NCBI GenBank assembly: GCA_963704885.1
Contig: CAVPIB010000004.1
Span: 928,001-992,000, forward strand
From: an uncultured Actinomycetes bacterium
GTDB taxonomy: Bacteria > Actinomycetota > UBA4738 > HRBIN12
Direction: 5' to 3'
Length of the DNA stretch: 64,000 nucleotides
Shown here: piece after piece, positions 1 through 64,000 of the stretch
Position numbering within the stretch: the stretch's first letter is position 1
How the letters are laid out: every line of letters begins with the position of its first letter
Translations under genes and position numbers: made by a program
The notes under the pieces: model-generated
What the model was told of the DNA's origin: nothing
The model's input: only the letters and a program-made list of their open reading frames with translations
The model's database searches: none

Positions 1-279
1 CACCGACAGCGAGGATCTGTTCTCGCCATGCGTCCACACGAACGATCCCGGAACTCCCTCGGCTGAGAGCATCTCCGCCAGCCACTTCCCGGCGTGACCC
101 CGCAGGAGCGCGATCACACGGACCTCGCCGCCGAGCGACCGCACAGCGCGCGCGACGTTCAGCCCTTTCCCGCCTGCCGTCTGCTGGAAGCCGACCGGCC
201 GGTGGATGTCACCTCGCACCAGTCGATCGACCTCGAACAGCTTGTCGATCGATGGGTTCGCTGCCAGGCAGACGATCAT
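1..279 (-). CDS. 1-phosphofructokinase-like (PfkB family) hexose kinase, N-terminal part only (runs off window)
   Basis: Not in ORF track; manual translation from ATG at 279 gives MIVCLAANPSIDKLFEVDRLVRGDIHRP...AGGKGLNVARA, the FruK/PfkB N-terminal signature; ATGA overlap with the upstream kinase. Confidence 0.85.
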   Translation of the reverse strand, partial: MIVCLAANPSIDKLFEVDRLVRGDIHRPVGFQQTAGGKGLNVARAVRSLGGEVRVIALLRGHAGKWLAEMLSAEGVPGSFVWTHGENRSSLSV

Positions 280-1217
280 GCGACTCGTCCCTCTTCCAAC
301 AATGCCAACGCTTCCTCCCGGGTCGCCTGGCCGGTCGAACCGCCGGTGCTCGTGGTCGAGATCGCGCCGCACGCGTTGGCGAACGCGAGGGCCTGATCGA
401 TCGGCTGGCCGTCGAGCCATGCGGCCAGGTACCCGGCATCGAATGAATCGCCCGCGCCCGTCGTGTCACGAACAGGAACGGCGATGCCCTCGACGCTCGC
501 ATCCACCCCAACGCTCACGGCCCTGGCGCCACCGGAGTCGAGCTTCACGACCACCGTGCCGGCCCCCGCCTCTCGCAGTCGCGCGATCGCCTCGTCGAGC
601 TCCGAGATGTGCCCGATGCTGTATGCCTCCATCGCGTTCGGAAGGAACACGTCGACCACTGCCAGGAGCTTCATGAGATCGTCCCCCCACCGCCCCGAGG
701 GGTCCCAGTTGGGATCGACGGACGTGGTGCCTCCTCGGGTCCGCACGCCGGCGAAGAGCCCCGGCAGATCCGGCGCGAGCGAGCGCTGCAAGAAGTACGA
801 GCCCACGTGCACGTGGCGCGCCTTGGCGATCAGAGCTGGATCGATATGCGCAGCCGATAGCTCGCCGATCGGGCCCAGCGCGGTGAGCATGGCACGGTCC
901 TCCGGTTCCGAAAGCACCACCGTCAGCCCGGTCGGACGGTCCGGGTCGACCACGAGTCCGGAGATGTCCACCCCGCGCGCATCCAGCTCCTCGCGCATGA
1001 ATCTGCCGAAGACATCGTCACCCACCAGGCCGGCGAGCCCGACGCGCAAGCCGAGACGTGCCGCGCCACAAGCGAAGATGGCGCCCGATCCTCCGATCGT
1101 GAGCCTCGCCTCGTCCACCAGACGCTCCGCTTGCCCGAACGCCGGCCGAACGTCACCGCCACGCAGCACCAGGTCGGGGTTGGCGTCGCCCAGGACCAGC
1201 ACGTCTAACGCGGACAT
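276..1217 (-). CDS. PfkB family carbohydrate kinase
   Basis: GGSGAIFACGAARLG and DTTGAGDSF PfkB signatures; start MSALDV follows TAGTCT-N7. Confidence 0.9.
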   Translation of the reverse strand: MSALDVLVLGDANPDLVLRGGDVRPAFGQAERLVDEARLTIGGSGAIFACGAARLGLRVGLAGLVGDDVFGRFMREELDARGVDISGLVVDPDRPTGLTVVLSEPEDRAMLTALGPIGELSAAHIDPALIAKARHVHVGSYFLQRSLAPDLPGLFAGVRTRGGTTSVDPNWDPSGRWGDDLMKLLAVVDVFLPNAMEAYSIGHISELDEAIARLREAGAGTVVVKLDSGGARAVSVGVDASVEGIAVPVRDTTGAGDSFDAGYLAAWLDGQPIDQALAFANACGAISTTSTGGSTGQATREEALALLEEGRVA

Positions 1218-1283
1218 GTTCGAGAGACTACTTCCCTTCTCCCGCACGGGGGTTCGGAACATCGATGGGGCTACGATCGCCTC

Positions 1284-1796
1284 ATGCCGCCTCGGATAAC
1301 GCTCATCCAGGCCGACATCACGACGCAGGTGGTCGATGCGATCGTCAACGCCGCCAACACGTCTCTGCGACCCGGCGGCGGTGTGGACGAGGCGATCACG
1401 CGAGCCGCAGGCCCGGCGGCGCTCGCCGATCGCGAGCGCGTGATCCGCGAGCGAGGCGTTCCACCTCTCCCGACCGGACTGGCCGTCGCGACGATCGGCG
1501 GCGCCCTCCCCGCCCGCTGGATCATCCACACGGCCGGCCCCATCTATTCAGGCTCCGCCGAGGACCCGCTCTTGCTGGCCTCGTGCCACGTCGAGTCCCT
1601 GCGCGTGGCCGACGAGCTCGGGGCGCTCATCGTGGCCTTCCCCGCGATCTCGACCGGGGTCTACGGCTACCCCCTTCCCGAGGCGGCAACCGTATCGGTC
1701 GGCGCGGTCCTCGCGGCTCGGACGGAGGTCCGCGAGGTTCGGTTCGTGCTGTTCGATGACCGAGCCAAGGCCGCGTTCGAGGTGGCGCTTGGCTGA
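1284..1796 (+). CDS. Macro domain protein (O-acetyl-ADP-ribose deacetylase, YmdB-like)
   Basis: DIT..VDAIVNAAN, GGGVD, IIHTAGP and FPAISTGVYGYP motifs. Confidence 0.92.
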   Translation: MPPRITLIQADITTQVVDAIVNAANTSLRPGGGVDEAITRAAGPAALADRERVIRERGVPPLPTGLAVATIGGALPARWIIHTAGPIYSGSAEDPLLLASCHVESLRVADELGALIVAFPAISTGVYGYPLPEAATVSVGAVLAARTEVREVRFVLFDDRAKAAFEVALG

Positions 1797-1832
1797 GGGA
1801 ATACGCACCTCGCTGATAGGATTCGCACCTGC

Positions 1833-2168
1833 ATGTTGGAGGAACTGACCACGCCGCGCGGCACGTACGAGCGCCTCGACAAGGTCCAGCTCGTGGACTG
1901 CCGCGAGCCGTACGAGTGGAACGCCGGCCGCGTGGAAGGCGCGATCCACATGCCGCTGAACGCGATCATGGCCGGCATGGGCACAGACCTCGACCACACC
2001 AAGCCGATCGTCGTGATCTGCCGGAGCGGCAACCGAAGCGAACTCGCCACCATGATGTTCCAGGCGCGCGGCTTCGAGGCGTACAACCTCGAAGGGGGCA
2101 TCGAGGCGTGGGCTCGCGAAGGCCTGCCGTACTCGGCGCCCGACGGCTCCCCCGGCCGCATCGCCTGA
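1833..2168 (+). CDS. Single-domain rhodanese
   Basis: DCREPYEW, active-site CRSGNRS, NLEGGIEAW. Confidence 0.9.
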   Translation: MLEELTTPRGTYERLDKVQLVDCREPYEWNAGRVEGAIHMPLNAIMAGMGTDLDHTKPIVVICRSGNRSELATMMFQARGFEAYNLEGGIEAWAREGLPYSAPDGSPGRIA

Positions 2169-2216
2169 CCGCGCCCGCCTGCTGGGCCGGCTCCGCGTTC
2201 CACGTACGCTAGCCGC

Positions 2217-3680
2217 ATGGCGGATGTCGACGGAGCCAGACGCGCGCTGGAAGCCGCGCTCGGCCCGGCCGAGGTTCTGGCCGACCCGCTGGCGCTCAAG
2301 CTCTACGCACGTGACGCATCCATGGTCGAAGGCGGCTGCGCGTTGGTCGCGTTCCCTAGATCGACCGACGACATCGTCGCGTGCATGCGGATCGCGACTC
2401 AGCACGGACTGGCCGTCGTACCGCGCGGGAGCGGTACGGGATTGGCCGGCGGGGCCACGCCCATAGGTGACTCGCTGGTCGTGGTCACCTCGAAGATGAA
2501 CACGATCTTGGAGATCCGGACCCAAGATCGCCTGGCCTGGGTCGAGCCGGGGGTGTTCAACCTCGATCTGTCCGACGCGCTCCGGCCGCTCGGATGGACG
2601 TATGCGCCCGATCCCTCGTCTCAGCAGACGTCGTCGATCGGCGGCAACGTGAGCACCAACGCCGGCGGCCCTCACTGCCTGGCCTACGGAGTCACGTCGG
2701 CGCACGTACTCGCGCTCGACGTGGTGCTCCCAGATGGTTCGGTGGAACGGTTCGGCAGCGAGGGACCCGAGGCGCCCGGCTACGACCTCCGCGGGGTCGT
2801 CATCGGCTCGGAGGGAACGCTCGGGATGGTGGCGCGGGTATGCGTTCGTCTCACCCCGCTGCCGCCTGCGGTCCGCACCATGCTTCTGGATTTCGGCAGC
2901 GTCGAGGACTGCGCCGCGACGGTCTCGGACATCATCGCGCGCGGCGTCGTCCCCGCGGCGCTCGAGATGATGGACAACGGCATCGTGGTCGCGGCAGAGA
3001 ACTTCGCGCACGCCGGCTACCCGACCGACGCTGCGGCCATCCTGATCGTTGAGGTCGACGGCCTGCAGTCGGCGGTCGAGTCGCAGACCCGGGAGGTCGA
3101 GGCCGCGGCCGAAACGAACAACGTCCGCACCATCCGGGTGGCGGCCGACGACGCAGAGCGCGCACTCCTTTGGAAGGGACGCAAGTCGGCGTTCGGTGCG
3201 GTTGCACAGATCGCTCCGCACTACCACCTGCACGACTGCGTGGTGCCCAGGACGAAGCTCGTCGAGGTCCTGGCCGGCGTCTACGCGATCGCGAAGCACC
3301 ACGACCTGATAGTCACGAACGTGTTCCACGCCGGCGACGGCAACCTCCACCCGCTGCTCTCGTTCGACCGCAGCGTTCCGGGGACGCTCGAGCGAGTGCT
3401 CCAGGCGAGCGAGGAGATCGTCCGTCTGTGTATCGACGCGGGCGGCGCGCTCAGCGGCGAGCACGGGATCGGCCTGGAGAAACGCGACTTCATGCCGCTG
3501 GTGTTCACGGCGGACGACCTGGCGGCCCAGGCCTGCGTCCGCAACGCGTTCGACCCCGAGCGGCGGATGAACCCCGAGAAGGTGCTGCCCGAAGGCGCCC
3601 GATGCGGCGACTTCGCCATGGCGCACGGGAGCGACGCCGCCGAGGCGGCCGCGAGCCTGCCGGAGGGTTCGTGGATCTGA
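2217..3680 (+). CDS. glcD: Glycolate oxidase-type FAD-linked subunit GlcD
   Basis: PRGSGTGLAGG, PDPSS, GSEGTLG, HAGDGNLHP, GEHGIGLEK. Confidence 0.85.
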   Translation: MADVDGARRALEAALGPAEVLADPLALKLYARDASMVEGGCALVAFPRSTDDIVACMRIATQHGLAVVPRGSGTGLAGGATPIGDSLVVVTSKMNTILEIRTQDRLAWVEPGVFNLDLSDALRPLGWTYAPDPSSQQTSSIGGNVSTNAGGPHCLAYGVTSAHVLALDVVLPDGSVERFGSEGPEAPGYDLRGVVIGSEGTLGMVARVCVRLTPLPPAVRTMLLDFGSVEDCAATVSDIIARGVVPAALEMMDNGIVVAAENFAHAGYPTDAAAILIVEVDGLQSAVESQTREVEAAAETNNVRTIRVAADDAERALLWKGRKSAFGAVAQIAPHYHLHDCVVPRTKLVEVLAGVYAIAKHHDLIVTNVFHAGDGNLHPLLSFDRSVPGTLERVLQASEEIVRLCIDAGGALSGEHGIGLEKRDFMPLVFTADDLAAQACVRNAFDPERRMNPEKVLPEGARCGDFAMAHGSDAAEAAASLPEGSWI

Positions 3681-4705
3681 TCCACCCGCACGCGAAGCAC
3701 GACGTGGTCGAGGTGCTTCGCGACGCCAGCGCACACGGCACGCGCGTCCTCACCGTCGGCGGACGAACCCACATGGACCGGGGCAACCCACGTGAGGTCG
3801 ACGCCGAGCTGTGGACCACCATGCTCGACGAGGTCGCATCCTACGAGCCGGCCGAGATGCTGGCGGCTGTCGAGGCCGGGATGCGCGTCGGCGACCTCCA
3901 GGCCATGCTCGCCGAGGGCGGACAGGAGTGGCCGGTGGACGCGCCGCACGATGCCACCGTGGGCGGGGTGATCGCAGCCGGCGTCTCGTCGTTCCGCCGG
4001 CTGCGCGTCGGCCACGTGCGCGACACGGTGGTCGAGCTGGAGTTGGTGACCGGCGACGGCCGGCTGATCAGGAGCGGCGCGCGGACCGTCAAGAACGTGA
4101 CGGGCTATGACATCCACCGGCTGGCGACCGGCTCCCTCGGCACGCTCGGCGTGATCGTGCAGGCGGCGTTGAAGCTCCGGCCGCTCCCCCAGGTCCGTCG
4201 CCGCATCACGGCCGTCGGCAACGGTCTGGAGCTCGGCTCGCGCTTCCTGGAGCGCATCCCCCTACCGGCCGCGATTCTCGCCGAACCGGAGCGAGCAAGC
4301 GTGTGGCTCGAAGGTTGGATCGAGGAGGTGGAGGAACAGACCGCCGCCGCGCGCACCGCGTCGACGGACCTCTTGATCGACGACGAGCCGCAGCCGTTCG
4401 ACCCGTCGGCGATCCAGGCCCAGGTCGTGGTGGAGGCGGCGGTCGCTCCCTCACGGATCGCGCATGTGGTGTCGGGGCGCGACGGCTGGACCGCACTACT
4501 TGGGATCGGGATCGTCTGGTTCGGCCTGTCGACCGAAAGCGGTGAGCTGGCTCGGATCCGCGACAGTGTCGCCGAGGTTGGAGGGACGGCGCCGGTGATC
4601 AAGGGTCCCGGGGGGCTGGGCCCGACCCACCTCCCCGCGCCGGAGGTTCACGGGCGATTGAAGGATGCCTTCGATCCCGCCGGGATCCTCTCTCCCCCCG
4701 GCTGA
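3671..4705 (+). CDS. glcE: Glycolate oxidase FAD-binding subunit GlcE
   Basis: YEPAEM, ATVGG, VKNVTGYD, GSLGTLG, LKDAFDPAGILSP; GTG start overlaps glcD end. Confidence 0.8.
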   Translation: MDLIHPHAKHDVVEVLRDASAHGTRVLTVGGRTHMDRGNPREVDAELWTTMLDEVASYEPAEMLAAVEAGMRVGDLQAMLAEGGQEWPVDAPHDATVGGVIAAGVSSFRRLRVGHVRDTVVELELVTGDGRLIRSGARTVKNVTGYDIHRLATGSLGTLGVIVQAALKLRPLPQVRRRITAVGNGLELGSRFLERIPLPAAILAEPERASVWLEGWIEEVEEQTAAARTASTDLLIDDEPQPFDPSAIQAQVVVEAAVAPSRIAHVVSGRDGWTALLGIGIVWFGLSTESGELARIRDSVAEVGGTAPVIKGPGGLGPTHLPAPEVHGRLKDAFDPAGILSPPG

Positions 4706-4711
4706 CCCGAA

Positions 4712-4732
4712 GGTCCCGTGCGCCGCGGGACC
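4712..4732 (+). terminator. GC-rich hairpin just after the glcE stop
   Basis: GGTCCCG-N7-CGGGACC; no U-tract. Confidence 0.35.
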
Positions 4733-4773
4733 CTCGACCCGACTCACCTCGCCTCACACCTCCTAACTTCGCT

Positions 4774-4798
4774 CTAACGGACTGGATAGGTCCGTTAG
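4774..4798. promoter_or_regulatory. Perfect inverted repeat upstream of nosZ, candidate operator
   Basis: CTAACGGAC-TGGATAG-GTCCGTTAG (9-7-9), ending just before the AGGAAGGAG ribosome-binding site. Confidence 0.6.
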
Positions 4799-4816
4799 TG
4801 AGGAAGGAGACCTGCG

Positions 4817-6901
4817 ATGGGTTCGGACGGCGGGCCAGACAAGACCGGTACACCCAACGGCGAGCAGGCAACCGGGTCGGGCGTATCACGCCGACCGGTG
4901 AAGCATCGCGGACCGGTGGTGAGCAGGCGCGCGGCGCTCGGGATGATGGCGGGCGGCGCGGCGGCCGGCGTCGTAGGCGCACGGGTCGGATTCGGAGCAT
5001 CGAGCGGAGGGGATCTCTCGCAGATCGCCTCGGATCGAGGACTCGACGGCGACCAGGCGGCCGCAGCACTGAAGACGTTCGTCCCCGGGGGAAGCTTCGA
5101 CGAGTACTTCTTGATGGCGTCGGGCGGCCACTCAGGCCAGATGCTCGTGATCGGCGTGCCGTCGATGCGCCTGCTGAAGGTGATCCCGGTGTTCACGCCG
5201 GAACCGTGGTCGGGCTACGGCTACGGGACGGAACAGTCGATGGCGGTCCTGGCTGGGGGCTCCGATCCCGCTAAGTCGAACCCTCTCGCCTGGGGCGACA
5301 CGCACCACCCGGCACTGTCCGAGACCGAGGGTGACTACGACGGTCGGTTCCTCTACATCAACGACCGGGCCAACGGCCGGATCGGCATGATCGATCTGCG
5401 CGACTTCAAGACGAAGGAGATCTTCGACATCCCGAACCTCCAGACGTCCCACGGCGGGTGCTTCGTCACGCCCAACAGCGAGTACGTCCACATATCCTCG
5501 ATGACACCATGCCCTGCGACCGAGAGCGGCTACGCGCCTCTGTCTCGATACAAGGAGGACTTCCGGGGGTTCTCGACGTGGCTCGCGCTCGACCAGGAGA
5601 CCGGACGGTTCGTGAAGGAGAAGACCTTCCAGATCGAGTTGCCTCCGTACACGCAGGACCTTGCGGATGCGGGAAAGCTCACCAGCTACGGGTTCGGCTT
5701 CATCAACTCCTACAACACCGAGATGGCCACCGGCGGCAACCTGCACGATCCGTCGATGTCCTTAGAGGCCTCAGCGACCAAGAACGACTACGACTTCATG
5801 CACATCATCGACTGGCAGAAGGCCGAGGCGTTCTTCCAGGCCGGATCCGGGATCAAGAAGCTGAACGGCATGTCCGTCATCCCGCTCGACGCGGCGGTAG
5901 GCGAAGGGATCCTGCACTTCGCGCCGGAACCGCGGAACCCACACGGCGTGGACGTGAGCCCCACGGGTGACTACATCTGCGTGAGTGGGAAGCTCGACCC
6001 CAACGGCAACGTCTACTCGATGGAGCGGATCAAGGACGCGATCGCGAACCAGGACTATCAGGGCACCGATGAGTTCGGCGTTCCGATCCTGACGCTCGAG
6101 TCGGTACTCGAGGCGCAGGTCGAGCTGGGCGCCGGCCCACTGCACACACAGTTCGACGACAAGGGCCACGCGTATACGTCGCTCTTCTTGGATTCGGCGG
6201 TGGCGAAGTGGACGCTCGGCCCCAAGGCGGGGCATACCGACGACGCGTTCCAGTTGGTCCAGAAGCTGCCGGTCCACTACAACATCGGTCACCTCTGCAC
6301 GGCCGAGGGCGACACGGTGAACCCGGACGGCAAGTACCTGATCGCGCTCAACAAGTGGTCGATCGATCGCTTCCCGCCGGTCGGCACGCTCCACCCGCAG
6401 AACTTCCAGCTGGTGGACATCGGAGAAGAACCCATGAAGCTCCTATCCGACATGCCGATCGGCCTGGGCGAGCCCCACTACGTCCAGATGATCCACAGGG
6501 ACAAGTTGAAGAACGTCCTGACCGCGTACGAGCCGGCGACCGAACCCAGCGACTGGACGGTTTCCCCGTTCGCCACGGTGGCTGGCGAGGAGCGGATCGA
6601 ACGCGACGGCGACACGCTCCACGTCTACATGACCGCGCAGCGCTCTCACTACACGCCCGACATCGTGGAGGCGAACCTGGGCGATACGCTGCAGTTGCAC
6701 ATCACCAACATCGAGCAGACGCCGGACGCGACCCACGGCTTCGCGATCCCCTCGTACAACATCGAGGCCAGCCTCGACCCTGGCGAGGTCGTGAACATCG
6801 CGGTTCCGCTCGACCGGGCGGGTACGTTCGCCATGTACTGCTCGGAGTTCTGCTCGGCCCTACACCTGGAGATGCAGGGCTGGCTCCAGGTTGCCCCGTG
6901 A
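4817..6901 (+). CDS. nosZ: Nitrous oxide reductase, clade II-type, with twin-arginine-like leader
   Basis: All 7 CuZ His (DTHHP, SHGG, PHGVD, PLHT, IGHL, EPHY); CuA ligands THGF...CSEFCSALHLEM; clade II-type N-terminus SGGHSGQMLVIGVPSMRLLKVIPVF; SRRAALG followed by a hydrophobic stretch. Confidence 0.96.
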   Translation: MGSDGGPDKTGTPNGEQATGSGVSRRPVKHRGPVVSRRAALGMMAGGAAAGVVGARVGFGASSGGDLSQIASDRGLDGDQAAAALKTFVPGGSFDEYFLMASGGHSGQMLVIGVPSMRLLKVIPVFTPEPWSGYGYGTEQSMAVLAGGSDPAKSNPLAWGDTHHPALSETEGDYDGRFLYINDRANGRIGMIDLRDFKTKEIFDIPNLQTSHGGCFVTPNSEYVHISSMTPCPATESGYAPLSRYKEDFRGFSTWLALDQETGRFVKEKTFQIELPPYTQDLADAGKLTSYGFGFINSYNTEMATGGNLHDPSMSLEASATKNDYDFMHIIDWQKAEAFFQAGSGIKKLNGMSVIPLDAAVGEGILHFAPEPRNPHGVDVSPTGDYICVSGKLDPNGNVYSMERIKDAIANQDYQGTDEFGVPILTLESVLEAQVELGAGPLHTQFDDKGHAYTSLFLDSAVAKWTLGPKAGHTDDAFQLVQKLPVHYNIGHLCTAEGDTVNPDGKYLIALNKWSIDRFPPVGTLHPQNFQLVDIGEEPMKLLSDMPIGLGEPHYVQMIHRDKLKNVLTAYEPATEPSDWTVSPFATVAGEERIERDGDTLHVYMTAQRSHYTPDIVEANLGDTLQLHITNIEQTPDATHGFAIPSYNIEASLDPGEVVNIAVPLDRAGTFAMYCSEFCSALHLEMQGWLQVAP

Positions 6902-6927
6902 TCGGATCGAACAGGAAGGAGCAAGAT

Positions 6928-7368
6928 ATGCGCAGGTTCAGTCTGCTGGCGGCCGCGGCGCTCGCGACCGCCATGGTATTGGCCGCATGTGGCGGCGGTG
7001 ACGATGGAAGTGGTGACGGCGGTGGCGACGGAGGTGGCGACAACGGGGGCGGCGGCTCGACGGCCCTCGCGGTCACGGCCCCGAGCGGCGCTGCGAACGA
7101 CGGGTTCGCGGAGACGTCGCTCAGCGTTGCCGCCGACACTCCGTTCACCATCAACTTCACCAACGAAGACGAAGGCATCCTGCACAACGTGCAGATCTTC
7201 GAGGGAACGGATACGAGCGCAACGGCCGTGTGGACACCCGAGGGGAACGCCATGATCACCGGACCGGACGAAGCGCTCTACGAGATCCCCGCCCTGCCGG
7301 CGGGCACCTACACGTTCAACTGCTTCTCGCACCCGACCACCATGGTCGGGACGTTGACGGTGGGCTAG
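6928..7368 (+). CDS. Cupredoxin (type 1 blue copper) lipoprotein
   Basis: Lipobox LAAC, Gly/Asp-rich linker, HNV...CFSHPTTM (H,C,H,M ligand set); AGGAAGGAG RBS. Confidence 0.85.
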   Translation: MRRFSLLAAAALATAMVLAACGGGDDGSGDGGGDGGGDNGGGGSTALAVTAPSGAANDGFAETSLSVAADTPFTINFTNEDEGILHNVQIFEGTDTSATAVWTPEGNAMITGPDEALYEIPALPAGTYTFNCFSHPTTMVGTLTVG

Positions 7369-7381
7369 GGATCTGGAAACG

Positions 7382-8098
7382 ATGAGGATGGCGGCCGACC
7401 CGATCTCCCAGACCGAGCGAGCGAACGTGAACTCAACGCCAGGCCTCGGAGACACCCCTCCCGCCCCCGCGACCCCCTCGCGGACGCCGGGCATGCGGAT
7501 AGGGATCGGGCTCGCGGCCGCCATCCTCGTCATCCTGGCGTGGCGCCTCCCGATCTGGGAGGCAAGGCTCTCGGCGCCGCAGTACCCACTGGGGCTCTCG
7601 CTCAGCGCGGGCGCCCAAGGTGTTAGCGGAGACATCGAACAGATCAACGTTCTGAACCACTACGTGGGGATGGCGGCGTTCGATCCCTCGGACGCGCCTG
7701 AGACGGCTCTTTGGGTGTGGGCGATCCTGTTCGCGCTCGGGGCGGTCGCGGTGGCGACGGCGTTGGACGTTCGTCACCCGCTCGCTCGGCTGGCGCGGAT
7801 CGGACTGTGGCTCGTCCCTCTAGGCGCACTCGCCGACGTGCAGTACCGGCTCTACCAGTACGGGCACAGCGTCCAGCCCGACGCCACGATCCGATTGGAG
7901 CCGTTCACCCCTCTCGTTATCGGACCCACCCGTGTGCTGAACTTCACGACCTGGGCGTTCCCAGGCGGAGCGATCTGGTGCCTGCTCGGCGCAGCGTTCC
8001 TCATGAGCTTCGGGGCTCGCTTGATCTTGTGGGGCCGCGAAAGGTGGGCGACCCGGCCCATCTACGTGGACGATGACGTGGAGATCGAAGCGTCGTGA
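7382..8098 (+). CDS. nosB: NosB-like membrane protein of clade II nos clusters
   Basis: LPIW...APQYPLGL, INVLNHYVGM, YQYGH, PFTP motifs; about 4 TM segments; position between nosZ and nosD. Confidence 0.75.
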   Translation: MRMAADPISQTERANVNSTPGLGDTPPAPATPSRTPGMRIGIGLAAAILVILAWRLPIWEARLSAPQYPLGLSLSAGAQGVSGDIEQINVLNHYVGMAAFDPSDAPETALWVWAILFALGAVAVATALDVRHPLARLARIGLWLVPLGALADVQYRLYQYGHSVQPDATIRLEPFTPLVIGPTRVLNFTTWAFPGGAIWCLLGAAFLMSFGARLILWGRERWATRPIYVDDDVEIEAS

Positions 8099-9609
8099 GA
8101 CGTCGCGCGGTATTCGCCGTTCTGGCCCTTCTGGTCGTGGCCGCGGCCTCGGCGTACATGCTTGGCTGGTTAAGCAGCCCAACCGACCAGGTGGCTGCTC
8201 CGGTCCGGTCGGTCACCATGCCGGCGGCGCACCTGCAGTCCATGATCGATGCCGCACCCGACGGCTCCACGCTCGAGGTCCCGGCCGCGACCTACGCTGG
8301 ACGCCTGCGCGTCGATCATCCACTCACGCTGGTGGCACAGGGGAAGGTCGTGGTCGACGCGGGCTGGCTCGGCTCGGTCCTACGGATCACAGCTCCCGAT
8401 GTCACGGTTGATGGCTTCACCCTCCGTCGCTCCGGCATCGGCCCGGTCGGAGCGCCATCCGGGATCCTCGTTGAGAACGCGGATCGAGCTTTGATCCGCG
8501 ACGTCAGGATCGAGCACAGCTACATGGGGATCACTGTTCGTCGCTCAAGGAGCGTGTCCATCGAGGGCGTAACGATCGTCGGCGAGGGACTGATCATAGG
8601 GGAGCTCCACGCCGTGAACGCACCGTCCGACGCGCACGCCGGCCACGACATGGCTGATCCGGAGAGGAGCGTGGCATCTCCCGGCGGGCAGATCCGCGGT
8701 GACGGGATCTGGCTCTGGAACACCATCGACGCCGAAGTCAGGAACTCGACCATCACGGGCGTCCGCGATGGGATCTACGTCTCGTACGGGATTCGTTCTC
8801 GCCTGATCGGGAACACGATCGCCGACAGCCGTTACGCGGTTCACGACATGTACGCCGAGGATCTCCTGCTCCACGAGAACACGCTGACTGGCAACCTCTC
8901 GGGCCTGGTCCTGATGTACGGCGGGCCTGTAGACGTGATGGGCAACACGATCACGGAGTCCGGCAGTCCCTCCACAGGCTTCGGCATCCTGGTGAAAGAC
9001 GCCGGCGGCGTCAACGTTCGGCGGAACATCATCGCCGACAACCGCGAGGGGCTTCATATCGACGACGCAGGCCGAACGGGAGGAGAGCCCGTGCAGGTGG
9101 CGGACAACACGATCGCCATGAACCAGGTGGGCGTCCTGATCTTCCCGTCGGCCGACTCCGGGTTCACCGGCAACGGGTTCATCGAGAACTCCACCCAGGT
9201 CGCGCTCGGCGGCAGCGGGACCACGCAAGCAGATTGGACGGTGGGCGGCGTCGGCAACTACTGGAGCGACTACAGCGGATTCGATGGCGGCGGGGACGGA
9301 GTCGGCGACGTCCCCTACTCGGCCAGCGGGCGGGTCAGCAGGCTCCTGGCGGAGGAACCGCTCTTGGCCGCGCTCACCTCCGGCCCCGCCTTCAGGCTCC
9401 TGAACTCACTCGAGGATCGCTGGTCGGATGCCGTGCCCGTCGTGAACGATGACGCCCCGATCCTGACCTCGCGCGGTCCCGCGATGGGGGGTGGCCCCGG
9501 AGGCTCGCCAACCCTCCTGTGGCTGGCTGGAGGCGCCTTGATCACGGCGAGCGCATGGGCGCTGCTGCGCTCGCGAAGGCCGCGGAGGGGGGTGACCGCC
9601 CATGCCTGA
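8095..9609 (+). CDS. nosD: NosD, N2O reductase maturation protein (beta-helix)
   Basis: RGDGIWLWN, RDGIY, RYAVHDMY, GNYWSDY motifs; N-terminal signal and C-terminal TM. Confidence 0.9.
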   Translation: MRRRAVFAVLALLVVAAASAYMLGWLSSPTDQVAAPVRSVTMPAAHLQSMIDAAPDGSTLEVPAATYAGRLRVDHPLTLVAQGKVVVDAGWLGSVLRITAPDVTVDGFTLRRSGIGPVGAPSGILVENADRALIRDVRIEHSYMGITVRRSRSVSIEGVTIVGEGLIIGELHAVNAPSDAHAGHDMADPERSVASPGGQIRGDGIWLWNTIDAEVRNSTITGVRDGIYVSYGIRSRLIGNTIADSRYAVHDMYAEDLLLHENTLTGNLSGLVLMYGGPVDVMGNTITESGSPSTGFGILVKDAGGVNVRRNIIADNREGLHIDDAGRTGGEPVQVADNTIAMNQVGVLIFPSADSGFTGNGFIENSTQVALGGSGTTQADWTVGGVGNYWSDYSGFDGGGDGVGDVPYSASGRVSRLLAEEPLLAALTSGPAFRLLNSLEDRWSDAVPVVNDDAPILTSRGPAMGGGPGGSPTLLWLAGGALITASAWALLRSRRPRRGVTAHA

Positions 9610-10309
9610 ATCCTCCGACCGGTTCCTGGAGGTCGAGGACCTCACGAAGACGTACCGCGGCGGGTGGGGGCTGCACGACGTGTCGTTCTCGTTGGCCGGG
9701 GGGCGGATCGCCGCGCTCGACGGGCCGAACGGCAGCGGGAAGTCCACGATGCTCCGATGCCTGGCGGGACTGGTCCGGCACCACGGCCGGATCTCGCTGC
9801 GCGGTGAGCCCTTGAACGAGCGGCCCGACCTGCGCGCCGAGATCGGCTTCCTGCCTCAGTCCGTCTCCTTCCCCGAGCAAGCCACGATCGGCGAGGTGAT
9901 GGATCTGTTCGCCCGGCTCCGCGGAACGACGATCGACGACCATCCCTTCCCAGACGGGTTCGTGTCGGAAGACGATCGGCTGATGGGCGAGCTGTCCGGC
10001 GGTCAGCGGCACCGGGTGGCCGTCGCGGTGGCCTTGCTCGGACGCCCCTCGCTCCTGCTACTGGATGAGCCGGTCGCCGGCCTGGACGAGGCCGCACGGG
10101 GAACGTTCTGGGCAGTTCTACGCGACTTGGCCGATCGCGACGGTGTCACGTCGATCGTCTCGAGCCCCTTCCCCGCGGAGCTCCGCGGCGTGGCCGACTG
10201 CGCGCTCCACATGGTCGACGGGGACCTTCGCACGCTCGAGGACCCGATCCAGCCGACCCCTCTGCGGTCCGTTCACGGTCCTGAAGACCAGCTGGAGGCG
10301 AACGCATGA
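9602..10309 (+). CDS. nosF: ABC ATPase NosF
   Basis: Walker A GPNGSGKST, LSGGQ, LLLLDEP; follows nosD. Confidence 0.85.
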   Translation: MPESSDRFLEVEDLTKTYRGGWGLHDVSFSLAGGRIAALDGPNGSGKSTMLRCLAGLVRHHGRISLRGEPLNERPDLRAEIGFLPQSVSFPEQATIGEVMDLFARLRGTTIDDHPFPDGFVSEDDRLMGELSGGQRHRVAVAVALLGRPSLLLLDEPVAGLDEAARGTFWAVLRDLADRDGVTSIVSSPFPAELRGVADCALHMVDGDLRTLEDPIQPTPLRSVHGPEDQLEANA

Positions 10310-11139
10310 GCACCACGAACGCCACCACCCTGATCGCGTCGTGGGAGTACCGCACGGCGGTGCGCTCGCGGTGGGTCCTGACCATGGCGGCCGTCTTCGG
10401 CGGGCTGTGCGTGATCGTGACGCTCCTGGCCTTCCGCACGGTACGCGAGCTGGGCCTCACCGGGATCGGCCCCGCGTCGGCCACGCTCGTGAACCTCGGA
10501 GTGCTCCTCCCCTCCCTCATGGGACTACTCCTGGGAGCGGGGTCGCTGGCCGGGCAACGCGAGCACGGCCTGCTGGCGTTGGTCTGCGCACAGCCACTCC
10601 GGCGTTCGCAGGTGGCGACGGGAGCGGTGCTCGGCCTCAGCGCCTCGCTGCTCACGACCCTGGGCGTGGGGTTCGGCCTGGCGCTGCTGATCCTGGCCGG
10701 CGTGGCGCGGGGGACAGACCTTCCGGCGCTGCTCGCTCTGGCAGGAACGACCGCGGGCGTCGGTGCCGCGAGCGTGGCCATCGGTGTCGCGATCTCGACG
10801 ATGGTGGCCAGCCGGGTCCAGGGGATCTCGATCGCGGTTGGGCTGTGGATCCTCATGGCCCTCGGCGTGGATCTGGCGCTCGCCGCGCTGGCCCCCAGCG
10901 TCCATCTGGGACCGCTCGGCCTGCTGATAGTCGTGATGCTGAACCCGCTCGAGACGGGCCGGATCCTGGCTCTCCTGGCTACTAACCTCAAGGGAACCGC
11001 GCTCGGCCCGTTCGGCGCGTACATGGTGTCGACGTTCGGCACCGCCGGCGCCGTCGGTCTGCTGGTTGCCGATCTGGTGGCGTGGATCGCGCTGCCAACC
11101 CTTCTTGCCAGGCGCGCGCTGACCCGCGCAGACCTGTGA
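10306..11139 (+). CDS. nosY: ABC permease NosY
   Basis: About 6 TM segments, QREHG...QPLRR and LNP motifs; follows nosF. Confidence 0.85.
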   Translation: MSTTNATTLIASWEYRTAVRSRWVLTMAAVFGGLCVIVTLLAFRTVRELGLTGIGPASATLVNLGVLLPSLMGLLLGAGSLAGQREHGLLALVCAQPLRRSQVATGAVLGLSASLLTTLGVGFGLALLILAGVARGTDLPALLALAGTTAGVGAASVAIGVAISTMVASRVQGISIAVGLWILMALGVDLALAALAPSVHLGPLGLLIVVMLNPLETGRILALLATNLKGTALGPFGAYMVSTFGTAGAVGLLVADLVAWIALPTLLARRALTRADL

Positions 11140-11152
11140 AGGCGAGGTGTGG

Positions 11153-11584
11153 ATGAGGTTCACCAGACAGAGCCGCTACGCGATCGAAGCCCTGCGCGTG
11201 CTCGCGACCCACGAGCCCGACGAGATCGTGGACGCGCGCGAACTCGCCACGGAGGCGGGACTGCCGAGTCCGTACCTGTCGAAGATCCTCCAGCAGCTCG
11301 CGGCGGGCGGAGTCCTCAAAGCCGTGCGAGGGCGCGGGTATCGGCTTGCGCAACCCGCCGAGGAGATCCGGATCGACGAGGTGATCCGCACGGTCGAAGG
11401 AGGCGACGCCATCTGGGACGCCTGCATCTTCTGGCGCGAGGAGTGCAACACGGAGGACCCGTGCCCGCTCCACTTCCGCTGGCGGGAGCTGAAACCCGGC
11501 CTCCAGCTGGCCATGAACACCCTCACGCTGGCCGATGTGCGTGAGCGCTGGGCGCCGATGCCCAACAGCGTCTCAACGGCCTGA
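11153..11584 (+). CDS. Rrf2 family transcriptional regulator, probably Fe-S binding
   Basis: YAIEAL, PYLSKILQQL, RGRGYRLA winged HTH; C-terminal CIFWREECNTEDPCPLH (3 Cys + His). Confidence 0.9.
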   Translation: MRFTRQSRYAIEALRVLATHEPDEIVDARELATEAGLPSPYLSKILQQLAAGGVLKAVRGRGYRLAQPAEEIRIDEVIRTVEGGDAIWDACIFWREECNTEDPCPLHFRWRELKPGLQLAMNTLTLADVRERWAPMPNSVSTA

Positions 11585-11595
11585 GATCAGCGGCT

Positions 11596-11616
11596 ACTAG
11601 TCTGATTCAGACTAGT
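11596..11616. repeat. Palindrome ACTAGTCTGA-T-TCAGACTAGT (copy 1 of CTAGTCTG-N3-CAGACTAG)
   Basis: Read directly; overlaps the aminotransferase stop codon between convergent genes. Confidence 0.85.
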
Positions 11617-12767
11617 GCGCGGAGCCTTTCGCCGGCAGCCTCCAACGTCTCGAGCTTCTTGCAGAACGTGAACCGGAGCAGATGCGCTCCCTGCTTGGGC
11701 TCGGAGAAGAACGACGACCCCGGGACGGTCCCCACTCCGATCCGTTCGACCAGATCGTGCGCAGCGGCCACGTCGTCCGGGTAGTCCAGATGCGAGATGT
11801 CGGCCATGACGTAATAGGCGCCCTTGGGCGGCGACGCCTGGAACCCCGTCTCCGCCAGGATGCTCATCAGGAGCGAGCGACGCTCGTCGTACTCGGCCAC
11901 GACACGCTCGTAGTAGCTGTCGGGGAGGTTGAGCGCCGTGATCCCAGCCACTTGCAGCGGCGCGGGTGCCGCCACGGTGAGGAAGTCGTGCACCGGGCGC
12001 AACGCATCGGTCAGCTCACATGCCGCGATCGTCCAACCCACGCGCCACCCGGTCACCGAGTACGACTTGGAGAGCGCGCTGATGGTGACGGTCCGATCCT
12101 CCATCCCGGGGATCGTTGCGATAGGCACGTGCTCCACGCCGTCGTAGGTCAGGTGCTCGTATATCTCGTCTGTGATAGCGATGACGTCGTGGGCTACGCA
12201 GAGCTCCGCGATCAAAGAGAGCTCCTCGCGCGTGAACACCTTCCCGGTCGGGTTGTTCGGCGAGTTCAAGACGATGGCCCGGACGCGACCGGAGAACGCC
12301 GCACGCAGCTCGGCCTCATCGAACGTCCAGTCGGGGGGATGCAGCGTGACCAGACGCGGCACCGCTCCAGCTATCAAGGCGTCGGGTCCGTAGTTCTCGT
12401 AGAAGGGCTCGAAGACCACGATCTCGTCGCCCGGATCCACCAGGCCCAGCATCGCCGCGATCATGGCCTCGGTGGACCCGCAGGTGACGCAGATCTCCGT
12501 CTCAGGGTCGACACGCATGCCGTATAGGCGGTCGTACTGCGCGGCGATCGCCTCGCGGAACTCCGGCACGCCCCAGGTCACCGGGTATTGGTTGTGATCG
12601 TCGGCGATCGCCTGGCGTGCGGCCTCCTTCACCTCGTCCGGCGCCGGGAAGTCCGGGTATCCCTGGCCCAGGTTGACGGCGTCGTGCAGGTCGGCCAGGC
12701 GCGTCATCTCGCGTATCACCGACTCGGTGAACGACGACGACTTCGCGGAGCGACGGGTTCTCGACAC
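11607..12767 (-). CDS. PLP-dependent aminotransferase class I/II
   Basis: NLGQGYPDF, NSPNNPTG, DEIY, SALSKSYSVTGWRVG. Confidence 0.92.
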   Translation of the reverse strand: MSRTRRSAKSSSFTESVIREMTRLADLHDAVNLGQGYPDFPAPDEVKEAARQAIADDHNQYPVTWGVPEFREAIAAQYDRLYGMRVDPETEICVTCGSTEAMIAAMLGLVDPGDEIVVFEPFYENYGPDALIAGAVPRLVTLHPPDWTFDEAELRAAFSGRVRAIVLNSPNNPTGKVFTREELSLIAELCVAHDVIAITDEIYEHLTYDGVEHVPIATIPGMEDRTVTISALSKSYSVTGWRVGWTIAACELTDALRPVHDFLTVAAPAPLQVAGITALNLPDSYYERVVAEYDERRSLLMSILAETGFQASPPKGAYYVMADISHLDYPDDVAAAHDLVERIGVGTVPGSSFFSEPKQGAHLLRFTFCKKLETLEAAGERLRALV

Positions 12768-12856
12768 GCCGTGGAGACTAGCCGTTCGATGGTCGTCGCA
12801 GCGCCGGACCTGCGGGGATGAGCCGGGCCCGGAACCGGGTCGGATACAGTGGCCGC

Positions 12857-14131
12857 GTGGCGATCGGCTCCGACCTCCCCGCAGGCGTACGGTTCATCGG
12901 CGGTGAGTCAGGCGCCGCGGCGGCGTGGCCCTTGCAGGACGCGCCCGCCGACGCGGATCTCTCGTCCTGCGTGGCTTGCGGCCTGTGTCTCCCCCACTGC
13001 CCCACGTACCGGCTGACCGGCGAGGAGTCGGCCTCGCCGCGCGGGCGGATCACCGCCATGCGCGCGGTGAGCGAAGGCACGGCGACCGTCGATAACACGT
13101 TCGCGTCGTTCATGGATCTGTGCCTGGTCTGCCGGGCTTGCGAGGACGTATGCCCGTCGCACGTGCCGTTCGGCAGGATGATGGAGCGCGCGCGCGTCCA
13201 GGTGGAGCCGTTGCGCACCCGGCGGGCGCGGTTCGTTCGGTGGCTGGGGCTCGACATCGTCCTGCCGCACCCGTTCGTGCTGCGGGTCATGACGGCGCTC
13301 CAACCGATCGCGCGTCCGTTCCTGCGTCGCCGGATCCGCGCGATGATCCCGCGGCGTGCGTCGCCCTTCGCACGTCTGCCGCGCGAGACGGTCCCTCCCG
13401 AGGGCGTCGAGATCCGAGGAACGGTGGGGGTCCTGGCGGGCTGCGTCCAAGACCGGTGGTTCCACGAAGCCAACCGCGCCACGATCCGCGTGCTCGCCCG
13501 CAACGGCTGGCGCGTGACGGTGCCGCGCGAACAACGCTGCTGTGGCGCGCTTGGCGCCCACAACGGCCGGCTGAAGATGGCGCGGAAGCTGGCGCGACGC
13601 AACGCCCGGGCGTTCGCGGGCGTGGACCACGTGATCGTGAACGCCGCGGGCTGCAGCGCTCACATGAAGACCTACGTCGAGCTCGAGGAAGGGACGTCGC
13701 TCCCGGTCCGAGACCTGATGGAGTTCCTGGCGGAGGAGGGACTGACGGCCCAGCCCACCGAGCCGCTCACGGACGGCCTGATCGCCTACCACGACGCATG
13801 CCACGCGCTCCGCGCCCAGCGGATCTACGAGCAGCCGCGGACCGTGCTCCGCCAGATCCCGGGCATCCAGATCGCGGAGATCGCCAACGGCGACCGCTGC
13901 TGCGGGGCAGCCGGCCTATACAACGTGCTCGAGCCCGAGATGTCGGGACGGCTGATGCGCCAGAAGGCCGAGGCGATCCGGGATACGGGAGCCCGGGTGA
14001 TCGCGAGCGCGAACCCCGGGTGCAGCATGCAGATCGCCGCCGGACTCCGTGAGCTCAAGGTGGACACCGAGGTGGTCCACCCCGTCCAGCTGCTCGACCG
14101 AGCCTACGCTGCCTCGCCGGGTCAGGGCTGA
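12857..14131 (+). CDS. glcF: Glycolate oxidase Fe-S subunit GlcF
   Basis: Two 4Fe-4S motifs (CVACGLCLPHCP, CLVCRACEDVCP), CCG domains, YHDACH, ANPGC; GTG start follows TACAGT-N6. Confidence 0.85.
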   Translation: MAIGSDLPAGVRFIGGESGAAAAWPLQDAPADADLSSCVACGLCLPHCPTYRLTGEESASPRGRITAMRAVSEGTATVDNTFASFMDLCLVCRACEDVCPSHVPFGRMMERARVQVEPLRTRRARFVRWLGLDIVLPHPFVLRVMTALQPIARPFLRRRIRAMIPRRASPFARLPRETVPPEGVEIRGTVGVLAGCVQDRWFHEANRATIRVLARNGWRVTVPREQRCCGALGAHNGRLKMARKLARRNARAFAGVDHVIVNAAGCSAHMKTYVELEEGTSLPVRDLMEFLAEEGLTAQPTEPLTDGLIAYHDACHALRAQRIYEQPRTVLRQIPGIQIAEIANGDRCCGAAGLYNVLEPEMSGRLMRQKAEAIRDTGARVIASANPGCSMQIAAGLRELKVDTEVVHPVQLLDRAYAASPGQG

Positions 14132-14145
14132 TAGCGTCAACGGCC

Positions 14146-14688
14146 ATGCGATACGTGGGCGTGGGGCGGCGGTTCGCGGCGGTCCTGATCGACGGGGTCA
14201 TGCTCGGCATCATGTCGGGGCCGTTCGCCGAGATCGAACGGGGACCCGGGTACTTCCGTATCGGCTGGAGCGGTAGCCGCCTGCTGGTGCCGGGCCTGAT
14301 CGGCCTCGTGTACTACTTCCTCCTAGAGGGAGCGGCCGGCGCCACCATCGGCAAGTTCGCCACGGGGATCCGCGTGGTGAAAGAGGATGGGTCCAAGCTC
14401 GACTGGACCAGTGCCCTCATCCGCAACCTCGCACGGATCGTGGATCTGCTCCCGTACTTCGTGCCCTACCTCGTGGCCGCGATCGCCGTTTGGAGTTCGC
14501 CGGACAAGCGTCAGCGGCTGGGCGACAGATGGGCCAACACGGTCGTGGTCACGAAGGAGTCGTTGGATTCGCTCGCGTCCGGACCAGCCCCGCCCATCTT
14601 CGTCGGCGAGCCGCCTCCGCCGATGGCCCCAGGGGCGCCCCCGCCCATGCCTCCCCCGCCGCCGATGCCGCCGGCCTCCGGAGCCTGA
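14146..14688 (+). CDS. RDD family membrane protein with Pro-rich tail
   Basis: RRFAAVLID, GATIGK, ALIRNL, QRLGD. Confidence 0.9.
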   Translation: MRYVGVGRRFAAVLIDGVMLGIMSGPFAEIERGPGYFRIGWSGSRLLVPGLIGLVYYFLLEGAAGATIGKFATGIRVVKEDGSKLDWTSALIRNLARIVDLLPYFVPYLVAAIAVWSSPDKRQRLGDRWANTVVVTKESLDSLASGPAPPIFVGEPPPPMAPGAPPPMPPPPPMPPASGA

Positions 14689-14697
14689 CCGCTGGCG

Positions 14698-15198
14698 CTA
14701 CCAGCGGTCCTGATCCGCCTGCAGCGCCTCGGTGCCGGTGCACTCGCCGTCCGAAACCAGATACGTGGTGTCCTGACCGGCGACCTGCTTGATCGAGAAG
14801 CAGGTTCCCGACAGCGTGGGTGACGACGCGGCCCAGGTGTCGTTCGACGAGTAGACGCTCACGGTCCCGGGCCGGTCCGCCGGTTGGTCGGCCGCCACGT
14901 AACTGCGATCCGCGTCCGCCCGCCCGAGCCCCTCGGCGTCGGCCGGAGTGAAGGATCCGCCCTCCGAGTAGATGCGTTCCGCGCCGCTCAGGGCGATCCT
15001 GAGGTCGTTCTGGGTCCGGGATATCGCGTTCACCATAGGGCGGTTGGCGAAGATCTCGACCATCAACACGATGCCGCCGAGCACGATCGTGATGGCCACC
15101 ATCCAGAACCCGCGGTTCGAGGCTCGGCGCGGCTGGATCAGATCGACCCCGTCCAACTCCCGCTCGTAGGCGTCCAAGATGTCGTCGTCGTCAGGCAC
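14698..15198 (-). CDS. Membrane-anchored hypothetical protein, pilin-like
   Basis: RRASNRG|FWMV followed by a hydrophobic helix, an amphipathic helix and a C-terminal Cys pair; start follows TACGCT-N7. Confidence 0.6.
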   Translation of the reverse strand: MPDDDDILDAYERELDGVDLIQPRRASNRGFWMVAITIVLGGIVLMVEIFANRPMVNAISRTQNDLRIALSGAERIYSEGGSFTPADAEGLGRADADRSYVAADQPADRPGTVSVYSSNDTWAASSPTLSGTCFSIKQVAGQDTTYLVSDGECTGTEALQADQDRW

Positions 15199-15231
15199 GG
15201 GGACCAGCGTACCTTCGAGCCGCTGAGTCAG

Positions 15232-16413
15232 CTACGCGCCGAGCACTCGGCCTAGGTGCTCCAGGCTCTCCAGGTTGTGGCCCGACAGGAACACGTCGAC
15301 CGAGGGCATGGCGGCTGCCATCCCGCGGGCGAGTGGCTCGTAGCGGGGCGAGCCCTTCAGCGGGTTCACCCACACCACCTTGTGGGCCAGGCGGCGGAGG
15401 CGCGCCATCTGCGCCTTGAGCAGATCGGGATCGCCACGCTCCAGACCATCGGAGCAGAGCACCACCACGGCGCCGCGAAGTGCAGCACGCTGGCTCCACC
15501 CGTCCAGCAGCGCCTTGAGCGACTCGCCGATCCGCGTTCCGCCCTCCCAGTCGGCCACCTGCCGGCCGATCTCGTGCAAGGCGCGGTCCGGGTCGCGAGT
15601 CCGGAGCGTCCGAGTCACGCGCGTTAGGCGCGTCCCGAACACGAATACCTCCACGCGTCGGCCCGCGGCCATAGCGGCGTAACCGAACTGCATCAGCGCG
15701 CGCGCGTAGGGCGCCATGGAGCCGCTGATGTCCAGGATCAGGACGAGCGGGCGCGTCCGCGAGCGACGCTTCCGCCATGCGCGATCGAACGGTTCGCCCT
15801 GCGTGCGGAGCGACCGCCGGAGCGTCCGACGGATGTCGAATGTGGGACCCTTCGCGGCCGGGCGCGTCCTGCGCGTGTGCTCCACGGGAACCGTCACCGC
15901 CAGCCTGCGGATCATGGCGGCCACCCGGGCCCGTTCCTCCTCCGTCAGATCCGGGAACGACTTGTCGCGCAGGACCTCGACGCCGCTCGCAAGGATCCGG
16001 ATCGAGGTCTCGTCGCCGGGCTCGGGTTCCTCGTCGCCCGCGCCACGCCAACTGGCTGCGGTCGTTCCCAGCTGGACCTCCAGGTTCTCGGGCTCGTCGC
16101 CCCAGTCGATGGAGCGCTCCGCGTCGCCGCCAGGGATGTTTAGCTCGATCCTCAACGGGCCCTCTGCGCCAAGGCTCCGGTACCACTCCGCGAACGCGTC
16201 GTCGTAGGCCTCGAAGTCCTCCCTGCGGCCGATCATGCTGGTGCGTCCCGCCCAGTAGAGCGAGTCCCGATCGGTGAGGCCGAGCGCCGCGACTGCGCGG
16301 CAGAACGTCAGGATGCGACCGGTTCCCACGGGCAGTCCGCGCGCGCGCAGGTCGCGGCCGAAAGCGACGAGCGGGGCGAGCGGTCCGGCGGTCGACGTCG
16401 AAGACTCAGCCAT
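15232..16413 (-). CDS. VWA domain protein, CoxE-like
   Basis: MIDAS DISGSM, FVFGTRLTR, GGTRIG, SDG, WVNPL. Confidence 0.9.
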   Translation of the reverse strand: MAESSTSTAGPLAPLVAFGRDLRARGLPVGTGRILTFCRAVAALGLTDRDSLYWAGRTSMIGRREDFEAYDDAFAEWYRSLGAEGPLRIELNIPGGDAERSIDWGDEPENLEVQLGTTAASWRGAGDEEPEPGDETSIRILASGVEVLRDKSFPDLTEEERARVAAMIRRLAVTVPVEHTRRTRPAAKGPTFDIRRTLRRSLRTQGEPFDRAWRKRRSRTRPLVLILDISGSMAPYARALMQFGYAAMAAGRRVEVFVFGTRLTRVTRTLRTRDPDRALHEIGRQVADWEGGTRIGESLKALLDGWSQRAALRGAVVVLCSDGLERGDPDLLKAQMARLRRLAHKVVWVNPLKGSPRYEPLARGMAAAMPSVDVFLSGHNLESLEHLGRVLGA

Positions 16414-17287
16414 CGGAGTCGCCGACGAGCTCGGCGAGTCGCGGCGTCACCATCAGCTGGTCCTCGTGATCCTTCACGACGGTGCCCAGCGTGTCGGCCG
16501 CGAGCGAGCCGTTCAGTCGATCCGCCCCCAGGAACGCCAGGGCGTTCGCCCAGTCGATGGTCTCAGCAACACCGGGGAGCTTGGCCAGGTCCATCTCGCG
16601 CAGGCGCAGGACGGCGGTGGCCACGTCGCGCGCCAGCGCCTCGCTCACGTGCGGCGCGCGCACCCGAACGATCGCCACCTCGCGCTCCAGACCCGGGTGA
16701 TCGATCCAGTGGTAAAGGCAGCGTCGCTTAAGCGCATCGTGCAGCTCGCGGGTCCGGTTCGAGGTGACCACGACGGCCGGCGGGGTCTCGGCGGCCACCC
16801 GTCCGATCTCGGGGATGGTCACAGCGAACTCCGACAGGATCTCCAGCAGGAACGCCTCGAACTCGTCGTCGGCGCGGTCCAGCTCGTCGACCAGCAGGAC
16901 GGCTTTGGAGCCGGCGCGGATGGCGGCCAACAGCGGCCGCTCCACCAGGAAGTCCGGTCCGAACAGGTCCTCCACATGCGTCTCGGCAACCGCCGCGTCC
17001 ATCGCACGGACCGCGATCAGCTGACGCGAGTAGTTCCATTCGTATAGAGCCTGCGAGGCGTCGATCCCCTCGTAGCATTGGAGCCGGATGAGCCGTCGAC
17101 CCAGAAGGGTCGAGAGCACCTTGGCGACCTCCGTCTTGCCGACTCCGGCCTCGCCCTCGAGCAGGAGCGGCTTGTCGAGAGAGAGCGCGAGGTGGATCGC
17201 GGTCGCCAGACCCCGGTCGGCCAGATAGGACTGACCACCGAGTGCCTCCTGCAGCTCGTCCACCGACGGGAACGTCGTGTCACCCAT
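16406..17287 (-). CDS. MoxR-type AAA+ ATPase, CoxD-like
   Basis: GEAGVGKT, RLQCYEG, LLVDELDR, TSNRTRELHDALKRRC. Confidence 0.92.
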   Translation of the reverse strand: MGDTTFPSVDELQEALGGQSYLADRGLATAIHLALSLDKPLLLEGEAGVGKTEVAKVLSTLLGRRLIRLQCYEGIDASQALYEWNYSRQLIAVRAMDAAVAETHVEDLFGPDFLVERPLLAAIRAGSKAVLLVDELDRADDEFEAFLLEILSEFAVTIPEIGRVAAETPPAVVVTSNRTRELHDALKRRCLYHWIDHPGLEREVAIVRVRAPHVSEALARDVATAVLRLREMDLAKLPGVAETIDWANALAFLGADRLNGSLAADTLGTVVKDHEDQLMVTPRLAELVGDSDG

Positions 17288-17331
17288 GGCTCAAGGGTAT
17301 CGGCCGCAGGCGCTTCCCGCGACGTGCTTCC

Positions 17332-18219
17332 TCAGGGTCCGGTCGGGTTGGGGGCGATGACCGGGACCGGCGGAGCGACCACGCCGCGCTGCGTCAGCCG
17401 GTTCGACACGCGTTCGCGGAGCGTGCGCTCGATCTCCCAGCGCTTGGACGGGATCGTCTCCGCGACCACCCGCAGGATCTGAGCTGCGTCGGTCAGCTGC
17501 ACCACGCCGAGCACCTCGGGACCGCTCCGGAGCGCTCCGGCGAACGGCTGGGCCTCGCGGATCTCGTCGAAGAGCTCGGTCAGGATCGTGCGCACCACAT
17601 CGATGTCCTGGTCGTAGGCCAGCCGCAGATCGACGATCGCGCGTCCCCAACCGCGGGTCTTGTTGCTGGTCACCACGATGTTGCCGTTGGGCACGATGTT
17701 GAGCGTGCCATCGAACGAGCGGACCATGGTGATCCGCAGCGTCAACCCGGCGACCGTGCCGGAGACCGGGTCCCCGGAGGTCTGCAGCTCCACCGTGTCG
17801 CCCACGTCGTACTGGTTCTCCGCCAGGATGAAGAAGCCCGACAGCGTGTCCTTCACGATCGTCTGCGCGCCGAAGCCGAGCGCCACGCCCGCGATACCGG
17901 CCGTCGCGAGCAGCGGTCCCAGGTTCACGCCGATCGACGTGAGGATGACCAGCACGACGACGGTCCACACGACGAGTTGGAACGTGCTGAGCAACAGGTG
18001 TGCCACGGTCGCGCTGCGCCGGGCCTGACGGAGCCGCTCGCGTTCGGTCCCGTCGGCGAGCTCTGCGGCGCGATGGTCGAGCCGTCGCACGTACCGGCGG
18101 GCGAGCAGGTTGATGATCACCGCCGACAGGAGGATCAGCCCAAGCGCGATGCCTACGGTGAGCCACCACTCCGCGCTGAAGCGAGGAGGGTCTGATTGCT
18201 GCGCAAGAAAGCCGAACAT
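17332..18219 (-). CDS. Small-conductance mechanosensitive channel (MscS family)
   Basis: AGIAGVALGFGAQ, ENQYDVGD, IVPNG. Confidence 0.9.
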   Translation of the reverse strand: MFGFLAQQSDPPRFSAEWWLTVGIALGLILLSAVIINLLARRYVRRLDHRAAELADGTERERLRQARRSATVAHLLLSTFQLVVWTVVVLVILTSIGVNLGPLLATAGIAGVALGFGAQTIVKDTLSGFFILAENQYDVGDTVELQTSGDPVSGTVAGLTLRITMVRSFDGTLNIVPNGNIVVTSNKTRGWGRAIVDLRLAYDQDIDVVRTILTELFDEIREAQPFAGALRSGPEVLGVVQLTDAAQILRVVAETIPSKRWEIERTLRERVSNRLTQRGVVAPPVPVIAPNPTGP

Positions 18220-18341
18220 GCCGCCCATCCAACAAGGCAGCGTCCACAGCGTCAAAGAACTGGGCGAACGCAGATAGCGAGCTAAGAACCGCAACCCGTG
18301 AGACAAGCCTCGCGACGTAGGGAGAGTTTCTTGTATAGAGG

Positions 18342-18368
18342 TGTCGAACAGGACACCGAACGTTCGTA
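18342..18368 (+). promoter_or_regulatory. Candidate ECF42-type promoter
   Basis: TGTCGA-N17-CGTA upstream of the DGPF gene, close to the reported ECF42 consensus TGTCGA...CG(A/T)C. Confidence 0.5.
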
Positions 18369-18418
18369 GCCAGGGTGAGCGGCGGGACCGACCGCCCCAG
18401 CCACGGGAGGAGTCAACC

Positions 18419-18781
18419 ATGGCCAAGTACCTGTTGTCCGTCCACAGCGTCGAGGGCGAGGTGGGGGCCCCGGTGACCGAACAAGAGATGCAGCGGTTCA
18501 TGGATCAGGTCAACATCCTCGAGGAAGAGATGAGGTCGGCCGGCGCTTGGCTCTTCGGCGGCGCGCTGCACGAACCCGACACAGCTACTGTCGTTCGCAT
18601 GTCCGGCGGCGAGATGCTGACCACCGACGGTCCCTTCGCGGAGTCGAAGGAACACCTGGGCGGCTTCTACATCATCGAAGCCGAGGACCTCGACGCTGCG
18701 CTCGTCTGGGCGTCGAAGACCAGCGCAGCGGTCTCGCATCCCATCGAGGTCCGCCCGTTCCGGCACGTATCCGAGGCCTGA
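18419..18781 (+). CDS. YCII/DGPF family protein
   Basis: TDGPFAESKEHLGGFY, IEVRP; GGAGG RBS. Confidence 0.92.
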   Translation: MAKYLLSVHSVEGEVGAPVTEQEMQRFMDQVNILEEEMRSAGAWLFGGALHEPDTATVVRMSGGEMLTTDGPFAESKEHLGGFYIIEAEDLDAALVWASKTSAAVSHPIEVRPFRHVSEA

Positions 18782-18785
18782 CAGA

Positions 18786-20018
18786 CTGCACGACATCGAC
18801 GCCATACCCAAGCTCGACGGGGCCGAGGTCGGCCGGATCTTCCGCGAAGAGTCCGGCCGATCCGTGGCCACCCTGATCCGCGTCTTCGGTGACATCGACA
18901 TCGCCGAGGATGCGGTTCAGGAGGCGTTCGCGGTCGCCCTGCGCAAGTGGCCGGTCGACGGCCTGCCGCCCAATCCGGGTGGCTGGATCACGACGACAGC
19001 TCGCAACCGTGCCATCGACCGCCTTCGCCGCGAGTCGGGTGAGAGGAAGCTGCTTCCCGACGTGGCGGTGCTCTCGCCCGGCAACGACGATCCGGGCATG
19101 CCCGAGGAGATGGGTCCCGTGAAGGACGACCGACTTCGCCTGATCTTCACCTGCTGCCATCCGGCGCTTTCCACCGAGGCGCAGGTAGCGCTGACGTTGC
19201 GCCTGCTCGGCGGGCTGACGACCGGCGAGGTAGCCCGCGCCTTCCTGGTCGCCGAGCCGACCATGGCCCAACGCATCGTCCGCGCCAAACGCAAGGTCAA
19301 GGCTGCGCGGATCCCCTACCGCATGCCGGAAGACCACGAGCTGCCCGGCCGACTGCGTCCGGTGCTGGCCGTCGTCTACCTCGTCTACAACGCCGGGCTG
19401 ACCAGCGCGGCCGAGCTGGGTCTGTGCTCAGAGGCGATCCGCCTGGCACGGATCTTGGCGACACTCATGCCCGACGAGCCAGAGGTGGCCGGCCTGTTGG
19501 CGCTGCTGCTCCTGACCGAATCCCGTCGCCCGTCGCGAACGCGGCCGGATGGCTCCCTCGTGTTGCTCGGCGAGCAGGACCGCACACGATGGAACCGGGC
19601 CTTGATCGAGGAGGGCCAGGCGATCGTCCGCGGGTGCCTTCGCCGCGACCGACCCGGTCCGTATCAGCTCCAGGCGGCCATCAATGCAGTTCATGCGGAC
19701 GCCCCGACGGTCCAAGAGACCGACTGGTCACAGATCGTTGCCCTCTACGACCGATTGCTCGTGGTTGCCCCCACGCCGGTCGTGGCTCTCAACCGCGCCA
19801 TCGCCATCGGCGAGGTGCAGGGCCCCGCCGCCGCGCTGGCCATGGTGGACGGATTGGACCTGGACAACTACCACCCGTTCCACGCCACGCGAGCCGATCT
19901 GCTTCAACGGATGGGCCGGCGCAGTGAGGCCGCGGCAGCCTACGAGCGTGCGGCCGCCATGGCGCCGACAGACGCCGAGCGGGACTTCCTCAGGCTCGGT
20001 GGCCGAGCTTCGCGCTGA
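18786..20018 (+). CDS. ECF42-type sigma-70 factor with C-terminal TPR-like extension
   Basis: AEDAVQEAF, DDRLRLIFTCCHPAL, GPYQLQAAI, VVALNRA; next to a DGPF gene. Start uncertain: homology extends upstream of GTG 18864 to about CTG 18786. Confidence 0.88.
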   Translation: MHDIDAIPKLDGAEVGRIFREESGRSVATLIRVFGDIDIAEDAVQEAFAVALRKWPVDGLPPNPGGWITTTARNRAIDRLRRESGERKLLPDVAVLSPGNDDPGMPEEMGPVKDDRLRLIFTCCHPALSTEAQVALTLRLLGGLTTGEVARAFLVAEPTMAQRIVRAKRKVKAARIPYRMPEDHELPGRLRPVLAVVYLVYNAGLTSAAELGLCSEAIRLARILATLMPDEPEVAGLLALLLLTESRRPSRTRPDGSLVLLGEQDRTRWNRALIEEGQAIVRGCLRRDRPGPYQLQAAINAVHADAPTVQETDWSQIVALYDRLLVVAPTPVVALNRAIAIGEVQGPAAALAMVDGLDLDNYHPFHATRADLLQRMGRRSEAAAAYERAAAMAPTDAERDFLRLGGRASR

Positions 20019-20091
20019 GCGGCGAGCATCCCGAGGTCGAAAGGCCGATGGTAGCTTGGGTCAAGCCGATCGAACGAACGAGGAACAGGCG

Positions 20092-20412
20092 ATGGCGACA
20101 GACAAGGCGGACGACGGCGGGCGCAGGGGTGACGAACGACTCCTGGCGCGGGCGGAGGAGGCCCTGACCGAGATCAAGGTATCGAGGGGACTATCGGAGC
20201 CGCACGCGGCGGTGCTGGCCGCGCTACGGATCCGCTTGAAAGGCGATCCGGGCGGGAACCTGGATGACCTCATGGCGGCCGCCGAAGACCTGGAAGGCCC
20301 GAGCCTCGATGACGCCTTCGAGCGATCGCAGGCAAGACCCTCTCCGTCGATCGACGATCTCATGTCGAAGGCCGAGAAGCCGAAGCGCTCGCTCGATGAC
20401 CTCCTCGGCTAA
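20092..20412 (+). CDS. Hypothetical small acidic protein
   Basis: GAGGA RBS, typical codon usage, repeated (S)LDDL motifs. Confidence 0.6.
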   Translation: MATDKADDGGRRGDERLLARAEEALTEIKVSRGLSEPHAAVLAALRIRLKGDPGGNLDDLMAAAEDLEGPSLDDAFERSQARPSPSIDDLMSKAEKPKRSLDDLLG

Positions 20413-20518
20413 GAACTCAAAGAGCCCGGCGCTCGAAGGGGATGCGCAACCCGGATCGCCAGCCCTTGCTGTTGCCGCTACGGGGATAGACTCGGCCAAA
20501 CCCTGGAAGGGGTGCCGA

Positions 20519-21466
20519 ATGGCACACGTCATCGACGGCGATGAGCTGGCCGAGGTCCTGCGCGCCGAGATCGAAGAGGAGGTCTCGGTCCTGCGCCTGT
20601 CCGCCGTCCGTCCCGGCCTCGCGACCGTGATCGTCGGCGCCGACCAGGCCGCCCATTGGTACGAGCGACACCTGCGGAAGCTGGCCGAGAGCCTCGACTA
20701 CCGCTACGAGAGCGAGCAGCTCTACGGCGACGCGATGCTCGACGACGTGCTGGCCACGATCGGCAAGCTGAACGCCGATCCTCGGATCACCGGCATCCTC
20801 GTCCTGCGGCCGCTACCCACTCACATCCCCGAGCACGAGGTGTTCGCGGCCGTGGACCCGCTCAAGGACGTGGAGGGCATGCACCCGTGGAACATCGGAC
20901 TCCTCGCGATCGGTACGCCGCGCTTCGTCCCATCCACGCCGGCGGCGTGCTTCTACCTGCTCGACGCCTACGCGCGTTCGCGCGACACGGACCCATCCTC
21001 GTTCTACCGCGGGAAGACGCTCGTCATCGTCGGACGGTCCACGAGCGTAGGAAAGCCGCTCGCGTTCCTCGGCCTGCAGCGTGACGCGACGGTGGTGATG
21101 TGCCACAGCAAGACCTCCGAAGCGGGCGAGTTGGCTGACTACACCCGTCGCGCCGACATCCTGATCGCGGCCGCGGGCGAACCGGGCCTGATCCACGGGG
21201 ACATGGTGCGGGACGGCGTGGTTGCGGTCGACGTCGGGACCAACGCCGTCCAGGACCCAGACTCGGGCGACGTGTTCCTCACGGGCGACCTGGACGTGTC
21301 TTCGGTCTCGGCGAAGGCGGAGGCGATCACGCCGGTGCCGGGGGGTGTCGGACCGATCACTGACGTCTGGTTGATCGGCAACGTGCTCGCCGCCGCCGCC
21401 ATGAGCGCACAGGTCGAACCCCGATTCGGGGCGCTCATCACCCGGCGCCTGCTGGGGCGCGGCTGA
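20519..21466 (+). CDS. folD: FolD-family methylene-THF dehydrogenase (variant)
   Basis: PGLATV, KDVEG, PSTP, GRSTSVGKP, DVG, ITPVPGGVGPIT. Confidence 0.85.
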   Translation: MAHVIDGDELAEVLRAEIEEEVSVLRLSAVRPGLATVIVGADQAAHWYERHLRKLAESLDYRYESEQLYGDAMLDDVLATIGKLNADPRITGILVLRPLPTHIPEHEVFAAVDPLKDVEGMHPWNIGLLAIGTPRFVPSTPAACFYLLDAYARSRDTDPSSFYRGKTLVIVGRSTSVGKPLAFLGLQRDATVVMCHSKTSEAGELADYTRRADILIAAAGEPGLIHGDMVRDGVVAVDVGTNAVQDPDSGDVFLTGDLDVSSVSAKAEAITPVPGGVGPITDVWLIGNVLAAAAMSAQVEPRFGALITRRLLGRG

Positions 21467-21561
21467 CCCTTGTACCCCTCTGCGAGCTAGCATCCTGGGC
21501 GGGACGGCAGTGGAAGGAGTGGTTCCCTGGCGCCGAGGAGCCAAGCCGGCAGATCCGACGT

Positions 21562-22602
21562 CTACCTGATACGTCTCACGTCTTCCGCGCGGAGTTCGTC
21601 GACCTCGCGCTCGAACACCTGGCGGAGACCTCGTTTCTCGTCGTCGTCCAGCCACGTCGCCTCGACGCCGTCGAGAGCCACGGCGGCCATGTCCTCGAAC
21701 GACAGGTCGAGCGCCTCGGCGACCGAGCGGTACTCCTTGCCCAGATCCAGGCCGGTCATCGCGGGGTCGTCGGTGTTCAGCGTGGCGAGCAGACCGGCCT
21801 CACGCATGCGCCGGAAGGGATGATCCGCTAGCGACGCGACCCTGTTGGCGATGAGCACGTTGCTGTTCGGACACACGGTGAGCGGGACGCGTTCCGCGGC
21901 CAGGCGTGCCGTGAGGTCTGGATCCTCCAGGATCGAGAACCCGTGGTCGATGCGCTCGGCGCCCAGCTGGTCGAGCGCGGTCCGGATGTTGTCCGGTCCC
22001 GCGTCCTCGCCTGCATGGCCGGTTCGGCGCAACCCCGCCGCGCGCGCCAGCTCGAACGCAGCCGCGTATCCCCGTAGGTCCACGCCTCGCTCCGTCGAGT
22101 CCATCCCGACGCCGATCACGCGGTCGGCGCGGCCGGCTCTCCGGAGTTCCACGAGCCTCTCGACCAGCTCCAGGCCGGCGGCTCCGCCGTAGGCGCGATC
22201 CATGTCGCAGATGGCCGCGCATCGCACGCCGGTCTCGCTCTCCGCCGCCTCGAACCCTCGGGTGATGCCATCGACGATCCCTGCTAGATCCTGGCCCCTC
22301 TCCATGTGCCGCGCCGGAGTGAAGAACGTCTCGCGATACCGCAGGCCATGAGGAGCCGCCTGGACGATCGACTCGTACGCCGCACGTTCCCAGTCCTCAG
22401 GGGTCGCGAGCAACTCCTGGACGAACCAGAAGATGTCGAGGAACCCGTTCAAGGAGTCGTATCGATACAGATCCTCGATCCGAGGCGCGGGCAGGGTACG
22501 CCCGTTCTTGCGCGCGAGCTCGGCCACGGTCGCAGGCGCGATCGTCCCCTCCAGGTGACAGTGGAGCTCGACCTTCGGAAGGCGATCGGCGATGTCGGTC
22601 AT
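21562..22602 (-). CDS. add: Adenosine/adenine deaminase
   Basis: PKVELHCHLEG, HAGE, RIDHG, CPNSN, NTDDP. Confidence 0.9.
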   Translation of the reverse strand: MTDIADRLPKVELHCHLEGTIAPATVAELARKNGRTLPAPRIEDLYRYDSLNGFLDIFWFVQELLATPEDWERAAYESIVQAAPHGLRYRETFFTPARHMERGQDLAGIVDGITRGFEAAESETGVRCAAICDMDRAYGGAAGLELVERLVELRRAGRADRVIGVGMDSTERGVDLRGYAAAFELARAAGLRRTGHAGEDAGPDNIRTALDQLGAERIDHGFSILEDPDLTARLAAERVPLTVCPNSNVLIANRVASLADHPFRRMREAGLLATLNTDDPAMTGLDLGKEYRSVAEALDLSFEDMAAVALDGVEATWLDDDEKRGLRQVFEREVDELRAEDVRRIR

Positions 22603-22730
22603 CCCGCGCAGCCTACCCGTGGGTCGACTGTCCGGTACCCGCCTTCCTTGGCTATCGTCTCCTCTCGCGGAGATGCCGAGCCTGGCGCTCCCCGTTCGTC
22701 TTGTGATCGACCGTCCGAGCAAAGAAAGCG

Positions 22731-23050
22731 ATGAGATACATGCTGACATGCTGCTGATCCATCAGGGTGACTCCCCCACCCCACGATCGCCGGGGAACTG
22801 GGCGAAACTCTCCAACGAAGAGCGGCGGCGGCTACCTGCTGCTCGAGGCCGAGGACCTGGACGCGGCGATACAGCTGGCCGCACGGATCCCGGCGGCGCG
22901 CCCTGGGCGGCGCGGTCGAAGTGCGACCGATCGTGGAGTGGTAGCGACGACCCTCGAGCTGGTCTTCCGCGAGCTCTGTGGACGCGTCCTGGACCGCGTC
23001 GATCGGCTTCCTAGGCGACTTCGACCTGGCCGAGCAGGAGGCCTTCGCGA
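22731..23050 (+). pseudogene. Degraded YCII gene plus the 5' end of an ECF42-type sigma factor
   Basis: Fragments MRYML/LLIHQG, GGYLLLEAEDLDAAIQLAARIP, AVEVRPIVEW*, then LELVFRE..GRVL and GDFDLAE-QEAF in shifting frames; DGPF core missing. Confidence 0.75.
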
Positions 23051-23355
23051 TCGGCGCGGGGACCGACGTGGCGATAGAGACCGCAGACCTCGTGCTGAGG
23101 CGCTCGGACCCGCTCGACATCCCCATCGCGTTTGAGATCGGCCGGGGCACGCTGCGCAAGATGCGCCAGAATCTCGGCTGGGCCGTCGGCTACAACGCGA
23201 TCGCCATCCCGATCGCGGCCGGTGTCTTTCAGCCCGCGTTCGGCTTGGTGCTCCGCCCTGAGATCGCCGCGCTCTCGATGTCGGGCTCGAGCTTCATCGT
23301 CGCCATGAACGCGCTTCTCCTCAAACGCCTCCGACTCCCGACGACGGCCGCTTGA
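23047..23355 (+). pseudogene. 3' fragment of a P1B heavy-metal (Cu-type) ATPase
   Basis: AIGAGTDVAIETAD...KMRQNLGWAVGYNAIAIPIAAG...MSGSSFIVAMNALLL; no upstream ATPase domains. Confidence 0.85.
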
Positions 23356-23405
23356 TCGCGTACAGGTCCCCCACGGGAGGTGACCCGTAGGCCAACCACC
23401 TCGAG

Positions 23406-23852
23406 CTAGCGCCGGAACAACCAGGAGAGCAGCGCGCCTGAAAGCCCGGCCACGGCCCCGAACAGCAGGGCCTGGCGCGGAGTCATCAGGACCTTGCCGC
23501 CTTCCTCTACGGTGATCTTCGGCGATACCACGAGCCCCACGAACGCCCTTTGACCGATCGTGGCACCTCCGGCAGCCAGGATGCTCTGGGTTCCCCCGTA
23601 CTCGATCGAGACATCGCCGTTGGCGACCATCGGACCGCAGCCGCCGTTGCGGATGGTGACCCCGCCGTTCGCGATCACCGGGCCGCACCCTCCGTTGAGG
23701 ATCGAGAAGTTGCCCGCGGCGGCCACGAACCCCGCGCCGGCGTTGGTGAGATGCACGTCTCGCGCCTTCACCAGCCCCACCATGGAGTTCGTGACGGTTG
23801 CATCGGATTCGAACTCCAGCGACCTCGCTACACCTTGACCCATCTCGTCCAT
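23406..23852 (-). CDS. Hypothetical repeat protein with C-terminal TM
   Basis: About 16-aa repeats (NGGCGPxxANG) and a hydrophobic C-terminus; GAAAGGGG upstream. Confidence 0.65.
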   Translation of the reverse strand: MDEMGQGVARSLEFESDATVTNSMVGLVKARDVHLTNAGAGFVAAAGNFSILNGGCGPVIANGGVTIRNGGCGPMVANGDVSIEYGGTQSILAAGGATIGQRAFVGLVVSPKITVEEGGKVLMTPRQALLFGAVAGLSGALLSWLFRR

Positions 23853-23910
23853 GTCGACCCCTTTCCACCGGCATCCTAAGGAACGCCGAGATGGCCTGGC
23901 AGGCCTAGGC

Positions 23911-24633
23911 TCAGAGGATCTGCGCGATGTCACGAACCAGTGACGCCAGGGAGACCGCGGTGACCGCGATCAAGCCCGCTCTCCCGGTCCATACGACCGC
24001 CTGTGATCCCCAGAGGCGTCCGATCAGTGGCGCCGTCCGGTGCACGTACCACAGGGCGGGTGTCGCGGCCGCCACCACGAATCCCACCGGTCCGATGAAC
24101 GCCAACAGCAGGAGCGGGATCAGGCCGAGGACCCAGGCTTGCGAGCCACCCGGACCCGAGCCCCCTTGGAGCCACCGTTCGATGAGGCGACTGACCACGA
24201 CGCCGTATGCAGCCGGCAGCGCGATGAACATCGCGATCGCGAGCGGCAGGGGATCGAGAAGCGTGAAGTCGATCCCTCCGGGCCGGATCACCGCGGCGCC
24301 GCCGACGATGCCGCCGAAGACACCGAAGAGCGCAGCCCGCCACCGCTTCGGCGCCCACGATCGCACCGCGAGGTAGAAGATCCCGCCGAAGACGCCGAGG
24401 ATGCTCGTTGCGACGACCAGGAACAAGGTGGCCCCACTGACCTGACCGATGATGAACCCGTCGTCGGTCTCCGCTCCGTGGAGCGATGCGTTCGATGTGA
24501 CCCGCAGCACGAACATCGCGATCCGGCCGCCGATCCCTCCGATCAGCGCGCCCATGGACAGCCCGGCGACCACGGCCGTCGAGGCGCGACGGGCTTGGGT
24601 CATCAGATCCTGCTGCCAAGTGACTCCCACCAT
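23911..24633 (-). CDS. Hypothetical polytopic membrane protein
   Basis: Multiple TM segments, GGRIAM and PGGIDF motifs; GGAGG RBS. Confidence 0.7.
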   Translation of the reverse strand: MVGVTWQQDLMTQARRASTAVVAGLSMGALIGGIGGRIAMFVLRVTSNASLHGAETDDGFIIGQVSGATLFLVVATSILGVFGGIFYLAVRSWAPKRWRAALFGVFGGIVGGAAVIRPGGIDFTLLDPLPLAIAMFIALPAAYGVVVSRLIERWLQGGSGPGGSQAWVLGLIPLLLLAFIGPVGFVVAAATPALWYVHRTAPLIGRLWGSQAVVWTGRAGLIAVTAVSLASLVRDIAQIL

Positions 24634-24757
24634 GGTGCCTCCCACAGATGAATCCTGGCGCGGCGGGCTCAGATGTCGAGTAGGCCAGCATCCGGGTGCT
24701 GGGTGGTGGCTCCATCCCACGAGAGGATCTTTGGCCAGAGGCGCTAGCATCCGGACC

Positions 24758-26134
24758 ATGCCGGAGGAGTTCCGCACGATCATCGAGCCGTTCCGGATCC
24801 ACTCGGTGGAGCCGTTGCGCATCACGACCCTCGACGAGCGGCACGCCGCGCTCGTCGAGGCCGGGTACAACCTCTTCAACCTCCACGCCGATGACGTGCT
24901 CATAGACCTGCTGACGGACTCGGGCACCGGGGCCATGTCGCGCGATCAGTGGGCCGCCATCCAGCACGGCGACGAGAGCTACGCGGGCTCACCCTCCTGG
25001 TTCGTCTTCTTGGAGGCCGTTCAGGAGCTCTTCCCGTTCAAGCATGTGATACCGACGCACCAGGGACGGGCGGCCGAGAAGATCCTGTTCTCTGCGATCG
25101 GCGGTCCCGGCAAGGTGGTTCCGAACAACACGCACTTCGACACGACGCGCGCGAACGTGGAGTACACGGGAGCCGAGGCGGTCGACCTGCTGATCCCCGA
25201 GGGACGCCAGCCAGCGCTGGAACATCCCTTCAAGGGCAACATGGACCTCGGGGCGCTCGACGCACTCTTGTCTGAGCGCGCCGCCGACGTGCCGGCCGTC
25301 TTCGTCACGATCACGAACAACTCCGGAGGTGGACAACCGGTCTCCATGGAGAACCTCCGCGGCGTTCGCGCTTTGTGCGATCGGTTCGGCGTGCCGCTGC
25401 TCCTTGACGCGTGCCGGTTCGCTGAGAACGCCTGGTTCATCCGGATGCGGGAGGCCGGCTACGAGGATCGGCCGATCCCCGACATAGTCCGCGAGATGGC
25501 CTCGCTGGCCGACGGCATGACCATGAGCGCCAAGAAGGACCCGCTCGCGAACATCGGCGGCTGGCTGGCCACGAACGACGACACCCTTGCCGAGCGCTGC
25601 CGGACGCTGCTGATCCTGACGGAGGGCTTCCCGACCTACGGCGGCCTCGCCGGGCGGGACCTGGAAGCGATCGCCCAGGGGCTGAAGGAGTGCGTGCACC
25701 CCGACTACCTCAGGTACAGGATCCGCTCGACGGCCTACCTGGGAGAGGCGCTCGACCGCGCCGGAGTTCCCGTCGTGAAACCGATCGGCGGGCACGCCGT
25801 GTACATCGACGCGCGTGCACTGCTGCCTAACATCCCACCGCTCTCCTACCCCGGTCAGGCGTTGGCGATCGCGCTGTACGAGGCGGGGGGCATCCGCGGC
25901 TGCGAGATCGGCACGGTGATGTTCGGTCGCCGGCCCGACGGGACCGAGGAACCCGCTGCGATGGATCTGGTGCGCCTGGCGATCCCGCGCCGCACCTACA
26001 CGCAGAGCCACATCGACTACGTGATCGAGGTGGTCACCTCGGTTGCCACGAGTGCGTCGGAACTCCCCGGCTATCGCATCGCCGAGGAGGCGCCGGCGCT
26101 CCGGCACTTCACCGCCCGCTTCGAGCCGCTCTAG
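24758..26134 (+). CDS. tnaA: Tryptophanase (beta-eliminating lyase)
   Basis: EPFRI, DLLTDSGT, HQGRAAE, PLP-lysine motif MSAKKD, C-terminal LRHFTARF (tyrosine phenol-lyase has SGKKD/LRFF). Confidence 0.88.
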   Translation: MPEEFRTIIEPFRIHSVEPLRITTLDERHAALVEAGYNLFNLHADDVLIDLLTDSGTGAMSRDQWAAIQHGDESYAGSPSWFVFLEAVQELFPFKHVIPTHQGRAAEKILFSAIGGPGKVVPNNTHFDTTRANVEYTGAEAVDLLIPEGRQPALEHPFKGNMDLGALDALLSERAADVPAVFVTITNNSGGGQPVSMENLRGVRALCDRFGVPLLLDACRFAENAWFIRMREAGYEDRPIPDIVREMASLADGMTMSAKKDPLANIGGWLATNDDTLAERCRTLLILTEGFPTYGGLAGRDLEAIAQGLKECVHPDYLRYRIRSTAYLGEALDRAGVPVVKPIGGHAVYIDARALLPNIPPLSYPGQALAIALYEAGGIRGCEIGTVMFGRRPDGTEEPAAMDLVRLAIPRRTYTQSHIDYVIEVVTSVATSASELPGYRIAEEAPALRHFTARFEPL

Positions 26135-27823
26135 TCACCGAGCGACGAAGTCAGCGCCTGCGTCCAAGTACTCCGGAGGGCGGCGTGCCTGAACCGCCTG
26201 CTCGAACGCATACGCGAACCGCAGCAGCCTCGGTTCCTGCCAGGCGCGGCCGAGGAACGAGATGCCGATGGGCAGCTCGCCGATGAATACCGCGGGCACG
26301 GTCAGGTGCGGATACCCCGCTGCGTTCGAGGGCCCGGCGGCACCGTTGCCCAGGTAGGAATCTCCGTCGATCAGGTCGATCGGCCACGCGCGGACGAACG
26401 TCGGGGCCACGATCGCATCGAGCCGGTGCCGACGCATCACGTCGGCGAAGTCCGCTCGCGCCACGCGCTGCGACCGGCGGAGCGCTCGCAAATACTCGGG
26501 GTTCGGGAGTGGGGCGGAATCGACCGAACCCTCGAGGAGGGCCTGGTTGTGCCACTGTAGTTCCTCGTCATGGTTCGCCTCGTTGAAGGCGACGACGTCG
26601 GCAAGCGTGCGGATCTCGGTGTTCGAGAGCCCGGACATGTAGCGACCGACGCCTTGTTCGAACTCGGAGAACATCACCGACACGTGGTCGCCCGTCGCGG
26701 CCATCCAGTTCGGGAGGTCCACAGGGTCGAATAACGTCGCGCCCAGCTCACGGAACACCGGAAGCACGCCTTCGAAGCGCCTGGAGATCGCGTCGTCCTT
26801 CCAGAGGTCGTGTCGGCGCCAAACGCCGATCCGAGCGCCACGCAGGCCGTCCTCGTCCAGGAAGCGCTGGTAGTCGGGCGGTGTGTGCCCCTCGCTGGCG
26901 GCCGTCAACGGATCGAGCGGATCGACACCGACCATCCCGTTCAACACGATCGCCAGATCGCTGACGGTTCGGGCCAGGGGTCCCATCACGTCCCGCGAGA
27001 ACGAGATGGGGATCGTGCCCGAGCGGCTGACCAGCCCAGTGGTGGGCTTCAACCCGACTACCCCGCAGAGCGATGACGGCATCACGATCGATCCATAGGT
27101 CTCCAGACCCACCGCTCCGGCGGCGAAGCTCGCCGCGACGGCCGCCGCCGATCCAGAGCTGGAGTCGCCCGTGCTGCAGTTCAACGCGTACGGGTTCCGT
27201 CCCACCCCCGCGCGAGCGCTCCAGCCGCCGCGAGTCGGCCACCCACGGAACGCGTTCCACTCGGACATGTTCGCCTTACCGAGGAGGATGGCCCCGGCCT
27301 CGCGGAGCCGCCTCGCCACGCCGGCGTCTCGCGGAACGGTCGATCCGACTAGGGCGAGCGAGCCCGCGGTCGTCTCCATGCGGTCCGCCGTGGCGATCAC
27401 GTCCTTCAGGACGATCGGGATGCCGTGCAGCGGTCCGCGGAGGTGTCCGTCCGCACGCTCCTGATCCAATTCGATCGCGATCGCCTCGGCGTCCGGGTTC
27501 ACCTCGATGATGGAGTTCACGCGCGGACCAGCCCAGTCCATCCCCTCGATCCGAGCGAGGTGGTCACGCGTGATCGACAGCGCCGTAGCCTCGCCCGAGG
27601 CCATCGCCGCTTGCATGTCCGCGATCGTCGCCTCGGTCCATGGGAACGATCCGCCGGGCACCGCCCTCGGACCCCCCGGTGTCCCGACTTCGGCTCTGGC
27701 CACGCCGGTCGCTCCGAGTGCCCCCGCCGCCGATGCCGTCGCTCCGACGACGGCTGAGTACTTGAGGAAGCTCCGCCGATCGATCCCCCGACTGGGAAGC
27801 CGACTCGTTCCATGATCGTTCAT
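26135..27823 (-). CDS. Tat-exported amidase-signature family enzyme
   Basis: DRRSFLK leader, GPLHGIPIVLKD, GDSSSGS, GLETYGSI, GLKPT. Confidence 0.88.
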   Translation of the reverse strand: MNDHGTSRLPSRGIDRRSFLKYSAVVGATASAAGALGATGVARAEVGTPGGPRAVPGGSFPWTEATIADMQAAMASGEATALSITRDHLARIEGMDWAGPRVNSIIEVNPDAEAIAIELDQERADGHLRGPLHGIPIVLKDVIATADRMETTAGSLALVGSTVPRDAGVARRLREAGAILLGKANMSEWNAFRGWPTRGGWSARAGVGRNPYALNCSTGDSSSGSAAAVAASFAAGAVGLETYGSIVMPSSLCGVVGLKPTTGLVSRSGTIPISFSRDVMGPLARTVSDLAIVLNGMVGVDPLDPLTAASEGHTPPDYQRFLDEDGLRGARIGVWRRHDLWKDDAISRRFEGVLPVFRELGATLFDPVDLPNWMAATGDHVSVMFSEFEQGVGRYMSGLSNTEIRTLADVVAFNEANHDEELQWHNQALLEGSVDSAPLPNPEYLRALRRSQRVARADFADVMRRHRLDAIVAPTFVRAWPIDLIDGDSYLGNGAAGPSNAAGYPHLTVPAVFIGELPIGISFLGRAWQEPRLLRFAYAFEQAVQARRPPEYLDAGADFVAR

Positions 27824-27841
27824 AGCCTGGTCCTTTCGCTG

Positions 27842-28324
27842 CTACGGAGTCAGGTAGAGCGTCGCGACGAAATCACCGTCCTGAACCGTGAATGTGGAAT
27901 ACCCCCGCGCATTGGCGTAAGCGCCGGTGCCCCCGGTGACCGCGCCGGACTCGCCGCTGAAGCCCCGGAACATCCCCGTGATGACGACGGTTCCGCGCTC
28001 GGTGTGCGGACCAGGTTTGAGGATCATGATGTGGGTACAGGCCCACCCGAGTCTCGCGGCGTTCGCGTTGATGCACTCGCAGCGATGGGACCCCACTTCG
28101 TTGCCGTCCGTATCAAGGAGCGGCCCCTTGAACAGGTTGATGGTCGCGCTCCGCCTGCCCTGCGTGTCTCGGATGCGATAATCCGCCGCCGACACATCCC
28201 CGTGGATGAGCTCGATGACCCGAGGTTCGGTGATCTCGTCGCTGCCCCCGTAGGCGTTGCCGACCAACAAGCCGGACAGCAGCATCGCCGCCGTCAGCAC
28301 GGTGATACCGATGTTCCTTCGCAT
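27842..28324 (-). CDS. Secreted beta-barrel protein, dirigent/allene oxide cyclase-like
   Basis: Signal peptide ending AYG, two Cys, AVTGGTGAYANARG motif. Confidence 0.55.
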   Translation of the reverse strand: MRRNIGITVLTAAMLLSGLLVGNAYGGSDEITEPRVIELIHGDVSAADYRIRDTQGRRSATINLFKGPLLDTDGNEVGSHRCECINANAARLGWACTHIMILKPGPHTERGTVVITGMFRGFSGESGAVTGGTGAYANARGYSTFTVQDGDFVATLYLTP

Positions 28325-28365
28325 GCTCCCCTCCCTTTCGTTCGATCTGTTCCTAAAGGCCGCGA

Positions 28366-30291
28366 TCATGCGGCCGGACTGAACCCTTCGATGATCAACG
28401 TGTGATCATCGAGCCAGCTCGGATCAGCGCCCTCGCCCACCATCCGCTGCCGACCGAGACCGACGTCGACGAACTTGATGGGGTGCATGTAGAGCGTCTG
28501 GAATGCGACCTTCGTGCCGTCGGGTGACCACATCGGCCACAGAGCTTCCGTGTCGATCTGACTCATCGAGCAGCACGAATGGCCAACCGGGCGGGCGTGG
28601 GTCCCATCGGCGTCGACGAGCCAGATCGTCCCCGACGTCATCTCCGTCAGGTCGGATCCATCGAAGTCGGTCCTGCGGTAGGCGATCGTCGTCCCGTCCG
28701 GGGAATACGTTCCAAAGGCTCCGGTCAACAGGAAGGAACTCGGGCCCCCTGTCGACGGCACGGTGCGCAGGGTGAGTCGGTGTTCTCGGATCGCCGTGTA
28801 AAGGATGGTTTGCCCGTCGGCGCTGAAGTTGGGCGCCCAGATCTCGCGCCGTTCCTGGATGACGCGCGTGATGTCGCCGGTGGCGGTGTCGAGGAGGAAG
28901 GCCGAGGGACCCTCGCTGAACACGATCGTCGTCCCATCGGGCGACCAATCGGGGGCAGACACACCCCCTTGCGGTGCGAACCAACGGATGTGCGATCCGT
29001 CGACGTTCGCCACGAAGATCGCCTCCCCATCGTCGAACGCGAGCTTCGCGCCGTCGGGCGACACCCGGAAGTGGGCGACCCCGGCGATCGAGCGGATGCT
29101 CTTGGGCAGGCCCGTCGCCTTCCCGGTTCGCAGATCGACGAAGGAAACGTCTGCCAGGCCGAGGGCTTGCGGTTCCGGCAACGCCGCCATGAAGTAGGAG
29201 ACGATCAGGGTGCCCTCGTCGAGCCAGCTGGGCTCCTGCCCCGTCCCGGCGACCCACCGGTCGCCGGAAACCGCGTCGTAGACCCTCACGGAGCCATTCG
29301 GATAGCCATGGAACACACCGCCGCCGCACACGCAGGCGAGATGGGATCCGTCGGGAGACCACACCAGTCGTGTGTGCTCCCAGGTGAGGGCCGACGAGTA
29401 GTACCCGCCGCCGGCGGCCACCAGCCGCCTCCGCCGCGACCCGTCGGCGTCGGCGAGCCGGATCGCCGGCGTCCACCCCCACCAGCTGGACGCCGACTCC
29501 CTGGGTCGGGTCCGGTGATAGGCGATCGTGGTCCCATCCGGTGAGAAGGCGCCGTACGCGGCGTTCTCGATCAACAGCTCCGGCCTGCCACCGGCGGTCG
29601 GGACCGTCCACAGCCCTAGCCATCGACCATGCCCCCCCGTGGCGGTGAATAGGATGCGCCGGCCGTCGGGGCTGAAACTGGCGGTCGCCGCCCCGGCTTC
29701 CCGGAACTCCCGGCCAGACGAGAACGTGATCTGCCGTCGGGCTTGTGATGCCACATCCACGACGGACAGGTTCGTCCGGGCTGCCCTCGGGTTGTTCCAC
29801 TCGAAGACGAGCTCGGAGCCGTCCGGCGACCAACCGGGGTCGGACGCCGACCCCGGTCCCTGGGTCACCTGCCGCAATCCCGAGCCATCGATGCTCGACA
29901 CGAAGATCTGCCCCTCGGACGTGAACGCGAGCTCGGCACCGTCCGGTGAGACCTGGAAGTTCTGAGCACCGGCGACCGCGCGGAGCGCGCGCGGCAGCGG
30001 CCGGGTCCCGCCGTCGCGGACGTCGAGCAAGACCACGTTCTCGAGGTGTTGTACAGCGGGTGCGGCGGAAGAGGCCGAAGGAGCCGCCACCTCGGTGGGA
30101 GCGGCGGGCGACGCTTCCGTTCGATCGGATCCTTCGTCGCCCACCGACAGCACGCGGGCCAACCCGATCGCCAGCAGGACGGCGACACCGACCAACGCCA
30201 CGATGGATGCGGCCCAGAGGGCCCGGGTCTTGATCGGCCTGCGCGGCTCGCGATCGTCACGGCGCACGTGGGGCTCGAGATCCTGTTTCAT
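28366..30291 (-). CDS. Membrane-anchored TolB-like (PD40 repeat) beta-propeller protein
   Basis: N-terminal TM, many (W/F)SPDG repeats arranged in two similar halves. Confidence 0.85.
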   Translation of the reverse strand: MKQDLEPHVRRDDREPRRPIKTRALWAASIVALVGVAVLLAIGLARVLSVGDEGSDRTEASPAAPTEVAAPSASSAAPAVQHLENVVLLDVRDGGTRPLPRALRAVAGAQNFQVSPDGAELAFTSEGQIFVSSIDGSGLRQVTQGPGSASDPGWSPDGSELVFEWNNPRAARTNLSVVDVASQARRQITFSSGREFREAGAATASFSPDGRRILFTATGGHGRWLGLWTVPTAGGRPELLIENAAYGAFSPDGTTIAYHRTRPRESASSWWGWTPAIRLADADGSRRRRLVAAGGGYYSSALTWEHTRLVWSPDGSHLACVCGGGVFHGYPNGSVRVYDAVSGDRWVAGTGQEPSWLDEGTLIVSYFMAALPEPQALGLADVSFVDLRTGKATGLPKSIRSIAGVAHFRVSPDGAKLAFDDGEAIFVANVDGSHIRWFAPQGGVSAPDWSPDGTTIVFSEGPSAFLLDTATGDITRVIQERREIWAPNFSADGQTILYTAIREHRLTLRTVPSTGGPSSFLLTGAFGTYSPDGTTIAYRRTDFDGSDLTEMTSGTIWLVDADGTHARPVGHSCCSMSQIDTEALWPMWSPDGTKVAFQTLYMHPIKFVDVGLGRQRMVGEGADPSWLDDHTLIIEGFSPAA

Positions 30292-30412
30292 GGCCTGGCC
30301 TCCTCGTTTCGTTCACGATCCTATCTCGAGGCCGAGGATGCTCCTGCGCCCCCAAGAGCCGCCTGAGCCGTGCGCAAGAACCACGCAAGCCAGGAGGCGG
30401 AGCCGGAAGGCG

Positions 30413-33400
30413 CTATGGGCAGGGATCGACGTGCAGGTACTGGCGGCACTCTTCTGACGTGAGCGACCGTGTGACGTTCGTTCGAGCGATCGCGAGCAGC
30501 TCGTCGATGTCGAGGGTCCAGACGCGCACACCGTCACAGTCCTGCGCCGCGAGGAGCGCGCCGTCGGGACTGAACGCGAGGCCGCCCCCGTAGCAGAACT
30601 CGTGCCCTAGATCCGGCGCCGGCGCAGGCAGCGTGAGACGCAGCTCCCGCGTGTCGGTGTCGTAGAGACGCACCTCCTGCCTCCCGATGACCGCCAGGGT
30701 CGACCCGTCGGGACTGAACGAGACGCGTCCCCTCGCTTCCTCGGGAAACGACCCCAAGAGCTGCGCGGATGCCACGTCCCAGATCCGGATGGGTCCATCC
30801 TCATCCTGCGTGACGATCCTTCCCCCGCGAGGATCGATCGCCACGCTGGTCGCGTGGGTGGGGAGAGTGGCGATCTCGGACCCGTCAGCACCGTCGAGCA
30901 CGACCACGACCCGATCCGGGTCTGCGTCGGCGCCGGCGATGGCGATGGTCCCGTCCGGACCAACCTCCAGGACTCCGATCGACAGCGGCTGCGCCCTCCG
31001 CCAGACCTCGCGACCGTCGAGTCCGACCAACGCGATGGAAGCCTGCGTGGGCGAGACGACGAGGTGGGCGCCATCGGGCGCCCAGGATGCGAACGCTGTC
31101 TCGATCGGAGGTCGGCTGACGCTCGTCCCTTCGACCAGGGCGAGGACCCCACCGCGACGCTGCTGGATGACCGATCCGTCGACCGGGTTCACCTCGAACG
31201 GGGCGATCGGCAACGTGAGGGAGAGTCCGAACGGGGTCGGCGCGGGCGCCCCCAGATCCCACGCGAGGAGGCCCGCCCCGGCCTTCCCATCGTCGGCGAC
31301 GATGATGAGTCGGCTCCCCGACGGCGTGAACTCGACCTGGCCCGACCAGATGGTCGGCAGCGACAGACCGGCCCGCTCCCCGTCGCCCACGGGGCGAACG
31401 TCCCAGATCCGGACGGCATCCGAGGCGGTCACGATCCGCTGACCGTCGGCGGTGAAAGCGACGTCCGTGACGGCGCCGGCGCCGGCGCCGCCGGCCGCGA
31501 GGAACGCCAGTGTCGATCGGAACTCGGTGGAACCGACCTCCCAGACCTTGGCGCTTCCGTCGATCGAGCCCGTGACCAGTCGCTCGCCGTCGGGGCTCCA
31601 GTCGGAGGTGATGACGGTGGCGTCGTGCTGCCAGGCGGTGTACAAGAGCTCCCCGGTCGTCGAATCCCAGACGTAGGCACTGCCCGATAGGAGACGACCA
31701 TCGGGACTCCATGACAGGGGGCCGTTGATCCCCCTGAAGGGCGGCGCTCTGAAAGCGACACCGCGACCACGGCCGATGGTGGGAACGATGCGGCCGCCAT
31801 CATCGCCGTTCCTCTCCACCATGACGATGGCGATGCGCGACCCGTCGGGACTGAGTGCCACGTGGTCGTAGTGGTTCAGGCCATCGAACGTCCTGACCAC
31901 TCGCAACGTCCTGACCACTCGCCCGGTATCGGCGCGAGCCACAACGACTCGGCCGGCCGACGGCCAGCGCGCCGCCACCAGCGAACCCTGCACGTCGAGT
32001 GCGATCCCCCGTGCCTCGCGCGAGCCGTGACGTTCCCACAAGAGGGAATCGCTCTCTGCGTCCCACACGCGGAGCCAGCCGTCGGTCCCAGTCGTGATGA
32101 GGCTCGTCCCGTCCGGCGTGAACGCCATGTCGGTCACACGACCCTCGTGCGCGCCGAAGGCGCGCACGAGGGCACCCGAGGGATCGAGGATCGCCACGCG
32201 CCCGGGCCCGTCTGCTTCTTGCGCCGCGATCGAACCGTCGACGCTCGTGGCGACGGGGCCGCTCAGCCCCGGGATCGTCGCGACGATCCGTGACGCCGCG
32301 ATCGCGCGGTGGAGCGCCTCCACGGCCTCCGGAACCGCTGCACCGGTGGCTGCGCGCGAGCGTTCCACCGCCTCCATCGCGAGCAGCACCGCGCGCTCGG
32401 GGTCGTCGTCGAGGTTCGCGACCGATGCGGCGGCCAGCTCGCGGGCCCCCGAGATCGCTGCCTCGCGGCTCGCGCGGCGACTCTGGCCGGTCGCGACGAG
32501 CGTGAGCGAGCCCGCGACGAGAGCGGCCACCGCGAAGACCGCGACGAGCGCGCGGAGCCGCCGGGCCGCACGCCGCTCGACCTCAGCCTCGTGCTCGCGC
32601 CGTCGCTCGTCCGTGAGCCGCTCTTCCTCGCGCGCGCCGGCGGCGGCGGCCACGTACCTCCGAACGTCGTGTCCGAGCGCCAGGCCCGTCGACCCGACCC
32701 ACCCTTCGGCCTGCTCGAGCCTGGCTCCCCGCAGAAGGAAGCTCGGATCCTGCCCGGCTGCGGCCCACTCCGACGCGGCCCGGGCCAGGATGCGTTCCTG
32801 ACGCAGGTCTTCGCGCGCCTCGTCGATCCACCCGTGCAGCCGTGGCCATGCGTCGAGGAGCGCCTCGTGCGCGATCTCGACGGTCGGCTCGCGAGAGGCA
32901 GGCTCGCGGTCGAACGTCAGGATCCTCAGGCGCCCGAACGTCTCGAGCACGTGGTCGATCGTCGTGTCCTCGAGGTTCAGCGAGCCGAGGGTACTTCGCG
33001 TGACCCGTCGCCGCGTATCCCGCCTGCCCTCACCGAGCGCTACGAGCCGGAGGAAGATCTGGCGGATCGCGCGCCGCTCGTCCCCGCCGGCCCGCCGCAC
33101 CGCCTGGTCCGCGCTCGACGCCAGCGTGCCCACGATGCCACCGAGGTCGCGATAAGTGGCGAGCGTCATCGCGCGGTCGGAACGCCGGTCGAACAGTTCG
33201 GTCAGGGTGAACTGGATCAGTGGCAGCGAGCCCGGTTGGTGAGCCGCATCCGCGATCATGTCCGCCACGAGACCCGGCTGGGGGTGCACGCCGGCGCGTT
33301 CGGCCGGGCCGCGGATCGCCTGTTCCAGTTCGTCCGGCTGCAGCGGAGCGATCGCTTCGGTCCGGCTCGCGAGCAGCTCCCCGAACCTCGGGTATACGAG

Positions 33401-35347
33401 CGGTCGGTCGTAGAGATCCGCCCGGAGGGTGGCGATCACGCGCACTCGGCTCTCGGGATCGGCGCACGCCACTCGGATGCATTCCAGGAAGTCCGCCCGC
33501 TCGGCCTCCGTCTCGGTGAGCGTGAAGAGCTCCTCGAACTGGTCGATCACGATGACCACATCCGCGTCGCCGGGGATCGCCTTCTTCACGGCCTCGAGGA
33601 GCCCCCGGGAGCTCCCACGGACGACGTCTCCCAAGCGCTGCACGGCTCGAACCGACACGCGGCCGAGCGCGGCCTCGAGCTCGTCGTACGGATGCGGTCC
33701 CGGGGAGAGCTCGGTGGCGAGGACCGGCTCGCCCAGCGCACCATCGCGCAAAGCCGGAACGACGCCCGCCCGCACGAGCGACGACTTGCCGCATCCGCTC
33801 GGACCGACAACCGCGACGAACCGCGCGTTCGGACCCGATTCGAGGAGACGCTCTATAACCTGCCCAACGGCCATCGAACGGCCGAAGAAGTCCGACGCGT
33901 CGGCCTCTGAGAACGGCCGCAGTCCTCGATACGGGTTCCGGAGGGGGTCGTCGACGAGAACCGCGGTCTGCGGCACGGAGGTGGCGAGTGCGGCACGGGC
34001 GGCGTCGGCGAACGCGTCGGCGGCGACCGGCTGCGAACCATCCGCCCCATCGAGCAGTTCCGCCAGGAGTTCGGGAAGGCTGCCGCCGAGCAAACGCCGG
34101 ACGATCGATCCGAGCCGGTAGACGTCGTCCTCCGCCGATGGCGGCGAGCCGGCCCCGATCGAGAACCCCGTGACGTAGGCGTTGCCGTCCGCATCGAAGA
34201 TCACGTTGGCGTCGTCGAAGTCGCCGTGGGCGACCCCCTGTCGATGCGCGAACGCCAACGCTGACGACACCTGCTCGATCACCTGGAGGGCTCGGCCGCG
34301 ATCGAGCTCCTCTCCTCGCTCGACGACGGCCCGTAGCGACGAGCCTCGCAGGTAGCGCCGCACGACGTAGGCACGACCGGGCTCACGCCAGTAGTCGTAG
34401 ATCGGGACGATGTACGGGTGCTCGAGGGCCGCAACCGCTTGCGCTTCCGGCTCGAAGCGCTCGACGAACGCCTGCGTGCTCGCGAGGTGCTCGTGGAAGA
34501 CCTCGACCTCGACATCGCGCCCAACCCGAGGCTGGATCGCCCGGAATCGGATACCTGAGCTCGTCTCGCCGAGCTTCTCCAACAGCCGGTAGCCCCGGAG
34601 CGGCTCGCCTCGTAGCTCGAGTGAAAGGTCCTGCGCGAGGATCAGCCCGTGCAGCCGCGCGAGCTCGGCCGAGGGATCGATCCCCAGCTCATCGGCGAGG
34701 ATCTCCCGGGCGCGCTGGAATGCCCCAAGCGCCTCGGCCTGACGCCCTTCCCTGTAGAACGCGAGCATCAACTGTTCCCAGAGGCGCTCCCGCAGCGGGT
34801 GGCGCGCGAGGAGCGGTTCGAGCTCCCCGATCGCGCGCGCCGCCCACCCCGCGGCAAGGAGCGCCCCGATCCGCTCCTCCATCGCCTCCATCCGCCGCGC
34901 GTCGAGCCGGGCTGCCTCCGCGAGCAAGGAGCGCTCGGCTACATCGGCGAGCGCGGGTCCCCGCCACATCGCGAGTGCGTCTTCGAGCGTGTCGATCGCG
35001 ACCTTCGGGTCGACGGGAAGGGTCTTCCGCGCGTCGCGCACGAGTGCGTCGAACCTGGTGGCGTCGACGTCGAGGGGATCGAGGACCATGACGTATCCGG
35101 GATCCCGACCCTTAAGGATCCCCTCACCGAGTGTCTTGCGCAGGTTCGACACGTAGGTCTGAAGCGTGTTCCGCGCCCCGGCGGGCGGCTCGTCGCCCCA
35201 GATCTCCTCGATCAACGTGTCAGCGGGGACGACCTCGTTCGCGCGAACGAGGAGGTTGGCGAGGACGGCGCGCTGCTTCGGGCCGCCCAGCGGCAACGCA
35301 CCGTCGCCCGCGTCGACCTCCAACGGGCCGAGCACTCGGAACTGCAC
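30413..35347 (-). CDS. SARP/BTAD regulator - pseudokinase - nSTAND1 NTPase - TM - WD40 protein
   Basis: FRVLGPL and HPLRERLW (BTAD); degenerate kinase; NPYRGLRPF, GPSGCGKSS, IDQFEELF, HEALL (nSTAND1); TM; WD40 repeats. Confidence 0.9.
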   Translation of the reverse strand: MQFRVLGPLEVDAGDGALPLGGPKQRAVLANLLVRANEVVPADTLIEEIWGDEPPAGARNTLQTYVSNLRKTLGEGILKGRDPGYVMVLDPLDVDATRFDALVRDARKTLPVDPKVAIDTLEDALAMWRGPALADVAERSLLAEAARLDARRMEAMEERIGALLAAGWAARAIGELEPLLARHPLRERLWEQLMLAFYREGRQAEALGAFQRAREILADELGIDPSAELARLHGLILAQDLSLELRGEPLRGYRLLEKLGETSSGIRFRAIQPRVGRDVEVEVFHEHLASTQAFVERFEPEAQAVAALEHPYIVPIYDYWREPGRAYVVRRYLRGSSLRAVVERGEELDRGRALQVIEQVSSALAFAHRQGVAHGDFDDANVIFDADGNAYVTGFSIGAGSPPSAEDDVYRLGSIVRRLLGGSLPELLAELLDGADGSQPVAADAFADAARAALATSVPQTAVLVDDPLRNPYRGLRPFSEADASDFFGRSMAVGQVIERLLESGPNARFVAVVGPSGCGKSSLVRAGVVPALRDGALGEPVLATELSPGPHPYDELEAALGRVSVRAVQRLGDVVRGSSRGLLEAVKKAIPGDADVVIVIDQFEELFTLTETEAERADFLECIRVACADPESRVRVIATLRADLYDRPLVYPRFGELLASRTEAIAPLQPDELEQAIRGPAERAGVHPQPGLVADMIADAAHQPGSLPLIQFTLTELFDRRSDRAMTLATYRDLGGIVGTLASSADQAVRRAGGDERRAIRQIFLRLVALGEGRRDTRRRVTRSTLGSLNLEDTTIDHVLETFGRLRILTFDREPASREPTVEIAHEALLDAWPRLHGWIDEAREDLRQERILARAASEWAAAGQDPSFLLRGARLEQAEGWVGSTGLALGHDVRRYVAAAAGAREEERLTDERRREHEAEVERRAARRLRALVAVFAVAALVAGSLTLVATGQSRRASREAAISGARELAAASVANLDDDPERAVLLAMEAVERSRAATGAAVPEAVEALHRAIAASRIVATIPGLSGPVATSVDGSIAAQEADGPGRVAILDPSGALVRAFGAHEGRVTDMAFTPDGTSLITTGTDGWLRVWDAESDSLLWERHGSREARGIALDVQGSLVAARWPSAGRVVVARADTGRVVRTLRVVRTFDGLNHYDHVALSPDGSRIAIVMVERNGDDGGRIVPTIGRGRGVAFRAPPFRGINGPLSWSPDGRLLSGSAYVWDSTTGELLYTAWQHDATVITSDWSPDGERLVTGSIDGSAKVWEVGSTEFRSTLAFLAAGGAGAGAVTDVAFTADGQRIVTASDAVRIWDVRPVGDGERAGLSLPTIWSGQVEFTPSGSRLIIVADDGKAGAGLLAWDLGAPAPTPFGLSLTLPIAPFEVNPVDGSVIQQRRGGVLALVEGTSVSRPPIETAFASWAPDGAHLVVSPTQASIALVGLDGREVWRRAQPLSIGVLEVGPDGTIAIAGADADPDRVVVVLDGADGSEIATLPTHATSVAIDPRGGRIVTQDEDGPIRIWDVASAQLLGSFPEEARGRVSFSPDGSTLAVIGRQEVRLYDTDTRELRLTLPAPAPDLGHEFCYGGGLAFSPDGALLAAQDCDGVRVWTLDIDELLAIARTNVTRSLTSEECRQYLHVDPCP
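31887..31922. repeat. Exact 18-bp tandem duplication, in frame
   Basis: AACGTCCTGACCACTCGC x2, encoding RVVRTL-RVVRTF. Confidence 0.85.
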
Positions 35348-35459
35348 CCGGCGACCGTACCCAGGACCTCGTTCGTGGCGCAAGGTGGCATCGTGGACCG
35401 GGCCGCGCAAGGTTCACGCAAACCCGAACGGATGCGCGGCGATATCCTCGTCGGAAGCT

Positions 35460-36509
35460 ATGTCGTTATCGAACCCGATCGCAGCGCAGCTCCGGGTCGC
35501 GATGCTAGCCCCGATCTCGTGGCGCGTACCGCCGCGGCACTACGGTCCGTGGGAACAGTTCGTGTCGCTGCTCACCGAGGGACTGGTCGAGCGGGGCTTG
35601 GACGTGACCTTGTTCGCGTCCGCCGACTCGATCACCGCCGCTCGTCTGGTCGGAACGATCCCAACCGGTTATTCGGAGGACCCCGACCTCGACGCGAAGG
35701 TTTGGGAGGGCCTGCACATCGCGACCGTTTTCGAGCGGGCCGGTGAGTTCGACCTGATCCACAACAGCTTCGACTTCCTCCCGCTCACGTACAGCGGTCT
35801 GGTCGAGACGCCGGTCGTCACCACGATCCACGGCTTCTCGTCGGAGCGCATCCTGCCGGTCTACGAGAGGTACGACGACCGGGGCTACTACGTGGCCATC
35901 AGCGACGCCGACCGCCACCCGAAGCTCGACTACGCGGCGACGATCCACCATGGCATCGACATGGGGCGGTTCCCCCTTCGAACGACGCCGGGCGACTACC
36001 TCCTGTTCTTCGGGCGGATCCACCCTGAGAAGGGCGCCGCGGAGGCGATCGAGGTCGCGCGGCGAGCCGGGGTGCCGTTGACGATCGCCGGCATAGTGCA
36101 GGACGAGGCTTACTTCCGCGAGTCCGTCGAACCCCGGGTCGACGGGGAGCGGGTCAGCTACATCGGTCCCGTGGGGCCAGACACGCGAGGCGAGCTGCTC
36201 GGCGGGGCACGTGCCCTGCTGCACTTGATCGACTTCGAGGAGCCGTTCGGGTTCAGCGTCGTCGAGGCGATGGCGTGTGGAACGCCGGTGATCGCCAACC
36301 GCCGCGGATCGATGCCCGAGATCGTCAGTCACGCGGAGAACGGATACCTGGTCGACTCCCTGGAGCAGGCCGTCGACGCGGTCGAGCTCGCGGCGCACCT
36401 GGACCGGACGGCGGTGCGCGCATCGGTCGAGGACCGCTTCAGCGTGAGCCGCATGGTCGACGAGTACGTGTCGCTCTATCGCCGGGTGGTGGCGGACCAT
36501 GCAGGCTGA
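35460..36509 (+). CDS. Glycosyltransferase family 4
   Basis: PPRHYGPWE, GRIHPEKG, EPFGFSVVEAMACGTPV. Confidence 0.92.
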   Translation: MSLSNPIAAQLRVAMLAPISWRVPPRHYGPWEQFVSLLTEGLVERGLDVTLFASADSITAARLVGTIPTGYSEDPDLDAKVWEGLHIATVFERAGEFDLIHNSFDFLPLTYSGLVETPVVTTIHGFSSERILPVYERYDDRGYYVAISDADRHPKLDYAATIHHGIDMGRFPLRTTPGDYLLFFGRIHPEKGAAEAIEVARRAGVPLTIAGIVQDEAYFRESVEPRVDGERVSYIGPVGPDTRGELLGGARALLHLIDFEEPFGFSVVEAMACGTPVIANRRGSMPEIVSHAENGYLVDSLEQAVDAVELAAHLDRTAVRASVEDRFSVSRMVDEYVSLYRRVVADHAG

Positions 36510-37731
36510 AGACGCCCCAGAGCAGCCGCCCTTCCGACTGGGGATCAACTATTGGCCGGCCCGCACGGCCATGCGGTGGTGGACTATGTTCGACTCCGCC
36601 GAGGTCGCCGAGGACTTCGAGCGGATCGCCGCGGGTCGATTCGACTCGGTCCGGCTGTTCCTGCGATGGGCGGATTTCCAGCCGGAGCCGAACAGCGTGG
36701 ACCGGGACATGCTCAAGCGGCTCGTGACCGTGGCTGATCTGGCTGCACGAGCCGGCCTTCAGATCATGCCAACACTGTTCACAGGTCACATGAGCGGTGT
36801 GAACTGGATCCCGGGCTGGGCTCTGGGCGGGCTCGATCGGGACGATCGGTTCCGGGTGATCTCAGGGGAGACGGCGGTCTCCGCCGGGCTTCGCAACTGG
36901 TACGCGGACGGGGAAGTCGCTCAGGCCCAGGCGCTCCTGGCCGGCGAAGCCGCGACCGCCCTGGCCGGTCACGGATCGTTGTGGGCGTGGGACCTGGGCA
37001 ACGAGAACTCGAACTGTGTCGTGCCCTCCGATCGTGTGCAGGCCAGGGGGTGGCTGGAGCAGATGTCCTCGGCGATCCGAGCCGCCGATGACTCCGCGCT
37101 CATCACCGTGGGCTTGCACATGGAGGACCTGGAGGAAGACCGGAAGCTCGGGCCGCGGGAAGCCGCCGACGTCTGCGACTTCCTCACGATGCATGGGTAC
37201 CCGATCTACGCGAAGTGGGCGGAGAGCGGAACCGATGCCCACCTTGTGCCGTTCCTGGCGCGGATCACCCGATGGCTCGGCGGAGGCTTGGACGTGTTGT
37301 TCTCCGAGTTCGGACTGCCGACGTTCCAGCAGGGCGATCCCGGAACAGAACAGGAGCGCTCGGAGAGCGCCTCGCCGCTCGTGGAGGAGCGAGACGCGGC
37401 GAGTTACACGGGTGAGGTCTTTGCGGGCCTCATACGGGCCGGATGCTCTGGCGCCATGCTGTGGTGCTATTCGGACTACTCCACGGACACTTGGAGGGAT
37501 CCACCCCTGGACGAGTCCGTCCACGAGCGTCATTTCGGGCTTTGGCGCGCCGACGGTTCGGCCAAGCCCGCGCTCGCGGCGGTCGCCGCCTCTGCCGACG
37601 TGCAACAGGCGGATGCTCCCGACGACGACTGGATCGACATCGACCAAGAGCGGTTCTGGGAACGGCCCGGCGTGGAACTACCCCGCTTGTACCGGTGCTA
37701 CCGCGGCCGCCCCGCAGCCACCTCGATGTGA
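36499..37731 (+). CDS. Glycoside hydrolase, clan GH-A (GH5/mannanase-like)
   Basis: GINYWP, WDLGNE (acid/base), FSEFG (nucleophile), ERHFGL; no signal peptide. Confidence 0.8.
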   Translation: MQAEDAPEQPPFRLGINYWPARTAMRWWTMFDSAEVAEDFERIAAGRFDSVRLFLRWADFQPEPNSVDRDMLKRLVTVADLAARAGLQIMPTLFTGHMSGVNWIPGWALGGLDRDDRFRVISGETAVSAGLRNWYADGEVAQAQALLAGEAATALAGHGSLWAWDLGNENSNCVVPSDRVQARGWLEQMSSAIRAADDSALITVGLHMEDLEEDRKLGPREAADVCDFLTMHGYPIYAKWAESGTDAHLVPFLARITRWLGGGLDVLFSEFGLPTFQQGDPGTEQERSESASPLVEERDAASYTGEVFAGLIRAGCSGAMLWCYSDYSTDTWRDPPLDESVHERHFGLWRADGSAKPALAAVAASADVQQADAPDDDWIDIDQERFWERPGVELPRLYRCYRGRPAATSM

Positions 37732-37822
37732 GCGACCCCTCGAGCGACCCCTATGACGTCGGCCGGACTACCATCCAGGTGCGCGGCGTCGCCTCGCGAC
37801 TTCCAACACTCAGGGAGCACTC

Positions 37823-39295
37823 GTGAAGGCCGGAGGGATCAACGAGCGACGGAACCGGATCGGCCTCCGGTGGATCGGCCTGGGGCTCTGGCTCGCGCTG
37901 CTCGCGGGCAGCGCCGTCCTGGCGCGTGCCGCCGGCGCCACCACGTCCGCGCTGCCGTTCGTTGCCGTCGCCGTGCTCGCGGTCCTCGGAGTGGTCGGGC
38001 TGGTCGCGTATGCGCGCCTGACGAGCGCGCCGCCGCAGCTGCGCACGCTGCGCGTGTTCGCGATCTTGCTGCCCACGCTGTTCATCATGTGCATCGAGGC
38101 GATCCTGCTGATCGTCGAGGCCGACGAGCTGTTCACGGAGGTGGGCGAGCACATCCTCGTGACGGCGGTCCTCTCGCTTTGCGCGATCCCGTTCTCGATC
38201 TGGATATTCCGGTCGTTCGCCGCGCTCCGTGACGAGCTCGCCCGTCGCGCCGCGCGGCTCGAGCGGCTCCATCGCGCATCGCTCACAGTGACCGGCGAAC
38301 CATCGGTGCCGCGGCTGCACGAGGCCATCGTGCGCGGTGCTCGCGACGTGGTCGCCGCCGATCGGGCCGTCCTGCTGCTCGCTGCCGGTGACGGCGAGGA
38401 GGGCCTGATGGCCGACCCGCCGGTCCCCGAGCCCGACGAGATCGACCTGGCCCTGCTCCGCTCGGCCGGGTCGGCGGCGTCCGACGGCGCCGACCGCTCG
38501 TACCTGACCACCCGCACCCGTGGGGGGGCGCCTCATGTCCTGCTCGTACGGCGGGCGGCCGGATCGCCGTTCGGCGCGGAGGAAGGGCTCGTCCTCGACA
38601 TGTTCGGTGTGGCGGCGGCCGCCGGCCTGGAAAACGCCCAGCGTCTGGAGGAGGCCCAGCAGTTGGCGACGGTCGAGGAGCGGGAGCGGATCGCGAGGGA
38701 TCTCCACGATGACCTCGGGCAGCTCCTCGGATACCTCACGACGAAGATCCAGGCCGCTCGCGAGTTGGTCGCGTCCGGCCGGTCGAGCGCGGCCGCGGAG
38801 GAGCTCGCCGGCCTGGAGGAGGCGACCCGCTCGTTGAGCGCCCAGGTGCGCGAGGCCATCCTGGGGCTGCGGACCTCCGTCGGACCGGACCGGCCCCTGG
38901 GGCAGGCGATCGAGGAATACACGGCGGAGTTCGGGATCCAGGCGGGCCTCCGCACGTCCTTCTCGGGTCCGGTGACCGCCGGTGGTTCCCTGGCCAGTCC
39001 CGCGCGGTATCAGGTGATGCGGATCGCCCAAGAGGCGATGTCCAACGCCCGCCGGCACGCAGCGGCCACGACGATGGCGGTCGCGCTCGACGAGCACGAC
39101 GGCGTATTCGAGCTGTCCGTGCGAGATGACGGCGCGGGATTCGACCCGACGACAGCGGCCCGCTCGGGACGGTTCGGCCTGATCACGATGGCCGAGCGTG
39201 CGCGGGCTGTGGGCGGGACCCTCGACGTTCGGTCGACCCTCGGCGAGGGGACGACCGTTGCCCTGTCGGTGCCGGTCAACCCGGTGGGAGCCTGA
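37823..39295 (+). CDS. Membrane sensor histidine kinase (HisKA_3, NarX/UhpB-like)
   Basis: 4 TM segments, GAF-like region, ERERIARDLHD, QEAMSNARRH, DDGAGF. Confidence 0.92.
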   Translation: MKAGGINERRNRIGLRWIGLGLWLALLAGSAVLARAAGATTSALPFVAVAVLAVLGVVGLVAYARLTSAPPQLRTLRVFAILLPTLFIMCIEAILLIVEADELFTEVGEHILVTAVLSLCAIPFSIWIFRSFAALRDELARRAARLERLHRASLTVTGEPSVPRLHEAIVRGARDVVAADRAVLLLAAGDGEEGLMADPPVPEPDEIDLALLRSAGSAASDGADRSYLTTRTRGGAPHVLLVRRAAGSPFGAEEGLVLDMFGVAAAAGLENAQRLEEAQQLATVEERERIARDLHDDLGQLLGYLTTKIQAARELVASGRSSAAAEELAGLEEATRSLSAQVREAILGLRTSVGPDRPLGQAIEEYTAEFGIQAGLRTSFSGPVTAGGSLASPARYQVMRIAQEAMSNARRHAAATTMAVALDEHDGVFELSVRDDGAGFDPTTAARSGRFGLITMAERARAVGGTLDVRSTLGEGTTVALSVPVNPVGA

Positions 39296-39297
39296 CC

Positions 39298-39960
39298 ATG
39301 CGGGTGCTGCTCGCCGACGATCACGAGCTCTTCCGCGAAGGACTCGTGAGCCTCCTGCGCACGCACGACATCGAGGTCGTGGGCCAGGCATCCGACGGCG
39401 CGGAGGCCGTGGCCCTCGCGCGCGCCCTCACACCCGACGCCGTCCTGATGGACCTGATGATGCCGGGGATGGGTGGACTCGAAGCCACCCGTCTGATCAA
39501 GGCAGAGCTCCCCGACATCAAGGTTGTGATCCTCACGGTGTCCGAGGCCGACGAGGACCTGTTCGAGGCGATCAGGAGCGGGGCGCACGGCTACCTCGTG
39601 AAGAGCACCCCTTCGAACGACTTCTTCGAGTTGCTGGAGGCGCTCGACCGGGGCGAGGCGCCGCTCTCCCGAGGGCTGGCGGTCAAGATCGTGCGGTACC
39701 TGGCGTCGGGCGGCGTCGGCGGCGCCGCCGCGTTGACCCCTCGAGAGGACGAGGTTCTCCGGCTCGTCGCGGAGGGGCGAACGAACCACGAGATCGCGAC
39801 GGAGCTCTCGGTGTCGGACGCCACGGTCAAGTTCCACATGTCCAACATCCTCAACAAGCTGCACCTGGAGAACCGGGCCCAGGCGGTCGCGTTCGCGCAT
39901 CGCCACGGGCTCACCCAGGAGCCGACCTCTCCGCCCGAGGACCCTGCCGCGGACCAGTAG
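39298..39960 (+). CDS. NarL/LuxR family response regulator
   Basis: [24 protein letters not shown]. Confidence 0.95.
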
Positions 39961-40068
39961 TCCTGCCCCTACCTAGCCGAAGGTCGAGGTCCTCCTCCCC
40001 CCGTCTGGAGCGACTGCGCGGGCCCTTCCGCCCTGAGGGGCAACCTGGCTCAGGCCTAGGGTCGAGCC

Positions 40069-40896
40069 ATGAACGAGCAGCTCGAACGAGACGCGACAAC
40101 GGGCGGCACGGCGGCGGAGACGAACGAAGGGGTCAGCCGCCGATCGTTCCTCGGGAAGGTCTTCATCGCGGCCAGCGCGGTGACGCTCGGGAGCAAGACC
40201 GTGGCGTTCGCCGACGACGTCATGGGGAACGACGACTCCGAGGACGCACCCCAGTGGGCGATGGTCATCGACCTCGCGCGCTGCGACGGCTGCAAGGAGT
40301 GCACGAAGGCCTGCCAGGAGACGCACTTCACCGGCGACCAGGAATGGATCAAGGTGTTCGAGGTCCAGGACGAGGCCGGGAACACGGTGTTCCTGCCACG
40401 CCCGTGCATGCAGTGCGAGAACGCCCCCTGCCTGAACGTCTGCCCCGTCGGCGCGACGTTCCGCAACGAGAGCGGCACCGTGCTCGTCGATCACGAGCTG
40501 TGCATCGGCTGCAGGTTCTGCATGGCGGCGTGCCCCTACGACGCCCGCTCGTTCAACTGGGGCGAGCCCGAGAACCCGCCCGGGGCCACTTTCGCGAAGT
40601 ACTCGCCCGAGTTCCCGGTCCCGCACCGCAAGGGCACCGTGGACAAGTGCATGTTCTGTGCCCACTACGCGATGAACGGACAGCTCCCGGCTTGCGCGAG
40701 CGCCTGCCCGATGAGCGCGATCTGGTTCGGTGACCTGAAGGCCGACGTCGCTACGAACGGACTCGAGACGGTCCAGCTGTCTTGGTTGCTGAGCGAGCGC
40801 AACGCCTACCGCTTGAAGGAAGAGCTCGGCACACGCCCGCGGGTCTGGTACCTGCCCGGTCACGGCGAGGACTCCAAGGTGGTGCTGCCGCAATGA
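40069..40896 (+). CDS. Tat-exported 4x[4Fe-4S] protein (NrfC/PsrB-like)
   Basis: SRRSFLG leader; CDGCKECTKAC, CMQCENAPCLNVCP, CIGCRFCMAACP, KCMFC...PACASACP; GTRPRVWY. Confidence 0.9.
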   Translation: MNEQLERDATTGGTAAETNEGVSRRSFLGKVFIAASAVTLGSKTVAFADDVMGNDDSEDAPQWAMVIDLARCDGCKECTKACQETHFTGDQEWIKVFEVQDEAGNTVFLPRPCMQCENAPCLNVCPVGATFRNESGTVLVDHELCIGCRFCMAACPYDARSFNWGEPENPPGATFAKYSPEFPVPHRKGTVDKCMFCAHYAMNGQLPACASACPMSAIWFGDLKADVATNGLETVQLSWLLSERNAYRLKEELGTRPRVWYLPGHGEDSKVVLPQ

Positions 40897-42341
40897 GCGC
40901 GACGGTCGACGACCGCCGAGCGCGCCTGCTCGAGCGCGCCGAAGCCCCGATCCGCCCGGGGGCTTGGGGCGTGCGAGGGCGACTCCTCGTGGTGGGGCTC
41001 GGCCTCGTGGTGGCGTGGGGCATCTTCGCGTGGATCTGGCAGGTCTCACACGGCCTGGCGGTCACCGGGCTGAACAACCACGTGAGCTGGGGTTTCTACC
41101 TCACCAACTTCGTGTTCTTCATCGGCATCAGCCACGCGGGGACGCTGATCTCCGCGATCCTCCGGCTGACCCACGCCGAGTGGCGCCGACCCATCACCCG
41201 GCTCGCGGAGATGATCACCGTCGTCGCGCTCGTGGTGGGCGCCACCATGGTCGTCGCCGACATGGGGCGCCCCGACCGTCTGCAGTTCGTTGTGACGCAC
41301 GCGCACCTACGGTCGCCGATCCTATGGGACGTCCTGTCGATCAGCACCTACATCGTCGGGAGCATCCTCTACCTGTACCTGCCGCTGGTACCCGACCTCG
41401 CGATCCTCCGCGACGGCGGCGTCGGCGGCAGGGTCCGTGGCTGGCTGTACTCGGGACTCGCGCTCCGCTGGCACGGCCTGTCCGAGCAGCGACGCCTGCT
41501 GCTCCGCGCGATCGCTGTCATGGCGGTCGTGATCGTGCCGGTCGCGGTCTCGGTCCACACGGTGGTCTCGTGGATCTTCGGGATGACGCTTCGTAACGGG
41601 TGGAACTCCACGATCTTCGGGCCCTACTTCGTGGTGGGCGCGATCTTCTCTGGGATCGCCGGGATCATCGTCGTGATGGCGATCTTCCGCCGGGCCTACC
41701 ACCTCGAGGAGTTCATCACCGAGATGCACTTCCGGTATCTCGGATCCCTCCTGTTGGTGCTGGGCATCCTGTACGCCTACTTCACGCTGTCGGAGTACGC
41801 GACCGTCGGGTTCAAGATGGAGGTCGGCGAGGCGACGCTCCTGTCGGCTTTGCTCGTCGGGCGGTTCGCCCCTTACTTCTGGTTCTTCGCGATCTTCGGC
41901 TTGATCGTGCCGATCGTCCTGCTCGCCCTGCCCCGCACACGCAAGGTCAAGTGGATAGTCACCGCCGCGGTGCTCGTGAACATGGGCATGTGGCTCAAGC
42001 GGTTCGTGATCGTGATCCCGTCGATGGCGCTCCCCTTGATGCCATACGAGTGGGGGACCTACCGCCCGACCTGGGTTGAGTGGTCGATCACGGTAGGCGC
42101 GTTCGCGGCCTTCGCCCTGGTGTTCGTCGATCTTCGCCCGGATCTTCCCGGTGATCTGGCGGCGTACGTGTACGACCCCACCCCCGTGGGCCTCCAGGCC
42201 TGGTGGGCGCGGAGCTACATGATCCTCGTCCCGTTCGTCGTGATCTGGACGATCTACCTGTTGCTCCTCTGGCTCGTGCTGCGGGTCAGGAGGGCGGGCG
42301 CAGCGGCGTCAGCGCCATCCGATATCGCCGCAACGAGTTGA
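40893..42341 (+). CDS. NrfD/PsrC/ActC family quinol-interacting membrane protein
   Basis: WGFYLTNFVFFIGISHAG, RLAE, DMGRPDR, SPILWD, HTVVSW, KRFVIVIP; the 3' end looks chimeric. Confidence 0.88.
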   Translation: MSATVDDRRARLLERAEAPIRPGAWGVRGRLLVVGLGLVVAWGIFAWIWQVSHGLAVTGLNNHVSWGFYLTNFVFFIGISHAGTLISAILRLTHAEWRRPITRLAEMITVVALVVGATMVVADMGRPDRLQFVVTHAHLRSPILWDVLSISTYIVGSILYLYLPLVPDLAILRDGGVGGRVRGWLYSGLALRWHGLSEQRRLLLRAIAVMAVVIVPVAVSVHTVVSWIFGMTLRNGWNSTIFGPYFVVGAIFSGIAGIIVVMAIFRRAYHLEEFITEMHFRYLGSLLLVLGILYAYFTLSEYATVGFKMEVGEATLLSALLVGRFAPYFWFFAIFGLIVPIVLLALPRTRKVKWIVTAAVLVNMGMWLKRFVIVIPSMALPLMPYEWGTYRPTWVEWSITVGAFAAFALVFVDLRPDLPGDLAAYVYDPTPVGLQAWWARSYMILVPFVVIWTIYLLLLWLVLRVRRAGAAASAPSDIAATS

Positions 42342-42351
42342 AGGAGGAACG

Positions 42352-42861
42352 ATGAGGAAGACGCAGCTCCTGCTGAGGGTGATGGCGACGGTCGCCGCGC
42401 TGACGCTGGTCCTGGCCGCATGCAGCTCGTCCGATGACGGCTCGTCCGCCGGGGCGACAAGCGCGACCGAGGCGCCCAGCCCGACCGAGGCGTCGACCCC
42501 GACGGCAGCCGAGGGCGCGGCCGTCACGGTCACCGTCGGCGAGACCGACGTGCAACACATGTACATGAACCTCGATCCAGGGACGGTCGCCGCAGGCACG
42601 GTGACGTTCACGGTCGTGAACGAAGGGGTCAAGAAGCACGAGTTCGTGATCCTGTCGACCGACGTGATGGCCGCCGACCTGACGGTCGAGGGTGACGAGG
42701 TCGTCGAGGACGACTACAACGCCATCGACGAGATCGGGGACCTGCCGGCCGGCGAGACCCTGACCCTGACCGTCGAGCTGCCTGCCGGTCACTACGCCCT
42801 GATCTGCAACCTCAAGGGGCACTTCCGGATGGGGATGTACGCGGACTTCACGGTCGAGTAG
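42352..42861 (+). CDS. Cupredoxin (blue copper) lipoprotein
   Basis: Lipobox LAAC, Ser/Thr/Pro linker, HEF...CNLKGHFRMGM; AAGGAGG RBS. Confidence 0.85.
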   Translation: MRKTQLLLRVMATVAALTLVLAACSSSDDGSSAGATSATEAPSPTEASTPTAAEGAAVTVTVGETDVQHMYMNLDPGTVAAGTVTFTVVNEGVKKHEFVILSTDVMAADLTVEGDEVVEDDYNAIDEIGDLPAGETLTLTVELPAGHYALICNLKGHFRMGMYADFTVE

Positions 42862-42881
42862 TTCCCACGTTCCGGATGCGA

Positions 42882-42905
42882 GAGGGCGGCCCGTCGGCCG
42901 CCCTC
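42882..42905. terminator. Probable bidirectional hairpin terminator
   Basis: GAGGGCGGCC-CGTC-GGCCGCCCTC between convergent genes. Confidence 0.6.
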
Positions 42906-42930
42906 ATCGTTCCCGCCACAGGCGGGGCCG

Positions 42931-43757
42931 CTAGGCCAAGGTCTCCTCGAGCGCGCGACGTACGAGGACCTTCGCCAGCTCGCGGCGGTACTCGGCGCTG
43001 CCGAACGAGTCCGACGGCGGGCTGGTGCCCTTCGTCCGCCCGACCTGCCGCGGTAGCCGGGTCCGAGCCGCCACCGAGTGCCTCCTCGACCCCGGCCGCG
43101 CGCAGCGGCGTCTCGCCCATGTTGGTGAGCGCCACGTGCGCGGCCCCGTTGGACCGAACCGCCGCCACTCCGACGAGCGCCCAGTCCTGCGCGCGACGGT
43201 GGAACTTGATGTAGCTCCACCCGGCGTCGTTCGTCACCGGAACCCGTACCTCGGTCAGCACCTCGTTCGCCGCAAGGTCCGGCGTGAAGAGGCCTTTGAA
43301 GAAGTCGCCGGCCGCCACGGTGCGCGAGGCGCCGCCGGCACCACGCACCACGAACTCCGCGCCAAGCGCGACCATGACGGTCGGCAGGTCGGAGGCAGGG
43401 TCCGCGTGCGCGATCGAACCGCCGATCGTTCCCATGTGCCGGACCTGCGGGTCACCGATCTCACTGGCCGTGTGAGCCACGATCGGGACACAGCTCCTGA
43501 AGCGCCTCGCTGTTCGCGACGTCGTGGTGACGGGTGAGCGCGCCTATCGCCACCATGTCCCCGTCCTGCTTGACGTAGGAAAGGTCGCCGACGCGGCCGA
43601 TGTCCACCAGCAGCGATGGTCTCGCCAAGCGGAACCTCATCAGCGGCAGCAGGGAATGCCCGCCGGCCAGGATCTTGGCGTCTTCGTTCGTGGACAGGAG
43701 CTCGATCGTGTGGTCGATGCTCTCGGCCCGCGCGTACTCGAACGATGCCGGGATCAT
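42931..43757 (-). pseudogene. Xanthine dehydrogenase family FAD subunit (CoxM-like), 2 apparent frameshifts
   Basis: [36 protein letters not shown] spread over different frames; may be sequencing error. Confidence 0.8.
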
Positions 43758-46116
43758 GCGCCACCTCCTTGCGCGTCCTTGATAGCTCGCCACACCCGCT
43801 CGGGCGAGGCGGGCTTGCCGATGTCCGTCACGCCCAGATGTGAGACGGCGTCGACCACGGCGTTGATCACGGCCGGGGGCGATGCGATCGTGCCGGCCTC
43901 ACCGATCTCCTTGACGCCCGAGAGGGTTGGTCGTGGACGGCGTGACAGTGCGGTCGAGCGTGAGGTCGGGCAGCTCGGTCGCACCCGGGACCAGGTATTG
44001 CGTCATGGAGCTGGTCGCCAGGTTGCCGCTCTCGTCGTAGATCGCCTCCTCGTAGAGAGCCTCGGCGATGCCCTGCGCCACGCCGCCGTGCACCTGCCCC
44101 TCCACGATCATCGGGTTGATCACGGTGCCGCAGTCGTCGACCGCCACGTAACGCAGGATGTCGGTCGCGCCGGTCTCGGTGTCGACCTCGACGACGCAGA
44201 CGTGCGCAGCCGGCGGGCCACGTGAAGTTCGGCGGATCGTAGACGGCCGTGGCCTCCAGGTTCGGCTCGTAGCCGGCCGGCAGGTTGTGCGCGTGCCATG
44301 ACGTGAGCGCCAGCTCGGGGATGGTCCTGGCCTTGTCCGGAGCGCCCTTCACGCGCCAGGCGTCGTCGGCGTACTCCAGGTCGTCCTCGGCCACCTCCAG
44401 CTCGTGCGCGGCCAGCACCCGCGCCTTCTCCTTGATCTTCTCTATGGCGAAGTGCAGCGCGACCCCGCCGACCGACAGCGAACGCGAACCGTACGTGTCC
44501 ATGCCGAGCGGGGTGAGCGCGGTGTCGCCGTGCATGACGTCGATGTCGTCGGGCGACACACCCAGCCCGTCGGCCACGATCTGCGACCAACTGGTCTCGT
44601 GACCCTGGCCGTGCGGCGACGTGCCCGTCGACACGACGATCTTGCCGGTCGGGCAGACAGCGGATGGTCGCCGCGTCCCAGCCACCGGCGGCGTATCGGA
44701 GCGCGCCCAGGATGTTCGAGGGCGCCAGGCCGCACATCTCGATGTAGGTCGAGAGCCCGATCCCGATCTGCATGGTGTCGCCGCTGTCTCGCCGGGCCTG
44801 CTGCTCCTTGCGGAACTGCTGGTAGTCGGCCAGCTCCAGCGCCCGGTCGAACGCCGGCTCGTAGTTGCCGGAGTCGACGCTCAGGCCGCAGATGGACGCG
44901 GTCGCCTCGTCGAACGGCGGGTGGAAGTTCATCCGGCGCACCTCGGCCGGGTCCTTGCCGATCCTCCGCGCGAACGCAGTCGACGAGCCGCTCGAGGACG
45001 TACGTGGCCTCCGGCCGACCGGCGCCGCGGTAGGCATCGGTCGGCGTGGCGTTCGTGAGCACGCCGCGGAACTCGAACCAGTACGCCTCGGGCTTGTAGG
45101 GACCCATGTAGACCCAGCCACCGAGCTCGGGGATGCCGGGCGTGAGCAGCTGGTAGTACGCGCCCATGTCCGCGATCTCCACGAACTTCAGTCCGAGGAT
45201 CTTGCCGTCGTCGGTGCCCGCGAGCGTGCAGTCGTGCGTCACGCCCTCGGCCGTGGATCGTGGCGACGTAGTTCTCGCTGCGTTCCTCGATCCACTTGAC
45301 CGGCCGGCCGGTGACCTTCGTGAGCACCAACGCCAGCGCTTCCTCCGCGTAGACGTTCAGCTTCGAGCCGAACCCGCCGCCCACGTCCGGCGCGATCACG
45401 CGGAGCTTCTCCTCGGGGATGCCGCACACGCCCGAGAGCGTGACCTTGGCGATGTGCGGGATCTGCGTGGCGGTCCAGAGCGTGAACTCGCCCATGGACG
45501 GTATGGAGGTGGCCAGGCAGCCGCGTGGCTCGATGGCGTTCGGGATCAGCCGTGGCTGGTGGTAGTGCTCCTGGACGATCACCGGCGCGGTCTCGAATAA
45601 CTCCTGGTCACCGGCCCCACCGTGGCTCCAGTGGACCGAGACGTTCGAGCCGAGCTCCTCGTGGATCAAAGGCGCGCCGTCGGCCATGGCGGCTTCGACG
45701 TCGATGACCGCCGGCAGCTCGGTGACGTCGACGTGACGGATCTCGGCCGCGTCCAGCGCCTGCTCGCGGGTCTCGGCCACCACGACCGCCACCGCGTCAC
45801 CGTGGAAGCGGATCTTGTCCTTGGTGAGGGGGTAGTGGTTCGGGATCTTGATGTCCTCGGTGATCGGCCAGACGAACGGCAGCCCTCCGACCTCCAGCTC
45901 GGCGGCCGTGTAGACACCGACCACGCCCGGCATCGTAGAAGCGGCGGAGGTGTCGATCGAGTTGATCGTGGCATGGACGTACGGCGGGCGAACCATGGCC
46001 ATCCACACCATCCCGGGGAGGGTGTGGTTGTCGATGTAGCTCGCCTGTCCGGTGAGGAGCTCGGGGTCCTCCTTGCGCAGGACCTCGCGCCCGATGTACT
46101 TCTCGGTGGTCGCCAT
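43754..46116 (-). pseudogene. Molybdopterin-binding large subunit (AYRGAGR type), about 5 apparent frameshifts
   Basis: RKEDPELLTG, DVGGGFGSK, AYRGAGRPE, HGQGHET, GQVHGG, IGEAG in successive frames. Confidence 0.82.
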
Positions 46117-46127
46117 GGCGCGCCCCC

Positions 46128-46604
46128 TCAGGCCTTCGCGCCGCTCATGGAGCCGGCGGCATCCAGGATCGACTTGACGATGTTCTGGTAGCCGGTGCAG
46201 CGACAGAGGTTGCCCTCCAACGCCTCCCGGACGTCTTCTTCCGTGGGCGTCGGGTTCTCCTTCAGGAAGCTGGCCGCCGCCATGAGCATGCCTGGCGTGC
46301 AATAGCCGCACTGGAGGCCGTGGTTGCGATGGAACGCGTCCTGCAGCGGGTGCATCTCGCCGTCGGAGGCCATGCCCTCGATCGTGTCGACGGACCGGCC
46401 GTCGGCCTGCGCCGCAAGCAACGTGCAGGACTTGACCGACTCGCCGTCCAGCAGAACGGTGCAGCTGCCGCACGACGAGGTGTCGCAACCCACGTTCGTA
46501 CCGGTGAGCCCGAGGGTCTCTCTGATGAAGTACACGAGGAGCGTGCGCGGCTCGACGTCGGCCTCGCGCTGAATCCCGTTCACGGTGACGGAGACGTTGG
46601 TCAC
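46128..46604 (-). CDS. 2Fe-2S small subunit (CoxS-like)
   Basis: [24 protein letters not shown]. Confidence 0.92.
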
Positions 46605-46714
46605 TGGCGACTCCTTTCAGACCGGAGCTGTTGGGGCCGTTCGACAGTGCCGGAGTCTAGTCCTGTCCCTCACTCCGCGCGACCCGAGGAGTGCTCACGC
46701 CGTACCATCGGGGT

Positions 46715-47848
46715 ATGAGCGAGATCACCGACGTGCTCGAAGCCATCGAGTCGCTCTCGGCGAAGGGTGAACGGATGGCCCTGGCCACGATCGTGGCGGT
46801 CCGAGGCTCGACCTACCGGCGCCCCGGCGCCCGCCTGCTGGTCCCCGAGGACGGTGCCCCGATCGGCAACATCAGCGGCGGATGCCTGGAGGGCGACGTA
46901 GCGGACATGGCCAAGATAGTCATGGAGGAGGGCATCGCGCGACTGGCCGGCTGGGATCTCACGGCCGACGACGACGATGTCTGGGGCCTCGGTCTGGGGT
47001 GCAACGGGGCGATCGAGGTGTTCATCGAACCGGCCGACCGCGCCGCCGAGGTGGCCGGCGCGCTGCGGATGGCCCTGGAGGAGGAAAGGCCTATCAGTGT
47101 GGTGACCGTCCTCGAGTCCGCGATCGCAACCGTGGAGTCAGGTGCCCGGATCGTGGTCAAGCCCGATGGCACCGGCGAGGGAACGCTCGGCGACGATGCC
47201 GTGGACCAGGCGGCGACCGCGGCCGCGCTGGAGCAGCTCGCCGCCCAGAGCTCCGAGATCCGCACGATCCCCGGCGAGGTCCGCGCGTTCGTGGAGGTCC
47301 TGGAGCCGCCGCTCCGACTGCTGATATGCGGCGCGGGCCACGACGCGATCCCGCTGGTGAAGGCCGCCTCGATCCTGGGCTGGAACCCGATCGTGGTGGA
47401 CGACCGAGCCGGGTTCCTGACCCCCGAGCGATACCCCGAGGCCGCCGGGTTCGTCCACGTTGAGCAGCCGGACGAAGCAGCCAAGGCAGCGGCGGCCGAC
47501 GAGCGGACGTTCGTCACGGTGATGACGCACAACTTCCTGCGCGACAAGGAGTACCTCCGCTCGTTCCTGGGCTCCCCCGTCGCATACATCGGGATGCTGG
47601 GGCCGGCAGCGCGCACACAGCGGCTCTTCATGGAGCTAGCTGACGAGGGCGTGGTCATCACCGACGAGGACCGCGCACGTATCCATGGCCCAGCTGGGCT
47701 GGACCTGGGCAGTGAAGGACCGGAGGAGATCGCCGGCTCGATCGTGTCCGAGATCGTCGCGGTCCGACGCCGCCGGGCCGGTGGATTCCTGAAAGAAAGG
47801 CAGGGACCGATCCACGACCGCCCACGCCCAGGCGCCGAAGCGCGCTGA
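46715..47848 (+). CDS. XdhC/CoxI family Mo-cofactor chaperone
   Basis: GSTYRRPGA, SGGCLE, GLGCNG, GAGHDA, MTHN, PAGLDLG. Confidence 0.9.
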   Translation: MSEITDVLEAIESLSAKGERMALATIVAVRGSTYRRPGARLLVPEDGAPIGNISGGCLEGDVADMAKIVMEEGIARLAGWDLTADDDDVWGLGLGCNGAIEVFIEPADRAAEVAGALRMALEEERPISVVTVLESAIATVESGARIVVKPDGTGEGTLGDDAVDQAATAAALEQLAAQSSEIRTIPGEVRAFVEVLEPPLRLLICGAGHDAIPLVKAASILGWNPIVVDDRAGFLTPERYPEAAGFVHVEQPDEAAKAAAADERTFVTVMTHNFLRDKEYLRSFLGSPVAYIGMLGPAARTQRLFMELADEGVVITDEDRARIHGPAGLDLGSEGPEEIAGSIVSEIVAVRRRRAGGFLKERQGPIHDRPRPGAEAR

Positions 47849-47869
47849 ACCTCGGTGGGCGACCGACGC

Positions 47870-48112
47870 TCACACGTCGTCGCGCACGATGCGCACCACC
47901 ACCTCCGCAGTGGGGTGCCCGTTCGAGCGCCTGGACCTGAAGCTTCGAACGAGGATCGCGGTGAGCGCCGTGCTTCCGAGGATGACGCCCGCCACAGCCT
48001 TCAGCGACCGGACCGGGGCCGGGACGCGAGCCTCCAGCTCCCGCAGGTCGGTCTCGAGCTGACGGCGTGTCTCCTCGATCTCCTTCACCTTGCCATCTGC
48101 TGCTTGGCCCAT
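47870..48112 (-). CDS. Small hypothetical protein (DUF3618-like), downstream partner of the holin-like gene
   Basis: Coiled-coil EIEETRRQLETDL followed by a TM segment. Confidence 0.55.
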   Translation of the reverse strand: MGQAADGKVKEIEETRRQLETDLRELEARVPAPVRSLKAVAGVILGSTALTAILVRSFRSRRSNGHPTAEVVVRIVRDDV

Positions 48113-48507
48113 CGAGCGTCCTCCTTCATGGTCTCCCTCGTCCGCTCCCCCGCCGAAGGAGCCGTTCGCAGGGTGCGGCGCCCGACGAGCACGAGCACCC
48201 CCGCAACCGCAACGAGCAGGGCGGCCACGATCAGGATCGCCGCCCAGGTGGGCATCACCAGGGCGAGCGCCGCCGCGACCGCAGCCGCCGCGAACCCCAG
48301 GGCGAACAGCGCCACCGCGCCAGCTGCGGCCATCATCCCCGCGCCCTGCGCGCGGATCGATGCGGCCTCAACCACCTCGATCTTGGCGAGCTCGACCTGC
48401 TTGCGGAAGAGCGTGCGGGATCCATCGACGACCGACGCCACGACCACGCCGAACGGCCGCTTCGCCCCGCCCTCCGGGCTCTCTTGATCACCGTTTCGAG
48501 CACTCAC
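48085..48507 (-). CDS. Actinobacterial holin-like (YqjE/HolX-type) membrane protein
   Basis: LFRKQVELAKIE, 2 TM segments, ERTRETMKED. Confidence 0.75.
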   Translation of the reverse strand: MSARNGDQESPEGGAKRPFGVVVASVVDGSRTLFRKQVELAKIEVVEAASIRAQGAGMMAAAGAVALFALGFAAAAVAAALALVMPTWAAILIVAALLVAVAGVLVLVGRRTLRTAPSAGERTRETMKEDARWAKQQMAR

Positions 48508-48645
48508 GATCTGGCCTCCCTTCGTTGACTACCACTTCCTTACCCTACGCAGTCAGGTTGCCCGTTCCGGCCAGTCATGCGATAACGAACATCCGTCCGC
48601 ACGTCGGGCGGTCAGTCACGCGCCAGCGGAAGGAGATGTGCGCCC

Positions 48646-49515
48646 ATGTTGCCCTCTCGCTTCGAGTACCACCGACCGTCGACCCTGGATGAAGCCCTCG
48701 ATCTGCTCGCCACCTACGGCGAGGACGCCAAGGTGCTCGCCGGCGGTCAGAGCCTGATCCCCATGATGAAGCTGCGGTTCGCGTCTCCGGCTCACCTGAT
48801 CGATGTGAACAGGATCGCCGGCCTTGACGGCATCAGCGACGGCGACGGAGGCCTGAAGATCGGCGCCCTGGTCCGGCACAACCAGCTCGCGGCCTCAGAC
48901 GTGGTGAGCGCTCGCTATCCCACGATCGCCTCGGCGGCGCCGCAGATCGCCGACCCGTTGGTACGCAACCTGGGGACCATCGGCGGCTCGCTCGCCCACG
49001 CGGATCCCTCGGGCGACCTGGGCTCGGTGATGCTCGCGCTCGGTGCGAGCGTGGTGCTGAAGAGCGCGAACGGTGAGCGCGAGGTCCCCATCGGCGAGTT
49101 CTTGGTCGACACGTTCCAGACGTCGATCGCACCGGGTGAGATCCTCACCGAGATCCACGTGCCGGCGCCGGGTGCTCGTTCAGGCGGCACATACCTGAAG
49201 CTCGAGCGCAAGGTGGGCGACTACGCCACCGTGGCGGCCGCGGTCTTCCTGTCCATGAGCAACGGCACGATCGGCACCGCCGGCCTGGCACTCACGTCCG
49301 TTGGTCTGATGAACATCAAGGCCACCGCGGCCGAGGCCGCCTTGGTCGGCCAGGCGCCCGGCGTCGCCACTTTCGCGGAAGCGGGCCGGCTGGCAGCCGA
49401 GGCCTCGAGCCCCGTATCGGATGTTCGCGGCAGCGCCGACTACAAACGCCACATGGTCGACGTGTACGTCCGGCGCGGATTGGCGACCGCAGCCCAGATG
49501 GCCGGCGCGGCCTGA
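48646..49515 (+). CDS. coxM: Aerobic CO dehydrogenase medium (FAD) subunit
   Basis: LAGGQSLIPMMKLR, VRNLGTIGGS, KLERKVGD; first gene of M-S-L order. Confidence 0.9.
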   Translation: MLPSRFEYHRPSTLDEALDLLATYGEDAKVLAGGQSLIPMMKLRFASPAHLIDVNRIAGLDGISDGDGGLKIGALVRHNQLAASDVVSARYPTIASAAPQIADPLVRNLGTIGGSLAHADPSGDLGSVMLALGASVVLKSANGEREVPIGEFLVDTFQTSIAPGEILTEIHVPAPGARSGGTYLKLERKVGDYATVAAAVFLSMSNGTIGTAGLALTSVGLMNIKATAAEAALVGQAPGVATFAEAGRLAAEASSPVSDVRGSADYKRHMVDVYVRRGLATAAQMAGAA

Positions 49516-49537
49516 GCCCGAGGAGGAGACGCGAACC

Positions 49538-50023
49538 ATGGAAGTCACGATCAAGGTCAACGGAGCCGACAGGACGGCCGACGTCGAACCTCGACGTCTG
49601 CTGGTCCACGTGATCCGCGAGGACCTCGCCCTCACCGGCACCCACATCGGCTGCGACACGACGAGCTGTGGTGCGTGCACGGTCCTGCTGGACGGCGTCC
49701 CCGTGAAGTCCTGCACCGTGTTCGGGGTCCAGGCCGACGGCCGGGAGGTCACCACCGTCGAGGGACTGGCTACAGCGGCCGGTCTCGACCCTATCCAAGC
49801 CGCGTTCAAGGAAGAACATGGTTTGCAGTGCGGCTTCTGCACGCCGGGGATGATGCTCGTCGGTTCCGCGCTCATCGCGGAGAACCCGGACCCAACCGAC
49901 GACGACGTCCGGTGGGCGATCTCGGGGCAGATCTGCCGGTGCACCGGCTACATGAACATCGTGAAAGCGATCCAGGCCGCGGCGAAGGCGAAGGCTGAGG
50001 CCTCCGCACCCGCCAACGCCTGA
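49538..50023 (+). CDS. coxS: Aerobic CO dehydrogenase small (2Fe-2S) subunit
   Basis: GCDTTSCGAC, QCGFCTPG, CRCTGY; GAGGAGG RBS. Confidence 0.92.
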   Translation: MEVTIKVNGADRTADVEPRRLLVHVIREDLALTGTHIGCDTTSCGACTVLLDGVPVKSCTVFGVQADGREVTTVEGLATAAGLDPIQAAFKEEHGLQCGFCTPGMMLVGSALIAENPDPTDDDVRWAISGQICRCTGYMNIVKAIQAAAKAKAEASAPANA

Positions 50024-50043
50024 GCGGAAGGAGCCAAACGAAG

Positions 50044-52401
50044 ATGGTAGACACCGAAGAGATCCGCGGGATCGGACACAGCGTCCGTCGAGTGGAGGAC
50101 GACCGGTTCATCCGCGGCGCCGGCAACTACATCGACGACATCAACCTCCCCGGGATGCTGCACATGGCCATCCTGCGGAGCCCCTACGCGCACGCGAACC
50201 TCAAGAGCGTCGACGGTTCGAAGGCGCAAGCGCTCGACGGCGTGATCGCCGTCGTGACCGGTGAGCTGATGGCGCAGCACAACCTGGCGTGGATGCCCAC
50301 GCTGTCCGGCGACACGCAGGCGGTCCTGGCGACAGACAAGGTTCGGTTCCAGGGGCAGGAGGTCGCGGCCGTGATCGCGACCGACCCGTACGTCGCGAAG
50401 GACGCCTTGGAGCTGATCGAGGTCGACTACGAGCCGCTGGACCCGGTCACGTCCCCGCAGCAGGCGCTCGGGGCCGACGCACCCGTGATCCGCACGGACA
50501 AGGAAGGTCAGGCCAACGACCACATCTACGACTGGGAGACAGGCGACAAGGAGGCGACCGACGCGGCGTTCGCTGCTGCGGACAAGATCGTCTCGCTGGA
50601 TACGTTCTACCCGCGTTGCCACCCGGCCCCGTTGGAGACGTGCGGCTGCATCGCGGACGTGAGCCCGGCGACCGGTCAGGTGACGATCTACATGACGTCG
50701 CAGGCGCCGCACGCGATCCGGACGGTGTTCGCGCTGGTGGCAGGCTTGCCCGAGGAGAAGATCCGGATCGTGTCTCCCGACATCGGGGGCGGTTTCGGGA
50801 ACAAGGTTCCCGTCTACCCGGGCTACGTCGTGGCGACGGCAGCGTCGCTCCTGCTAGGCCACCCGGTCAAGTGGATCGAAGACCGGTCGGAGAACCTGAT
50901 CTCGACCGGGTTCGCCCGCGACTACCACATGCACGGCGAGCTCGCGCTGAAGAACGACGGGACCATGCTCGGTCTGCGGGCGTCGCTCCTGGCAGACGAG
51001 GGCGCGTTCTACGCCGACGCCCAGCCGTCCAAGTTCAAGGTCGGCTTGTTCCACATCGTGAGCGGGTCCTACGACCTGCCCGCGACCCACGTCACGGCCG
51101 AGGGCGCGTATACGAACAAAGCGCCCGGCGGCGTGGCGTACCGATGCTCGTTCCGCGTGACGGAGGCCTCGTACCTGATCGAGCGCCTGGTGTCTAACGC
51201 CGCCTACGAGCTGGGGATGGATCCGGTCGACATCCGGAAGAAGAACTTCATCCAGAAGGACCAGTTCCCGTACACGTCGTCGACGGGCTTCGTCTACGAC
51301 AGCGGCGACTATCAGGCCGCCATGGACAAGGCGCTCGACATGATCGGATACGACGACCTCCGCAAGGAGCAGGCGGAGGCACGGGCGCAGGGCAAGCTGT
51401 ACGGCATCGGCGTCGCGTCGTTCACCGAGGTCGTGGGGGCAGGTCCCGCCAAGGACTACGACATCATCGGCATCAAGATGAACGACGGCGCCGAGCTGCG
51501 GATCCACCCGACCGGCAAGGCGATCCTGAAGCTCAGCTGCCAGACGCAGGGTCAGGGCCACGAGACGACCTTCGCTCAGATCGTCGCCGGCGAGCTGGGC
51601 ATCCAGCCCGAGGACATCAAGGTCGTGCACGGCGACACGGACAACACGCCGTACGGATTGGGCACGTACGCCTCGCGTTCCACGCCCACGTCGGGCGCGG
51701 CGACCGCGATGGTCGCCCGCCGCGTTCGAGAGAAGGCGATGAAGCTGGCGGCACACCTGCTCGAGGTCGCCGAGGAGGACATCGAGTACGAGGCCGGGAA
51801 GTTCTCGGTCCGCGGCGCTCCGGATCAGGTGAAGTCGATCCAGGACGTGGCGTTCGCGGCGTACACGAACTTCCCCGAGGGCATGGAGGCCGGGCTGGAA
51901 GGCGTTTACTACTACAACCCGCCCAACCTGACGTTCCCGTTCGGGACCTACGTCGTCGCGGTCGAGGTCGACCCCGAGACCGGCGTGTGGAAGGTCCGGC
52001 GGATGGTCGCGGTGGACGACTGCGGCGTGCGGATCAACCCGATGATCGTGGAAGGCCAGATCCAGGGCGGGCTCACCGAGGGCTACGCCATCGCGGCGAT
52101 GGAGCTGATCACGTTCGACGAGGTCGGCAACGCGATCGGCACGAACTTCATGGACTACCTGATCCCGACCGCGTGGGAGACGCCGAAGTTCGAGCTGGGC
52201 GAGACCGTCACGCCGTCGCCGCACCACCCGATCGGCGCGAAGGGCGTCGGCGAGTCGGCCACGGTCGGCTCCCCCGCCGCCTACGTGAACGCGGTGATCG
52301 ACGCGCTGTGGCCCTACGGTGTGAAGAACATCGACATGCCGGTCACCTCGGCGAAGGTCTGGGAGGCGTTGGAGGCCGCTAAGGCAGGTTCCTCGGCGTG
52401 A
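50044..52401 (+). CDS. coxL: Aerobic CO dehydrogenase large subunit, form I
   Basis: Active-site loop GGVAYRCSFRVTEA (51136-51156), GGGFGNK, QGQGHET, PHHPIGAKGVGES. Confidence 0.96.
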   Translation: MVDTEEIRGIGHSVRRVEDDRFIRGAGNYIDDINLPGMLHMAILRSPYAHANLKSVDGSKAQALDGVIAVVTGELMAQHNLAWMPTLSGDTQAVLATDKVRFQGQEVAAVIATDPYVAKDALELIEVDYEPLDPVTSPQQALGADAPVIRTDKEGQANDHIYDWETGDKEATDAAFAAADKIVSLDTFYPRCHPAPLETCGCIADVSPATGQVTIYMTSQAPHAIRTVFALVAGLPEEKIRIVSPDIGGGFGNKVPVYPGYVVATAASLLLGHPVKWIEDRSENLISTGFARDYHMHGELALKNDGTMLGLRASLLADEGAFYADAQPSKFKVGLFHIVSGSYDLPATHVTAEGAYTNKAPGGVAYRCSFRVTEASYLIERLVSNAAYELGMDPVDIRKKNFIQKDQFPYTSSTGFVYDSGDYQAAMDKALDMIGYDDLRKEQAEARAQGKLYGIGVASFTEVVGAGPAKDYDIIGIKMNDGAELRIHPTGKAILKLSCQTQGQGHETTFAQIVAGELGIQPEDIKVVHGDTDNTPYGLGTYASRSTPTSGAATAMVARRVREKAMKLAAHLLEVAEEDIEYEAGKFSVRGAPDQVKSIQDVAFAAYTNFPEGMEAGLEGVYYYNPPNLTFPFGTYVVAVEVDPETGVWKVRRMVAVDDCGVRINPMIVEGQIQGGLTEGYAIAAMELITFDEVGNAIGTNFMDYLIPTAWETPKFELGETVTPSPHHPIGAKGVGESATVGSPAAYVNAVIDALWPYGVKNIDMPVTSAKVWEALEAAKAGSSA

Positions 52402-53325
52402 AGCCGGACGTCCTGGCGCTCGCCGCGGAGCTGTCGGGACGCGGTGAACCTTTCGTCCTTGCGACGGTGGTGTGGCGGCGGGCGCCATCGTCTGGCAAGG
52501 AGGGAGCCACCGCGCTGATCACGCCCGACCGGCGCGTGCGTGGTTGGCTCGGCGGGGCGTGCGCCGAGCCCACGGTGGTCCGGGAGGCGCTGAAGGCGCT
52601 CGAGGAAGGCTCTCCGCGCCTGCTGTTCCTGGGTTCGCCCGAGGAGCTCGAGGGGCGCGCGCGCGAGGGCGTCGTCACCGTTCCGATCGCGTGCCAGAGC
52701 GAGGGAGCACTGGAGGTCTACGTGGAACCGGTCCTGCCGCAACCGCAGCTCGTCGCGATCGGACGTTCGCCGGCGGCGAGGGCTCTCGCGGCGCTGGCGG
52801 CCGGTCTCGGCTGGCGGAGCCTCCTGATCGGGAGGAGAGCGCCGAGTCGGCGACGGGGTCGACGACCGGTCCTACGTCGTGGTCGCGACCCAGGGGCACT
52901 TCGACGAGGACGCCCTGGAGCGCGCGCTAGCCACGCCCGCGGCGTACGTGGGCCTGGTCGCGTCGCGCAAGCGCGCCGAAGCGGTGCTCGGGTATCTGCG
53001 GGACCGCGGCGTGGCCGAGGAGGCGCTCGCGCGCGTCCACGCACCCGCCGGGCTCGACCTCGGCCACGTCGCCACCGACGAGATCGCCGTGGCGATCCTG
53101 GCCGAGATCGTCCAGCTGCGGGCGGCCGGGTCGCTCGAGTCGGGGATGGTCACCGAGGCGCCCGCGCGGCACGAGGAGATCGACCCCGTCTGCGCCATGA
53201 CCGTCGACGTGGCCGATGCGCGGTTCCGGACCGTGCACGACGGACTCACTTACTACTTCTGCTCCGCGGGATGCCTGGCGTCCTTCACGAAGGATCCGGC
53301 GTCGTACGTCGCGGTCGCTCCGTGA
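52398..53325 (+). CDS. XdhC/CoxF-like protein with C-terminal YHS domain, one apparent frameshift near 52830
   Basis: GWLGGAC, CQSEG, then VVATQG, PAGLDLG, DPVCAMTV...YYFCSAGC in another frame. Confidence 0.8.
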
Positions 53326-53347
53326 CGGCACCGGTAGGCTGGTCGCC

Positions 53348-53942
53348 GTGCTGATCGAGAACGAGTTCACCGTCGCGGCCGACCCCGCGTTCCTGTGGAG
53401 CTACCTCTTGGACGTGGAGAAGATCGCGCCGTGCATGCCGGGCGCCGAGCTCACGGAGGTCGTCGACGACAAGAACTGGAAGGGCAAGCTCAACGCGAAG
53501 TTCGGCCCTGTTTCGCTTTCGTTCGCGGGGACGGTCGTCATGGAAGAGCGCGACGATGCGGCGCACCGCGTGGTGCTCTCGGCGAAGGGTATGGAGGCGA
53601 AGGGCAAGGGGGCGGCGAACGCCAAGGTGACGTCGTGGCTCGAGCCTCCGGTCGAGGGGAAGACGACCGTGAAGATGCAAGCGGACATCACGCTCACGGG
53701 CGCCGCCGCGCAGCTGTCACGCGGGCTTGCTCCCGGAGATCTCGAAGAAGCTGACGCAGCAGTTCGCGGACTGTCTGGAGCAGTCGATCACAGCGGAGAG
53801 CGGGGGCGGCGAGAAGGCGGGCGGCGAGGCAGCACCCGCGGTGGCCAAGCCCGTCGGCGGGATCGGCCTGGGCATCTCGGCGATCTGGTCGATCATCTCG
53901 AACTTCTTCCGCAAGCTCTTCGGGCTGAAGCCCAAGTCCTGA
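53348..53942 (+). CDS. coxG: CoxG (SRPBCC) protein, apparent frameshift near 53730
   Basis: IAPCMPGAEL, GAAAQLSRGL, then EISKKLTQQFADCL and an amphipathic tail. Confidence 0.8.
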
Positions 53943-53946
53943 GCCC

Positions 53947-54519
53947 GTGATCTCGGGCGTGGTGCTCGCAGCCGGAACCGGGTCGCGATTCGGTGCCACG
54001 AAGCAGCTCGTGGTCGTCGACGGCAAACCCCTGGCGCAACACGCGATCGACGCCTTGATCGACGGTGGGGTCGACGAGCTGGTGGTCGTGACGGGCCACG
54101 ACGCGGTCCGGGTAGCCTCGGGACTCGCGCTCCCCCCCGACGCACGGGTCGTCTACAACGCGGCGTACCGAGAGGGACAGTCGACGTCGCTCGGCGTCGG
54201 GCTCCACGCGCTCGACGACGACAGCGAGGCGGCCGTCGTTCTGATGGCCGATCAACCTGGGGTTGGGGCCGACGTAGTGCAGGCGCTCATCGAACGGTTC
54301 CGCGCCACCCGCAAACAGATCGTGCGCGCGATGTTCGAGGACGGGCCTGGCCCTTCGCTCTTGTCGCGCGAGATCTACGCCGAGGCGGGCCACCTGCACG
54401 GCGACGTGGGGGCACGCGAGCTGGTCGCTTCCCACCCGGAGTGGGTGGAGGAGATCCAGTGCCAGGGTCCGGCGCCGCGTGACGTCGACACCCCGGAGGA
54501 CCTTCCTACCGACCCCTAG
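53947..54519 (+). CDS. Molybdenum cofactor cytidylyltransferase (MocA-like)
   Basis: LAAGTGSRFG..KQL, ADQP, GDVGAR, DVDTPED. Confidence 0.85.
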   Translation: MISGVVLAAGTGSRFGATKQLVVVDGKPLAQHAIDALIDGGVDELVVVTGHDAVRVASGLALPPDARVVYNAAYREGQSTSLGVGLHALDDDSEAAVVLMADQPGVGADVVQALIERFRATRKQIVRAMFEDGPGPSLLSREIYAEAGHLHGDVGARELVASHPEWVEEIQCQGPAPRDVDTPEDLPTDP

Positions 54520-54941
54520 GGCTCGCTGCGAGAACGGACCATCGTTCGTTCGTCCGGGGACCCGAAGCCGAACTTCGCGTAGAGCTCGTGAGCGTCGCGC
54601 GTTCCCAGGTACCACTGGAGGTCGCGGTGCTCCGGGAACTCCACGGCCTCGCGCACGAGCTCCACGCCGATGCCGCGCCCCCGATGCTCCGGCAGCACGA
54701 AGACGTCGCCCAGCCACGCCATGTTCGACGCGTCGGAGATCACGCGACAGAAACCCACGAGCTGGTCGTCGTCGTATGCAGCGATCACGCGGGTCGACTC
54801 GCGCACCAGCCGCTCGACCGTCTCGCGCGAGCGCCCGGGAACCCAGTAGGCCTCCTCGCTCAGGTACCGATGCACGACGTCGACGTCCACGCGTGCGCGG
54901 TCGTCGTCGAGCTCCAGGCCCTCGCCGATCTGCCGTCTCAT
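54516..54941 (-). CDS. GNAT family N-acetyltransferase
   Basis: DVFVLPEHRGRGIG, DAHELYAKFGF. Confidence 0.9.
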   Translation of the reverse strand: MRRQIGEGLELDDDRARVDVDVVHRYLSEEAYWVPGRSRETVERLVRESTRVIAAYDDDQLVGFCRVISDASNMAWLGDVFVLPEHRGRGIGVELVREAVEFPEHRDLQWYLGTRDAHELYAKFGFGSPDERTMVRSRSEP

Positions 54942-54942
54942 C

Positions 54943-55758
54943 TCAGCAGGTCAGCCCCAGGCGCCGGTGCTGAAGCGCGGGGAGCCGCTGACGGATGTGC
55001 CGGAGCTCGCCCAGGTCCAGGTCGGCGAACCACACGCCGTCGCCCTCGTCGGGCGCTCGGACGACAACCCGACCCCACGGGTCCACGACCATCGAGTTCC
55101 CGTATGAGCGGCGTCCCTTCTCGGGCGCGCCGAACGTCCCCCACTGACCCGCCGCGACCACGTAGCACTGGTTCTCTATCGCTCGCGCGCGCATCAGGAC
55201 CTCCCAATGGTCCCTGCCCGTCTCTTGCTGGAACTGCGCGGGTACCAGGAGCACCTCCGCTCCAAGGACCATGAGCCCGCGGTACAGCTCGGGGAACCGG
55301 AGGTCGTAACAGATCGACAGGCCCACCCTGGCCTGATCGGTCTCGTGGGTCACCAGCTGGTCGCCCGCGGTGAACGTGGCCGACTCCCGGAACGGCGGCT
55401 GACCGGGCAGTTCCACGTCGAACAGATGGATCTTGCGGTAGTAGGCCACGAACTCACCTTCGCGATCGAAGAGGGTCGACGTGTTGTAGATGTGGCCCTC
55501 GGCGACCTCGAGGATGCTCCCGCCCAGCACCCACATCGAACGGTCGCGGGCGATCGACGCCAGGCGATCAGTCGTTGGACCGGGGATCGGCTCGGCGGCC
55601 TCGGCACGGCCCCGCGCCGAGCCGAGGTACGTGAACACCTCGGGAAGCACGGCGAGGTCGGCCCCTCCGTCGGCGGCCTCCCCCAGCAAACGCTCAGCGA
55701 GCGCAACGTTTGCGTCGACGTCCTCGCCGGATCGCATCTGACATATCGCCGCCCGCAT
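54943..55758 (-). CDS. Carbon-nitrogen hydrolase (Nit1-like)
   Basis: LPE, YRKIHLFD, SICYDLRFPE, RARAIEN. Confidence 0.92.
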   Translation of the reverse strand: MRAAICQMRSGEDVDANVALAERLLGEAADGGADLAVLPEVFTYLGSARGRAEAAEPIPGPTTDRLASIARDRSMWVLGGSILEVAEGHIYNTSTLFDREGEFVAYYRKIHLFDVELPGQPPFRESATFTAGDQLVTHETDQARVGLSICYDLRFPELYRGLMVLGAEVLLVPAQFQQETGRDHWEVLMRARAIENQCYVVAAGQWGTFGAPEKGRRSYGNSMVVDPWGRVVVRAPDEGDGVWFADLDLGELRHIRQRLPALQHRRLGLTC

Positions 55759-55769
55759 GGTCTGCAAGT

Positions 55770-56534
55770 CTAGGCGCGCTTGCGAGCCTTCCAGACCTCT
55801 TCGCTCGGCCATCGGTGCGCCCACTCCGCCGTGACGAACGTGGCCCCGGTCGTCGCGCCCTGCGGGGCCCGGATCTCGACTAGGTCCTCGATGTCGAAGC
55901 CGGTCGCGCGCAGCAGCCTGATCATGTCGCCGTACCCAAGATGGAAGTCGACCGCGGTTTCGTTCGTCCACTCGAACCGACGGATGCCGAAGTAGTCGCG
56001 CTGCATCGAGTTCGACGCGGGGACCTCCACGTCTTCGTCGGAGCAAAGCATCAGGATCGTTCCGTTGACGAGGAAGTGCAGGCGGCCGCCAGGTCGAAGG
56101 ACACGGGCGGCCTCGGGGATCCAAAGGTAGGGGTCCGCCCAGATACTTGCCCCGTACTCCGAGATCGCGAGGTCGAAGCTCTCGTCGGCGAACGGGAGAT
56201 GTTCGGCGTTGGCTTGCAGGGTCGGGAACGTAAGATCGAACTCCTCCTGGAGGCGAGTTGCGGTCCGCAGCTGCTCAGAGGAGTTGTCGATGCCCACGAC
56301 GTGCGCGCCTCGACGGGCGAGCCAGGCCGACACGTACGCGGTGCCACATCCCAGCTCGATACGGTCGAGACGCTCCGCCTCGTCCGGGAACATCACCACA
56401 TCAGACTCCGGCGTGTCCCAGATGCCCCAGCTCGGCTCGGCAAGCCAGGCGCGGTGACCCGGGTCCTCGTACTCCGCCGCCCATCCGTCCCAGGCAACTC
56501 GGTTCCTAAGTACGTGATCGGATGCGTCAGTCAT
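55770..56534 (-). CDS. Class I SAM-dependent methyltransferase
   Basis: ELGCGTA, LPFADESFD, RVLRPGG. Confidence 0.9.
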   Translation of the reverse strand: MTDASDHVLRNRVAWDGWAAEYEDPGHRAWLAEPSWGIWDTPESDVVMFPDEAERLDRIELGCGTAYVSAWLARRGAHVVGIDNSSEQLRTATRLQEEFDLTFPTLQANAEHLPFADESFDLAISEYGASIWADPYLWIPEAARVLRPGGRLHFLVNGTILMLCSDEDVEVPASNSMQRDYFGIRRFEWTNETAVDFHLGYGDMIRLLRATGFDIEDLVEIRAPQGATTGATFVTAEWAHRWPSEEVWKARKRA

Positions 56535-56650
56535 CGAAGATCCCCTCGGAGGGTGGGATGGGAAGCGCTTCAGCCCAGCCGATCCTTTCACTTACGCCGC
56601 AGCTCACCGCGCCGGGGCGTCCGCCGGGCCCAGCGCTCGGATGAGCGCGG

Positions 56651-58591
56651 TCATCGCGAAGCCCGACGGATCTTGTCTAACGCGCGCGGGTTCTCGACGC
56701 TCGACAGGTCGCCTGGCTCCTCGCCGATCGCGGCCGCGCGGATCGCCCGACGGACGATCTTCGCGGAGCGGGTCCTGGGGAGCTCGTCGACGAAGAGGAC
56801 CTTCGATGGCGCGAAAGCCTTACCCAGCTTGTCGGCAACGACCCCGCGAAGCTCGGCAGCGAGCGCCTCGGTCCGGTCCTCGCCGGACTTCACCACCACG
56901 AAGCACCAGATGACCTCGCCCTTCACGTCGTGAGGGATGCCGACGGCGGCCGACTCGACCACGGCGGCGTGCGACGAGAGGGCGCTCTCGACCTCCGCCG
57001 GGCCCAGGCGTTTGCCGGCGACGTTCAGCGTGTCGTCGGAACGACCGTGCAGGAACCAGAACCCGTCCTCGTCGATGCTGGCCCAGTCGCCGTGAACCCA
57101 GACGCCGGGGAACCGGCGCCAGTACGTGTCCAGATAGCGCTCGTCGTCACCCCAGATGCCCCGGGTCATGGCCGGCCACGGCTGCTTGCACACCAGCTCT
57201 CCGAGCTGGCCCGCGGGCATCGGCGTTCCATCGGGTCCCCAGACGTCCACGTCCATCCCGAGCGCCGGTCCGCGGAGCGTGCATGACTTGAGCTCTGTGA
57301 TCGGGAGCGGCGAGAGGAAGCACGCGCCGACCTCGGTGCCGCCGGACAGGTTGATGATCGGGAGTCGTCCCCCACCGACCTCCTCGAACAGCCAGCGGTA
57401 CGGCTCGGGGTTCCACGCTTCGCCGGTGGAGGCCAGGATGCGGAGTGAAGAGACATCGTGCGCTCGAACGTGCTCGGCGCCCGATGGGATCAGCGCGCGG
57501 ATCAACGTGGGCGAAACCCCGAGCACGGTCACGCCGTGCCGCTCGACCGTGGCCCACAGCCGATCTGGACCGGGGAAGTTCGGCGCGCCCTCGGTCAGGA
57601 GCACGGTCGAGCCCAGCGCCAGCGCGCCCACGATCTCCCACGGACCCAGGATCCAGCCCAGGTCGGTTACCCAGTGCAGGACGTCGCCGGGGCGCACGTC
57701 CACCTGGTAGGCAACCTCCTCCGCGATCTTCACCAGGAAGCCAGCGTGGACATGCAGCGCTCCCTTGGGCTTGCCGGTGGTTCCGCTGGTGTAGCCGATG
57801 AACAACGGGTGTTCGCTCGCGAGCGGCTCGGTGTCGAAGCGACCCGGCTGCGCGGAAAGCAGCTTCTCCCAGCGGACGTCGAGTGCCTTGTTCCACGGCG
57901 CGCCTGCATCATCTAGTCTGTTCCAGACTAGTACGTGACGAACACAGCCCGCCTGGTCGACCGCCCGATCGGCGATCTCCTTCATGGGCACAGCGCGGCC
58001 GTGGCGGAGCGAGCCGTCGGCCGTGATCAGGACCTGCGCGTTGGCGTCGGACAGGCGCGCGGCGACCGCCTCGTGGCCGAAGCCGCTGAAGATCGGGACC
58101 CAGATCGCGCCGATCTTCGAGCACGCCATGACCGCGGCCACCGTCTCGATCGCCATGGGCATGAAGATGCCGACCGTGTCGCGCTGCTCCACCCCGAGGG
58201 AGCGCAGGCCGTGCGCCAGGCGATCGGTCAGCTCTCGGAGCTCGCGGTAGGTGACGCGGCGGACCTCGCCGTCCTCGCCCTCCCAGATGACCGCCACCGA
58301 CTCGGGCGTCCTATCGGCCCAGACGTCTACGCACTGGTGGGCCAGGTTCGTCTGGCCACCGAGGAACCAGGTGGCCCACTCGGCACCGCGAGACGTATCC
58401 AGGACTCGGTCGTAAGGCGTGAGGAACGAGATCCCCAGGTCGTGCACCACGGCGTCCCAGAACCACGCGATGTCGCCCACGGAGCGGGCTACCAGCTCGT
58501 CGTAGGTCTCGATCCCGTGGGCGCGCATGAAACGGGTGATGTTGGCCCGCTCGATGACCTCGGGCGGCGGCGCCCACACCACGTCGTCCAC
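56651..58591 (-). CDS. Acetate/acyl-CoA ligase (AMP-forming)
   Basis: YTSGTTGKPKG, SGGTE, HGDW, GRSDD, PRTRSAKI. Confidence 0.9.
   Translation of the reverse strand: MDDVVWAPPPEVIERANITRFMRAHGIETYDELVARSVGDIAWFWDAVVHDLGISFLTPYDRVLDTSRGAEWATWFLGGQTNLAHQCVDVWADRTPESVAVIWEGEDGEVRRVTYRELRELTDRLAHGLRSLGVEQRDTVGIFMPMAIETVAAVMACSKIGAIWVPIFSGFGHEAVAARLSDANAQVLITADGSLRHGRAVPMKEIADRAVDQAGCVRHVLVWNRLDDAGAPWNKALDVRWEKLLSAQPGRFDTEPLASEHPLFIGYTSGTTGKPKGALHVHAGFLVKIAEEVAYQVDVRPGDVLHWVTDLGWILGPWEIVGALALGSTVLLTEGAPNFPGPDRLWATVERHGVTVLGVSPTLIRALIPSGAEHVRAHDVSSLRILASTGEAWNPEPYRWLFEEVGGGRLPIINLSGGTEVGACFLSPLPITELKSCTLRGPALGMDVDVWGPDGTPMPAGQLGELVCKQPWPAMTRGIWGDDERYLDTYWRRFPGVWVHGDWASIDEDGFWFLHGRSDDTLNVAGKRLGPAEVESALSSHAAVVESAAVGIPHDVKGEVIWCFVVVKSGEDRTEALAAELRGVVADKLGKAFAPSKVLFVDELPRTRSAKIVRRAIRAAAIGEEPGDLSSVENPRALDKIRRASR
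57913..57931. repeat. Palindrome CTAGTCTG-TTC-CAGACTAG (copy 2), intragenic
   Basis: Arms identical to those at 11597-11615. Confidence 0.85.
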
Positions 58592-58614
58592 GCGGACACG
58601 GTATAACCGTGGGG

Positions 58615-59682
58615 ATGGAGTCGCGAGTCGGAGTGGTCGGGGTCGGCTGGTCCGGCTTCTCGCCCACCACGCCCGGCGCCTCCTACAAGGAGCTGATGTT
58701 CGAGGCCGCGCGCTCCGCCTACGCGGACGCCGGTGTCGATCCACGCAAGGATGTGGACTCGTTCGTGTGTGCCTCCGAGGACTTCGAGGAGGGCACGAGC
58801 ATCTTCGACGAGTACGTGCCCGATCAGCTGGGCGCGGTGCAGCGGCCGGTGCAGACCGTGGCCTCGGACGGGCTGTTCGCGATCGCGACGGCCGTGATGC
58901 TGATCCGGTCGGGCATCGCCAAGACGGTTGCCGTCGAGGCGCATTCGAAGGCCTCGGACGTGGTCTCGCACGGCAGGATCGAGCGCTTCGCGCTCGATCC
59001 GGTGTTGAACCGCCCGCTGGGCGTCTCGGCGCTCGCGGTCGCGGGGTTGGAGATGCGGCGCTACCTGCACGAGAGCGGTCGGACCGTGGAGGAGTGCGCG
59101 GAGGTCGCGGAGCGCAACCGCGAGCACGCGCGGTCGAACCCGCGCGCGTCGTACGTGGATTCCCCGCACGCGACCATGCTCTTCGATCCGCTCACGGCGG
59201 ACCAGTCCGCGCGAAGCGCGGACGGGTGCGTGGTGGTGGTGCTGGCAGGTGACGCTCGCGGCGAAGCCGCGAGTGTCCACGTGGACGGCGTGGGCTGGAG
59301 CCAGGACGCGCCCAGCCTAGAGTCCCGCTCGTGGGGCGAGGCCGTGGCGGCCAAGCGCGCGGGCGAGATGGCGTTCGCCCAAGCTGGGATCGGCCCGCTC
59401 GACGCCGACTTCGCCGAGGTCGACGACACGTTCGCGTACAAGCAGCTGCAGCACCTGGACGCGCTGGGCCTGGCCGGGCTGAACTCCGAGCGCATGAACC
59501 GTTCCGGTGGCGCGCTGGGCGAGGGCTACCTGCACGAGGCGAACGGCTTGGCGCGGTTCCTGAGCTGCGTGGAACAACTCCGCGCCGGCGAGGGGCGCGT
59601 GGGCGTGGTGCAGTCGTGGCGAGGCGTGCCGAGCAGCTCGGCCGCGGTCGCCGTGCTGACGGGCGCCGGGGCAAGCCGATGA
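58615..59682 (+). CDS. Thiolase-fold protein (SCP-x/Ltp-like) lacking the catalytic Cys
   Basis: VGVVGVG, ADGCVVVVL, AEVDDTF, NRSGG. Confidence 0.8.
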   Translation: MESRVGVVGVGWSGFSPTTPGASYKELMFEAARSAYADAGVDPRKDVDSFVCASEDFEEGTSIFDEYVPDQLGAVQRPVQTVASDGLFAIATAVMLIRSGIAKTVAVEAHSKASDVVSHGRIERFALDPVLNRPLGVSALAVAGLEMRRYLHESGRTVEECAEVAERNREHARSNPRASYVDSPHATMLFDPLTADQSARSADGCVVVVLAGDARGEAASVHVDGVGWSQDAPSLESRSWGEAVAAKRAGEMAFAQAGIGPLDADFAEVDDTFAYKQLQHLDALGLAGLNSERMNRSGGALGEGYLHEANGLARFLSCVEQLRAGEGRVGVVQSWRGVPSSSAAVAVLTGAGASR

Positions 59683-60035
59683 TCGGCCCTGCGGACCTGG
59701 TCTACCTGTTCGTCACCGACATGGATCGCACGGTGGCGTTCTATCGAGACACCCTGGGATTGTCGCTGGACTACCGGTCGGGCGACGAGTGGGCGCAGTT
59801 CTCGGCGGGACCCGTCAAGCTGGCGCTCCACGGCACCGGATCGGTCGCCGCGCGCCCCGGGGGGACGATCGCATTCACCGTGACGGACCTGGACGCGTCG
59901 AAGGTCAAGCTCACGGAGCGCGGAGTCGCGATCGGACACGAGGGCGGCGGCGAAGGACGAGGCCCGCGGTTCGTGGAGTTCGCGGACCCCGACGGCAACG
60001 TGCTCGCGCTGTTCGAGTACGAGGAGCGCGCGTGA
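59679..60035 (+). CDS. VOC/glyoxalase family protein
   Basis: VTDMDRTVAFYRDTLG, FADPDGN; ATGA overlap. Confidence 0.88.
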   Translation: MIGPADLVYLFVTDMDRTVAFYRDTLGLSLDYRSGDEWAQFSAGPVKLALHGTGSVAARPGGTIAFTVTDLDASKVKLTERGVAIGHEGGGEGRGPRFVEFADPDGNVLALFEYEERA

Positions 60036-61726
60036 CCGGCCGTCGCGTCGCGGTGATCGGCGCCGGCATGACCAAGTTCGTTCGCCGTGCGCAGGAAACG
60101 GGCAAGGAGCTCTCGTGGCAGGCGGCGAGCGCTGCGCTTAGGTCGTGCGAGCTCTCGCTCGCCGATGTGGACATCGTATGCAGCGGAACGGCTCCCGACG
60201 CGTTCGACGGCGTGCATCGCAAGGGCGACTACCTGGCCGACGGGTGCGGCGCCGTGGGCAAGCCGTACATCCGCACCTACGTGGGCGGCGGCACCGGAGT
60301 GTTCGCGCCCATCCAGGGCTGGTACACGATCGCGTCCGGCATGGCCGACGTGGCCCTCGTGGTCTGCGAGGAGAAGATGTCGTCATGTCAGCCGCATCCG
60401 CAGGGCGCGTTCCTGACGATCTTCGACAACATCATCGAACGTCCGCTGGAACCGAACCTGCTCTGGATCTTCGCGCTCGAGATGAACCGCTACATGAACG
60501 CGTACGGGTTGGACAAGCGCGACATCGCCGAGGTCGCGGTGAAGAACAAGCGGAACGCGGTCGGCCATCCCGCGGCGCTGCTCGGACAGGCCGACATCAC
60601 CGTGGAGGACGTGTTGGCCTCCGAGGTGCTCGCGTGGCCGGTGCAGCGGCTGGACGTCTCACCGATCAGCGACGGCGCGGTGGCGATCGTGATGGCGTCG
60701 GAAGAGGTCGCACGCCGCCTGAGCCCCGCCCCGGTGTGGGTGCAGGGCGTCGGCTGGAACCTGGACACCACCTACTGGACCAACCGCGACCTGGTCTACC
60801 CCCAATACGTAGAGAACGCGGCGCGCATGGCCTACGACATGGCCGGCATCACCGAGCCGCGCAAGCAGATCAACATCGCCGAGCCCTACGACCCGTTCGA
60901 CTACAAGGAGCTGCACCACCTGGAAGGGCTGATGCTCTTCGACAAGGGGAAGGCGCCGGAAGCCGCGCGCGACGGCGTGACCGCGCGCGACGGCGACCTC
61001 CCATGCTGCCCATCCGGCGGCCTCCTCGGCGTGGGCAACCCGATCGCCGCCGCCGGGTTGATGAAGATCGCCGAGCTCTTCTGGCAGCTGCGCGGCGAGG
61101 CCGGCGCACGCCAGGTTCCGGGGACGCCCGAGCGCGGGGTGGCGCAGGCGTGGGGCGACCTGATGCAGGTGGGCACGGTCGTGGTGATGGGCGTCGACGC
61201 GCACGGAGGCGGAACCGGCGCGGCCGCGCTCCCGGAGAGCCATCCGCTATCCGACGCCGAGTTCCACGGTGCTGTCGGATCCGTGGACGACGCGCTCGAT
61301 ATCGCCTTCGAGTGGGACGCGGGCGAGGCGATGGGCGCGTTCCTGGAGGGGCTCCGCGACGGACGCATCGTGGCCACGTCCTGCGCCTCGTGCGAACGAA
61401 CGCTGGTGCCACCCCGCAAGTTCTGCGAACGCTGCTTCCGACCCGCGGACCGCTGGACCGAGGTCGAGGCGATCGGCGTCGTCGAGACGTTCTCGATCTG
61501 CCACGTGTCGTGGGACATGCGGGACCTGGATCCACCGGAGATCCCGGCCGTGATCAGGCTGAACGGGGCAAGCGACGGCGGGTTCCTGCACAAGCTGGGA
61601 GACGTGGCGCCCGACGACGTGCGGATCGGCATGCCGGTCGAGGCCGTGTGGCGCCCGCTCGCAAAACGCACCGGCTCGATCCTCGACATCGCGCACTTTC
61701 GTCCCGTCACGGAAGGAGGCGCCTGA
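60032..61726 (+). CDS. Thiolase-fold protein fused to DUF35 (Zn-ribbon + OB-fold)
   Basis: VAVIGAGMTKF, SPISDGA, EPYDPF, PSGGLL, then CASC...PPRKFCERC and VRIGMPVEAVW. Confidence 0.85.
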   Translation: MTGRRVAVIGAGMTKFVRRAQETGKELSWQAASAALRSCELSLADVDIVCSGTAPDAFDGVHRKGDYLADGCGAVGKPYIRTYVGGGTGVFAPIQGWYTIASGMADVALVVCEEKMSSCQPHPQGAFLTIFDNIIERPLEPNLLWIFALEMNRYMNAYGLDKRDIAEVAVKNKRNAVGHPAALLGQADITVEDVLASEVLAWPVQRLDVSPISDGAVAIVMASEEVARRLSPAPVWVQGVGWNLDTTYWTNRDLVYPQYVENAARMAYDMAGITEPRKQINIAEPYDPFDYKELHHLEGLMLFDKGKAPEAARDGVTARDGDLPCCPSGGLLGVGNPIAAAGLMKIAELFWQLRGEAGARQVPGTPERGVAQAWGDLMQVGTVVVMGVDAHGGGTGAAALPESHPLSDAEFHGAVGSVDDALDIAFEWDAGEAMGAFLEGLRDGRIVATSCASCERTLVPPRKFCERCFRPADRWTEVEAIGVVETFSICHVSWDMRDLDPPEIPAVIRLNGASDGGFLHKLGDVAPDDVRIGMPVEAVWRPLAKRTGSILDIAHFRPVTEGGA

Positions 61727-62256
61727 TGGCGCGCACCGTCCACGGCGAGCTCCCGGTGGCGTTCCACTACACGCCAGGGTTGGGCAACACCGCCTTCTTC
61801 GAGGCACTCCGCGACCGGGGCGTGTTGCTCGGGTCAAGGTGCGAAGTGTGCGACTACACCTACCTCCCGGCGCGTGTCTTCTGCGAGCGCTGCTTCGCCG
61901 AGCTTCAGCCCGACACCGAGTGCGGCCCCGAGGGCACCCTCGAGTCCTTTACGGTCGGTCACGTCGACATCGACGGCGAGCCCTTGGAACAACCGGTCGT
62001 ACTCGGACTGATCAAGCTCGACGGCGCCGACACGGTGCTGATGCATCGCCTGGTCGGCCATGGCTCGTGGACGATAGGACAGCGCGTGGCGGCCGTATGG
62101 AAGTCAGATCGCAGCGGGTCCGTCCTCGACCTCGAGGGTTTCGCCGCCTCAGCTAGGCGAATCGCCCCGAGGGCGCCGTCAACTCTCGGGATCGATCGAC
62201 GCTTGGCGCCCAACGAATGCCCGGCCCCGGAATCTGGTCCGCTCCTTGTGTGGTGA
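61726..62256 (+). CDS. DUF35 Zn-ribbon/OB-fold protein
   Basis: CEVC...PARVFCERC, IKLDGAD, IGQRVAAVW. Confidence 0.85.
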   Translation: MARTVHGELPVAFHYTPGLGNTAFFEALRDRGVLLGSRCEVCDYTYLPARVFCERCFAELQPDTECGPEGTLESFTVGHVDIDGEPLEQPVVLGLIKLDGADTVLMHRLVGHGSWTIGQRVAAVWKSDRSGSVLDLEGFAASARRIAPRAPSTLGIDRRLAPNECPAPESGPLLVW

Positions 62257-62282
62257 GCAGCCGCGTGTGGGTGAGCAGCCGC
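62248..62282. repeat. Short tandem repeat (17/18 bp)
   Basis: GTGTGGTGAGCAGCCGC followed by GTGTGGGTGAGCAGCCGC. Confidence 0.7.
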
Positions 62283-62429
62283 TGACGACCTCCTCGATGG
62301 TCCCGGGTGAGTCTCCGTACGGCCGGCGAGCCGGTGATCGACTTGAATGGCAGAGAGGGAGGTGACTCTCATGCGCTGCCCTCCATACACTCACGAGCGC
62401 CCGGTCCGTCGAGGTGACAGTTAACGCCG

Positions 62430-62783
62430 TTACCCAATCACCCTAAGCTGCTCGCGACAGCTCGGACCGACCATTTCACGAAGGACCGAGCCCGGCTCTG
62501 GTGCCCGCGATATGAGCTCAAGGAAGGAAACCGAAATGAGCTCGACGACTTCGGCGTCACCTTCTGACATGCCCCGTTCAACGAAGGCAAGAAGTTCGAT
62601 GAGGCGCGTGGGCTGCCCTTCAGCCGAGCGCGAAAGCTCTGCCTCAGCCCACCGCTCGACATCGGCCAGAAGCACGTGGGGAAGGAGGCCGTCATAGAGA
62701 TCCAGATGCTCCTGCAACAACTCACCCAGCCAAGGATGCAGATAGGTCATCGCACCAATGAAGGAGAACTCGCTCGCCCTCAT
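62430..62783 (-). CDS. Putative immunity protein
   Basis: Small acidic ORF overlapping the RHS stop codon; lower GC; LISVSFLE motif. Confidence 0.65.
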   Translation of the reverse strand: MRASEFSFIGAMTYLHPWLGELLQEHLDLYDGLLPHVLLADVERWAEAELSRSAEGQPTRLIELLAFVERGMSEGDAEVVELISVSFLELISRAPEPGSVLREMVGPSCREQLRVIG

Positions 62784-64000
62784 AGTGTTAGTCCAAGAGC
62801 GTTCTGGAGGTCGTCGAGCAGTGACTGGGCGACGAGGCGATCGGCTTCGCTGAGATTGGTTTTCAAGATCGATCTGAGGGCGTTTGAGTACTGCAACGCC
62901 TTCATCGTGTGGAAGAGCCCGCCGGTGGGCTGTCCCGTGAGGATCTCGTTGCGTACGGCATCAGCCGTCGTTCCGGTGCCGACACGACCGGGGTTGGTCG
63001 TACCCCTGTAGAGGTCGTCAACCACGTTCTGGAGCCTCGGGTCAGTTACTACTGGCTTGGGCAGGATGTCATCTACAGCCGCGGTCTTCGCGGCACCGAT
63101 CCCACTCAGTTTCCCGAGCCCGACTGCGGTTACAACAAGGCTGGCGCTGCCGAGGGCACAACGCCAGATCCACGAGCCGAAGCTCGCGGTTCCATCGGAT
63201 CCGAAGCAGCCTTGAAGGTACCCGTAGGCAGGGTTCAGGTGCTCGTTGTACCAATCCAACAGCCCGCCCCACGAGAACGACATCCCGCTCGGGTCGCTCA
63301 TCACGGTCGGCCGTCCCCCGGCGAACGCGTAGGACGGGGTCTGGGAGGCAGGATCGTTCTCGAAGAAGCCCCCGGTCCCCGGGTCATACATGCGAGCTCT
63401 CAGGTTGTAGAAGCCGGTGGGGTCGCGGTACTCCCCGTCGAAGCCGCGGAAGTTCGCCGGTGGGGATCCGGTCTGGGTGGCGGTGCGGAAAGCTCCGTAG
63501 GGCTCGTAGGTGTATGTCCGTTGGGTCGCGCCAGCGGCGCTCGTGAGGTTCGCGACCGAGCCCATACCGTCTGACAGGAAGTAGCCGAACGCGGTGGGCG
63601 TGCCTTGGGAGATCAGGCCGTTGCCGTAGATGTAGCGGCGCAGCGTCGCCGTGGTGGACTCCACCGCGAGTTGGGGAACCGGGGCGTTCACGTCCCAGGC
63701 GTAGTTCGTGGTCGCGGCGGTTCCGACCTTGGAGGTGAGGCGGTTGCCGTCACCGTCGTAGGTGAACGTGGTGGCGACACCGCCCGAGGTGGTGGAGCGC
63801 ATCCGGTTGGTGAGGTCATGGGTGAACGTGCGTGTGCCCATCGCGGAGATGTTGCCGTCGGTGCCGTAGGTGAAGATCGTGGCGCCCCCGGGTGGGGTCC
63901 CGCAGCCGGAACCGCCCGTCGTTGATGACCAGCAGAGCTGGTTCACTGTGTTGTAGGCGTAGGTCGTTGTTGACGGGGTCGTCCCGAAGGCCTGCTTGGA
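62780..64000 (-). CDS. RHS repeat protein, C-terminal part with toxin domain (5' end outside window)
   Basis: YD-like repeats, YNLRARMYDPGTGGF, core end SDPSG, followed by a variable C-terminal domain. Confidence 0.9.
   Translation of the reverse strand, partial: SKQAFGTTPSTTTYAYNTVNQLCWSSTTGGSGCGTPPGGATIFTYGTDGNISAMGTRTFTHDLTNRMRSTTSGGVATTFTYDGDGNRLTSKVGTAATTNYAWDVNAPVPQLAVESTTATLRRYIYGNGLISQGTPTAFGYFLSDGMGSVANLTSAAGATQRTYTYEPYGAFRTATQTGSPPANFRGFDGEYRDPTGFYNLRARMYDPGTGGFFENDPASQTPSYAFAGGRPTVMSDPSGMSFSWGGLLDWYNEHLNPAYGYLQGCFGSDGTASFGSWIWRCALGSASLVVTAVGLGKLSGIGAAKTAAVDDILPKPVVTDPRLQNVVDDLYRGTTNPGRVGTGTTADAVRNEILTGQPTGGLFHTMKALQYSNALRSILKTNLSEADRLVAQSLLDDLQNALGLTL

Follow-up and report, generated by a model that had tools for sequence, protein, structure and literature searches.

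A nosL-free N2O reduction cassette with a lipoprotein cupredoxin beside nosZ in a monoderm actinobacterium

Analysis of a 64,000-nucleotide stretch of contig CAVPIB010000004.1 from an uncultured actinobacterium (hereafter the window) revealed a seven-gene cassette for the reduction of the greenhouse gas N2O to N2 at positions 4817–11584 of the + strand, with the gene order nosZ, cupredoxin gene, nosB, nosD, nosF, nosY, and rrf2. All seven genes are intact and tightly packed, with intergenic gaps of −8 to +26 nt. The first-pass annotation had listed the same genes in this order, with a lipoprotein cupredoxin in second place, and every one of these reading frames proved to be open, on the + strand, and located as proposed. 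Judged from its sequence, the cassette is complete and self-contained for respiratory N2O reduction, and probably functional. The explanation that we favor, with fairly high confidence, is a self-contained N2O reduction cassette of monoderm Actinomycetota in which the cupredoxin serves as the donor to NosZ and the enzyme is matured without NosL.

The nosZ gene (4817–6901, + strand), preceded by the ribosome-binding site AGGAAGGAG 8 nt 5' of its start, encodes a nitrous-oxide reductase of 694 aa. The product scored 746.1 bits against the clade II model TIGR04246 (cut-off 625), whereas its scores were below the cut-offs of the Tat-type clade I model TIGR04244 (396 bits; cut-off 625) and the clade III model (205 bits; cut-off 700). 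The CuZ histidines (H163, H164, H212, H329, H376, H443, and H554) and the CuA ligands (H640, C675, C679, H683, and M686) are all there, in agreement with the earlier description of an intact clade II enzyme with a full ligand set. Across 30 relatives these ligands are invariant except for H329 and H443, which are at least 90% conserved, and H329 lies two columns off the template histidine in the phmmer alignment to PDB 5i5i. The best database match to NosZ was 96% identical.

The nosB-like gene (7382–8098, + strand) encodes a membrane protein of 238 aa that gave no Pfam or NCBIfam match and was recognized by tblastn to relatives: at 27–66% identity, it matched the gene after nosZ (or after the cupredoxin gene) in 38 of the 44 fetched loci, including 22 from other phyla, and the other six loci end within or just after nosZ. 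NosB and NosD are fused in three loci (L015, L083, and L084). The nosD gene (8095–9609, + strand) encodes a beta-helix maturation protein bearing hydrophobic segments at both termini; the product scored 126 bits against Pfam NosD and 293.9 against TIGR04247, just below the cut-off of 300, and matched P. stutzeri NosD (PDB 7o0y) with an E-value of 3e-38. It is followed by nosF, encoding an ABC ATPase (9602–10309, + strand; PF00005, 93 bits), and nosY, encoding an ABC-2 permease (10306–11139, + strand; PF12679, 52 bits), both syntenic in relatives. Pfam and NCBIfam profile searches gave no match to the NosL, NosR-type, NapG/H-type, Rieske, or cytochrome c families among the seven cassette products, which upholds the statement that the cluster lacks nosL, nosR, nosG/H, Rieske, and CxxCH cytochrome genes; in the window, no ORF of the set considered (at least 70 aa, high third-position GC) contained a CxxCH motif. 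NosB, NosD, NosF, and NosY would mature NosZ without NosL.

Alignment of NosD revealed a His-rich insert at residues 169–190 (8599–8664, + strand), which maps between residues 151 and 155 of P. stutzeri NosD. It was present in all 11 aligned cupredoxin-type rows and absent from the NosL-type actinobacterial rows (3/3) and from five of the seven rows of other phyla; two Verrucomicrobiota rows carried a different insert. Speculatively, this His-rich loop may take over copper capture.

The second gene of the cassette (6928–7368, + strand) encodes a lipoprotein type-1 (blue) cupredoxin of 146 aa, with the lipobox LAAC at residues 18–21 (6979–6990, + strand) and a Gly/Asp-rich linker. The protein scored 28.7 against PF13473 (cut-off 27) and 22.0 against PF00127 (cut-off 21.2), and its ligands H86, C132, H135, and M139 were invariant in 13 of 13 sequences. 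The AF2 model of the domain showed pLDDT above 90, its best Foldseek matches being plastocyanins, amicyanin, auracyanins, and the N. maritimus purple cupredoxin, and the best PDB sequence match was to auracyanins (E-values of 1e-3 to 3e-3). From gene position, ligand set, and fold, we infer that the cupredoxin is the direct electron donor to CuA.

A lipoprotein cupredoxin is encoded between nosZ and nosB in all 17 related Actinomycetota loci having downstream sequence, which confirms the expectation that this gene is conserved beside nosZ in relatives. Among the 13 further genomes with NosZ in the phylum sample, 8 have the slot occupied in the same way; this collection overlaps with that of the 17 loci, so the two samples are not independent. 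Twelve of the 17 loci carry the window's cupredoxin family and five a second family; the two gave no mutual BLASTP alignment at E ≤ 100, yet they share the slot, and the second family spans both NosZ leader types (37% identity, E-value of 2e-21). In all four Actinomycetota genomes with a lipoprotein NosZ, nosB directly follows nosZ, no cupredoxin is present, and NosL is encoded in the cluster, with a small lipoprotein bearing CxxCH in three of the four, whereas NosL was found in none of the seven cupredoxin-type genomes (the window's genome and six others). NosL and the cytochrome were lost in the same lineage, which leaves effectively one contrast, and these comparative data alone do not distinguish whether the cupredoxin stands in for the one or the other.

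The host is actinobacterial, with four WhiB proteins (the control search matched only in Corynebacterium), and monoderm, as Omp85 was not found (the control search matched in seven diderms); the nearest NosZ loci were all from Actinomycetota MAGs, and the proposed monoderm actinobacterial origin was thus borne out. In the genome, which is 97% complete, searches found neither NosL nor a small soluble or lipoprotein cytochrome c. The only two haem c proteins found are both membrane-bound, namely a membrane-anchored monoheme cytochrome c, whose gene sits in a Rieske/cytochrome b operon, and a caa3 subunit II fusion, and a System II maturation operon adjoins the haem c genes. The first-pass annotation had placed the cupredoxin in the stead of both NosL and cytochrome c; genome-wide, the absence stood for NosL but not in full for c-type cytochromes, and because these occur elsewhere in the genome, the cupredoxin more plausibly acts as a shuttle that comes after a haem c protein than as a member of a haem-free chain. 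It would be a type-1 copper electron carrier that a lipid anchor and a flexible Gly/Asp linker keep at the membrane's outer face, and it would take electrons from a menaquinol-oxidizing Rieske/cytochrome b/monoheme cytochrome c complex and pass them to CuA of NosZ. It would fill the role proposed for the lipoprotein cytochrome c NosC in Bacillota and other Actinomycetota.

The anticorrelation between NosL and the cupredoxin, which was perfect in the genomes tested, would also be expected if the cupredoxin were a copper chaperone replacing NosL and delivering Cu(I) to NosD or NosZ, with electrons supplied directly to NosZ by the membrane-anchored cytochrome c or by another carrier. Some copper chaperones have cupredoxin-like folds, NosL and the cupredoxin are both described as small lipoproteins, and since the NosL and cytochrome losses coincide on the tree, the correlation does not separate an electron-carrier from a copper-chaperone role. 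We nevertheless consider a chaperone improbable: the invariant ligands are the full His-Cys-His-Met set of electron-transfer blue copper proteins, the top structural matches are all electron carriers, and close paralogues are fused to NirK or adjoin the cox operon, for which electron transfer is the usual reading. Moreover, the lipoprotein cytochrome c of the NosL genomes (3/4) is a more direct functional counterpart of the cupredoxin, and NosD in NosL-less clusters has its own His-rich insert.

The window's cupredoxin family is large, with a match in 112 of 401 phylum genomes, several paralogues per genome, and five matches in the window's genome, and it is therefore position by itself that points to specificity for NosZ. 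Cupredoxin domains gave 15 matches in this genome, including one fused to NirK and a tandem pair adjoining the cox operon, and a separate NrfC/NrfD/cupredoxin module is also encoded. Such breadth would suit a general membrane-tethered carrier (e.g., for NirK or an oxidase) that accompanies the cassette without being a dedicated partner of NosZ, a reading to which we give very little weight given that the top-scoring relatives in other genomes were the nos-adjacent copies (69% in genome G321 and 58% in G014) and that both metagenome contigs found from the cupredoxin side have it between nosZ and nosB. Also against this reading, the slot is kept even where the cupredoxin family is swapped, the cupredoxin is gained and lost with nosZ inside the genus, and the NosZ-positive genomes G321, G014, and G398 had no match to the nirK of the window's genome at E ≤ 1e-60.

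The leader of NosZ carries a twin-arginine motif, SRRAALG, at residues 36–42 (4922–4942, + strand), after which come an uncharged Gly/Ala-rich core of 17 residues and an Arg. The motif SRRxA[LIV]G is invariant in its clade, where the core is weakly hydrophobic, and all 30 aligned relatives have both R37 and R38. Among the best 120 NosZ matches, 62 had true RR leaders (65–96% identity), in which RR and A[LIV]G were invariant while the flanks varied. NosZ would be exported by this leader, to all appearances of the sequence rather likely via Tat, and would possibly stay tethered by that segment. The Tat-like leader of the first-pass annotation was thus upheld as a conserved twin-arginine motif but not by Pfam TAT_signal, which failed to match any of five RR-type leaders even at E ≤ 10.

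This last result would fit a Sec signal or an uncleaved signal anchor, the two arginines forming a positive n-region and export proceeding as in other clade II enzymes, which we regard as possible if somewhat unlikely. The motif has Ala at the position of Phe in the Tat consensus, 104 of the 3092 ORFs of the genome fit a loose twin-arginine pattern, the leaders of the sister actinobacterial group lack RR and are plainly hydrophobic but share the GAR(V/L)G end, and NCBI labels the relatives as 'Sec-dependent', a label derived from the family model. However, the constancy of RR and A[LIV]G between variable flanks speaks against a mere n-region, and the switch to RR coincides with a shorter (17 residues vs. 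18–22 in non-RR leaders) and much less hydrophobic core (mean KD of 1.88 vs. 2.71). This switch falls on a single branch of a NosZ tree calculated without the leader columns (44 rows), with all RR rows on one side of a branch with SH-aLRT support of 100. The Tat-type clade I model TIGR04244 aligns its own leader positions to the same stretch, from residue 35 of NosZ and profile position 2 onward; the genome encodes TatC and several canonical SRRxFL leaders; and a Tat-type clade II NosZ with nosB is described from Chloroflexota (PMC11409646).

The last gene of the cassette encodes an Rrf2-family regulator (11147–11584, + strand; TIGR00738, 94 bits, cut-off 73.3) with three cysteines (C93, C100, and C106) followed by His, which scored 36 against the NsrR equivalog (cut-off 182). 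Of the 15 actinobacterial loci extending past nosY, 14 have an Rrf2 gene as the last of the cluster, the exception being L002. Upstream of the nosZ start, at a distance of 20–42 nt, lies an operator-like palindrome, TAACGGAC-N7-GTCCGTTA (4775–4797). Perfect inverted repeats of at least 7 bp with the same consensus occur at the same place in five loci (L003, L004, L006, L008, and L014), and versions with one or two mismatches in L011 and L078. Genome-wide, this palindrome had 10 matches with up to two mismatches, which is near the number estimated arithmetically from base composition; only two of these precede a gene start, those of nosZ and of the nirK-cupredoxin gene, the latter copy having two mismatches. 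In two same-genus genomes without the cassette, the palindrome was missing upstream of nirK. From these sequence patterns, the Rrf2 regulator probably binds the palindrome before nosZ and the similar one before nirK. A GC-rich palindrome, GGTCCCG-N7-CGGGACC (4712–4732), lies 85–105 nt upstream of nosZ, with the related (A)TGGTCCC-N7-11-GGGACCA at a similar distance in seven loci (L001, L003, L004, L008, L009, L010, and L013), and looser forms, identified by eye, in four others (L002, L006, L011, and L014) and upstream of nirK in two same-genus genomes; having 110 matches (up to one mismatch) and being common in a GC-rich genome, it is of weak specificity.

The whole cassette constitutes a 6.9-kb presence/absence segment within the genus (4706–11606), flanked by glcE and an aminotransferase gene. 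In the same-genus genomes G354 (locus L089) and G157 (locus L091), which lack NosZ, glcD-glcE directly adjoin the aminotransferase gene. G321 carries the cassette at the same glcE/aminotransferase site, and G014 at another site.

Pseudoazurin is an electron donor to clade I NosZ. In haloarchaea, the NosZ leader combines Tat and lipobox features, and a halocyanin encoded near nirK is described as the proposed donor to NirK (PMC8301774). These proteins resemble the window's cupredoxin in being small type-1 copper proteins that feed a copper denitrification enzyme, but they are soluble periplasmic or archaeal, are encoded outside the nos operon, and serve clade I enzymes. The auracyanins of Chloroflexus and Roseiflexus are likewise membrane-tethered blue copper proteins standing in for soluble cytochrome c, although their sequence identity to the window's cupredoxin is only about 20–27%. 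They act in photosynthetic and aerobic chains that receive their electrons from Alternative Complex III.

Clade II clusters of Bacillota such as Geobacillus thermodenitrificans and Bacillus azotoformans are described with the order nosC-nosZ-nosB-nosD-nosY-nosF(-nosL) and, on that description, share with the window a monoderm host, a clade II NosZ, nosB after nosZ, nosDFY, the lack of nosR, and a small lipoprotein redox protein encoded beside nosZ as the presumed donor (PMC3475470). The four phylum-sample Actinomycetota with a lipoprotein NosZ and NosL, three of them with a lipoprotein cytochrome c, share the Bacillota architecture. In contrast, the window has a type-1 copper protein after nosZ where Bacillota have a cytochrome c before it, lacks NosL, has a NosZ with a twin-arginine or hydrophobic leader in place of a lipobox, carries the His-rich NosD insert, and ends its operon with an Rrf2 gene. 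A Chloroflexota clade II subgroup has clade II features, nosB, and a twin-arginine leader in common with the window but belongs to a different phylum, and the main text of its description contains no occurrence of Actinobacteriota (PMC11409646).

The cassette is a little-described form of the known N2O reductase system and not a new kind of system, and this type is particular to one lineage of monoderm Actinomycetota. What it adds is the presence or absence of an entire cassette within a genus, the recurrence of the nosZ palindrome before a nirK-cupredoxin fusion, and a His-rich NosD insert that occurs only in NosL-less clusters.

The nos cassette consists of seven plus-strand genes packed into 4817–11584 with intergenic gaps of −8 to +26 nt, and its content agreed with the first-pass annotation, which had listed NosZ, a cupredoxin, NosB, NosD, NosF, NosY, and an Rrf2 regulator. 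NosZ (694 aa) scored 746.1 bits against the clade II model TIGR04246 (cut-off, 625) but fell below the cut-offs of the clade I (Tat-type) model (396 vs. 625) and the clade III model (205 vs. 700), in keeping with its original assignment to clade II. The CuZ ligands (H163, H164, H212, H329, H376, H443, and H554) and CuA ligands (H640, C675, C679, H683, and M686) were all present and were conserved across 30 relatives; residue roles were assigned through motif correspondence to solved clade I enzymes, with H329 lying two columns from the template histidine in the phmmer alignment of NosZ with 5i5i. The second gene (6928–7368) encodes a 146-aa cupredoxin that narrowly passed both PF13473 (28.7 vs. 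27) and PF00127 (22.0 vs. 21.2). It is followed by a gene for a 238-aa membrane protein (7382–8098), which matched no family and was read as nosB because its homologue comes after nosZ in 38 of the 44 fetched loci. NosD, NosF, and NosY, encoded 3' of nosB, were identified with family models, as was the Rrf2 regulator (TIGR00738, 94 vs. a cut-off of 73.3), whose gene is the last of the cassette and ends at 11584.

No NosL, NosR-like, NapGH-like, Rieske, or haem c protein was found among the cassette products. A search of the cluster products recovered no FMN-binding or NosR-like domain, no Fe–S or NapGH-like product is encoded in the cluster, and the filtered ORF set of the window contained no ORF with a CxxCH motif. 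According to a 2026 review, genes for c-type cytochromes and/or the NosG/NosH (NosHG) quinol dehydrogenase belong to clade II clusters (PMC13685413). The cluster shows the clade II hallmarks of nosB beside nosZ and no nosR in the cluster, whereas the usual clade II features of cytochrome c or NosGH, and of NosL, are missing from it. Within 4500–11800, a promoter scan returned no promoter-like sites, and a terminator scan returned one terminator-like site, located within nosB, with shuffled sequences giving more; both scans are uninformative for such a GC-rich genome.

The host had been taken for a likely actinobacterium, and the genome bore this out. The window has a G+C content of about 68% and comes from a 1.14-Mb contig; the genome amounts to 3.0 Mb (20 contigs, 97.15% complete). 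This genome carries four WhiB genes, the search for which was positive in Corynebacterium only among 14 control genomes, and no Omp85/BamA was found in it by a search that was positive in 7 of 7 diderm controls. The nearest NosZ loci (64–83% identity) all came from MAGs, assigned to Actinomycetota, Actinomycetes, Acidimicrobiaceae, Iamiaceae, and Ilumatobacteraceae, plus one labelled Bifidobacterium; NosZ loci from other phyla showed 40–46% identity, apart from a short fragment at 58%. For glcD and glcE, which flank the cassette, identity in relatives was 52–88%. Elsewhere in the window, the minus strand at 30413–35410 encodes a 1665-aa signalling protein that combines a winged-helix/BTAD transcriptional activator, a protein kinase, an nSTAND1 NTPase, and WD40 propellers. 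At 43461–46604, also on the minus strand, a CoxS/CoxM-like pair surrounds a molybdopterin large-subunit frame that is seemingly spread over at least three overlapping frames (ORFs at 43867–44685, 44120–45121, 44442–45242, and 44929–46488), which may reflect misassembly or a disrupted gene; a second set, which is intact, is located at 48646–52401.

The rarity of N2O reductase in Actinomycetota, also put forward in the first-pass annotation, was upheld. NosZ exceeded the TIGR04246 cut-off in 14 of 401 phylum genomes (the window's genome included), in none of three other genomes of the genus, and in 2 of 22 elsewhere in the family, and is therefore rare and patchy in the phylum. The protein database nevertheless contained at least 120 clusters of close relatives sharing 61% identity or more with it, and 13 rows among the matches listed, from Actinomycetota or Acidimicrobiia MAGs, were named 'Sec-dependent nitrous-oxide reductase'. 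In two same-genus genomes without NosZ, glcD–glcE directly adjoins an aminotransferase gene, whereas in the window 6.9 kb (about 4706–11606) separates glcE from the aminotransferase gene. The cassette occupies the same site in G321, a genome from another genus of the family, and lies elsewhere in the NosZ-positive genome G014. The empty site in the cassette-free relatives indicates that the seven genes, including the cupredoxin and regulator genes, were gained or lost as one unit. The cassette and the aminotransferase gene together split the glycolate-oxidase-like genes glcD/glcE (2217–4705) from glcF (12818–14131).

The cupredoxin carries a lipobox (L-A-A-C, residues 18–21), followed by a Gly/Asp-rich linker and the domain itself; a lipobox, taken as [LVI][ASTVI][GAS]C behind a short hydrophobic leader, was also found in its relatives with recovered N-termini. 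The type-1 Cu ligands H86, C132, H135, and M139 were invariant in 13 of 13 orthologues, in the pattern His...Cys-x2-His-x3-Met near the C-terminus. In the AF2 model, the domain formed a Greek-key beta-sandwich with pLDDT above 90, and a Foldseek search against the PDB gave at least 244 matches at E ≤ 1e-3, with plastocyanins, amicyanin, and auracyanin on top and the Nitrosopumilus purple cupredoxin also among them. The closest PDB sequences were auracyanins B and A. The family is large, with five matches in the window's genome and a match in 112 of 401 phylum genomes, a tally that takes in 11 unpublished genomes (G343, G148, G088, G048, G391, G226, G001, G174, G336, G120, and G239) that were used for no other result.

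Conservation of the cupredoxin beside nosZ was confirmed, although with two families in the position. A lipoprotein cupredoxin gene lay between nosZ and nosB in all 17 Actinomycetota loci having sequence downstream of nosZ; 12 of these carried the window's cupredoxin family and five carried a second family with a Cys-x4-His-x4-Met loop, and BLASTP produced no alignment between the two families at E ≤ 100. The second family is common to different NosZ types (37% identity). One relative's locus, L006, carries the second family, yet it was placed among first-family lineages on the NosZ tree, which indicates that the slot has been refilled at least once. That the slot was kept while its occupant was swapped is the strongest comparative argument that NosZ would need such a protein. 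A metagenome scan made from the cupredoxin side returned six loci with two real relatives, both of which lay between nosZ and nosB; the other four were rejected, as they matched only the low-complexity leader and linker. In other phyla, the nosB match began no more than 317 nt after the end of nosZ in 21 of 22 loci, leaving those 21 with no room for a cupredoxin gene.

The 13 other NosZ-positive genomes fell into three types: three combined a twin-arginine NosZ with the window's cupredoxin family, five combined a hydrophobic-leader NosZ with the second cupredoxin family, and in four NosZ itself bore a lipobox and nosB came directly next; one further genome ended 279 nt past nosZ. NosL was encoded inside the nos cluster in all four lipobox-NosZ genomes and in none of the seven cupredoxin-type genomes, the window's included. 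PF05573 (NosL) gave no matches anywhere in the window's 97.15% complete genome, with the B. subtilis and H. volcanii controls positive, so the reported lack of NosL extends from the cluster to the genome. A small lipoprotein with a CxxCH motif was encoded in three of the four NosL-type clusters, an arrangement that corresponds to the one published for Bacillota, with nosC, which encodes a lipoprotein cytochrome c, in front of nosZ (PMC3475470). Set against the lipobox-NosZ group, the window's lineage has lost the cytochrome and NosL and has the cupredoxin; because this amounts to a single evolutionary contrast, the cupredoxin cannot be tied to one loss over the other. The phylum-sample genomes and the nearest NosZ loci were drawn from overlapping collections of species representatives.

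The first-pass annotation had also reported no CxxCH cytochrome gene in the cluster, which was confirmed, and a cytochrome c of the small soluble or lipoprotein kind was not found in the window's genome. Only two convincing haem c proteins were present in that genome: a membrane-anchored monoheme cytochrome c (246 aa), whose operon also encodes a Rieske protein and a split cytochrome b, and a caa3-type subunit II with a fused cytochrome c domain. Genes for CcdA, ResB, and CcsA lie between the Rieske/cytochrome b operon and the caa3 operon. Cupredoxin domains gave 15 matches in the genome; a tandem cupredoxin pair adjoins the cox operon, and a NirK-like multicopper protein with a C-terminal cupredoxin is encoded on the minus strand at G000:C1:281149–282579 of the window's genome (fetched locus L046, 1054–2484), scoring 197 bits with TIGR02376, under the cut-off of 296. 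No nitric-oxide reductase (Nor) was found in the window's genome, as it has a single haem-copper oxidase (COX1-family) gene. This COX1 gene, at G000:C1:709050–710881 (fetched locus L058, 17050–18881), is divided into two ORFs covering profile positions 1–313 and 327–436 with a 4-nt overlap where they meet; either the gene is genuinely split, or a frameshift or sequencing error is responsible.

Blue copper proteins are in principle already known as donors to NosZ. The most economical path would run from menaquinol to a bc-type complex, from this complex to the tethered cupredoxin, and from the cupredoxin to CuA of NosZ. A different quinol-side route was considered in the form of a three-gene module at 40069–42861 of the window, which resembles a haem-free quinol:cupredoxin oxidoreductase and encodes an NrfC-like 4Fe-4S protein (with SRRSFLGK as its canonical Tat leader), an NrfD-like membrane protein, and a 169-aa lipoprotein cupredoxin; just upstream, at 37823–39960, are the genes of a two-component system. 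As a specific feeder of NosZ, this module was rejected, since an NrfD homologue occurred in only 5 of 26 family genomes and did not track NosZ, being undetected in NosZ-positive G014 and present in the NosZ-negative genomes G332 and G248.

The Tat-like character ascribed to the NosZ leader, in an enzyme group usually credited with a Sec-type leader, was supported in part. Among the best 120 NosZ relatives, 62 carried the motif [ST]RRx[A/S/T][LIV]G, another seven belonged to this type but were gene calls with truncated N-termini, one regex match (P0119) was a false positive, and the remainder lacked the motif. R37 and R38 of the window's NosZ were invariant in 30 of 30 aligned relatives. In leaders with the twin-arginine motif, the uncharged core was 17 residues long and its Kyte-Doolittle value averaged 1.88 (sd 0.18, n = 63, false positive included), compared with cores of mostly 18–22 residues and a mean of 2.71 (sd 0.54, n = 56, including the seven truncated calls, which scored 1.07–1.82) for leaders without it. 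When leader columns were removed, a FastTree phylogeny of 152 rows showed three label changes, two of them due to truncated calls, and an IQ-TREE phylogeny of 44 rows (20 with the motif, 18 without, and 6 outgroup) placed all twin-arginine rows on one side of a branch with an SH-aLRT of 100. The leader positions of the clade I model aligned to the twin-arginine stretch of NosZ, TatC was found in the window's genome (218 bits), and canonical SRRxFL leaders were present on other proteins of this genome. On the other side, the NosZ motif SRRAALG is without the Phe and Lys of the consensus (S/T-R-R-x-F-L-K), and the Pfam TAT_signal model gave no matches at E ≤ 10 for the RR-type leaders of the five proteins tried, although it does match an amidase in the window. 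A loose twin-arginine pattern occurred in 104 of 3092 ORFs of the genome. Matches of the leader from the relative's locus L014 to PsbQ (E 0.016) and to the PetC membrane anchor (E 0.09) were too weak for use. Judged from these sequence features, NosZ is probably exported by Tat, with appreciable room for another route.

In the lipoprotein-type NosZ, the lipobox cysteine falls where the hydrophobic core ends in the other two types, and the cysteine or core end is followed in all three types by a common Gly/Ser-rich stretch and a helix. This correspondence in position suggests that the NosZ leader may stay on as a tether.

NosD of the window contains a His-rich insert at residues 169–190; in P. 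stutzeri NosD, the corresponding position is between residues 151 and 155. All 11 cupredoxin-type rows aligned had the insert, which begins with a conserved [G/D]E[L/M]H and in most of them contains additional histidines. None of the 3 NosL-type actinobacterial rows had it, nor did 5 of 7 other-phylum rows. We speculate that it might capture copper in NosL's stead. In L015 and in relatives with a hydrophobic NosZ leader, a single fused ORF of 711–794 aa encodes both NosB and NosD (L015 7860–10124, L083 7025–9160, and L084 6583–8967, all fetched loci). A right-handed NosD-like beta-helix also occurs in an unusual 655-aa fusion protein encoded on the minus strand of the window's genome (G000:C1:473227–475194; fetched locus L060, 2227–4194), between an N-terminal type-1 cupredoxin, preceded by an arginine-rich leader, and a C-terminal PLDc_N membrane segment.

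Upstream of nosZ, 20–42 nt from its start, is a perfect palindrome, TAACGGAC-N7-GTCCGTTA. Five loci of relatives (L003, L004, L006, L008, and L014) have this consensus in the same place with perfect arms of 7 bp or more, and forms with one or two mismatches were found in L011 and L078. Allowing up to two mismatches in the 14 specified bases, ten matches were obtained genome-wide, and only two of them lay upstream of gene starts: that of nosZ and that of the nirK-cupredoxin gene (81 nt upstream). Neither of two same-genus genomes lacking both the cassette and its Rrf2 gene had the palindrome upstream of nirK. These correlations suggest that the Rrf2 protein binds the nosZ palindrome. The three cysteines of the protein, C93, C100, and C106, are typical of cluster-binding members and are followed by a His, and the protein is not an NsrR equivalog (NF008240, 36.4 bits vs. 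a cut-off of 182). Another GC-rich palindrome at 4712–4732 was set aside as a specific operator, as the genome contains 110 similar sites.

In its mode of action, the system in the window would resemble the clade II nos clusters found in monoderm Bacillota. Its combination of a probable Tat leader and nosB would be shared with a Chloroflexota subgroup for which a Tat-type clade II NosZ with nosB has already been published (PMC11409646); Actinobacteriota go unmentioned in the main text of that study. Searches of open-access texts turned up no account of an actinobacterial nos cluster that includes a cupredoxin or a Tat leader.

To our knowledge, NosZ is the only biological sink of N2O, and which organisms carry it and what it requires decide how metagenomes are interpreted for N2O-reducing potential and how this potential may be engineered. 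The variant described here implies that clade II NosZ of monoderm Actinomycetota can come without the 'standard' cytochrome, NosGH module, and NosL; it would be misjudged by pipelines that demand cytochrome, NosGH, or NosL, and probably by those that call it 'Sec-dependent'. Its main interest is that a defined seven-gene cassette makes the electron donor, NosL independence, and export route directly testable. We advance only tentatively, as a combination that is rather unlikely to hold in every part, the joint reading of a Tat-inserted NosZ with an obligate cupredoxin donor, NosL-free CuZ assembly via the NosD loop, a 6.9-kb mobile cassette, and an Rrf2 regulator that also controls nirK. If that joint reading is true, the cassette would constitute an overlooked, compact, and transferable N2O sink in a widespread uncultured Actinomycetota lineage.

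Follow-up and report, generated by a model that had tools for sequence, protein, structure and literature searches.

A form I CO dehydrogenase operon and a clade II-type nosZ operon in one actinomycete genome region are probably independent respiratory modules

Genes for CO oxidation and for N2O reduction on one stretch of DNA raise the question of whether the two belong to a dedicated pathway. In the window, i.e., the whole stretch of 64,000 nucleotides analysed here, a form I coxMSL operon lies 43 kb from a clade II-type nosZ operon, and a third, separate unit is a cassette of sensor kinase, regulator, NrfC, NrfD and cupredoxin genes. A sequence-only reading had proposed a complete chain from CO through CoxG and menaquinone, NrfCD and a cupredoxin to NosZ, and Pfam and NCBIfam profiles recovered every gene that it named in its place. 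We nevertheless consider it probable (about 0.7) that nos and cox are two independent respiratory modules with only the menaquinone/quinone pool of the membrane as common ground, which makes them an ordinary combination rather than a dedicated pathway.

The CO dehydrogenase (CODH) genes of the window are the following:

15232-16413, minus strand: coxE (VWA), CODH maturation (Pfam VWA_CoxE, 213 bits)
16406-17287, minus strand: coxD/MoxR-type AAA+ ATPase, CODH maturation (Pfam AAA_5)
42848-46488, minus strand: form II-like coxSLM operon, in about six frame pieces
46691-47848, plus strand: xdhC-type Mo-cofactor insertion factor, first gene of the cox operon (Pfam XdhC_CoxI, XdhC_C)
47855-48487, plus strand: 210-aa ORF near the start of the cox operon, after xdhC, with no Pfam or NCBIfam match
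48646-49515, plus strand: coxM, form I Mo-Cu CODH
49421-50023, plus strand: coxS, form I Mo-Cu CODH
50044-52401, plus strand: coxL (TIGR02416, 1205.1 bits, cut-off 991.15; AYRCSFR in GGVAYRCSFRV)
52398-53354, plus strand: XdhC/CoxI-domain accessory gene, "CoxF-like" (Pfam XdhC_CoxI, 65 bits)
53216-53950, plus strand: coxG, frameshifted, true start near 53354 (Pfam COXG)
53947-54519, plus strand: mocA-type molybdenum cofactor cytidylyltransferase (TIGR03310, 124 bits, below cut-off; Pfam NTP_transf_3)

CoxL exceeds the TIGR02416 equivalog cut-off, carries the AYXCSFR loop and is encoded in the order coxM-coxS-coxL, confirming the earlier assignment to form I; according to an excerpt of 10.1101/2023.01.17.524042, this loop marks form I enzymes and the electrons of Mo-CODH pass to quinone. 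Its best solved relative is the CoxL of 8UEM (1113 bits). In gene order, in the AYRCSFR motif and in a TIGR02416 score above cut-off, the operon resembles those of Mycobacterium smegmatis (CoxSML/CoxG, 8UEM) and Oligotropha/Afipia (1N5W), but differs from both in that coxG is frameshifted and in that coxD and coxE, which are syntenic in the genus-mate G011 and in G024, a genome of another genus, lie 31 kb off on the other strand. The CoxF-like gene is matched in relatives as two separate halves. The SRPBCC domain of CoxG is shared with the M. smegmatis protein, and its C-terminal helix is present in relatives as well as on C2 and C3, two contigs of the same assembly representing further variant copies of window 26-64 kb. 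The link between CoxG and menaquinone, on which the proposed chain had drawn, is likewise stated in an excerpt of PMC12202499. Neither RuBisCO nor NiFe hydrogenase was found in the one assembly searched, which is 97% complete and from which 16,000 bases were withheld; with no RuBisCO, CO would be a supplementary energy source and not a carbon source, i.e., the organism would be a carboxydovore, not a carboxydotroph, if the enzyme is active.

The nos operon consists of seven genes, all of them intact on the contig:

4817-6901, plus strand: nosZ, clade II sequence type (TIGR04246, 746 bits, cut-off 625; twin-arginine signal VSRRAALG)
6928-7368, plus strand: cupA, lipoprotein blue-copper protein (LAAC lipobox; H...C-x2-H-x3-M; Pfam Cupredoxin_1, Copper-bind)
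7382-8098, plus strand: memB, conserved multi-helix membrane protein in the nosB position of clade II clusters
8095-9609, plus strand: nosD, maturation ABC system (Pfam NosD; TIGR04247, 294 bits, slightly below the cut-off of 300)
9602-10309, plus strand: nosF, maturation ABC system (Pfam ABC_tran)
10306-11139, plus strand: nosY, maturation ABC system (Pfam ABC2_membrane_2)
11147-11584, plus strand: Rrf2-family regulator, last gene of the operon (Pfam Rrf2, TIGR00738)

NosZ fits the clade II model and falls below the cut-offs of those for clade I (TIGR04244, 396 bits) and clade III (NF052460, 205 bits). Its motifs DTHHP and CSEFCSALHLEM align to the corresponding residues of the solved NosZ 5I5I, an alignment that covered both the N-terminal DxHHP histidines and the CuA ligand pattern C-x3-C-x3-H-x2-M. 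The gene directly 3' of nosZ is cupA in 8 of 9 relatives' nos loci; cupA is missing from the gene list of the sequence-only reading. The gene memB is present in all nine, with nearest Atlas clusters that are unnamed, and it showed neither a Pfam or NCBIfam match nor a CxxCH motif; an Rrf2 gene lies downstream of nosY in 7 of the 9 loci.

The nos cluster of Wolinella succinogenes runs nosZ-nosB-nosG-nosC1-nosC2-nosH-nosDFYL. With the clade II clusters of non-denitrifying N2O reducers (Wolinella, Gemmatimonas, Anaeromyxobacter) the window operon shares the clade II fit of NosZ, nosDFY and a membrane protein in the nosB position, and the 97%-complete assembly likewise yielded no nar, nap, nirS or nor. 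Compared with Wolinella-type clusters, in contrast, a lipoprotein cupredoxin takes the position of the cytochromes c, nosG, nosH and nosC are absent from the operon, and an Rrf2 gene closes it. The NosZ signal also differs, being not the Sec type expected for clade II but a twin-arginine motif, which is kept in 7 of 8 relatives; exceptions to the Sec signal are acknowledged in published excerpts. A search for NosL (PF05573) gave no match in this 97%-complete genome, and maturation of NosZ is therefore not assured.

The position of the nos operon can be read from gene order. The same region in G011 contains no nos genes and runs glcD-glcE-aminotransferase-glcF-RDD-coxE...coxD-MscS-sigma...form II-like operon-xdhC-coxMSL-coxF-coxG-mocA-nitrilase, glcE being followed directly by the aminotransferase gene. 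Exactly between these two genes sits the 6.9-kb nos operon in the window's genome (G000) and in G024, whereas the surroundings differ at the remaining 7 nos loci that were examined. The nos operon was thus inserted into a syntenic region in which cox was already present, and it is because of this insertion site that nos and cox are neighbours. They are 28 kb apart in G024, which has no NrfD match; the linkage is thus shared beyond this strain, and selection could be maintaining it.

We counted nosZ and form I coxL above their model cut-offs, and NrfD-like genes at E<=1e-40, in 201 genomes of the class. NosZ was encoded in 22 of them, none of which was among the nine genus-mates, and form I coxL in 93. 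As coxL occurred in 6/22 nosZ carriers and 87/179 other genomes (odds ratio 0.40), there is no positive association between the two, and the co-occurrence check suggested with the proposed chain came out no higher than chance.

The electron transfers that we infer from these genes would run as follows. In the ancestral, syntenic cox operon, CODH would oxidise CO and reduce menaquinone via CoxG. The nos operon appears to be a self-contained, horizontally mobile unit, and we propose that cupA is the direct electron donor to NosZ, so that the Tat-exported, clade II-type enzyme would probably be reduced by the adjoining cupredoxin of its own operon. Menaquinol may in turn reduce cupA via a Rieske/cytochrome b complex or else, in strains with an intact copy, via the accessory NrfCD-cupredoxin cassette; excerpts of the literature describe two electron routes to NosZ, bc1 and NosGH. 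The genome encodes Rieske, cytochrome b and cytochrome c proteins, i.e., the standard alternative to NrfCD as a route to NosZ, together with a caa3 oxidase and ResB/CcsA. Since the modules would meet only at the quinone pool, CO could feed N2O reduction only generically, like any quinone-reducing dehydrogenase. A search for nar, nir and nor genes elsewhere in the genome, also suggested with the proposed chain, found no narG, napA, nirS or nor in the 97%-complete assembly, nor a second haem-copper oxidase or cytochrome bd.

The third unit of the window reads as follows:

37823-39295, plus strand: HisKA_3 sensor kinase, first gene of the cassette (Pfam/NCBIfam)
39298-39960, plus strand: NarL-type response regulator (Pfam/NCBIfam)
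40069-40896, plus strand: nrfC-like four-cluster Fe-S protein (Tat signal SRRSFLG; NCBIfam DsrO, 197 bits, QrcC, TtrB, NrfC)
40893-42341, plus strand: nrfD-like quinol-interacting membrane subunit, 3' end damaged (Pfam NrfD, 139 bits)
42352-42861, plus strand: cupB, second lipoprotein cupredoxin (H...C-x4-H-x2-M; Pfam SoxE, Cupredoxin_1, Copper-bind)

This cassette lies about 4 kb from the cox operon, parted from it by an opposite-strand operon, and 28 kb separate its NrfCD pair from the last gene of the nos operon. The order of sensor kinase, regulator and cassette is repeated in relatives L001-L003, L005, L025 and L026, and in relatives cupB (30% identical to cupA) follows nrfD. Cassettes of relatives were found in four distinct genomic settings, never next to nos or cox, and relative to nos their NrfCD pairs lie on other contigs or in unrelated surroundings. 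Like the nos operon, from which it is at most 31 kb away, the cassette is an accessory insertion in this strain; C3 joins window position 37734 to 42941 without it.

Alternative complex III has two haem subunits, the multihaem ActA and the monohaem ActE, as well as a large ActB that contains a molybdopterin-like domain. With NosGH and this complex (ActABCDEF) the cassette shares a NrfC-like Tat Fe-S protein and a NrfD-like subunit, the want of a catalytic molybdopterin partner and an adjoining small, periplasm-facing redox protein. It differs in having no haem subunits, a cupredoxin as presumed acceptor, its own two-component regulator and an extra Ig-like anchored protein, and in lying outside the nos cluster, within which a NosGH pair would be expected. 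It is possible, if tentative, that NrfCD, the Ig-like protein and the cupredoxin form a haem-free quinol:cupredoxin oxidoreductase, a functional analogue of one of these systems that would supply copper N-oxide reductases, i.e., NosZ and the NirK-like enzyme, from any donor and not specifically from CO. The components fit: besides a Tat-type NrfC and NrfD there are an Ig-like protein that is exported and anchored at its C-terminus and a lipoprotein cupredoxin in which His, Cys, His and Met are candidate ligands. Neither the window cassette nor those of L001-L003 and L005 showed a cytochrome c or molybdopterin domain. NosZ was encoded in 7/20 NrfD-positive genomes versus 15/181 others (odds ratio 6, p=0.002); for carriage of nosZ, a NirK-like gene or both, the figures are 14/20 versus 51/181 (p=0.0006). 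These p-values overstate the enrichment because relatives are not independent. The enrichment suggests that part of the proposed chain may be real, although in 15 of the 22 nosZ carriers no NrfD-like gene reached E<=1e-40. Of 11 genomes with a second NrfD type (53-59% identical), 9 also have a NirK-like gene, and the cupredoxin fused to the NirK-like protein has a copper loop resembling that of cupA. Several points speak against such an oxidoreductase. Among the 8 genomes with a close orthologue (at least 72% identity), just 3 carry nosZ and 4 carry nosZ or a NirK-like gene, and at none of the loci examined did the cassette adjoin nos or nirK. Electrons could also pass to the caa3 oxidase as acceptor, weak EfeO and CopI matches of cupB make a role in copper or iron handling possible, and the contig's own copy is truncated.

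That truncation is one of several frame breaks. Relative to C2 and L003, the 3' end of nrfD carries a 1-bp indel near 42,131 and a 503-bp deletion at ~42,157-42,160, which together fuse nrfD to the tail of the next gene; the deletion also takes out most of a 190-aa exported neighbour. Residues 1-419 of 459 match relatives in a single frame. In coxG, the frame changes at ~53,724-53,734, as seen against G011, G075, G024 and C3, cutting the SRPBCC domain from the C-terminal membrane helix. The form II-like operon, which is broken in the window, is intact on C3, with an AYRGAGR motif and an 834-aa open frame. We regard it as unlikely, but not negligibly so, that these lesions are real and reflect decay of the CO branch, of the NrfCD branch or of both in this strain, leaving any chain non-functional here. 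The breaks and the deletion stand in the contig as given, and true substitutions, distributed as a mosaic, set the variant contigs apart from the window, so that strain variants do exist. However, the only haem-copper oxidase gene and cytochrome b are likewise split by frame changes, which suggests that indel errors remain in the assembly, tblastn found coxG in two frames on the window contig but in a single frame on C2 and C3, and coxL, coxM and coxS are intact, as is every gene of the nos operon.

A dedicated chain, with CO-fuelled N2O respiration as a selected trait, would have a parallel in bacteria whose Mo-CODH oxidises CO anaerobically with nitrate or perchlorate as acceptor, as is reported for Parageobacillus sp. 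G301 and the King 2006 isolates. An excerpt of 10.1101/2023.01.17.524042 reports the coupling of CO oxidation to nitrate, and such Mo-CODH-driven nitrate respiration in other bacteria speaks in favour of the chain. The window shares with these systems a quinone-linked form I CODH and an anaerobic terminal reductase, but the acceptor here would be N2O. The presence of every component within 50 kb, the closeness of the cassette to cox, a Tat-exported Fe-S subunit and outward-facing lipoprotein cupredoxin in a topology suited to NosZ, the enrichment of NrfD-like genes among nosZ carriers and the nos-cox neighbourhood in G024 would all be in keeping with such a chain. We nonetheless judge it very improbable, as coxL shows no positive association with nosZ and none with NrfD-like genes (9/20 versus 84/181, p=1), 15 of the 22 nosZ carriers lack a NrfD-like gene, the nos operon has a cupredoxin of its own, the cassette is missing from G024 despite its nos and cox operons, no relative's cassette adjoins either operon, and the three units form separate transcription units in a region shaped by insertions. 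Nor is the claim of a complete chain supported, coxG being frameshifted and nrfD truncated on this contig.

Finally, a chimeric contig, which the sequence-only reading had named as a refutation of its chain, is not borne out either. It is extremely unlikely that the nos-cox linkage is an artefact of a chimeric or strain-mosaic contig, for although the bin is a strain mix with 4.5% contamination, with two variant contigs over window 26-64 kb and a mosaic divergence pattern, the glcD-to-nitrilase order recurs in the independent assemblies of G011 (without nos) and G024 (with nos), and G+C is even across the window of a 1.14-Mb contig.

Pfam and NCBIfam scans of the window recovered every gene named by the sequence-only reading, which had proposed CO-fuelled N2O respiration along a chain from CO via CoxG and menaquinone to NrfCD, a cupredoxin and NosZ. 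The pathway interpretation itself was only partly supported, and the gene content of the nos operon exceeds that seen initially.

Genes of the nos operon, the cassette and the cox set (coordinates, strand, description)
4817-6901, plus, nosZ (TIGR04246, 746 bits against a cut-off of 625)
6928-7368, plus, cupA, lipoprotein cupredoxin, nos operon
7382-8098, plus, memB, multi-helix membrane protein, nos operon
8095-11139, plus, nosD, nosF and nosY, nos operon
11147-11584, plus, Rrf2 regulator, nos operon
15232-17287, minus, coxE and coxD, away from the cox operon
37823-39295, plus, HisKA_3 kinase, cassette
39298-39960, plus, NarL-type regulator, cassette
40069-40896, plus, NrfC-like Fe-S protein with Tat signal, cassette
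from 40893, plus, NrfD-like membrane protein, cassette
42352-42861, plus, cupB, second lipoprotein cupredoxin, cassette
46691-47848, plus, xdhC, cox operon
47855-48487, plus, unknown 210-aa ORF, cox operon
48646-49515, plus, coxM, cox operon
49421-50023, plus, coxS, cox operon
50044-52401, plus, coxL (TIGR02416, 1205 bits, cut-off 991; reads VAYRCSFRV)
52398-53354, plus, XdhC/CoxI-domain gene, cox operon
53216-53950, plus, coxG, cox operon
53947-54519, plus, mocA, cox operon

Of the models for NosZ clades I, II and III, only that for clade II (TIGR04246) fits the protein, whose DTHHP motif and CuA loop CSEFCSALHLEM both align to the solved NosZ 5I5I. The protein has a twin-arginine signal motif (VSRRAALG) that seven of eight relatives share. 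As clade II NosZ is described as being exported via Sec "with several exceptions" (PMC11539149), this signal represents, on that statement, a known kind of exception. The order nosZ-cupA-memB-nosDFY is kept across the nos loci examined, with cupA missed by tblastn in one genome (G100); memB matched no named family in Pfam, NCBIfam or Atlas searches. An actinobacterial type of nos operon, with a lipoprotein cupredoxin in place of cytochromes c, is among the more useful results of this analysis.

The genome bin comprises 3.0 Mb in 20 contigs (97% complete, 4.5% contamination); the window lies on a contig of 1.14 Mb and has an even G+C content of 0.64-0.72. A chimeric join between the cox and nos loci was rejected as unlikely on the basis of synteny with G011, a genus-mate, and G024, a genome of another genus, in both of which the gene order is reproduced. 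The 26-64 kb part of the window (26097-64000) also exists in variant form on two further contigs of the bin, C2 (45 kb) and C3 (24 kb). In these copies identical blocks alternate with blocks that diverge by 3-10% through substitutions, and there are indels as well; the mosaic substitution pattern indicates that the bin is a strain mixture. The three form I coxL matches in the genome are the window, C2 and C3 copies, which ruled out their being paralogues. A gene that is intact on one of these copies is often broken on another. Since the sole gene for haem-copper oxidase subunit I and that for cytochrome b are likewise each split into two frames (G000:C1:709158-710494 and 701897-703520, locus L036), many of the frame breaks may be residual assembly indel errors, and the breaks in key genes of this strain-mixed assembly call for caution.

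The best solved relative of CoxL is PDB 8UEM ("CoxL", 1113 bits). CoxG, described as anchored via its C-terminal helix and essential to CO oxidation in cells (PMC12202499), has in the window a frame change at approximately 53,724-53,734 that parts the SRPBCC domain from this helix; the helix is in frame in G011, G024, another genome of the class (G075), C2 and C3. Divergent from the form I operon lies a form II-like coxSLM operon with an AYRGAGR motif (42848-46488, minus strand; L008:3999-6353). It is intact on C3, with an open 834-aa frame, and broken up into some six frame pieces on C2 and in the window.

The "quinol-oxidising module" of the sequence-only reading proved to be a five-gene plus-strand cassette running from the kinase to cupB. 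Against C2 and the relatives' cassette loci L001-L003 and L005, 503 bp are missing from the window after position ~42,157 and a 1-bp indel lies near 42,131; as a result nrfD loses its end, the gene for a 190-aa exported Ig-like protein loses most of its length, and only residues 1-419 of the 459 in NrfD match in one frame. On C2 coxG is intact and nrfD is broken into at least four frames, and on C3 coxG is intact and the 5.2-kb cassette is absent, with window position 37734 joined to 42941. In relatives and C2, the 190-aa protein is encoded between nrfD and cupB (L006:16057-16629; L003:11488-12057); it matches Ig-like domains (Big_1) weakly and has an anchor at its C terminus. A 225-aa "cupredoxin" ORF in relatives turned out to be the 168 to 174-aa lipoprotein read from too far upstream. 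The cassette is found in relatives beside a helicase and adenosine deaminase, malic enzyme, cytochrome bd or an amino-acid permease, and never, in the loci examined, beside nos or cox. A literature search for NrfC, NrfD, cupredoxin and quinol together found no paper.

In G011, which has no nosZ, the order is glcD-glcE-aminotransferase-glcF-RDD-coxE...coxD-MscS-sigma...form II-like operon-xdhC-coxMSL-coxF-coxG-mocA-nitrilase, with the aminotransferase gene alone between glcD/glcE and glcF. In the window the nos operon occupies precisely the junction of glcE with the aminotransferase gene, so that the glycolate oxidase genes glcD/glcE (2217-4705) are parted from glcF (12818-14131) by the nos operon and the aminotransferase gene. 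G024 carries nos at the very same site, with 28 kb separating nosZ from coxL. Seven further nos loci (G001, G100, G149, G051, G031, G061, G169) lie in other contexts. Together with the constant operon content, these observations indicate that the nos operon moves as a self-contained mobile unit and was inserted into a region already near cox.

Among 201 genomes of the class (one order, eight families), nosZ was above cut-off in 22, including none of nine genus-mates, and form I coxL in 93. Only six nosZ carriers have form I coxL (G000, G024, G040, G043, G061, G090), against 87 of the 179 genomes without nosZ (odds ratio 0.40, p=0.07); the survey thus gave no positive association, and the uncorrected counts point away from nosZ gains concentrated on coxL-bearing branches. 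In G156 coxL is interrupted by a contig end (940 bits), and nosZ carriers without coxL that are at least 90% complete include G001, G031, G039, G042, G071, G078, G100, G169 and G195. Fifteen genomes in the counts are flagged unpublished (G006, G026, G033, G059, G060, G083, G093, G094, G101, G120, G124, G137, G153, G166, G197); none is nosZ- or NrfD-positive, G006 and G153 are coxL-positive, G060 and G137 carry the NirK-like gene, and G166 is a genus-mate without nosZ or coxL.

Using the NrfD of the window (40893-42128) as query at E≤1e-40, we found matches in 20 of the 201 genomes, with orthologues of at least 72% identity in eight. NrfD was associated with nosZ (7/20 against 15/181, p=0.002) and more broadly with nosZ or a NirK-like gene (14/20 against 51/181, p=0.0006), and not with coxL (9/20 against 84/181, p=1); since relatives are not independent, these p values overstate. 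The counts hint statistically, as another of the more useful results, that haem-free NrfCD-cupredoxin modules tend to accompany copper N-oxide reductases. Eleven genomes have a second type of NrfD that shares 53-59% identity with that of the window, and nine of them have the NirK-like gene.

The rest of the genome encodes a Rieske/cytochrome b/cytochrome c set, a caa3-type oxidase and ResB/CcsA. When we looked for nar, nir and nor genes, as the sequence-only reading had suggested, narG, napA, nirS and a second haem-copper oxidase (nor), as well as cytochrome bd, NiFe hydrogenase, RuBisCO and NosL, were not found in the 97%-complete bin less 16,000 bases, and a NirK-like two-domain copper protein was present (G000:C1:281152-282579, minus strand; L035:2149-3579), scoring 197 bits with TIGR02376, under the cut-off of 296. 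It reads HSIDFH...YHCGV...HIANGM and is fused at its C terminus to a cupredoxin with a copper loop similar to the one in cupA; homologues occur in 49 of the 201 genomes.

In the proposed route, the Mo-Cu site of CoxL would oxidise CO, and CoxS and CoxM would relay the electrons to menaquinone that CoxG presents; either the Rieske/cytochrome b complex or NrfCD would oxidise the menaquinol, and an outer-face lipoprotein cupredoxin (cupA, perhaps cupB) would reduce the CuA site of NosZ. Form I CODH is reported to reduce quinone, with nitrate and perchlorate as possible acceptors, and nitrate reduction in strain G301 to be stimulated by CO (10.1101/2023.01.17.524042), of which N2O as acceptor would be a plausible, generic extension. 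The evidence shows capacity only, and the cox and nos sets are common partners of convenience. To the specific reading, in which electrons from CO travel along an outer route entirely without haem, from menaquinol through NrfCD and lipoprotein cupredoxins to a Tat-exported clade II NosZ, forming a two-trace-gas sink under hypoxia with the cassette as a new quinol:cupredoxin oxidoreductase serving copper N-oxide reductases, we give roughly one chance in ten. Should CO oxidation really feed N2O reduction, Actinomycetota of soils and sediments would connect the sinks of two gases relevant to climate. Genomes with both CODH and nosZ are already reported in print (PMC13502197, PMC10581226), and a search of literature listings and abstracts found no report of CO-driven N2O reduction, which is not proof of absence.

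Two further genes were noted. A 357-aa two-domain cupredoxin directly follows the caa3 assembly factor gene ctaG (L036:14705-15778, G000:C1); the respiratory chain of this organism seems to make wide use of copper carriers. In addition, the minus strand of the window encodes, at 30413-35410, a 1665-aa protein combining an OmpR-type DNA-binding domain and BTAD with a partial protein-kinase domain, an nSTAND1 NTPase and WD40 propellers.

Follow-up and report, generated by a model that had tools for sequence, protein, structure and literature searches.

A candidate molybdenum-free and haem-free relative of the alternative complex III core, with a blue-copper carrier, in an uncultured actinomycete

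Alternative complex III (ActABCDEF; 6F0K, 6BTM, 6LOD, and 8K9E) reduces cytochrome c or auracyanin. The NosGH proteins of clade II nos clusters constitute a menaquinol dehydrogenase of the NapGH type, in which NosH is NapH-like and not NrfD-like. In Methanoperedenaceae, gene clusters that combine NrfD, a 4Fe-4S protein, and a multihaem cytochrome are proposed to encode menaquinone:cytochrome c oxidoreductases, according to passages of Leu et al. (2020; PMC7327174). NrfD-type modules run both ways in known complexes, and Qrc reduces menaquinone, as described in portions of PMC13059093 and PMC8076601. Here, we describe a locus of this kind in a stretch of 64,000 nucleotides (the window) of an uncultured Actinomycetes bacterium. 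The five genes that an earlier note had read from the letters alone were found where it had placed them, and its domain assignments hold against the ORF list and the Pfam and NCBIfam profiles. The features are as follows.

4802-6901, nosZ, found in the window search
37823..39295, + strand, sensor histidine kinase (Pfam HisKA_3 8.2e-14, HATPase_c 1.4e-11)
39298..39960, + strand, NarL/LuxR-type response regulator (Pfam Response_reg 4.7e-27, GerE 1.2e-20)
40069..40896, + strand, predicted Tat-exported ferredoxin-like FeS subunit of the NrfC/PsrB/ActB2/DsrO type (Fer4_11 2.2e-19)
40893..42341, + strand, ORF of an NrfD-family membrane protein (PF03916)
40893..42157, + strand, ActC-like NrfD-family core (PF03916), with a frame shift from the additional base at about 42128
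42128..42128, + strand, extra base compared with relatives (alignment with L004-L007)
42157..42158, no strand, deletion junction, at which about 498-503 bp of the relatives are missing in the window
42158..42341, + strand, remnant of the gene for protein X (last 60 codons, C-terminal transmembrane helix), in frame with NrfD
42352..42861, + strand, type-1 (blue) copper lipoprotein (SoxE 24.3 bits, Copper-bind 24.0 bits; LAAC lipobox)

The Pfam domains confirmed that a HisKA_3 kinase and a NarL-type regulator lie upstream of the module. The kinase begins with hydrophobic segments, as read by eye, which are followed by HisKA_3 and HATPase_c, and the top NCBIfam match of the regulator is NarL, at 160.5 bits and thus under the cut-off of 250. 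Orthologues of the kinase lie upstream in all eight close loci; among 80 related loci, 33 have a kinase match and 38 a regulator match. The description of the operon as having neither a molybdopterin nor a haem gene was also borne out, and no cassette protein has a Pfam match to a cytochrome c family. The GT4 and GH5 genes that flank the locus in the window were matched in none of the 80 related loci, and no other ORF cluster beyond the cassette is common to the eight orthologous loci. When intact, the locus is a self-contained cassette of six genes, encoding the kinase, the regulator, the FeS protein, NrfD, X, and the cupredoxin.

The FeS protein has 275 residues and contains Fer4 domains only, with four groups of cysteines (16 in total), all 16 of which are invariant in 56 relatives. 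Its twin-arginine motif, SRRSFLGK, precedes a hydrophobic stretch and recurs as RRxFL in the family consensus, so the protein is predicted to be exported by the Tat pathway. Its best PDB match is PsrB (2vpw_B, 5.9e-33), followed by ArrB and then ActB. The NrfD gene starts at an ATG that overlaps the stop codon of the FeS gene, and the two genes are adjacent in all 80 related loci; the genome has one NrfD locus, plus its duplicate on contig C2. The NrfD ORF scored 138.8 bits against PF03916 (cut-off, 25.8) and covered positions 2-309 of the 313 in the profile. The top PDB matches of the membrane subunit are four ActC chains of alternative complex III (6f0k_C, 6lod_C, 6btm_C, and 8k9e_C; E 1e-63 to 4e-52); in the PDB search with the NrfD protein, the four ActC chains range from 2.9e-61 (6f0k_C) to 3.8e-52, ActF gives a local match only (7.6e-4), and PsrC does not occur among the matches at E <= 0.01. 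Four quinol-site positions of Rhodothermus marinus ActC, i.e., His139, Ser164, Asp169, and Asp253, are listed in a section of PMC8076601, in which an Asp at the His139 position is also listed for DsrP and QrcD. In the alignment to ActC, S141 and D146 correspond to Ser164 and Asp169, both of which are kept, D123 takes the place of His139, and an Ile that of Asp253. Among 56 NrfD family members, D123 and D146 do not vary, and S141 is almost invariant. When either D or H is allowed at the His139 position, three of the four positions listed in that section carry the expected P-side Ser and acidic or His residues, which suggests a quinol site.

The last protein matched both PF00127 (Copper-bind; 24.0 bits, cut-off 21.2) and PF06525 (SoxE, the sulfocyanin family; 24.3 bits, cut-off 21). 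The predicted copper ligands, H96, C152, H157, and M162, are kept in nine orthologues, and the profile matches and this His-Cys-His-Met set together indicate a putative type-1 copper protein. Its top PDB matches, both weak, are auracyanin B (E 0.018) and auracyanin A (E 0.024). The NCBIfam matches to EfeO (1.5e-8; 34 bits, cut-off 270) and CopI (8.2e-6) are below the cut-offs.

From the gene content, homology, conserved residues, and synteny, we infer, with a probability of about 0.6, that FeS, NrfD, X, and the cupredoxin form a molybdenum-free and haem-free relative of the alternative complex III core. In this complex, menaquinol would be oxidised on the outer face of NrfD, at D123, S141, and D146, and the electrons would then reach the type-1 copper lipoprotein by way of the exported subunit and its four [4Fe-4S] clusters. 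The copper protein may deliver them to whichever terminal enzyme is present; NosZ would be one possible taker, and the genome contains one haem-copper oxidase. The earlier note had proposed the same haem-free and molybdenum-free route from menaquinol through Fe-S to the cupredoxin, with an ActC-like protein, and this part fits both the homology and the exchange of partners described below; the purpose it assigned to the route, the supply of NosZ, is not supported.

The membrane subunit is not intact in the window. The blastn alignments break at 42157 in all eight close loci, and the relatives have about 500 bp extra there, coding for the NrfD tail and most of X. The 503 bp in question are present on C2 (C2:15945-16447), a redundant contig in the same bin as the window's, which also has an intact gene for X, a 190-residue, membrane-anchored protein with an Ig fold and no cofactor ligands. 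The product of 42158..42341 in the window is identical to the C-terminus of X on C2 and aligns with X of L004-L007. The extra base at about 42128 shifts the last ∼10 codons of NrfD, and together with the gap of about 500 bp it results in an NrfD core fused to the C-terminal helix of the deleted neighbour X. Therefore, the ORF in the window is a chimera that lacks the NrfD tail and the start of X, and its last ∼70 codons are not NrfD. Because the exported domain of X and the NrfD tail are both removed by the deletion of about 500 bp and the insertion of 1 nt, this copy would be either impaired or mis-assembled. The earlier note had held that a catalytic subunit deleted or mis-assembled at about 42150 would speak against its proposal; a gene is indeed gone from there, but it encodes a small, cofactor-less Ig-fold subunit and not a catalytic one.

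In 73 of the 80 related loci, X is a neighbour of the FeS-NrfD gene pair. When the complex was predicted with X, the score was 0.73, compared with 0.51 for the best control, in which the membrane subunit was replaced. Among solved complexes, 58 of 80 attained 0.73, as did 2 of 110 mismatched pairs; these counts are only rough because the alignments for complex prediction were self-made. The runs had at least 85% of the contacts in common, and the pLDDT of the partners was at least 77. In the predicted complex, the helix of X lies against NrfD residues 139-220 and its sandwich against FeS residues 214-249; the FeS-NrfD part of the prediction was possibly helped by memory of the solved structures of alternative complex III. 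The prediction supports X as the third subunit of the complex, where it probably acts as a clamp between the FeS and membrane subunits.

Among the alternatives, the one that survives best is that the deletion is an artefact of assembly, that the cells carry the intact four-gene operon as on C2, and that the chimera does not exist. C2 (45,327 bp) is colinear with positions 26097-71028 in window numbering at ∼96% identity, carries the intact X, and encodes a cupredoxin protein that is 100% identical; the contamination of the bin is 4.54%. There are further signs of consensus indels in the cox-like genes at 42848-46604, with ∼9 frame changes and a COX1 match split into two pieces. Among the relatives' contigs from public runs, the deleted form occurs in none and the extra base at 42128 is absent, including from contigs X1 and X8, which come from two such runs; the highest share of words held by any public sequencing run was 0.17. 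However, the window's contig, C4, is clean elsewhere, with an ORF of 1667 codons and nearly all other genes open, and it is C2 that is noisy, with 2-51 gap events per kb to the left of the junction. Moreover, C2 and C4 differ by gap-free blocks of substitutions, the pattern of a second strain, and a 3-nt CGG microhomology is present at both breakpoints of the gap of about 500 bp, a feature that is frequent in real deletions. On balance, we regard an artefact as rather unlikely, although deserving of serious consideration.

The family to which the core belongs spans Actinomycetota, Chloroflexota, Thermoplasmata, and several further phyla. The module is patchy, being present in one of the 12 other genomes from the genus. 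The partner of the core also varies by lineage: L004-L011 and L047 have a cupredoxin; L037, L050, and L066 have a cytochrome c-EB_dh fusion; L060, L027, and L083 have EB_dh on its own; and L053, L062, and L065 have multi- or di-haem cytochromes c. At roughly even odds, we propose jointly that FeS, the ActC-like protein, and X are the core of a widespread and undescribed “mini alternative complex III” that links the quinone pool to lineage-specific outer carriers (a cupredoxin, cytochrome c, EB_dh haem b, or still unknown lipoproteins), that X is a new kind of subunit, and that the window represents a natural strain variant from which X was deleted. We found no published description of the copper-linked form. 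If this proposal is true, many uncultured bacteria and archaea of soils and sediments can move electrons from quinol to carriers of the periplasm in a third way, next to the bc complex and alternative complex III; the route would need only three subunits, and copper would replace haem in the present lineage. The reconstruction of respiratory chains from metagenomes would then be altered, since such pairs are often named as polysulfide or nitrite reductase subunits.

We consider it improbable that the cassette is a dedicated quinol dehydrogenase that supplies NosZ through the cupredoxin. The nosZDFY genes do lie in the same window, as the earlier note had reported, although the distance is ∼31 kb and not 28 kb, and no quinol dehydrogenase gene was seen within the nos cluster. 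In a survey of 200 genomes of the class, the family was found in 16, NosZ in 23, and both in 4; NosZ thus occurred in 4 of the 16 genomes with the family and 19 of the 184 without it (odds ratio 2.9, p = 0.09 in a Fisher test, in which kin genomes are not independent). In L063 (Chloroflexota), one of the 80 related loci, nosD, nosF, nosY, and the end of nosZ lie next to the module. Conversely, NosZ was not seen in 12 of the 16 family holders, which is the situation that the earlier note had said would count against its proposal, nor in 5 of the 7 holders of close orthologues in the survey or 6 of the 8 genomes with an orthologous cassette; no family member was seen in 19 of the 23 NosZ holders. 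Because most of these genomes are incomplete MAGs, absence is not proven by the failure to find a match. Furthermore, directly after nosZ, at 6928-7365, the nos cluster contains a cupredoxin lipoprotein gene of its own, a homologue of which occupies the same place in 6 of 8 related nos loci, whereas NrfC/NrfD occurs in none of these eight (a stretch of ∼8 kb each), and the ∼31 kb between the module and nosZ contains unrelated genes. The co-occurrence and synteny with nosZ that had been suggested as a check were therefore not found (4/16 and 4/23 genomes; 0/8 nos loci and 1/80 module loci), and neither a supply role nor any tie between the module and the nearby nitrous-oxide reductase is supported. 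For N2O biology, this outcome is negative: the module is not to be counted as N2O-reduction machinery, and the cupredoxin and the conserved membrane protein of the nos cluster itself are better candidates for its electron supply.

The reverse direction, in which a Qrc-like cupredoxin:menaquinone reductase would feed the quinone pool from an outside source of electrons, for instance a reduced metal, is likewise improbable. It would accord with the two directions known for NrfD-type modules and the reduction of menaquinone by Qrc, with the sub-threshold NCBIfam matches of the FeS and membrane subunits to DsrO/DsrP and QrcC/QrcD, and with the sulfocyanin-family match of the cupredoxin. However, the potential of a type-1 copper centre is typically far above that of menaquinone, so flow from the cupredoxin to quinone would be uphill; none of the eight orthologous loci compared encodes a donor-oxidising enzyme in the cassette, and the nearest solved relatives of the membrane subunit are ActC chains that oxidise quinol. 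Finally, a redox-driven oxidase or reductase for copper or iron handling, with a CopI- or EfeO-like cupredoxin, is suggested by the weak NCBIfam matches and the cassette's own two-component system, but we consider it highly improbable, given that both scores are far under the cut-offs, that the same core is joined to electron carriers (cytochromes c and EB_dh haem proteins) in other lineages, and that no metal transporter is conserved beside the cassette in the eight orthologous loci.

We return to the candidate relative of the alternative complex III core and its comparison with known systems. With NosGH, to which it is likened here by general description only, it shares the idea of a quinol dehydrogenase for NosZ, but the cassette lies outside the nos cluster, and its occurrence does not follow that of nosZ. 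The DsrMKJOP and QrcABCD complexes provide the top NCBIfam models for both subunits (DsrO 197.4, DsrP 109.2, QrcC 146.8, and QrcD 61.3 bits), but all four scores are under the curated cut-offs (200, 350, 400, and 570, respectively), and the cassette contains no DsrMKJ, QrcA, or QrcB genes; membership in DsrMKJOP was rejected on the DsrO and DsrP scores. Like the clusters of Methanoperedenaceae, as presented in the passages cited above, it has an NrfD and FeS pair with no catalytic subunit that would connect the quinone pool with extracytoplasmic carriers, in both cases by genomic inference only, but the carrier is a cupredoxin here and a multihaem cytochrome there. Unlike alternative complex III, the cassette encodes neither the pentahaem ActA nor the monohaem ActE, its FeS protein does not have the molybdopterin-like N-terminal domain ActB1, there is no second NrfD-like protein (ActF) and no ActD, the gene that follows NrfD in the relatives being that of the single-helix Ig-fold protein X, and the ActC Asp253 position is Ile. 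Nevertheless, the similarity of the membrane subunit is highest to ActC and extends along its entire length, the FeS subunit aligns with the FeS portion of ActB (residues 795-992 of the 1039 in 6f0k_B), the weak best PDB matches of the blue-copper carrier are auracyanins, and the proposed direction, from quinol to a periplasmic carrier, is the same.

Five co-directional ORFs, arranged nearly end to end, occupy positions 37823–42861 of the window, which is high-GC DNA of contig C4 in a bin (G000) of 3.0 Mb and 20 contigs. Their products are as follows.

Within 37823–42861: kinase with HisKA_3 and HATPase_c domains
Within 37823–42861: regulator with Response_reg and GerE domains
Iron–sulfur (FeS) protein, 275 residues, with Fer4 and the motif SRRSFLGK
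NrfD-family membrane protein, PF03916 (138.8 bits against a cut-off of 25.8)
Lipoprotein, 169 residues, with cupredoxin matches

Since these five ORFs and families are as the earlier note described them, and none of the five proteins matched a molybdopterin or cytochrome c family, its account of the genes and domains is correct at the level of ORF and family matches.

A scan of one genome per species yielded 80 loci encoding relatives of the membrane protein. The eight closest orthologous loci (L004–L011; 72–90% identity) align to window position 42157, after which each has roughly 500 bp of its own before the match is taken up again. The gene order in L006 is NrfD (459 codons), a 189-codon gene (L006:11380-11949), here called X, and the cupredoxin gene. 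By comparison, an additional base is present in the window near 42128, and the 3' end of the NrfD gene is missing together with most of the 189-codon gene. Because of the extra base and the missing DNA, the ORF in the window runs from NrfD through some ten frame-shifted codons into the final 60 codons of the lost gene. If the extra base is removed, the NrfD frame would stop 25 codons beyond the junction; with or without it, the last NrfD helix is retained and the exported domain of the neighbor is lost.

A second contig of the same bin, C2 (45,327 bp), is colinear end to end with positions 26097–71028, in the window and beyond, at about 96% identity, and has 503 bp that are absent from the window. 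It carries the following gene.

C2:16057-16626: intact X gene, 190 codons

The cupredoxin of C2 is identical to that of the window in protein sequence. The differences between C2 and C4 are substitution blocks, as in a second strain: C2 is a mosaic of near-identical blocks, blocks with 5–13% substitutions, and a left part rich in 1-nt gaps, where 2–51 short gap events per kb left of the junction break the kinase, regulator, FeS, and NrfD genes. C2 has the look of a haplotig or second strain that was binned together with the genome, and gene counts for the bin are inflated by it. A second NrfD match in the genome was considered as a paralogue and rejected, because C2 is a duplicate of the window region. 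The deletion breakpoints share 3-nt microhomology. Among public runs, none had more than 0.17 of the sampled words from the stretch and none contained the stretch; in contigs of relatives from four public runs, the extra base is missing, the match ends at 42157, or some sequence is present between 42157 and 42170. As the cause of the missing DNA, we consider an assembly artefact plausible but less likely than a real strain-level deletion. The module copy in the window is damaged or mis-assembled.

Several other features of the assembly were also observed.

30413–35413, minus strand: one ORF of 1,667 codons, open throughout
42848–46604, minus strand, downstream of the module: xanthine-dehydrogenase/CO-dehydrogenase-type molybdenum hydroxylase genes
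46691–47848, plus strand: XdhC
G000:C1:709158-710494: the only haem-copper oxidase subunit I match, in two pieces 24 bases apart with separate open frames

By eye, the 1,667-codon ORF combines an N-terminal transcriptional-activator-like part, the P-loop GPSGCGKS, and C-terminal WD40-like repeats. In the molybdenum hydroxylase set, an FAD subunit and an intact 2Fe-2S subunit accompany large-subunit pieces that match MoCoBD_1, MoCoBD_2, and Ald_Xan_dh_C. Over 3.3 kb of this set, the reading frame shifts about nine times, and the stretch is therefore decaying or poorly resolved; in the C2 copy, the first gene is open (321 codons) and the large subunit is broken too. These genes are either pseudogenes or the product of consensus errors. 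A further frameshift or consensus indel of the assembly may account for the split oxidase subunit I.

With an HMM iterated from the eight orthologues, gene X was detected beside the FeS–NrfD gene pair in 73 of the 80 loci. The seven loci without X (L032, L072–L075, L081, and L082) have the least similar FeS genes (37–41% identity). In L032, a Tat molybdopterin oxidoreductase gene is adjoining; this gene represents a 7-locus ORF cluster, which may or may not coincide with the seven X-less loci. A window-like kinase lies nearby in 33 of the 80 loci and a window-like regulator in 38. Nothing beyond the cassette is common to the eight orthologous loci within 5 kb, and the genes flanking the module in the window have no match in any of the 80 loci, so that the six genes act as a single cassette. 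At the 3' end of X, just 5' of the ribosome-binding site of the cupredoxin gene, the last codons (window 42300–42329 and the counterpart in L004–L006) have a DNA identity of 97–100%, compared with 70–90% in the neighboring 30-base bins, a pattern possibly due to an RNA element or to translational coupling.

Across 68 aligned X sequences, only Gly, Thr, Ala, and Trp residues are invariant or nearly so, and with Cys, His, and Met all unconserved, no cofactor site was seen. In the AlphaFold model (mean pLDDT 90.9), an eight-strand sandwich lies between an N-terminal helix and a C-terminal membrane helix. A Foldseek search with this model returned generic Ig folds only (for example, antibody domains and the Nir2 C-terminal domain) and gave no functional lead. 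A profile search of 1.84 billion representatives gave 21,181 matches at E ≤ 0.001, a count that is no measure of the size of the X family; giant Ig-repeat proteins were among the matches listed. When X was supplied as the partner in a three-chain prediction, the score was 0.73, versus 0.51 for the best control, and replacing the membrane subunit left a score of 0.51. The 0.73 mark was met by 58 of 80 solved complexes and by 2 of 110 mismatched pairs, rough counts obtained with our own alignments. The runs shared at least 85% of contacts, with a partner pLDDT of at least 77, and the predicted complex places the X helix on NrfD residues 139–220 and the X sandwich on FeS residues 214–249. The modeling supports binding of X to the FeS–NrfD core and, with it, the view of the lost gene product as a putative conserved third subunit.

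The genes that come next to this core varied with the lineage.

Candidate partner proteins at the related loci
L004–L011: cupredoxin
L047: plastocyanin-like protein
L037, L050, L066: cytochrome c fused to an EB_dh domain
L060, L027, L083: EB_dh proteins
L053, L062, L065: four-haem, multi-haem, or di-haem cytochromes
L070: small cytochrome c
Thermoplasmata loci: unknown protein of about 520 residues
About 15 loci, mostly Chloroflexota: lipoprotein pair, 1–4 kb downstream of NrfD

The loci with the lipoprotein pair include L012, L013, L015, L035, L052, L056, L061, L063, L067, and L080; one member (about 270 residues) has no Pfam family and the other (about 540 residues) has a weak TIG match only, and the pair may be the outer partner in that lineage. 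An HMM built on the cupredoxin found just five weak extra matches in the other 72 loci. The varying partners support a carrier role, and the most economical reading is that a quinol dehydrogenase core would pass electrons to whatever outer carrier the lineage has. Judging from the likeness to ActC and from typical potentials, the direction would be from quinol to copper. One haem-copper oxidase locus and one cytochrome b locus were identified in the genome, together with multicopper-oxidase-type genes; therefore, other takers for the reduced cupredoxin exist.

The earlier note had proposed that the module supplies NosZ. Located 31 kb upstream of the module are nosZ, nosD, nosF, and nosY, along with an Rrf2 regulator, and the cluster includes the following.

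4802–6901: nosZ
6928–7365, plus strand: cupredoxin lipoprotein gene, 145 codons, directly 3' of nosZ (LAAC lipobox; PF13473, 1.4e-6; C-x2-H-x3-M)
7385–8098, plus strand: membrane protein gene, next after the nos cupredoxin gene, no Pfam family

Genomes with the NrfD family, with NosZ, and with both
60 relatives: 8, 6, and 1 (G044, with an NrfD match just 36% identical)
200 genomes of the class, at least 80% complete: 16 (E ≤ 1e-80), 23, and 4
Seven of those 16, with an orthologue at least 70% identical: 7, 2, and 2
Eight genomes of L004–L011: 8, 2, and 2 (the same two genomes as in the preceding row)

In the class sample, the Fisher odds ratio was 2.9 (p = 0.09), with related genomes that are not independent; among 12 other genomes in the genus, just one had the module. 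With both present in 4 of the 16 family holders and 23 NosZ holders among 200 genomes, a dedicated supply to NosZ was not borne out. Synteny with nosZ was rare too: NrfC/NrfD occurred in none of eight nos loci of relatives (16–18 kb fetched each), and only 1 of the 80 module loci, L063, has nos genes beside the module, with a divergent two-component pair between them. In the same eight nos loci, the nos cupredoxin is in the same place in six and the membrane protein in all eight, and these two proteins are better candidates for electron entry to NosZ than the distant module. Genomes with both may use the module to feed NosZ, but NosZ does not require it, nor is it dedicated to NosZ.

The placement of the membrane protein among NrfD families was judged from PDB E-values. 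Its best solved relatives come from four structures of alternative complex III, in each case the ActC chain (2.9e-61 to 3.8e-52); ActF gave a local match only (7.6e-4), and PsrC (polysulfide reductase) was not among the PDB matches at E ≤ 0.01. The available part of an NrfD review (PMC8076601) gives four quinol-site positions for R. marinus ActC: Ser164, Asp169, His139, and Asp253. Ser164 and Asp169 are retained here as S141 and D146, whereas Asp253 is replaced by Ile and His139 by Asp (D123), the residue of DsrP and QrcD according to that part of the review. Among 56 family members, D123 and D146 show no variation, and S141 almost none. The FeS protein retains all 16 cysteines of four cubane motifs and is most similar to PsrB, ArrB, and the FeS part of ActB. 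For both subunits, the nearest NCBIfam models are DsrO/DsrP and QrcC/QrcD, but every score is under the cut-off. The cupredoxin His, Cys, His, and Met are kept in nine orthologues, and its best PDB matches are weak (auracyanin B, E 0.018; auracyanin A, E 0.024). In the available part of the review, copper and cupredoxin are not mentioned, and our search of published papers found none on a copper-linked module or on X. The module resembles an alternative complex III core paired with a copper carrier, the arrangement in Chloroflexus, but four of the five defining features tested fail, with no ActA/ActE, ActB1 domain, ActF, or ActD. The ACIII-like clusters of PMC10732223 are of the full ACIII type, with ActD and a molybdopterin subunit. 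In Methanoperedenaceae, the available part of PMC7327174 describes an NrfD and FeS pair without a catalytic subunit, beside multihaem cytochromes, as a proposed menaquinone:cytochrome c oxidoreductase.
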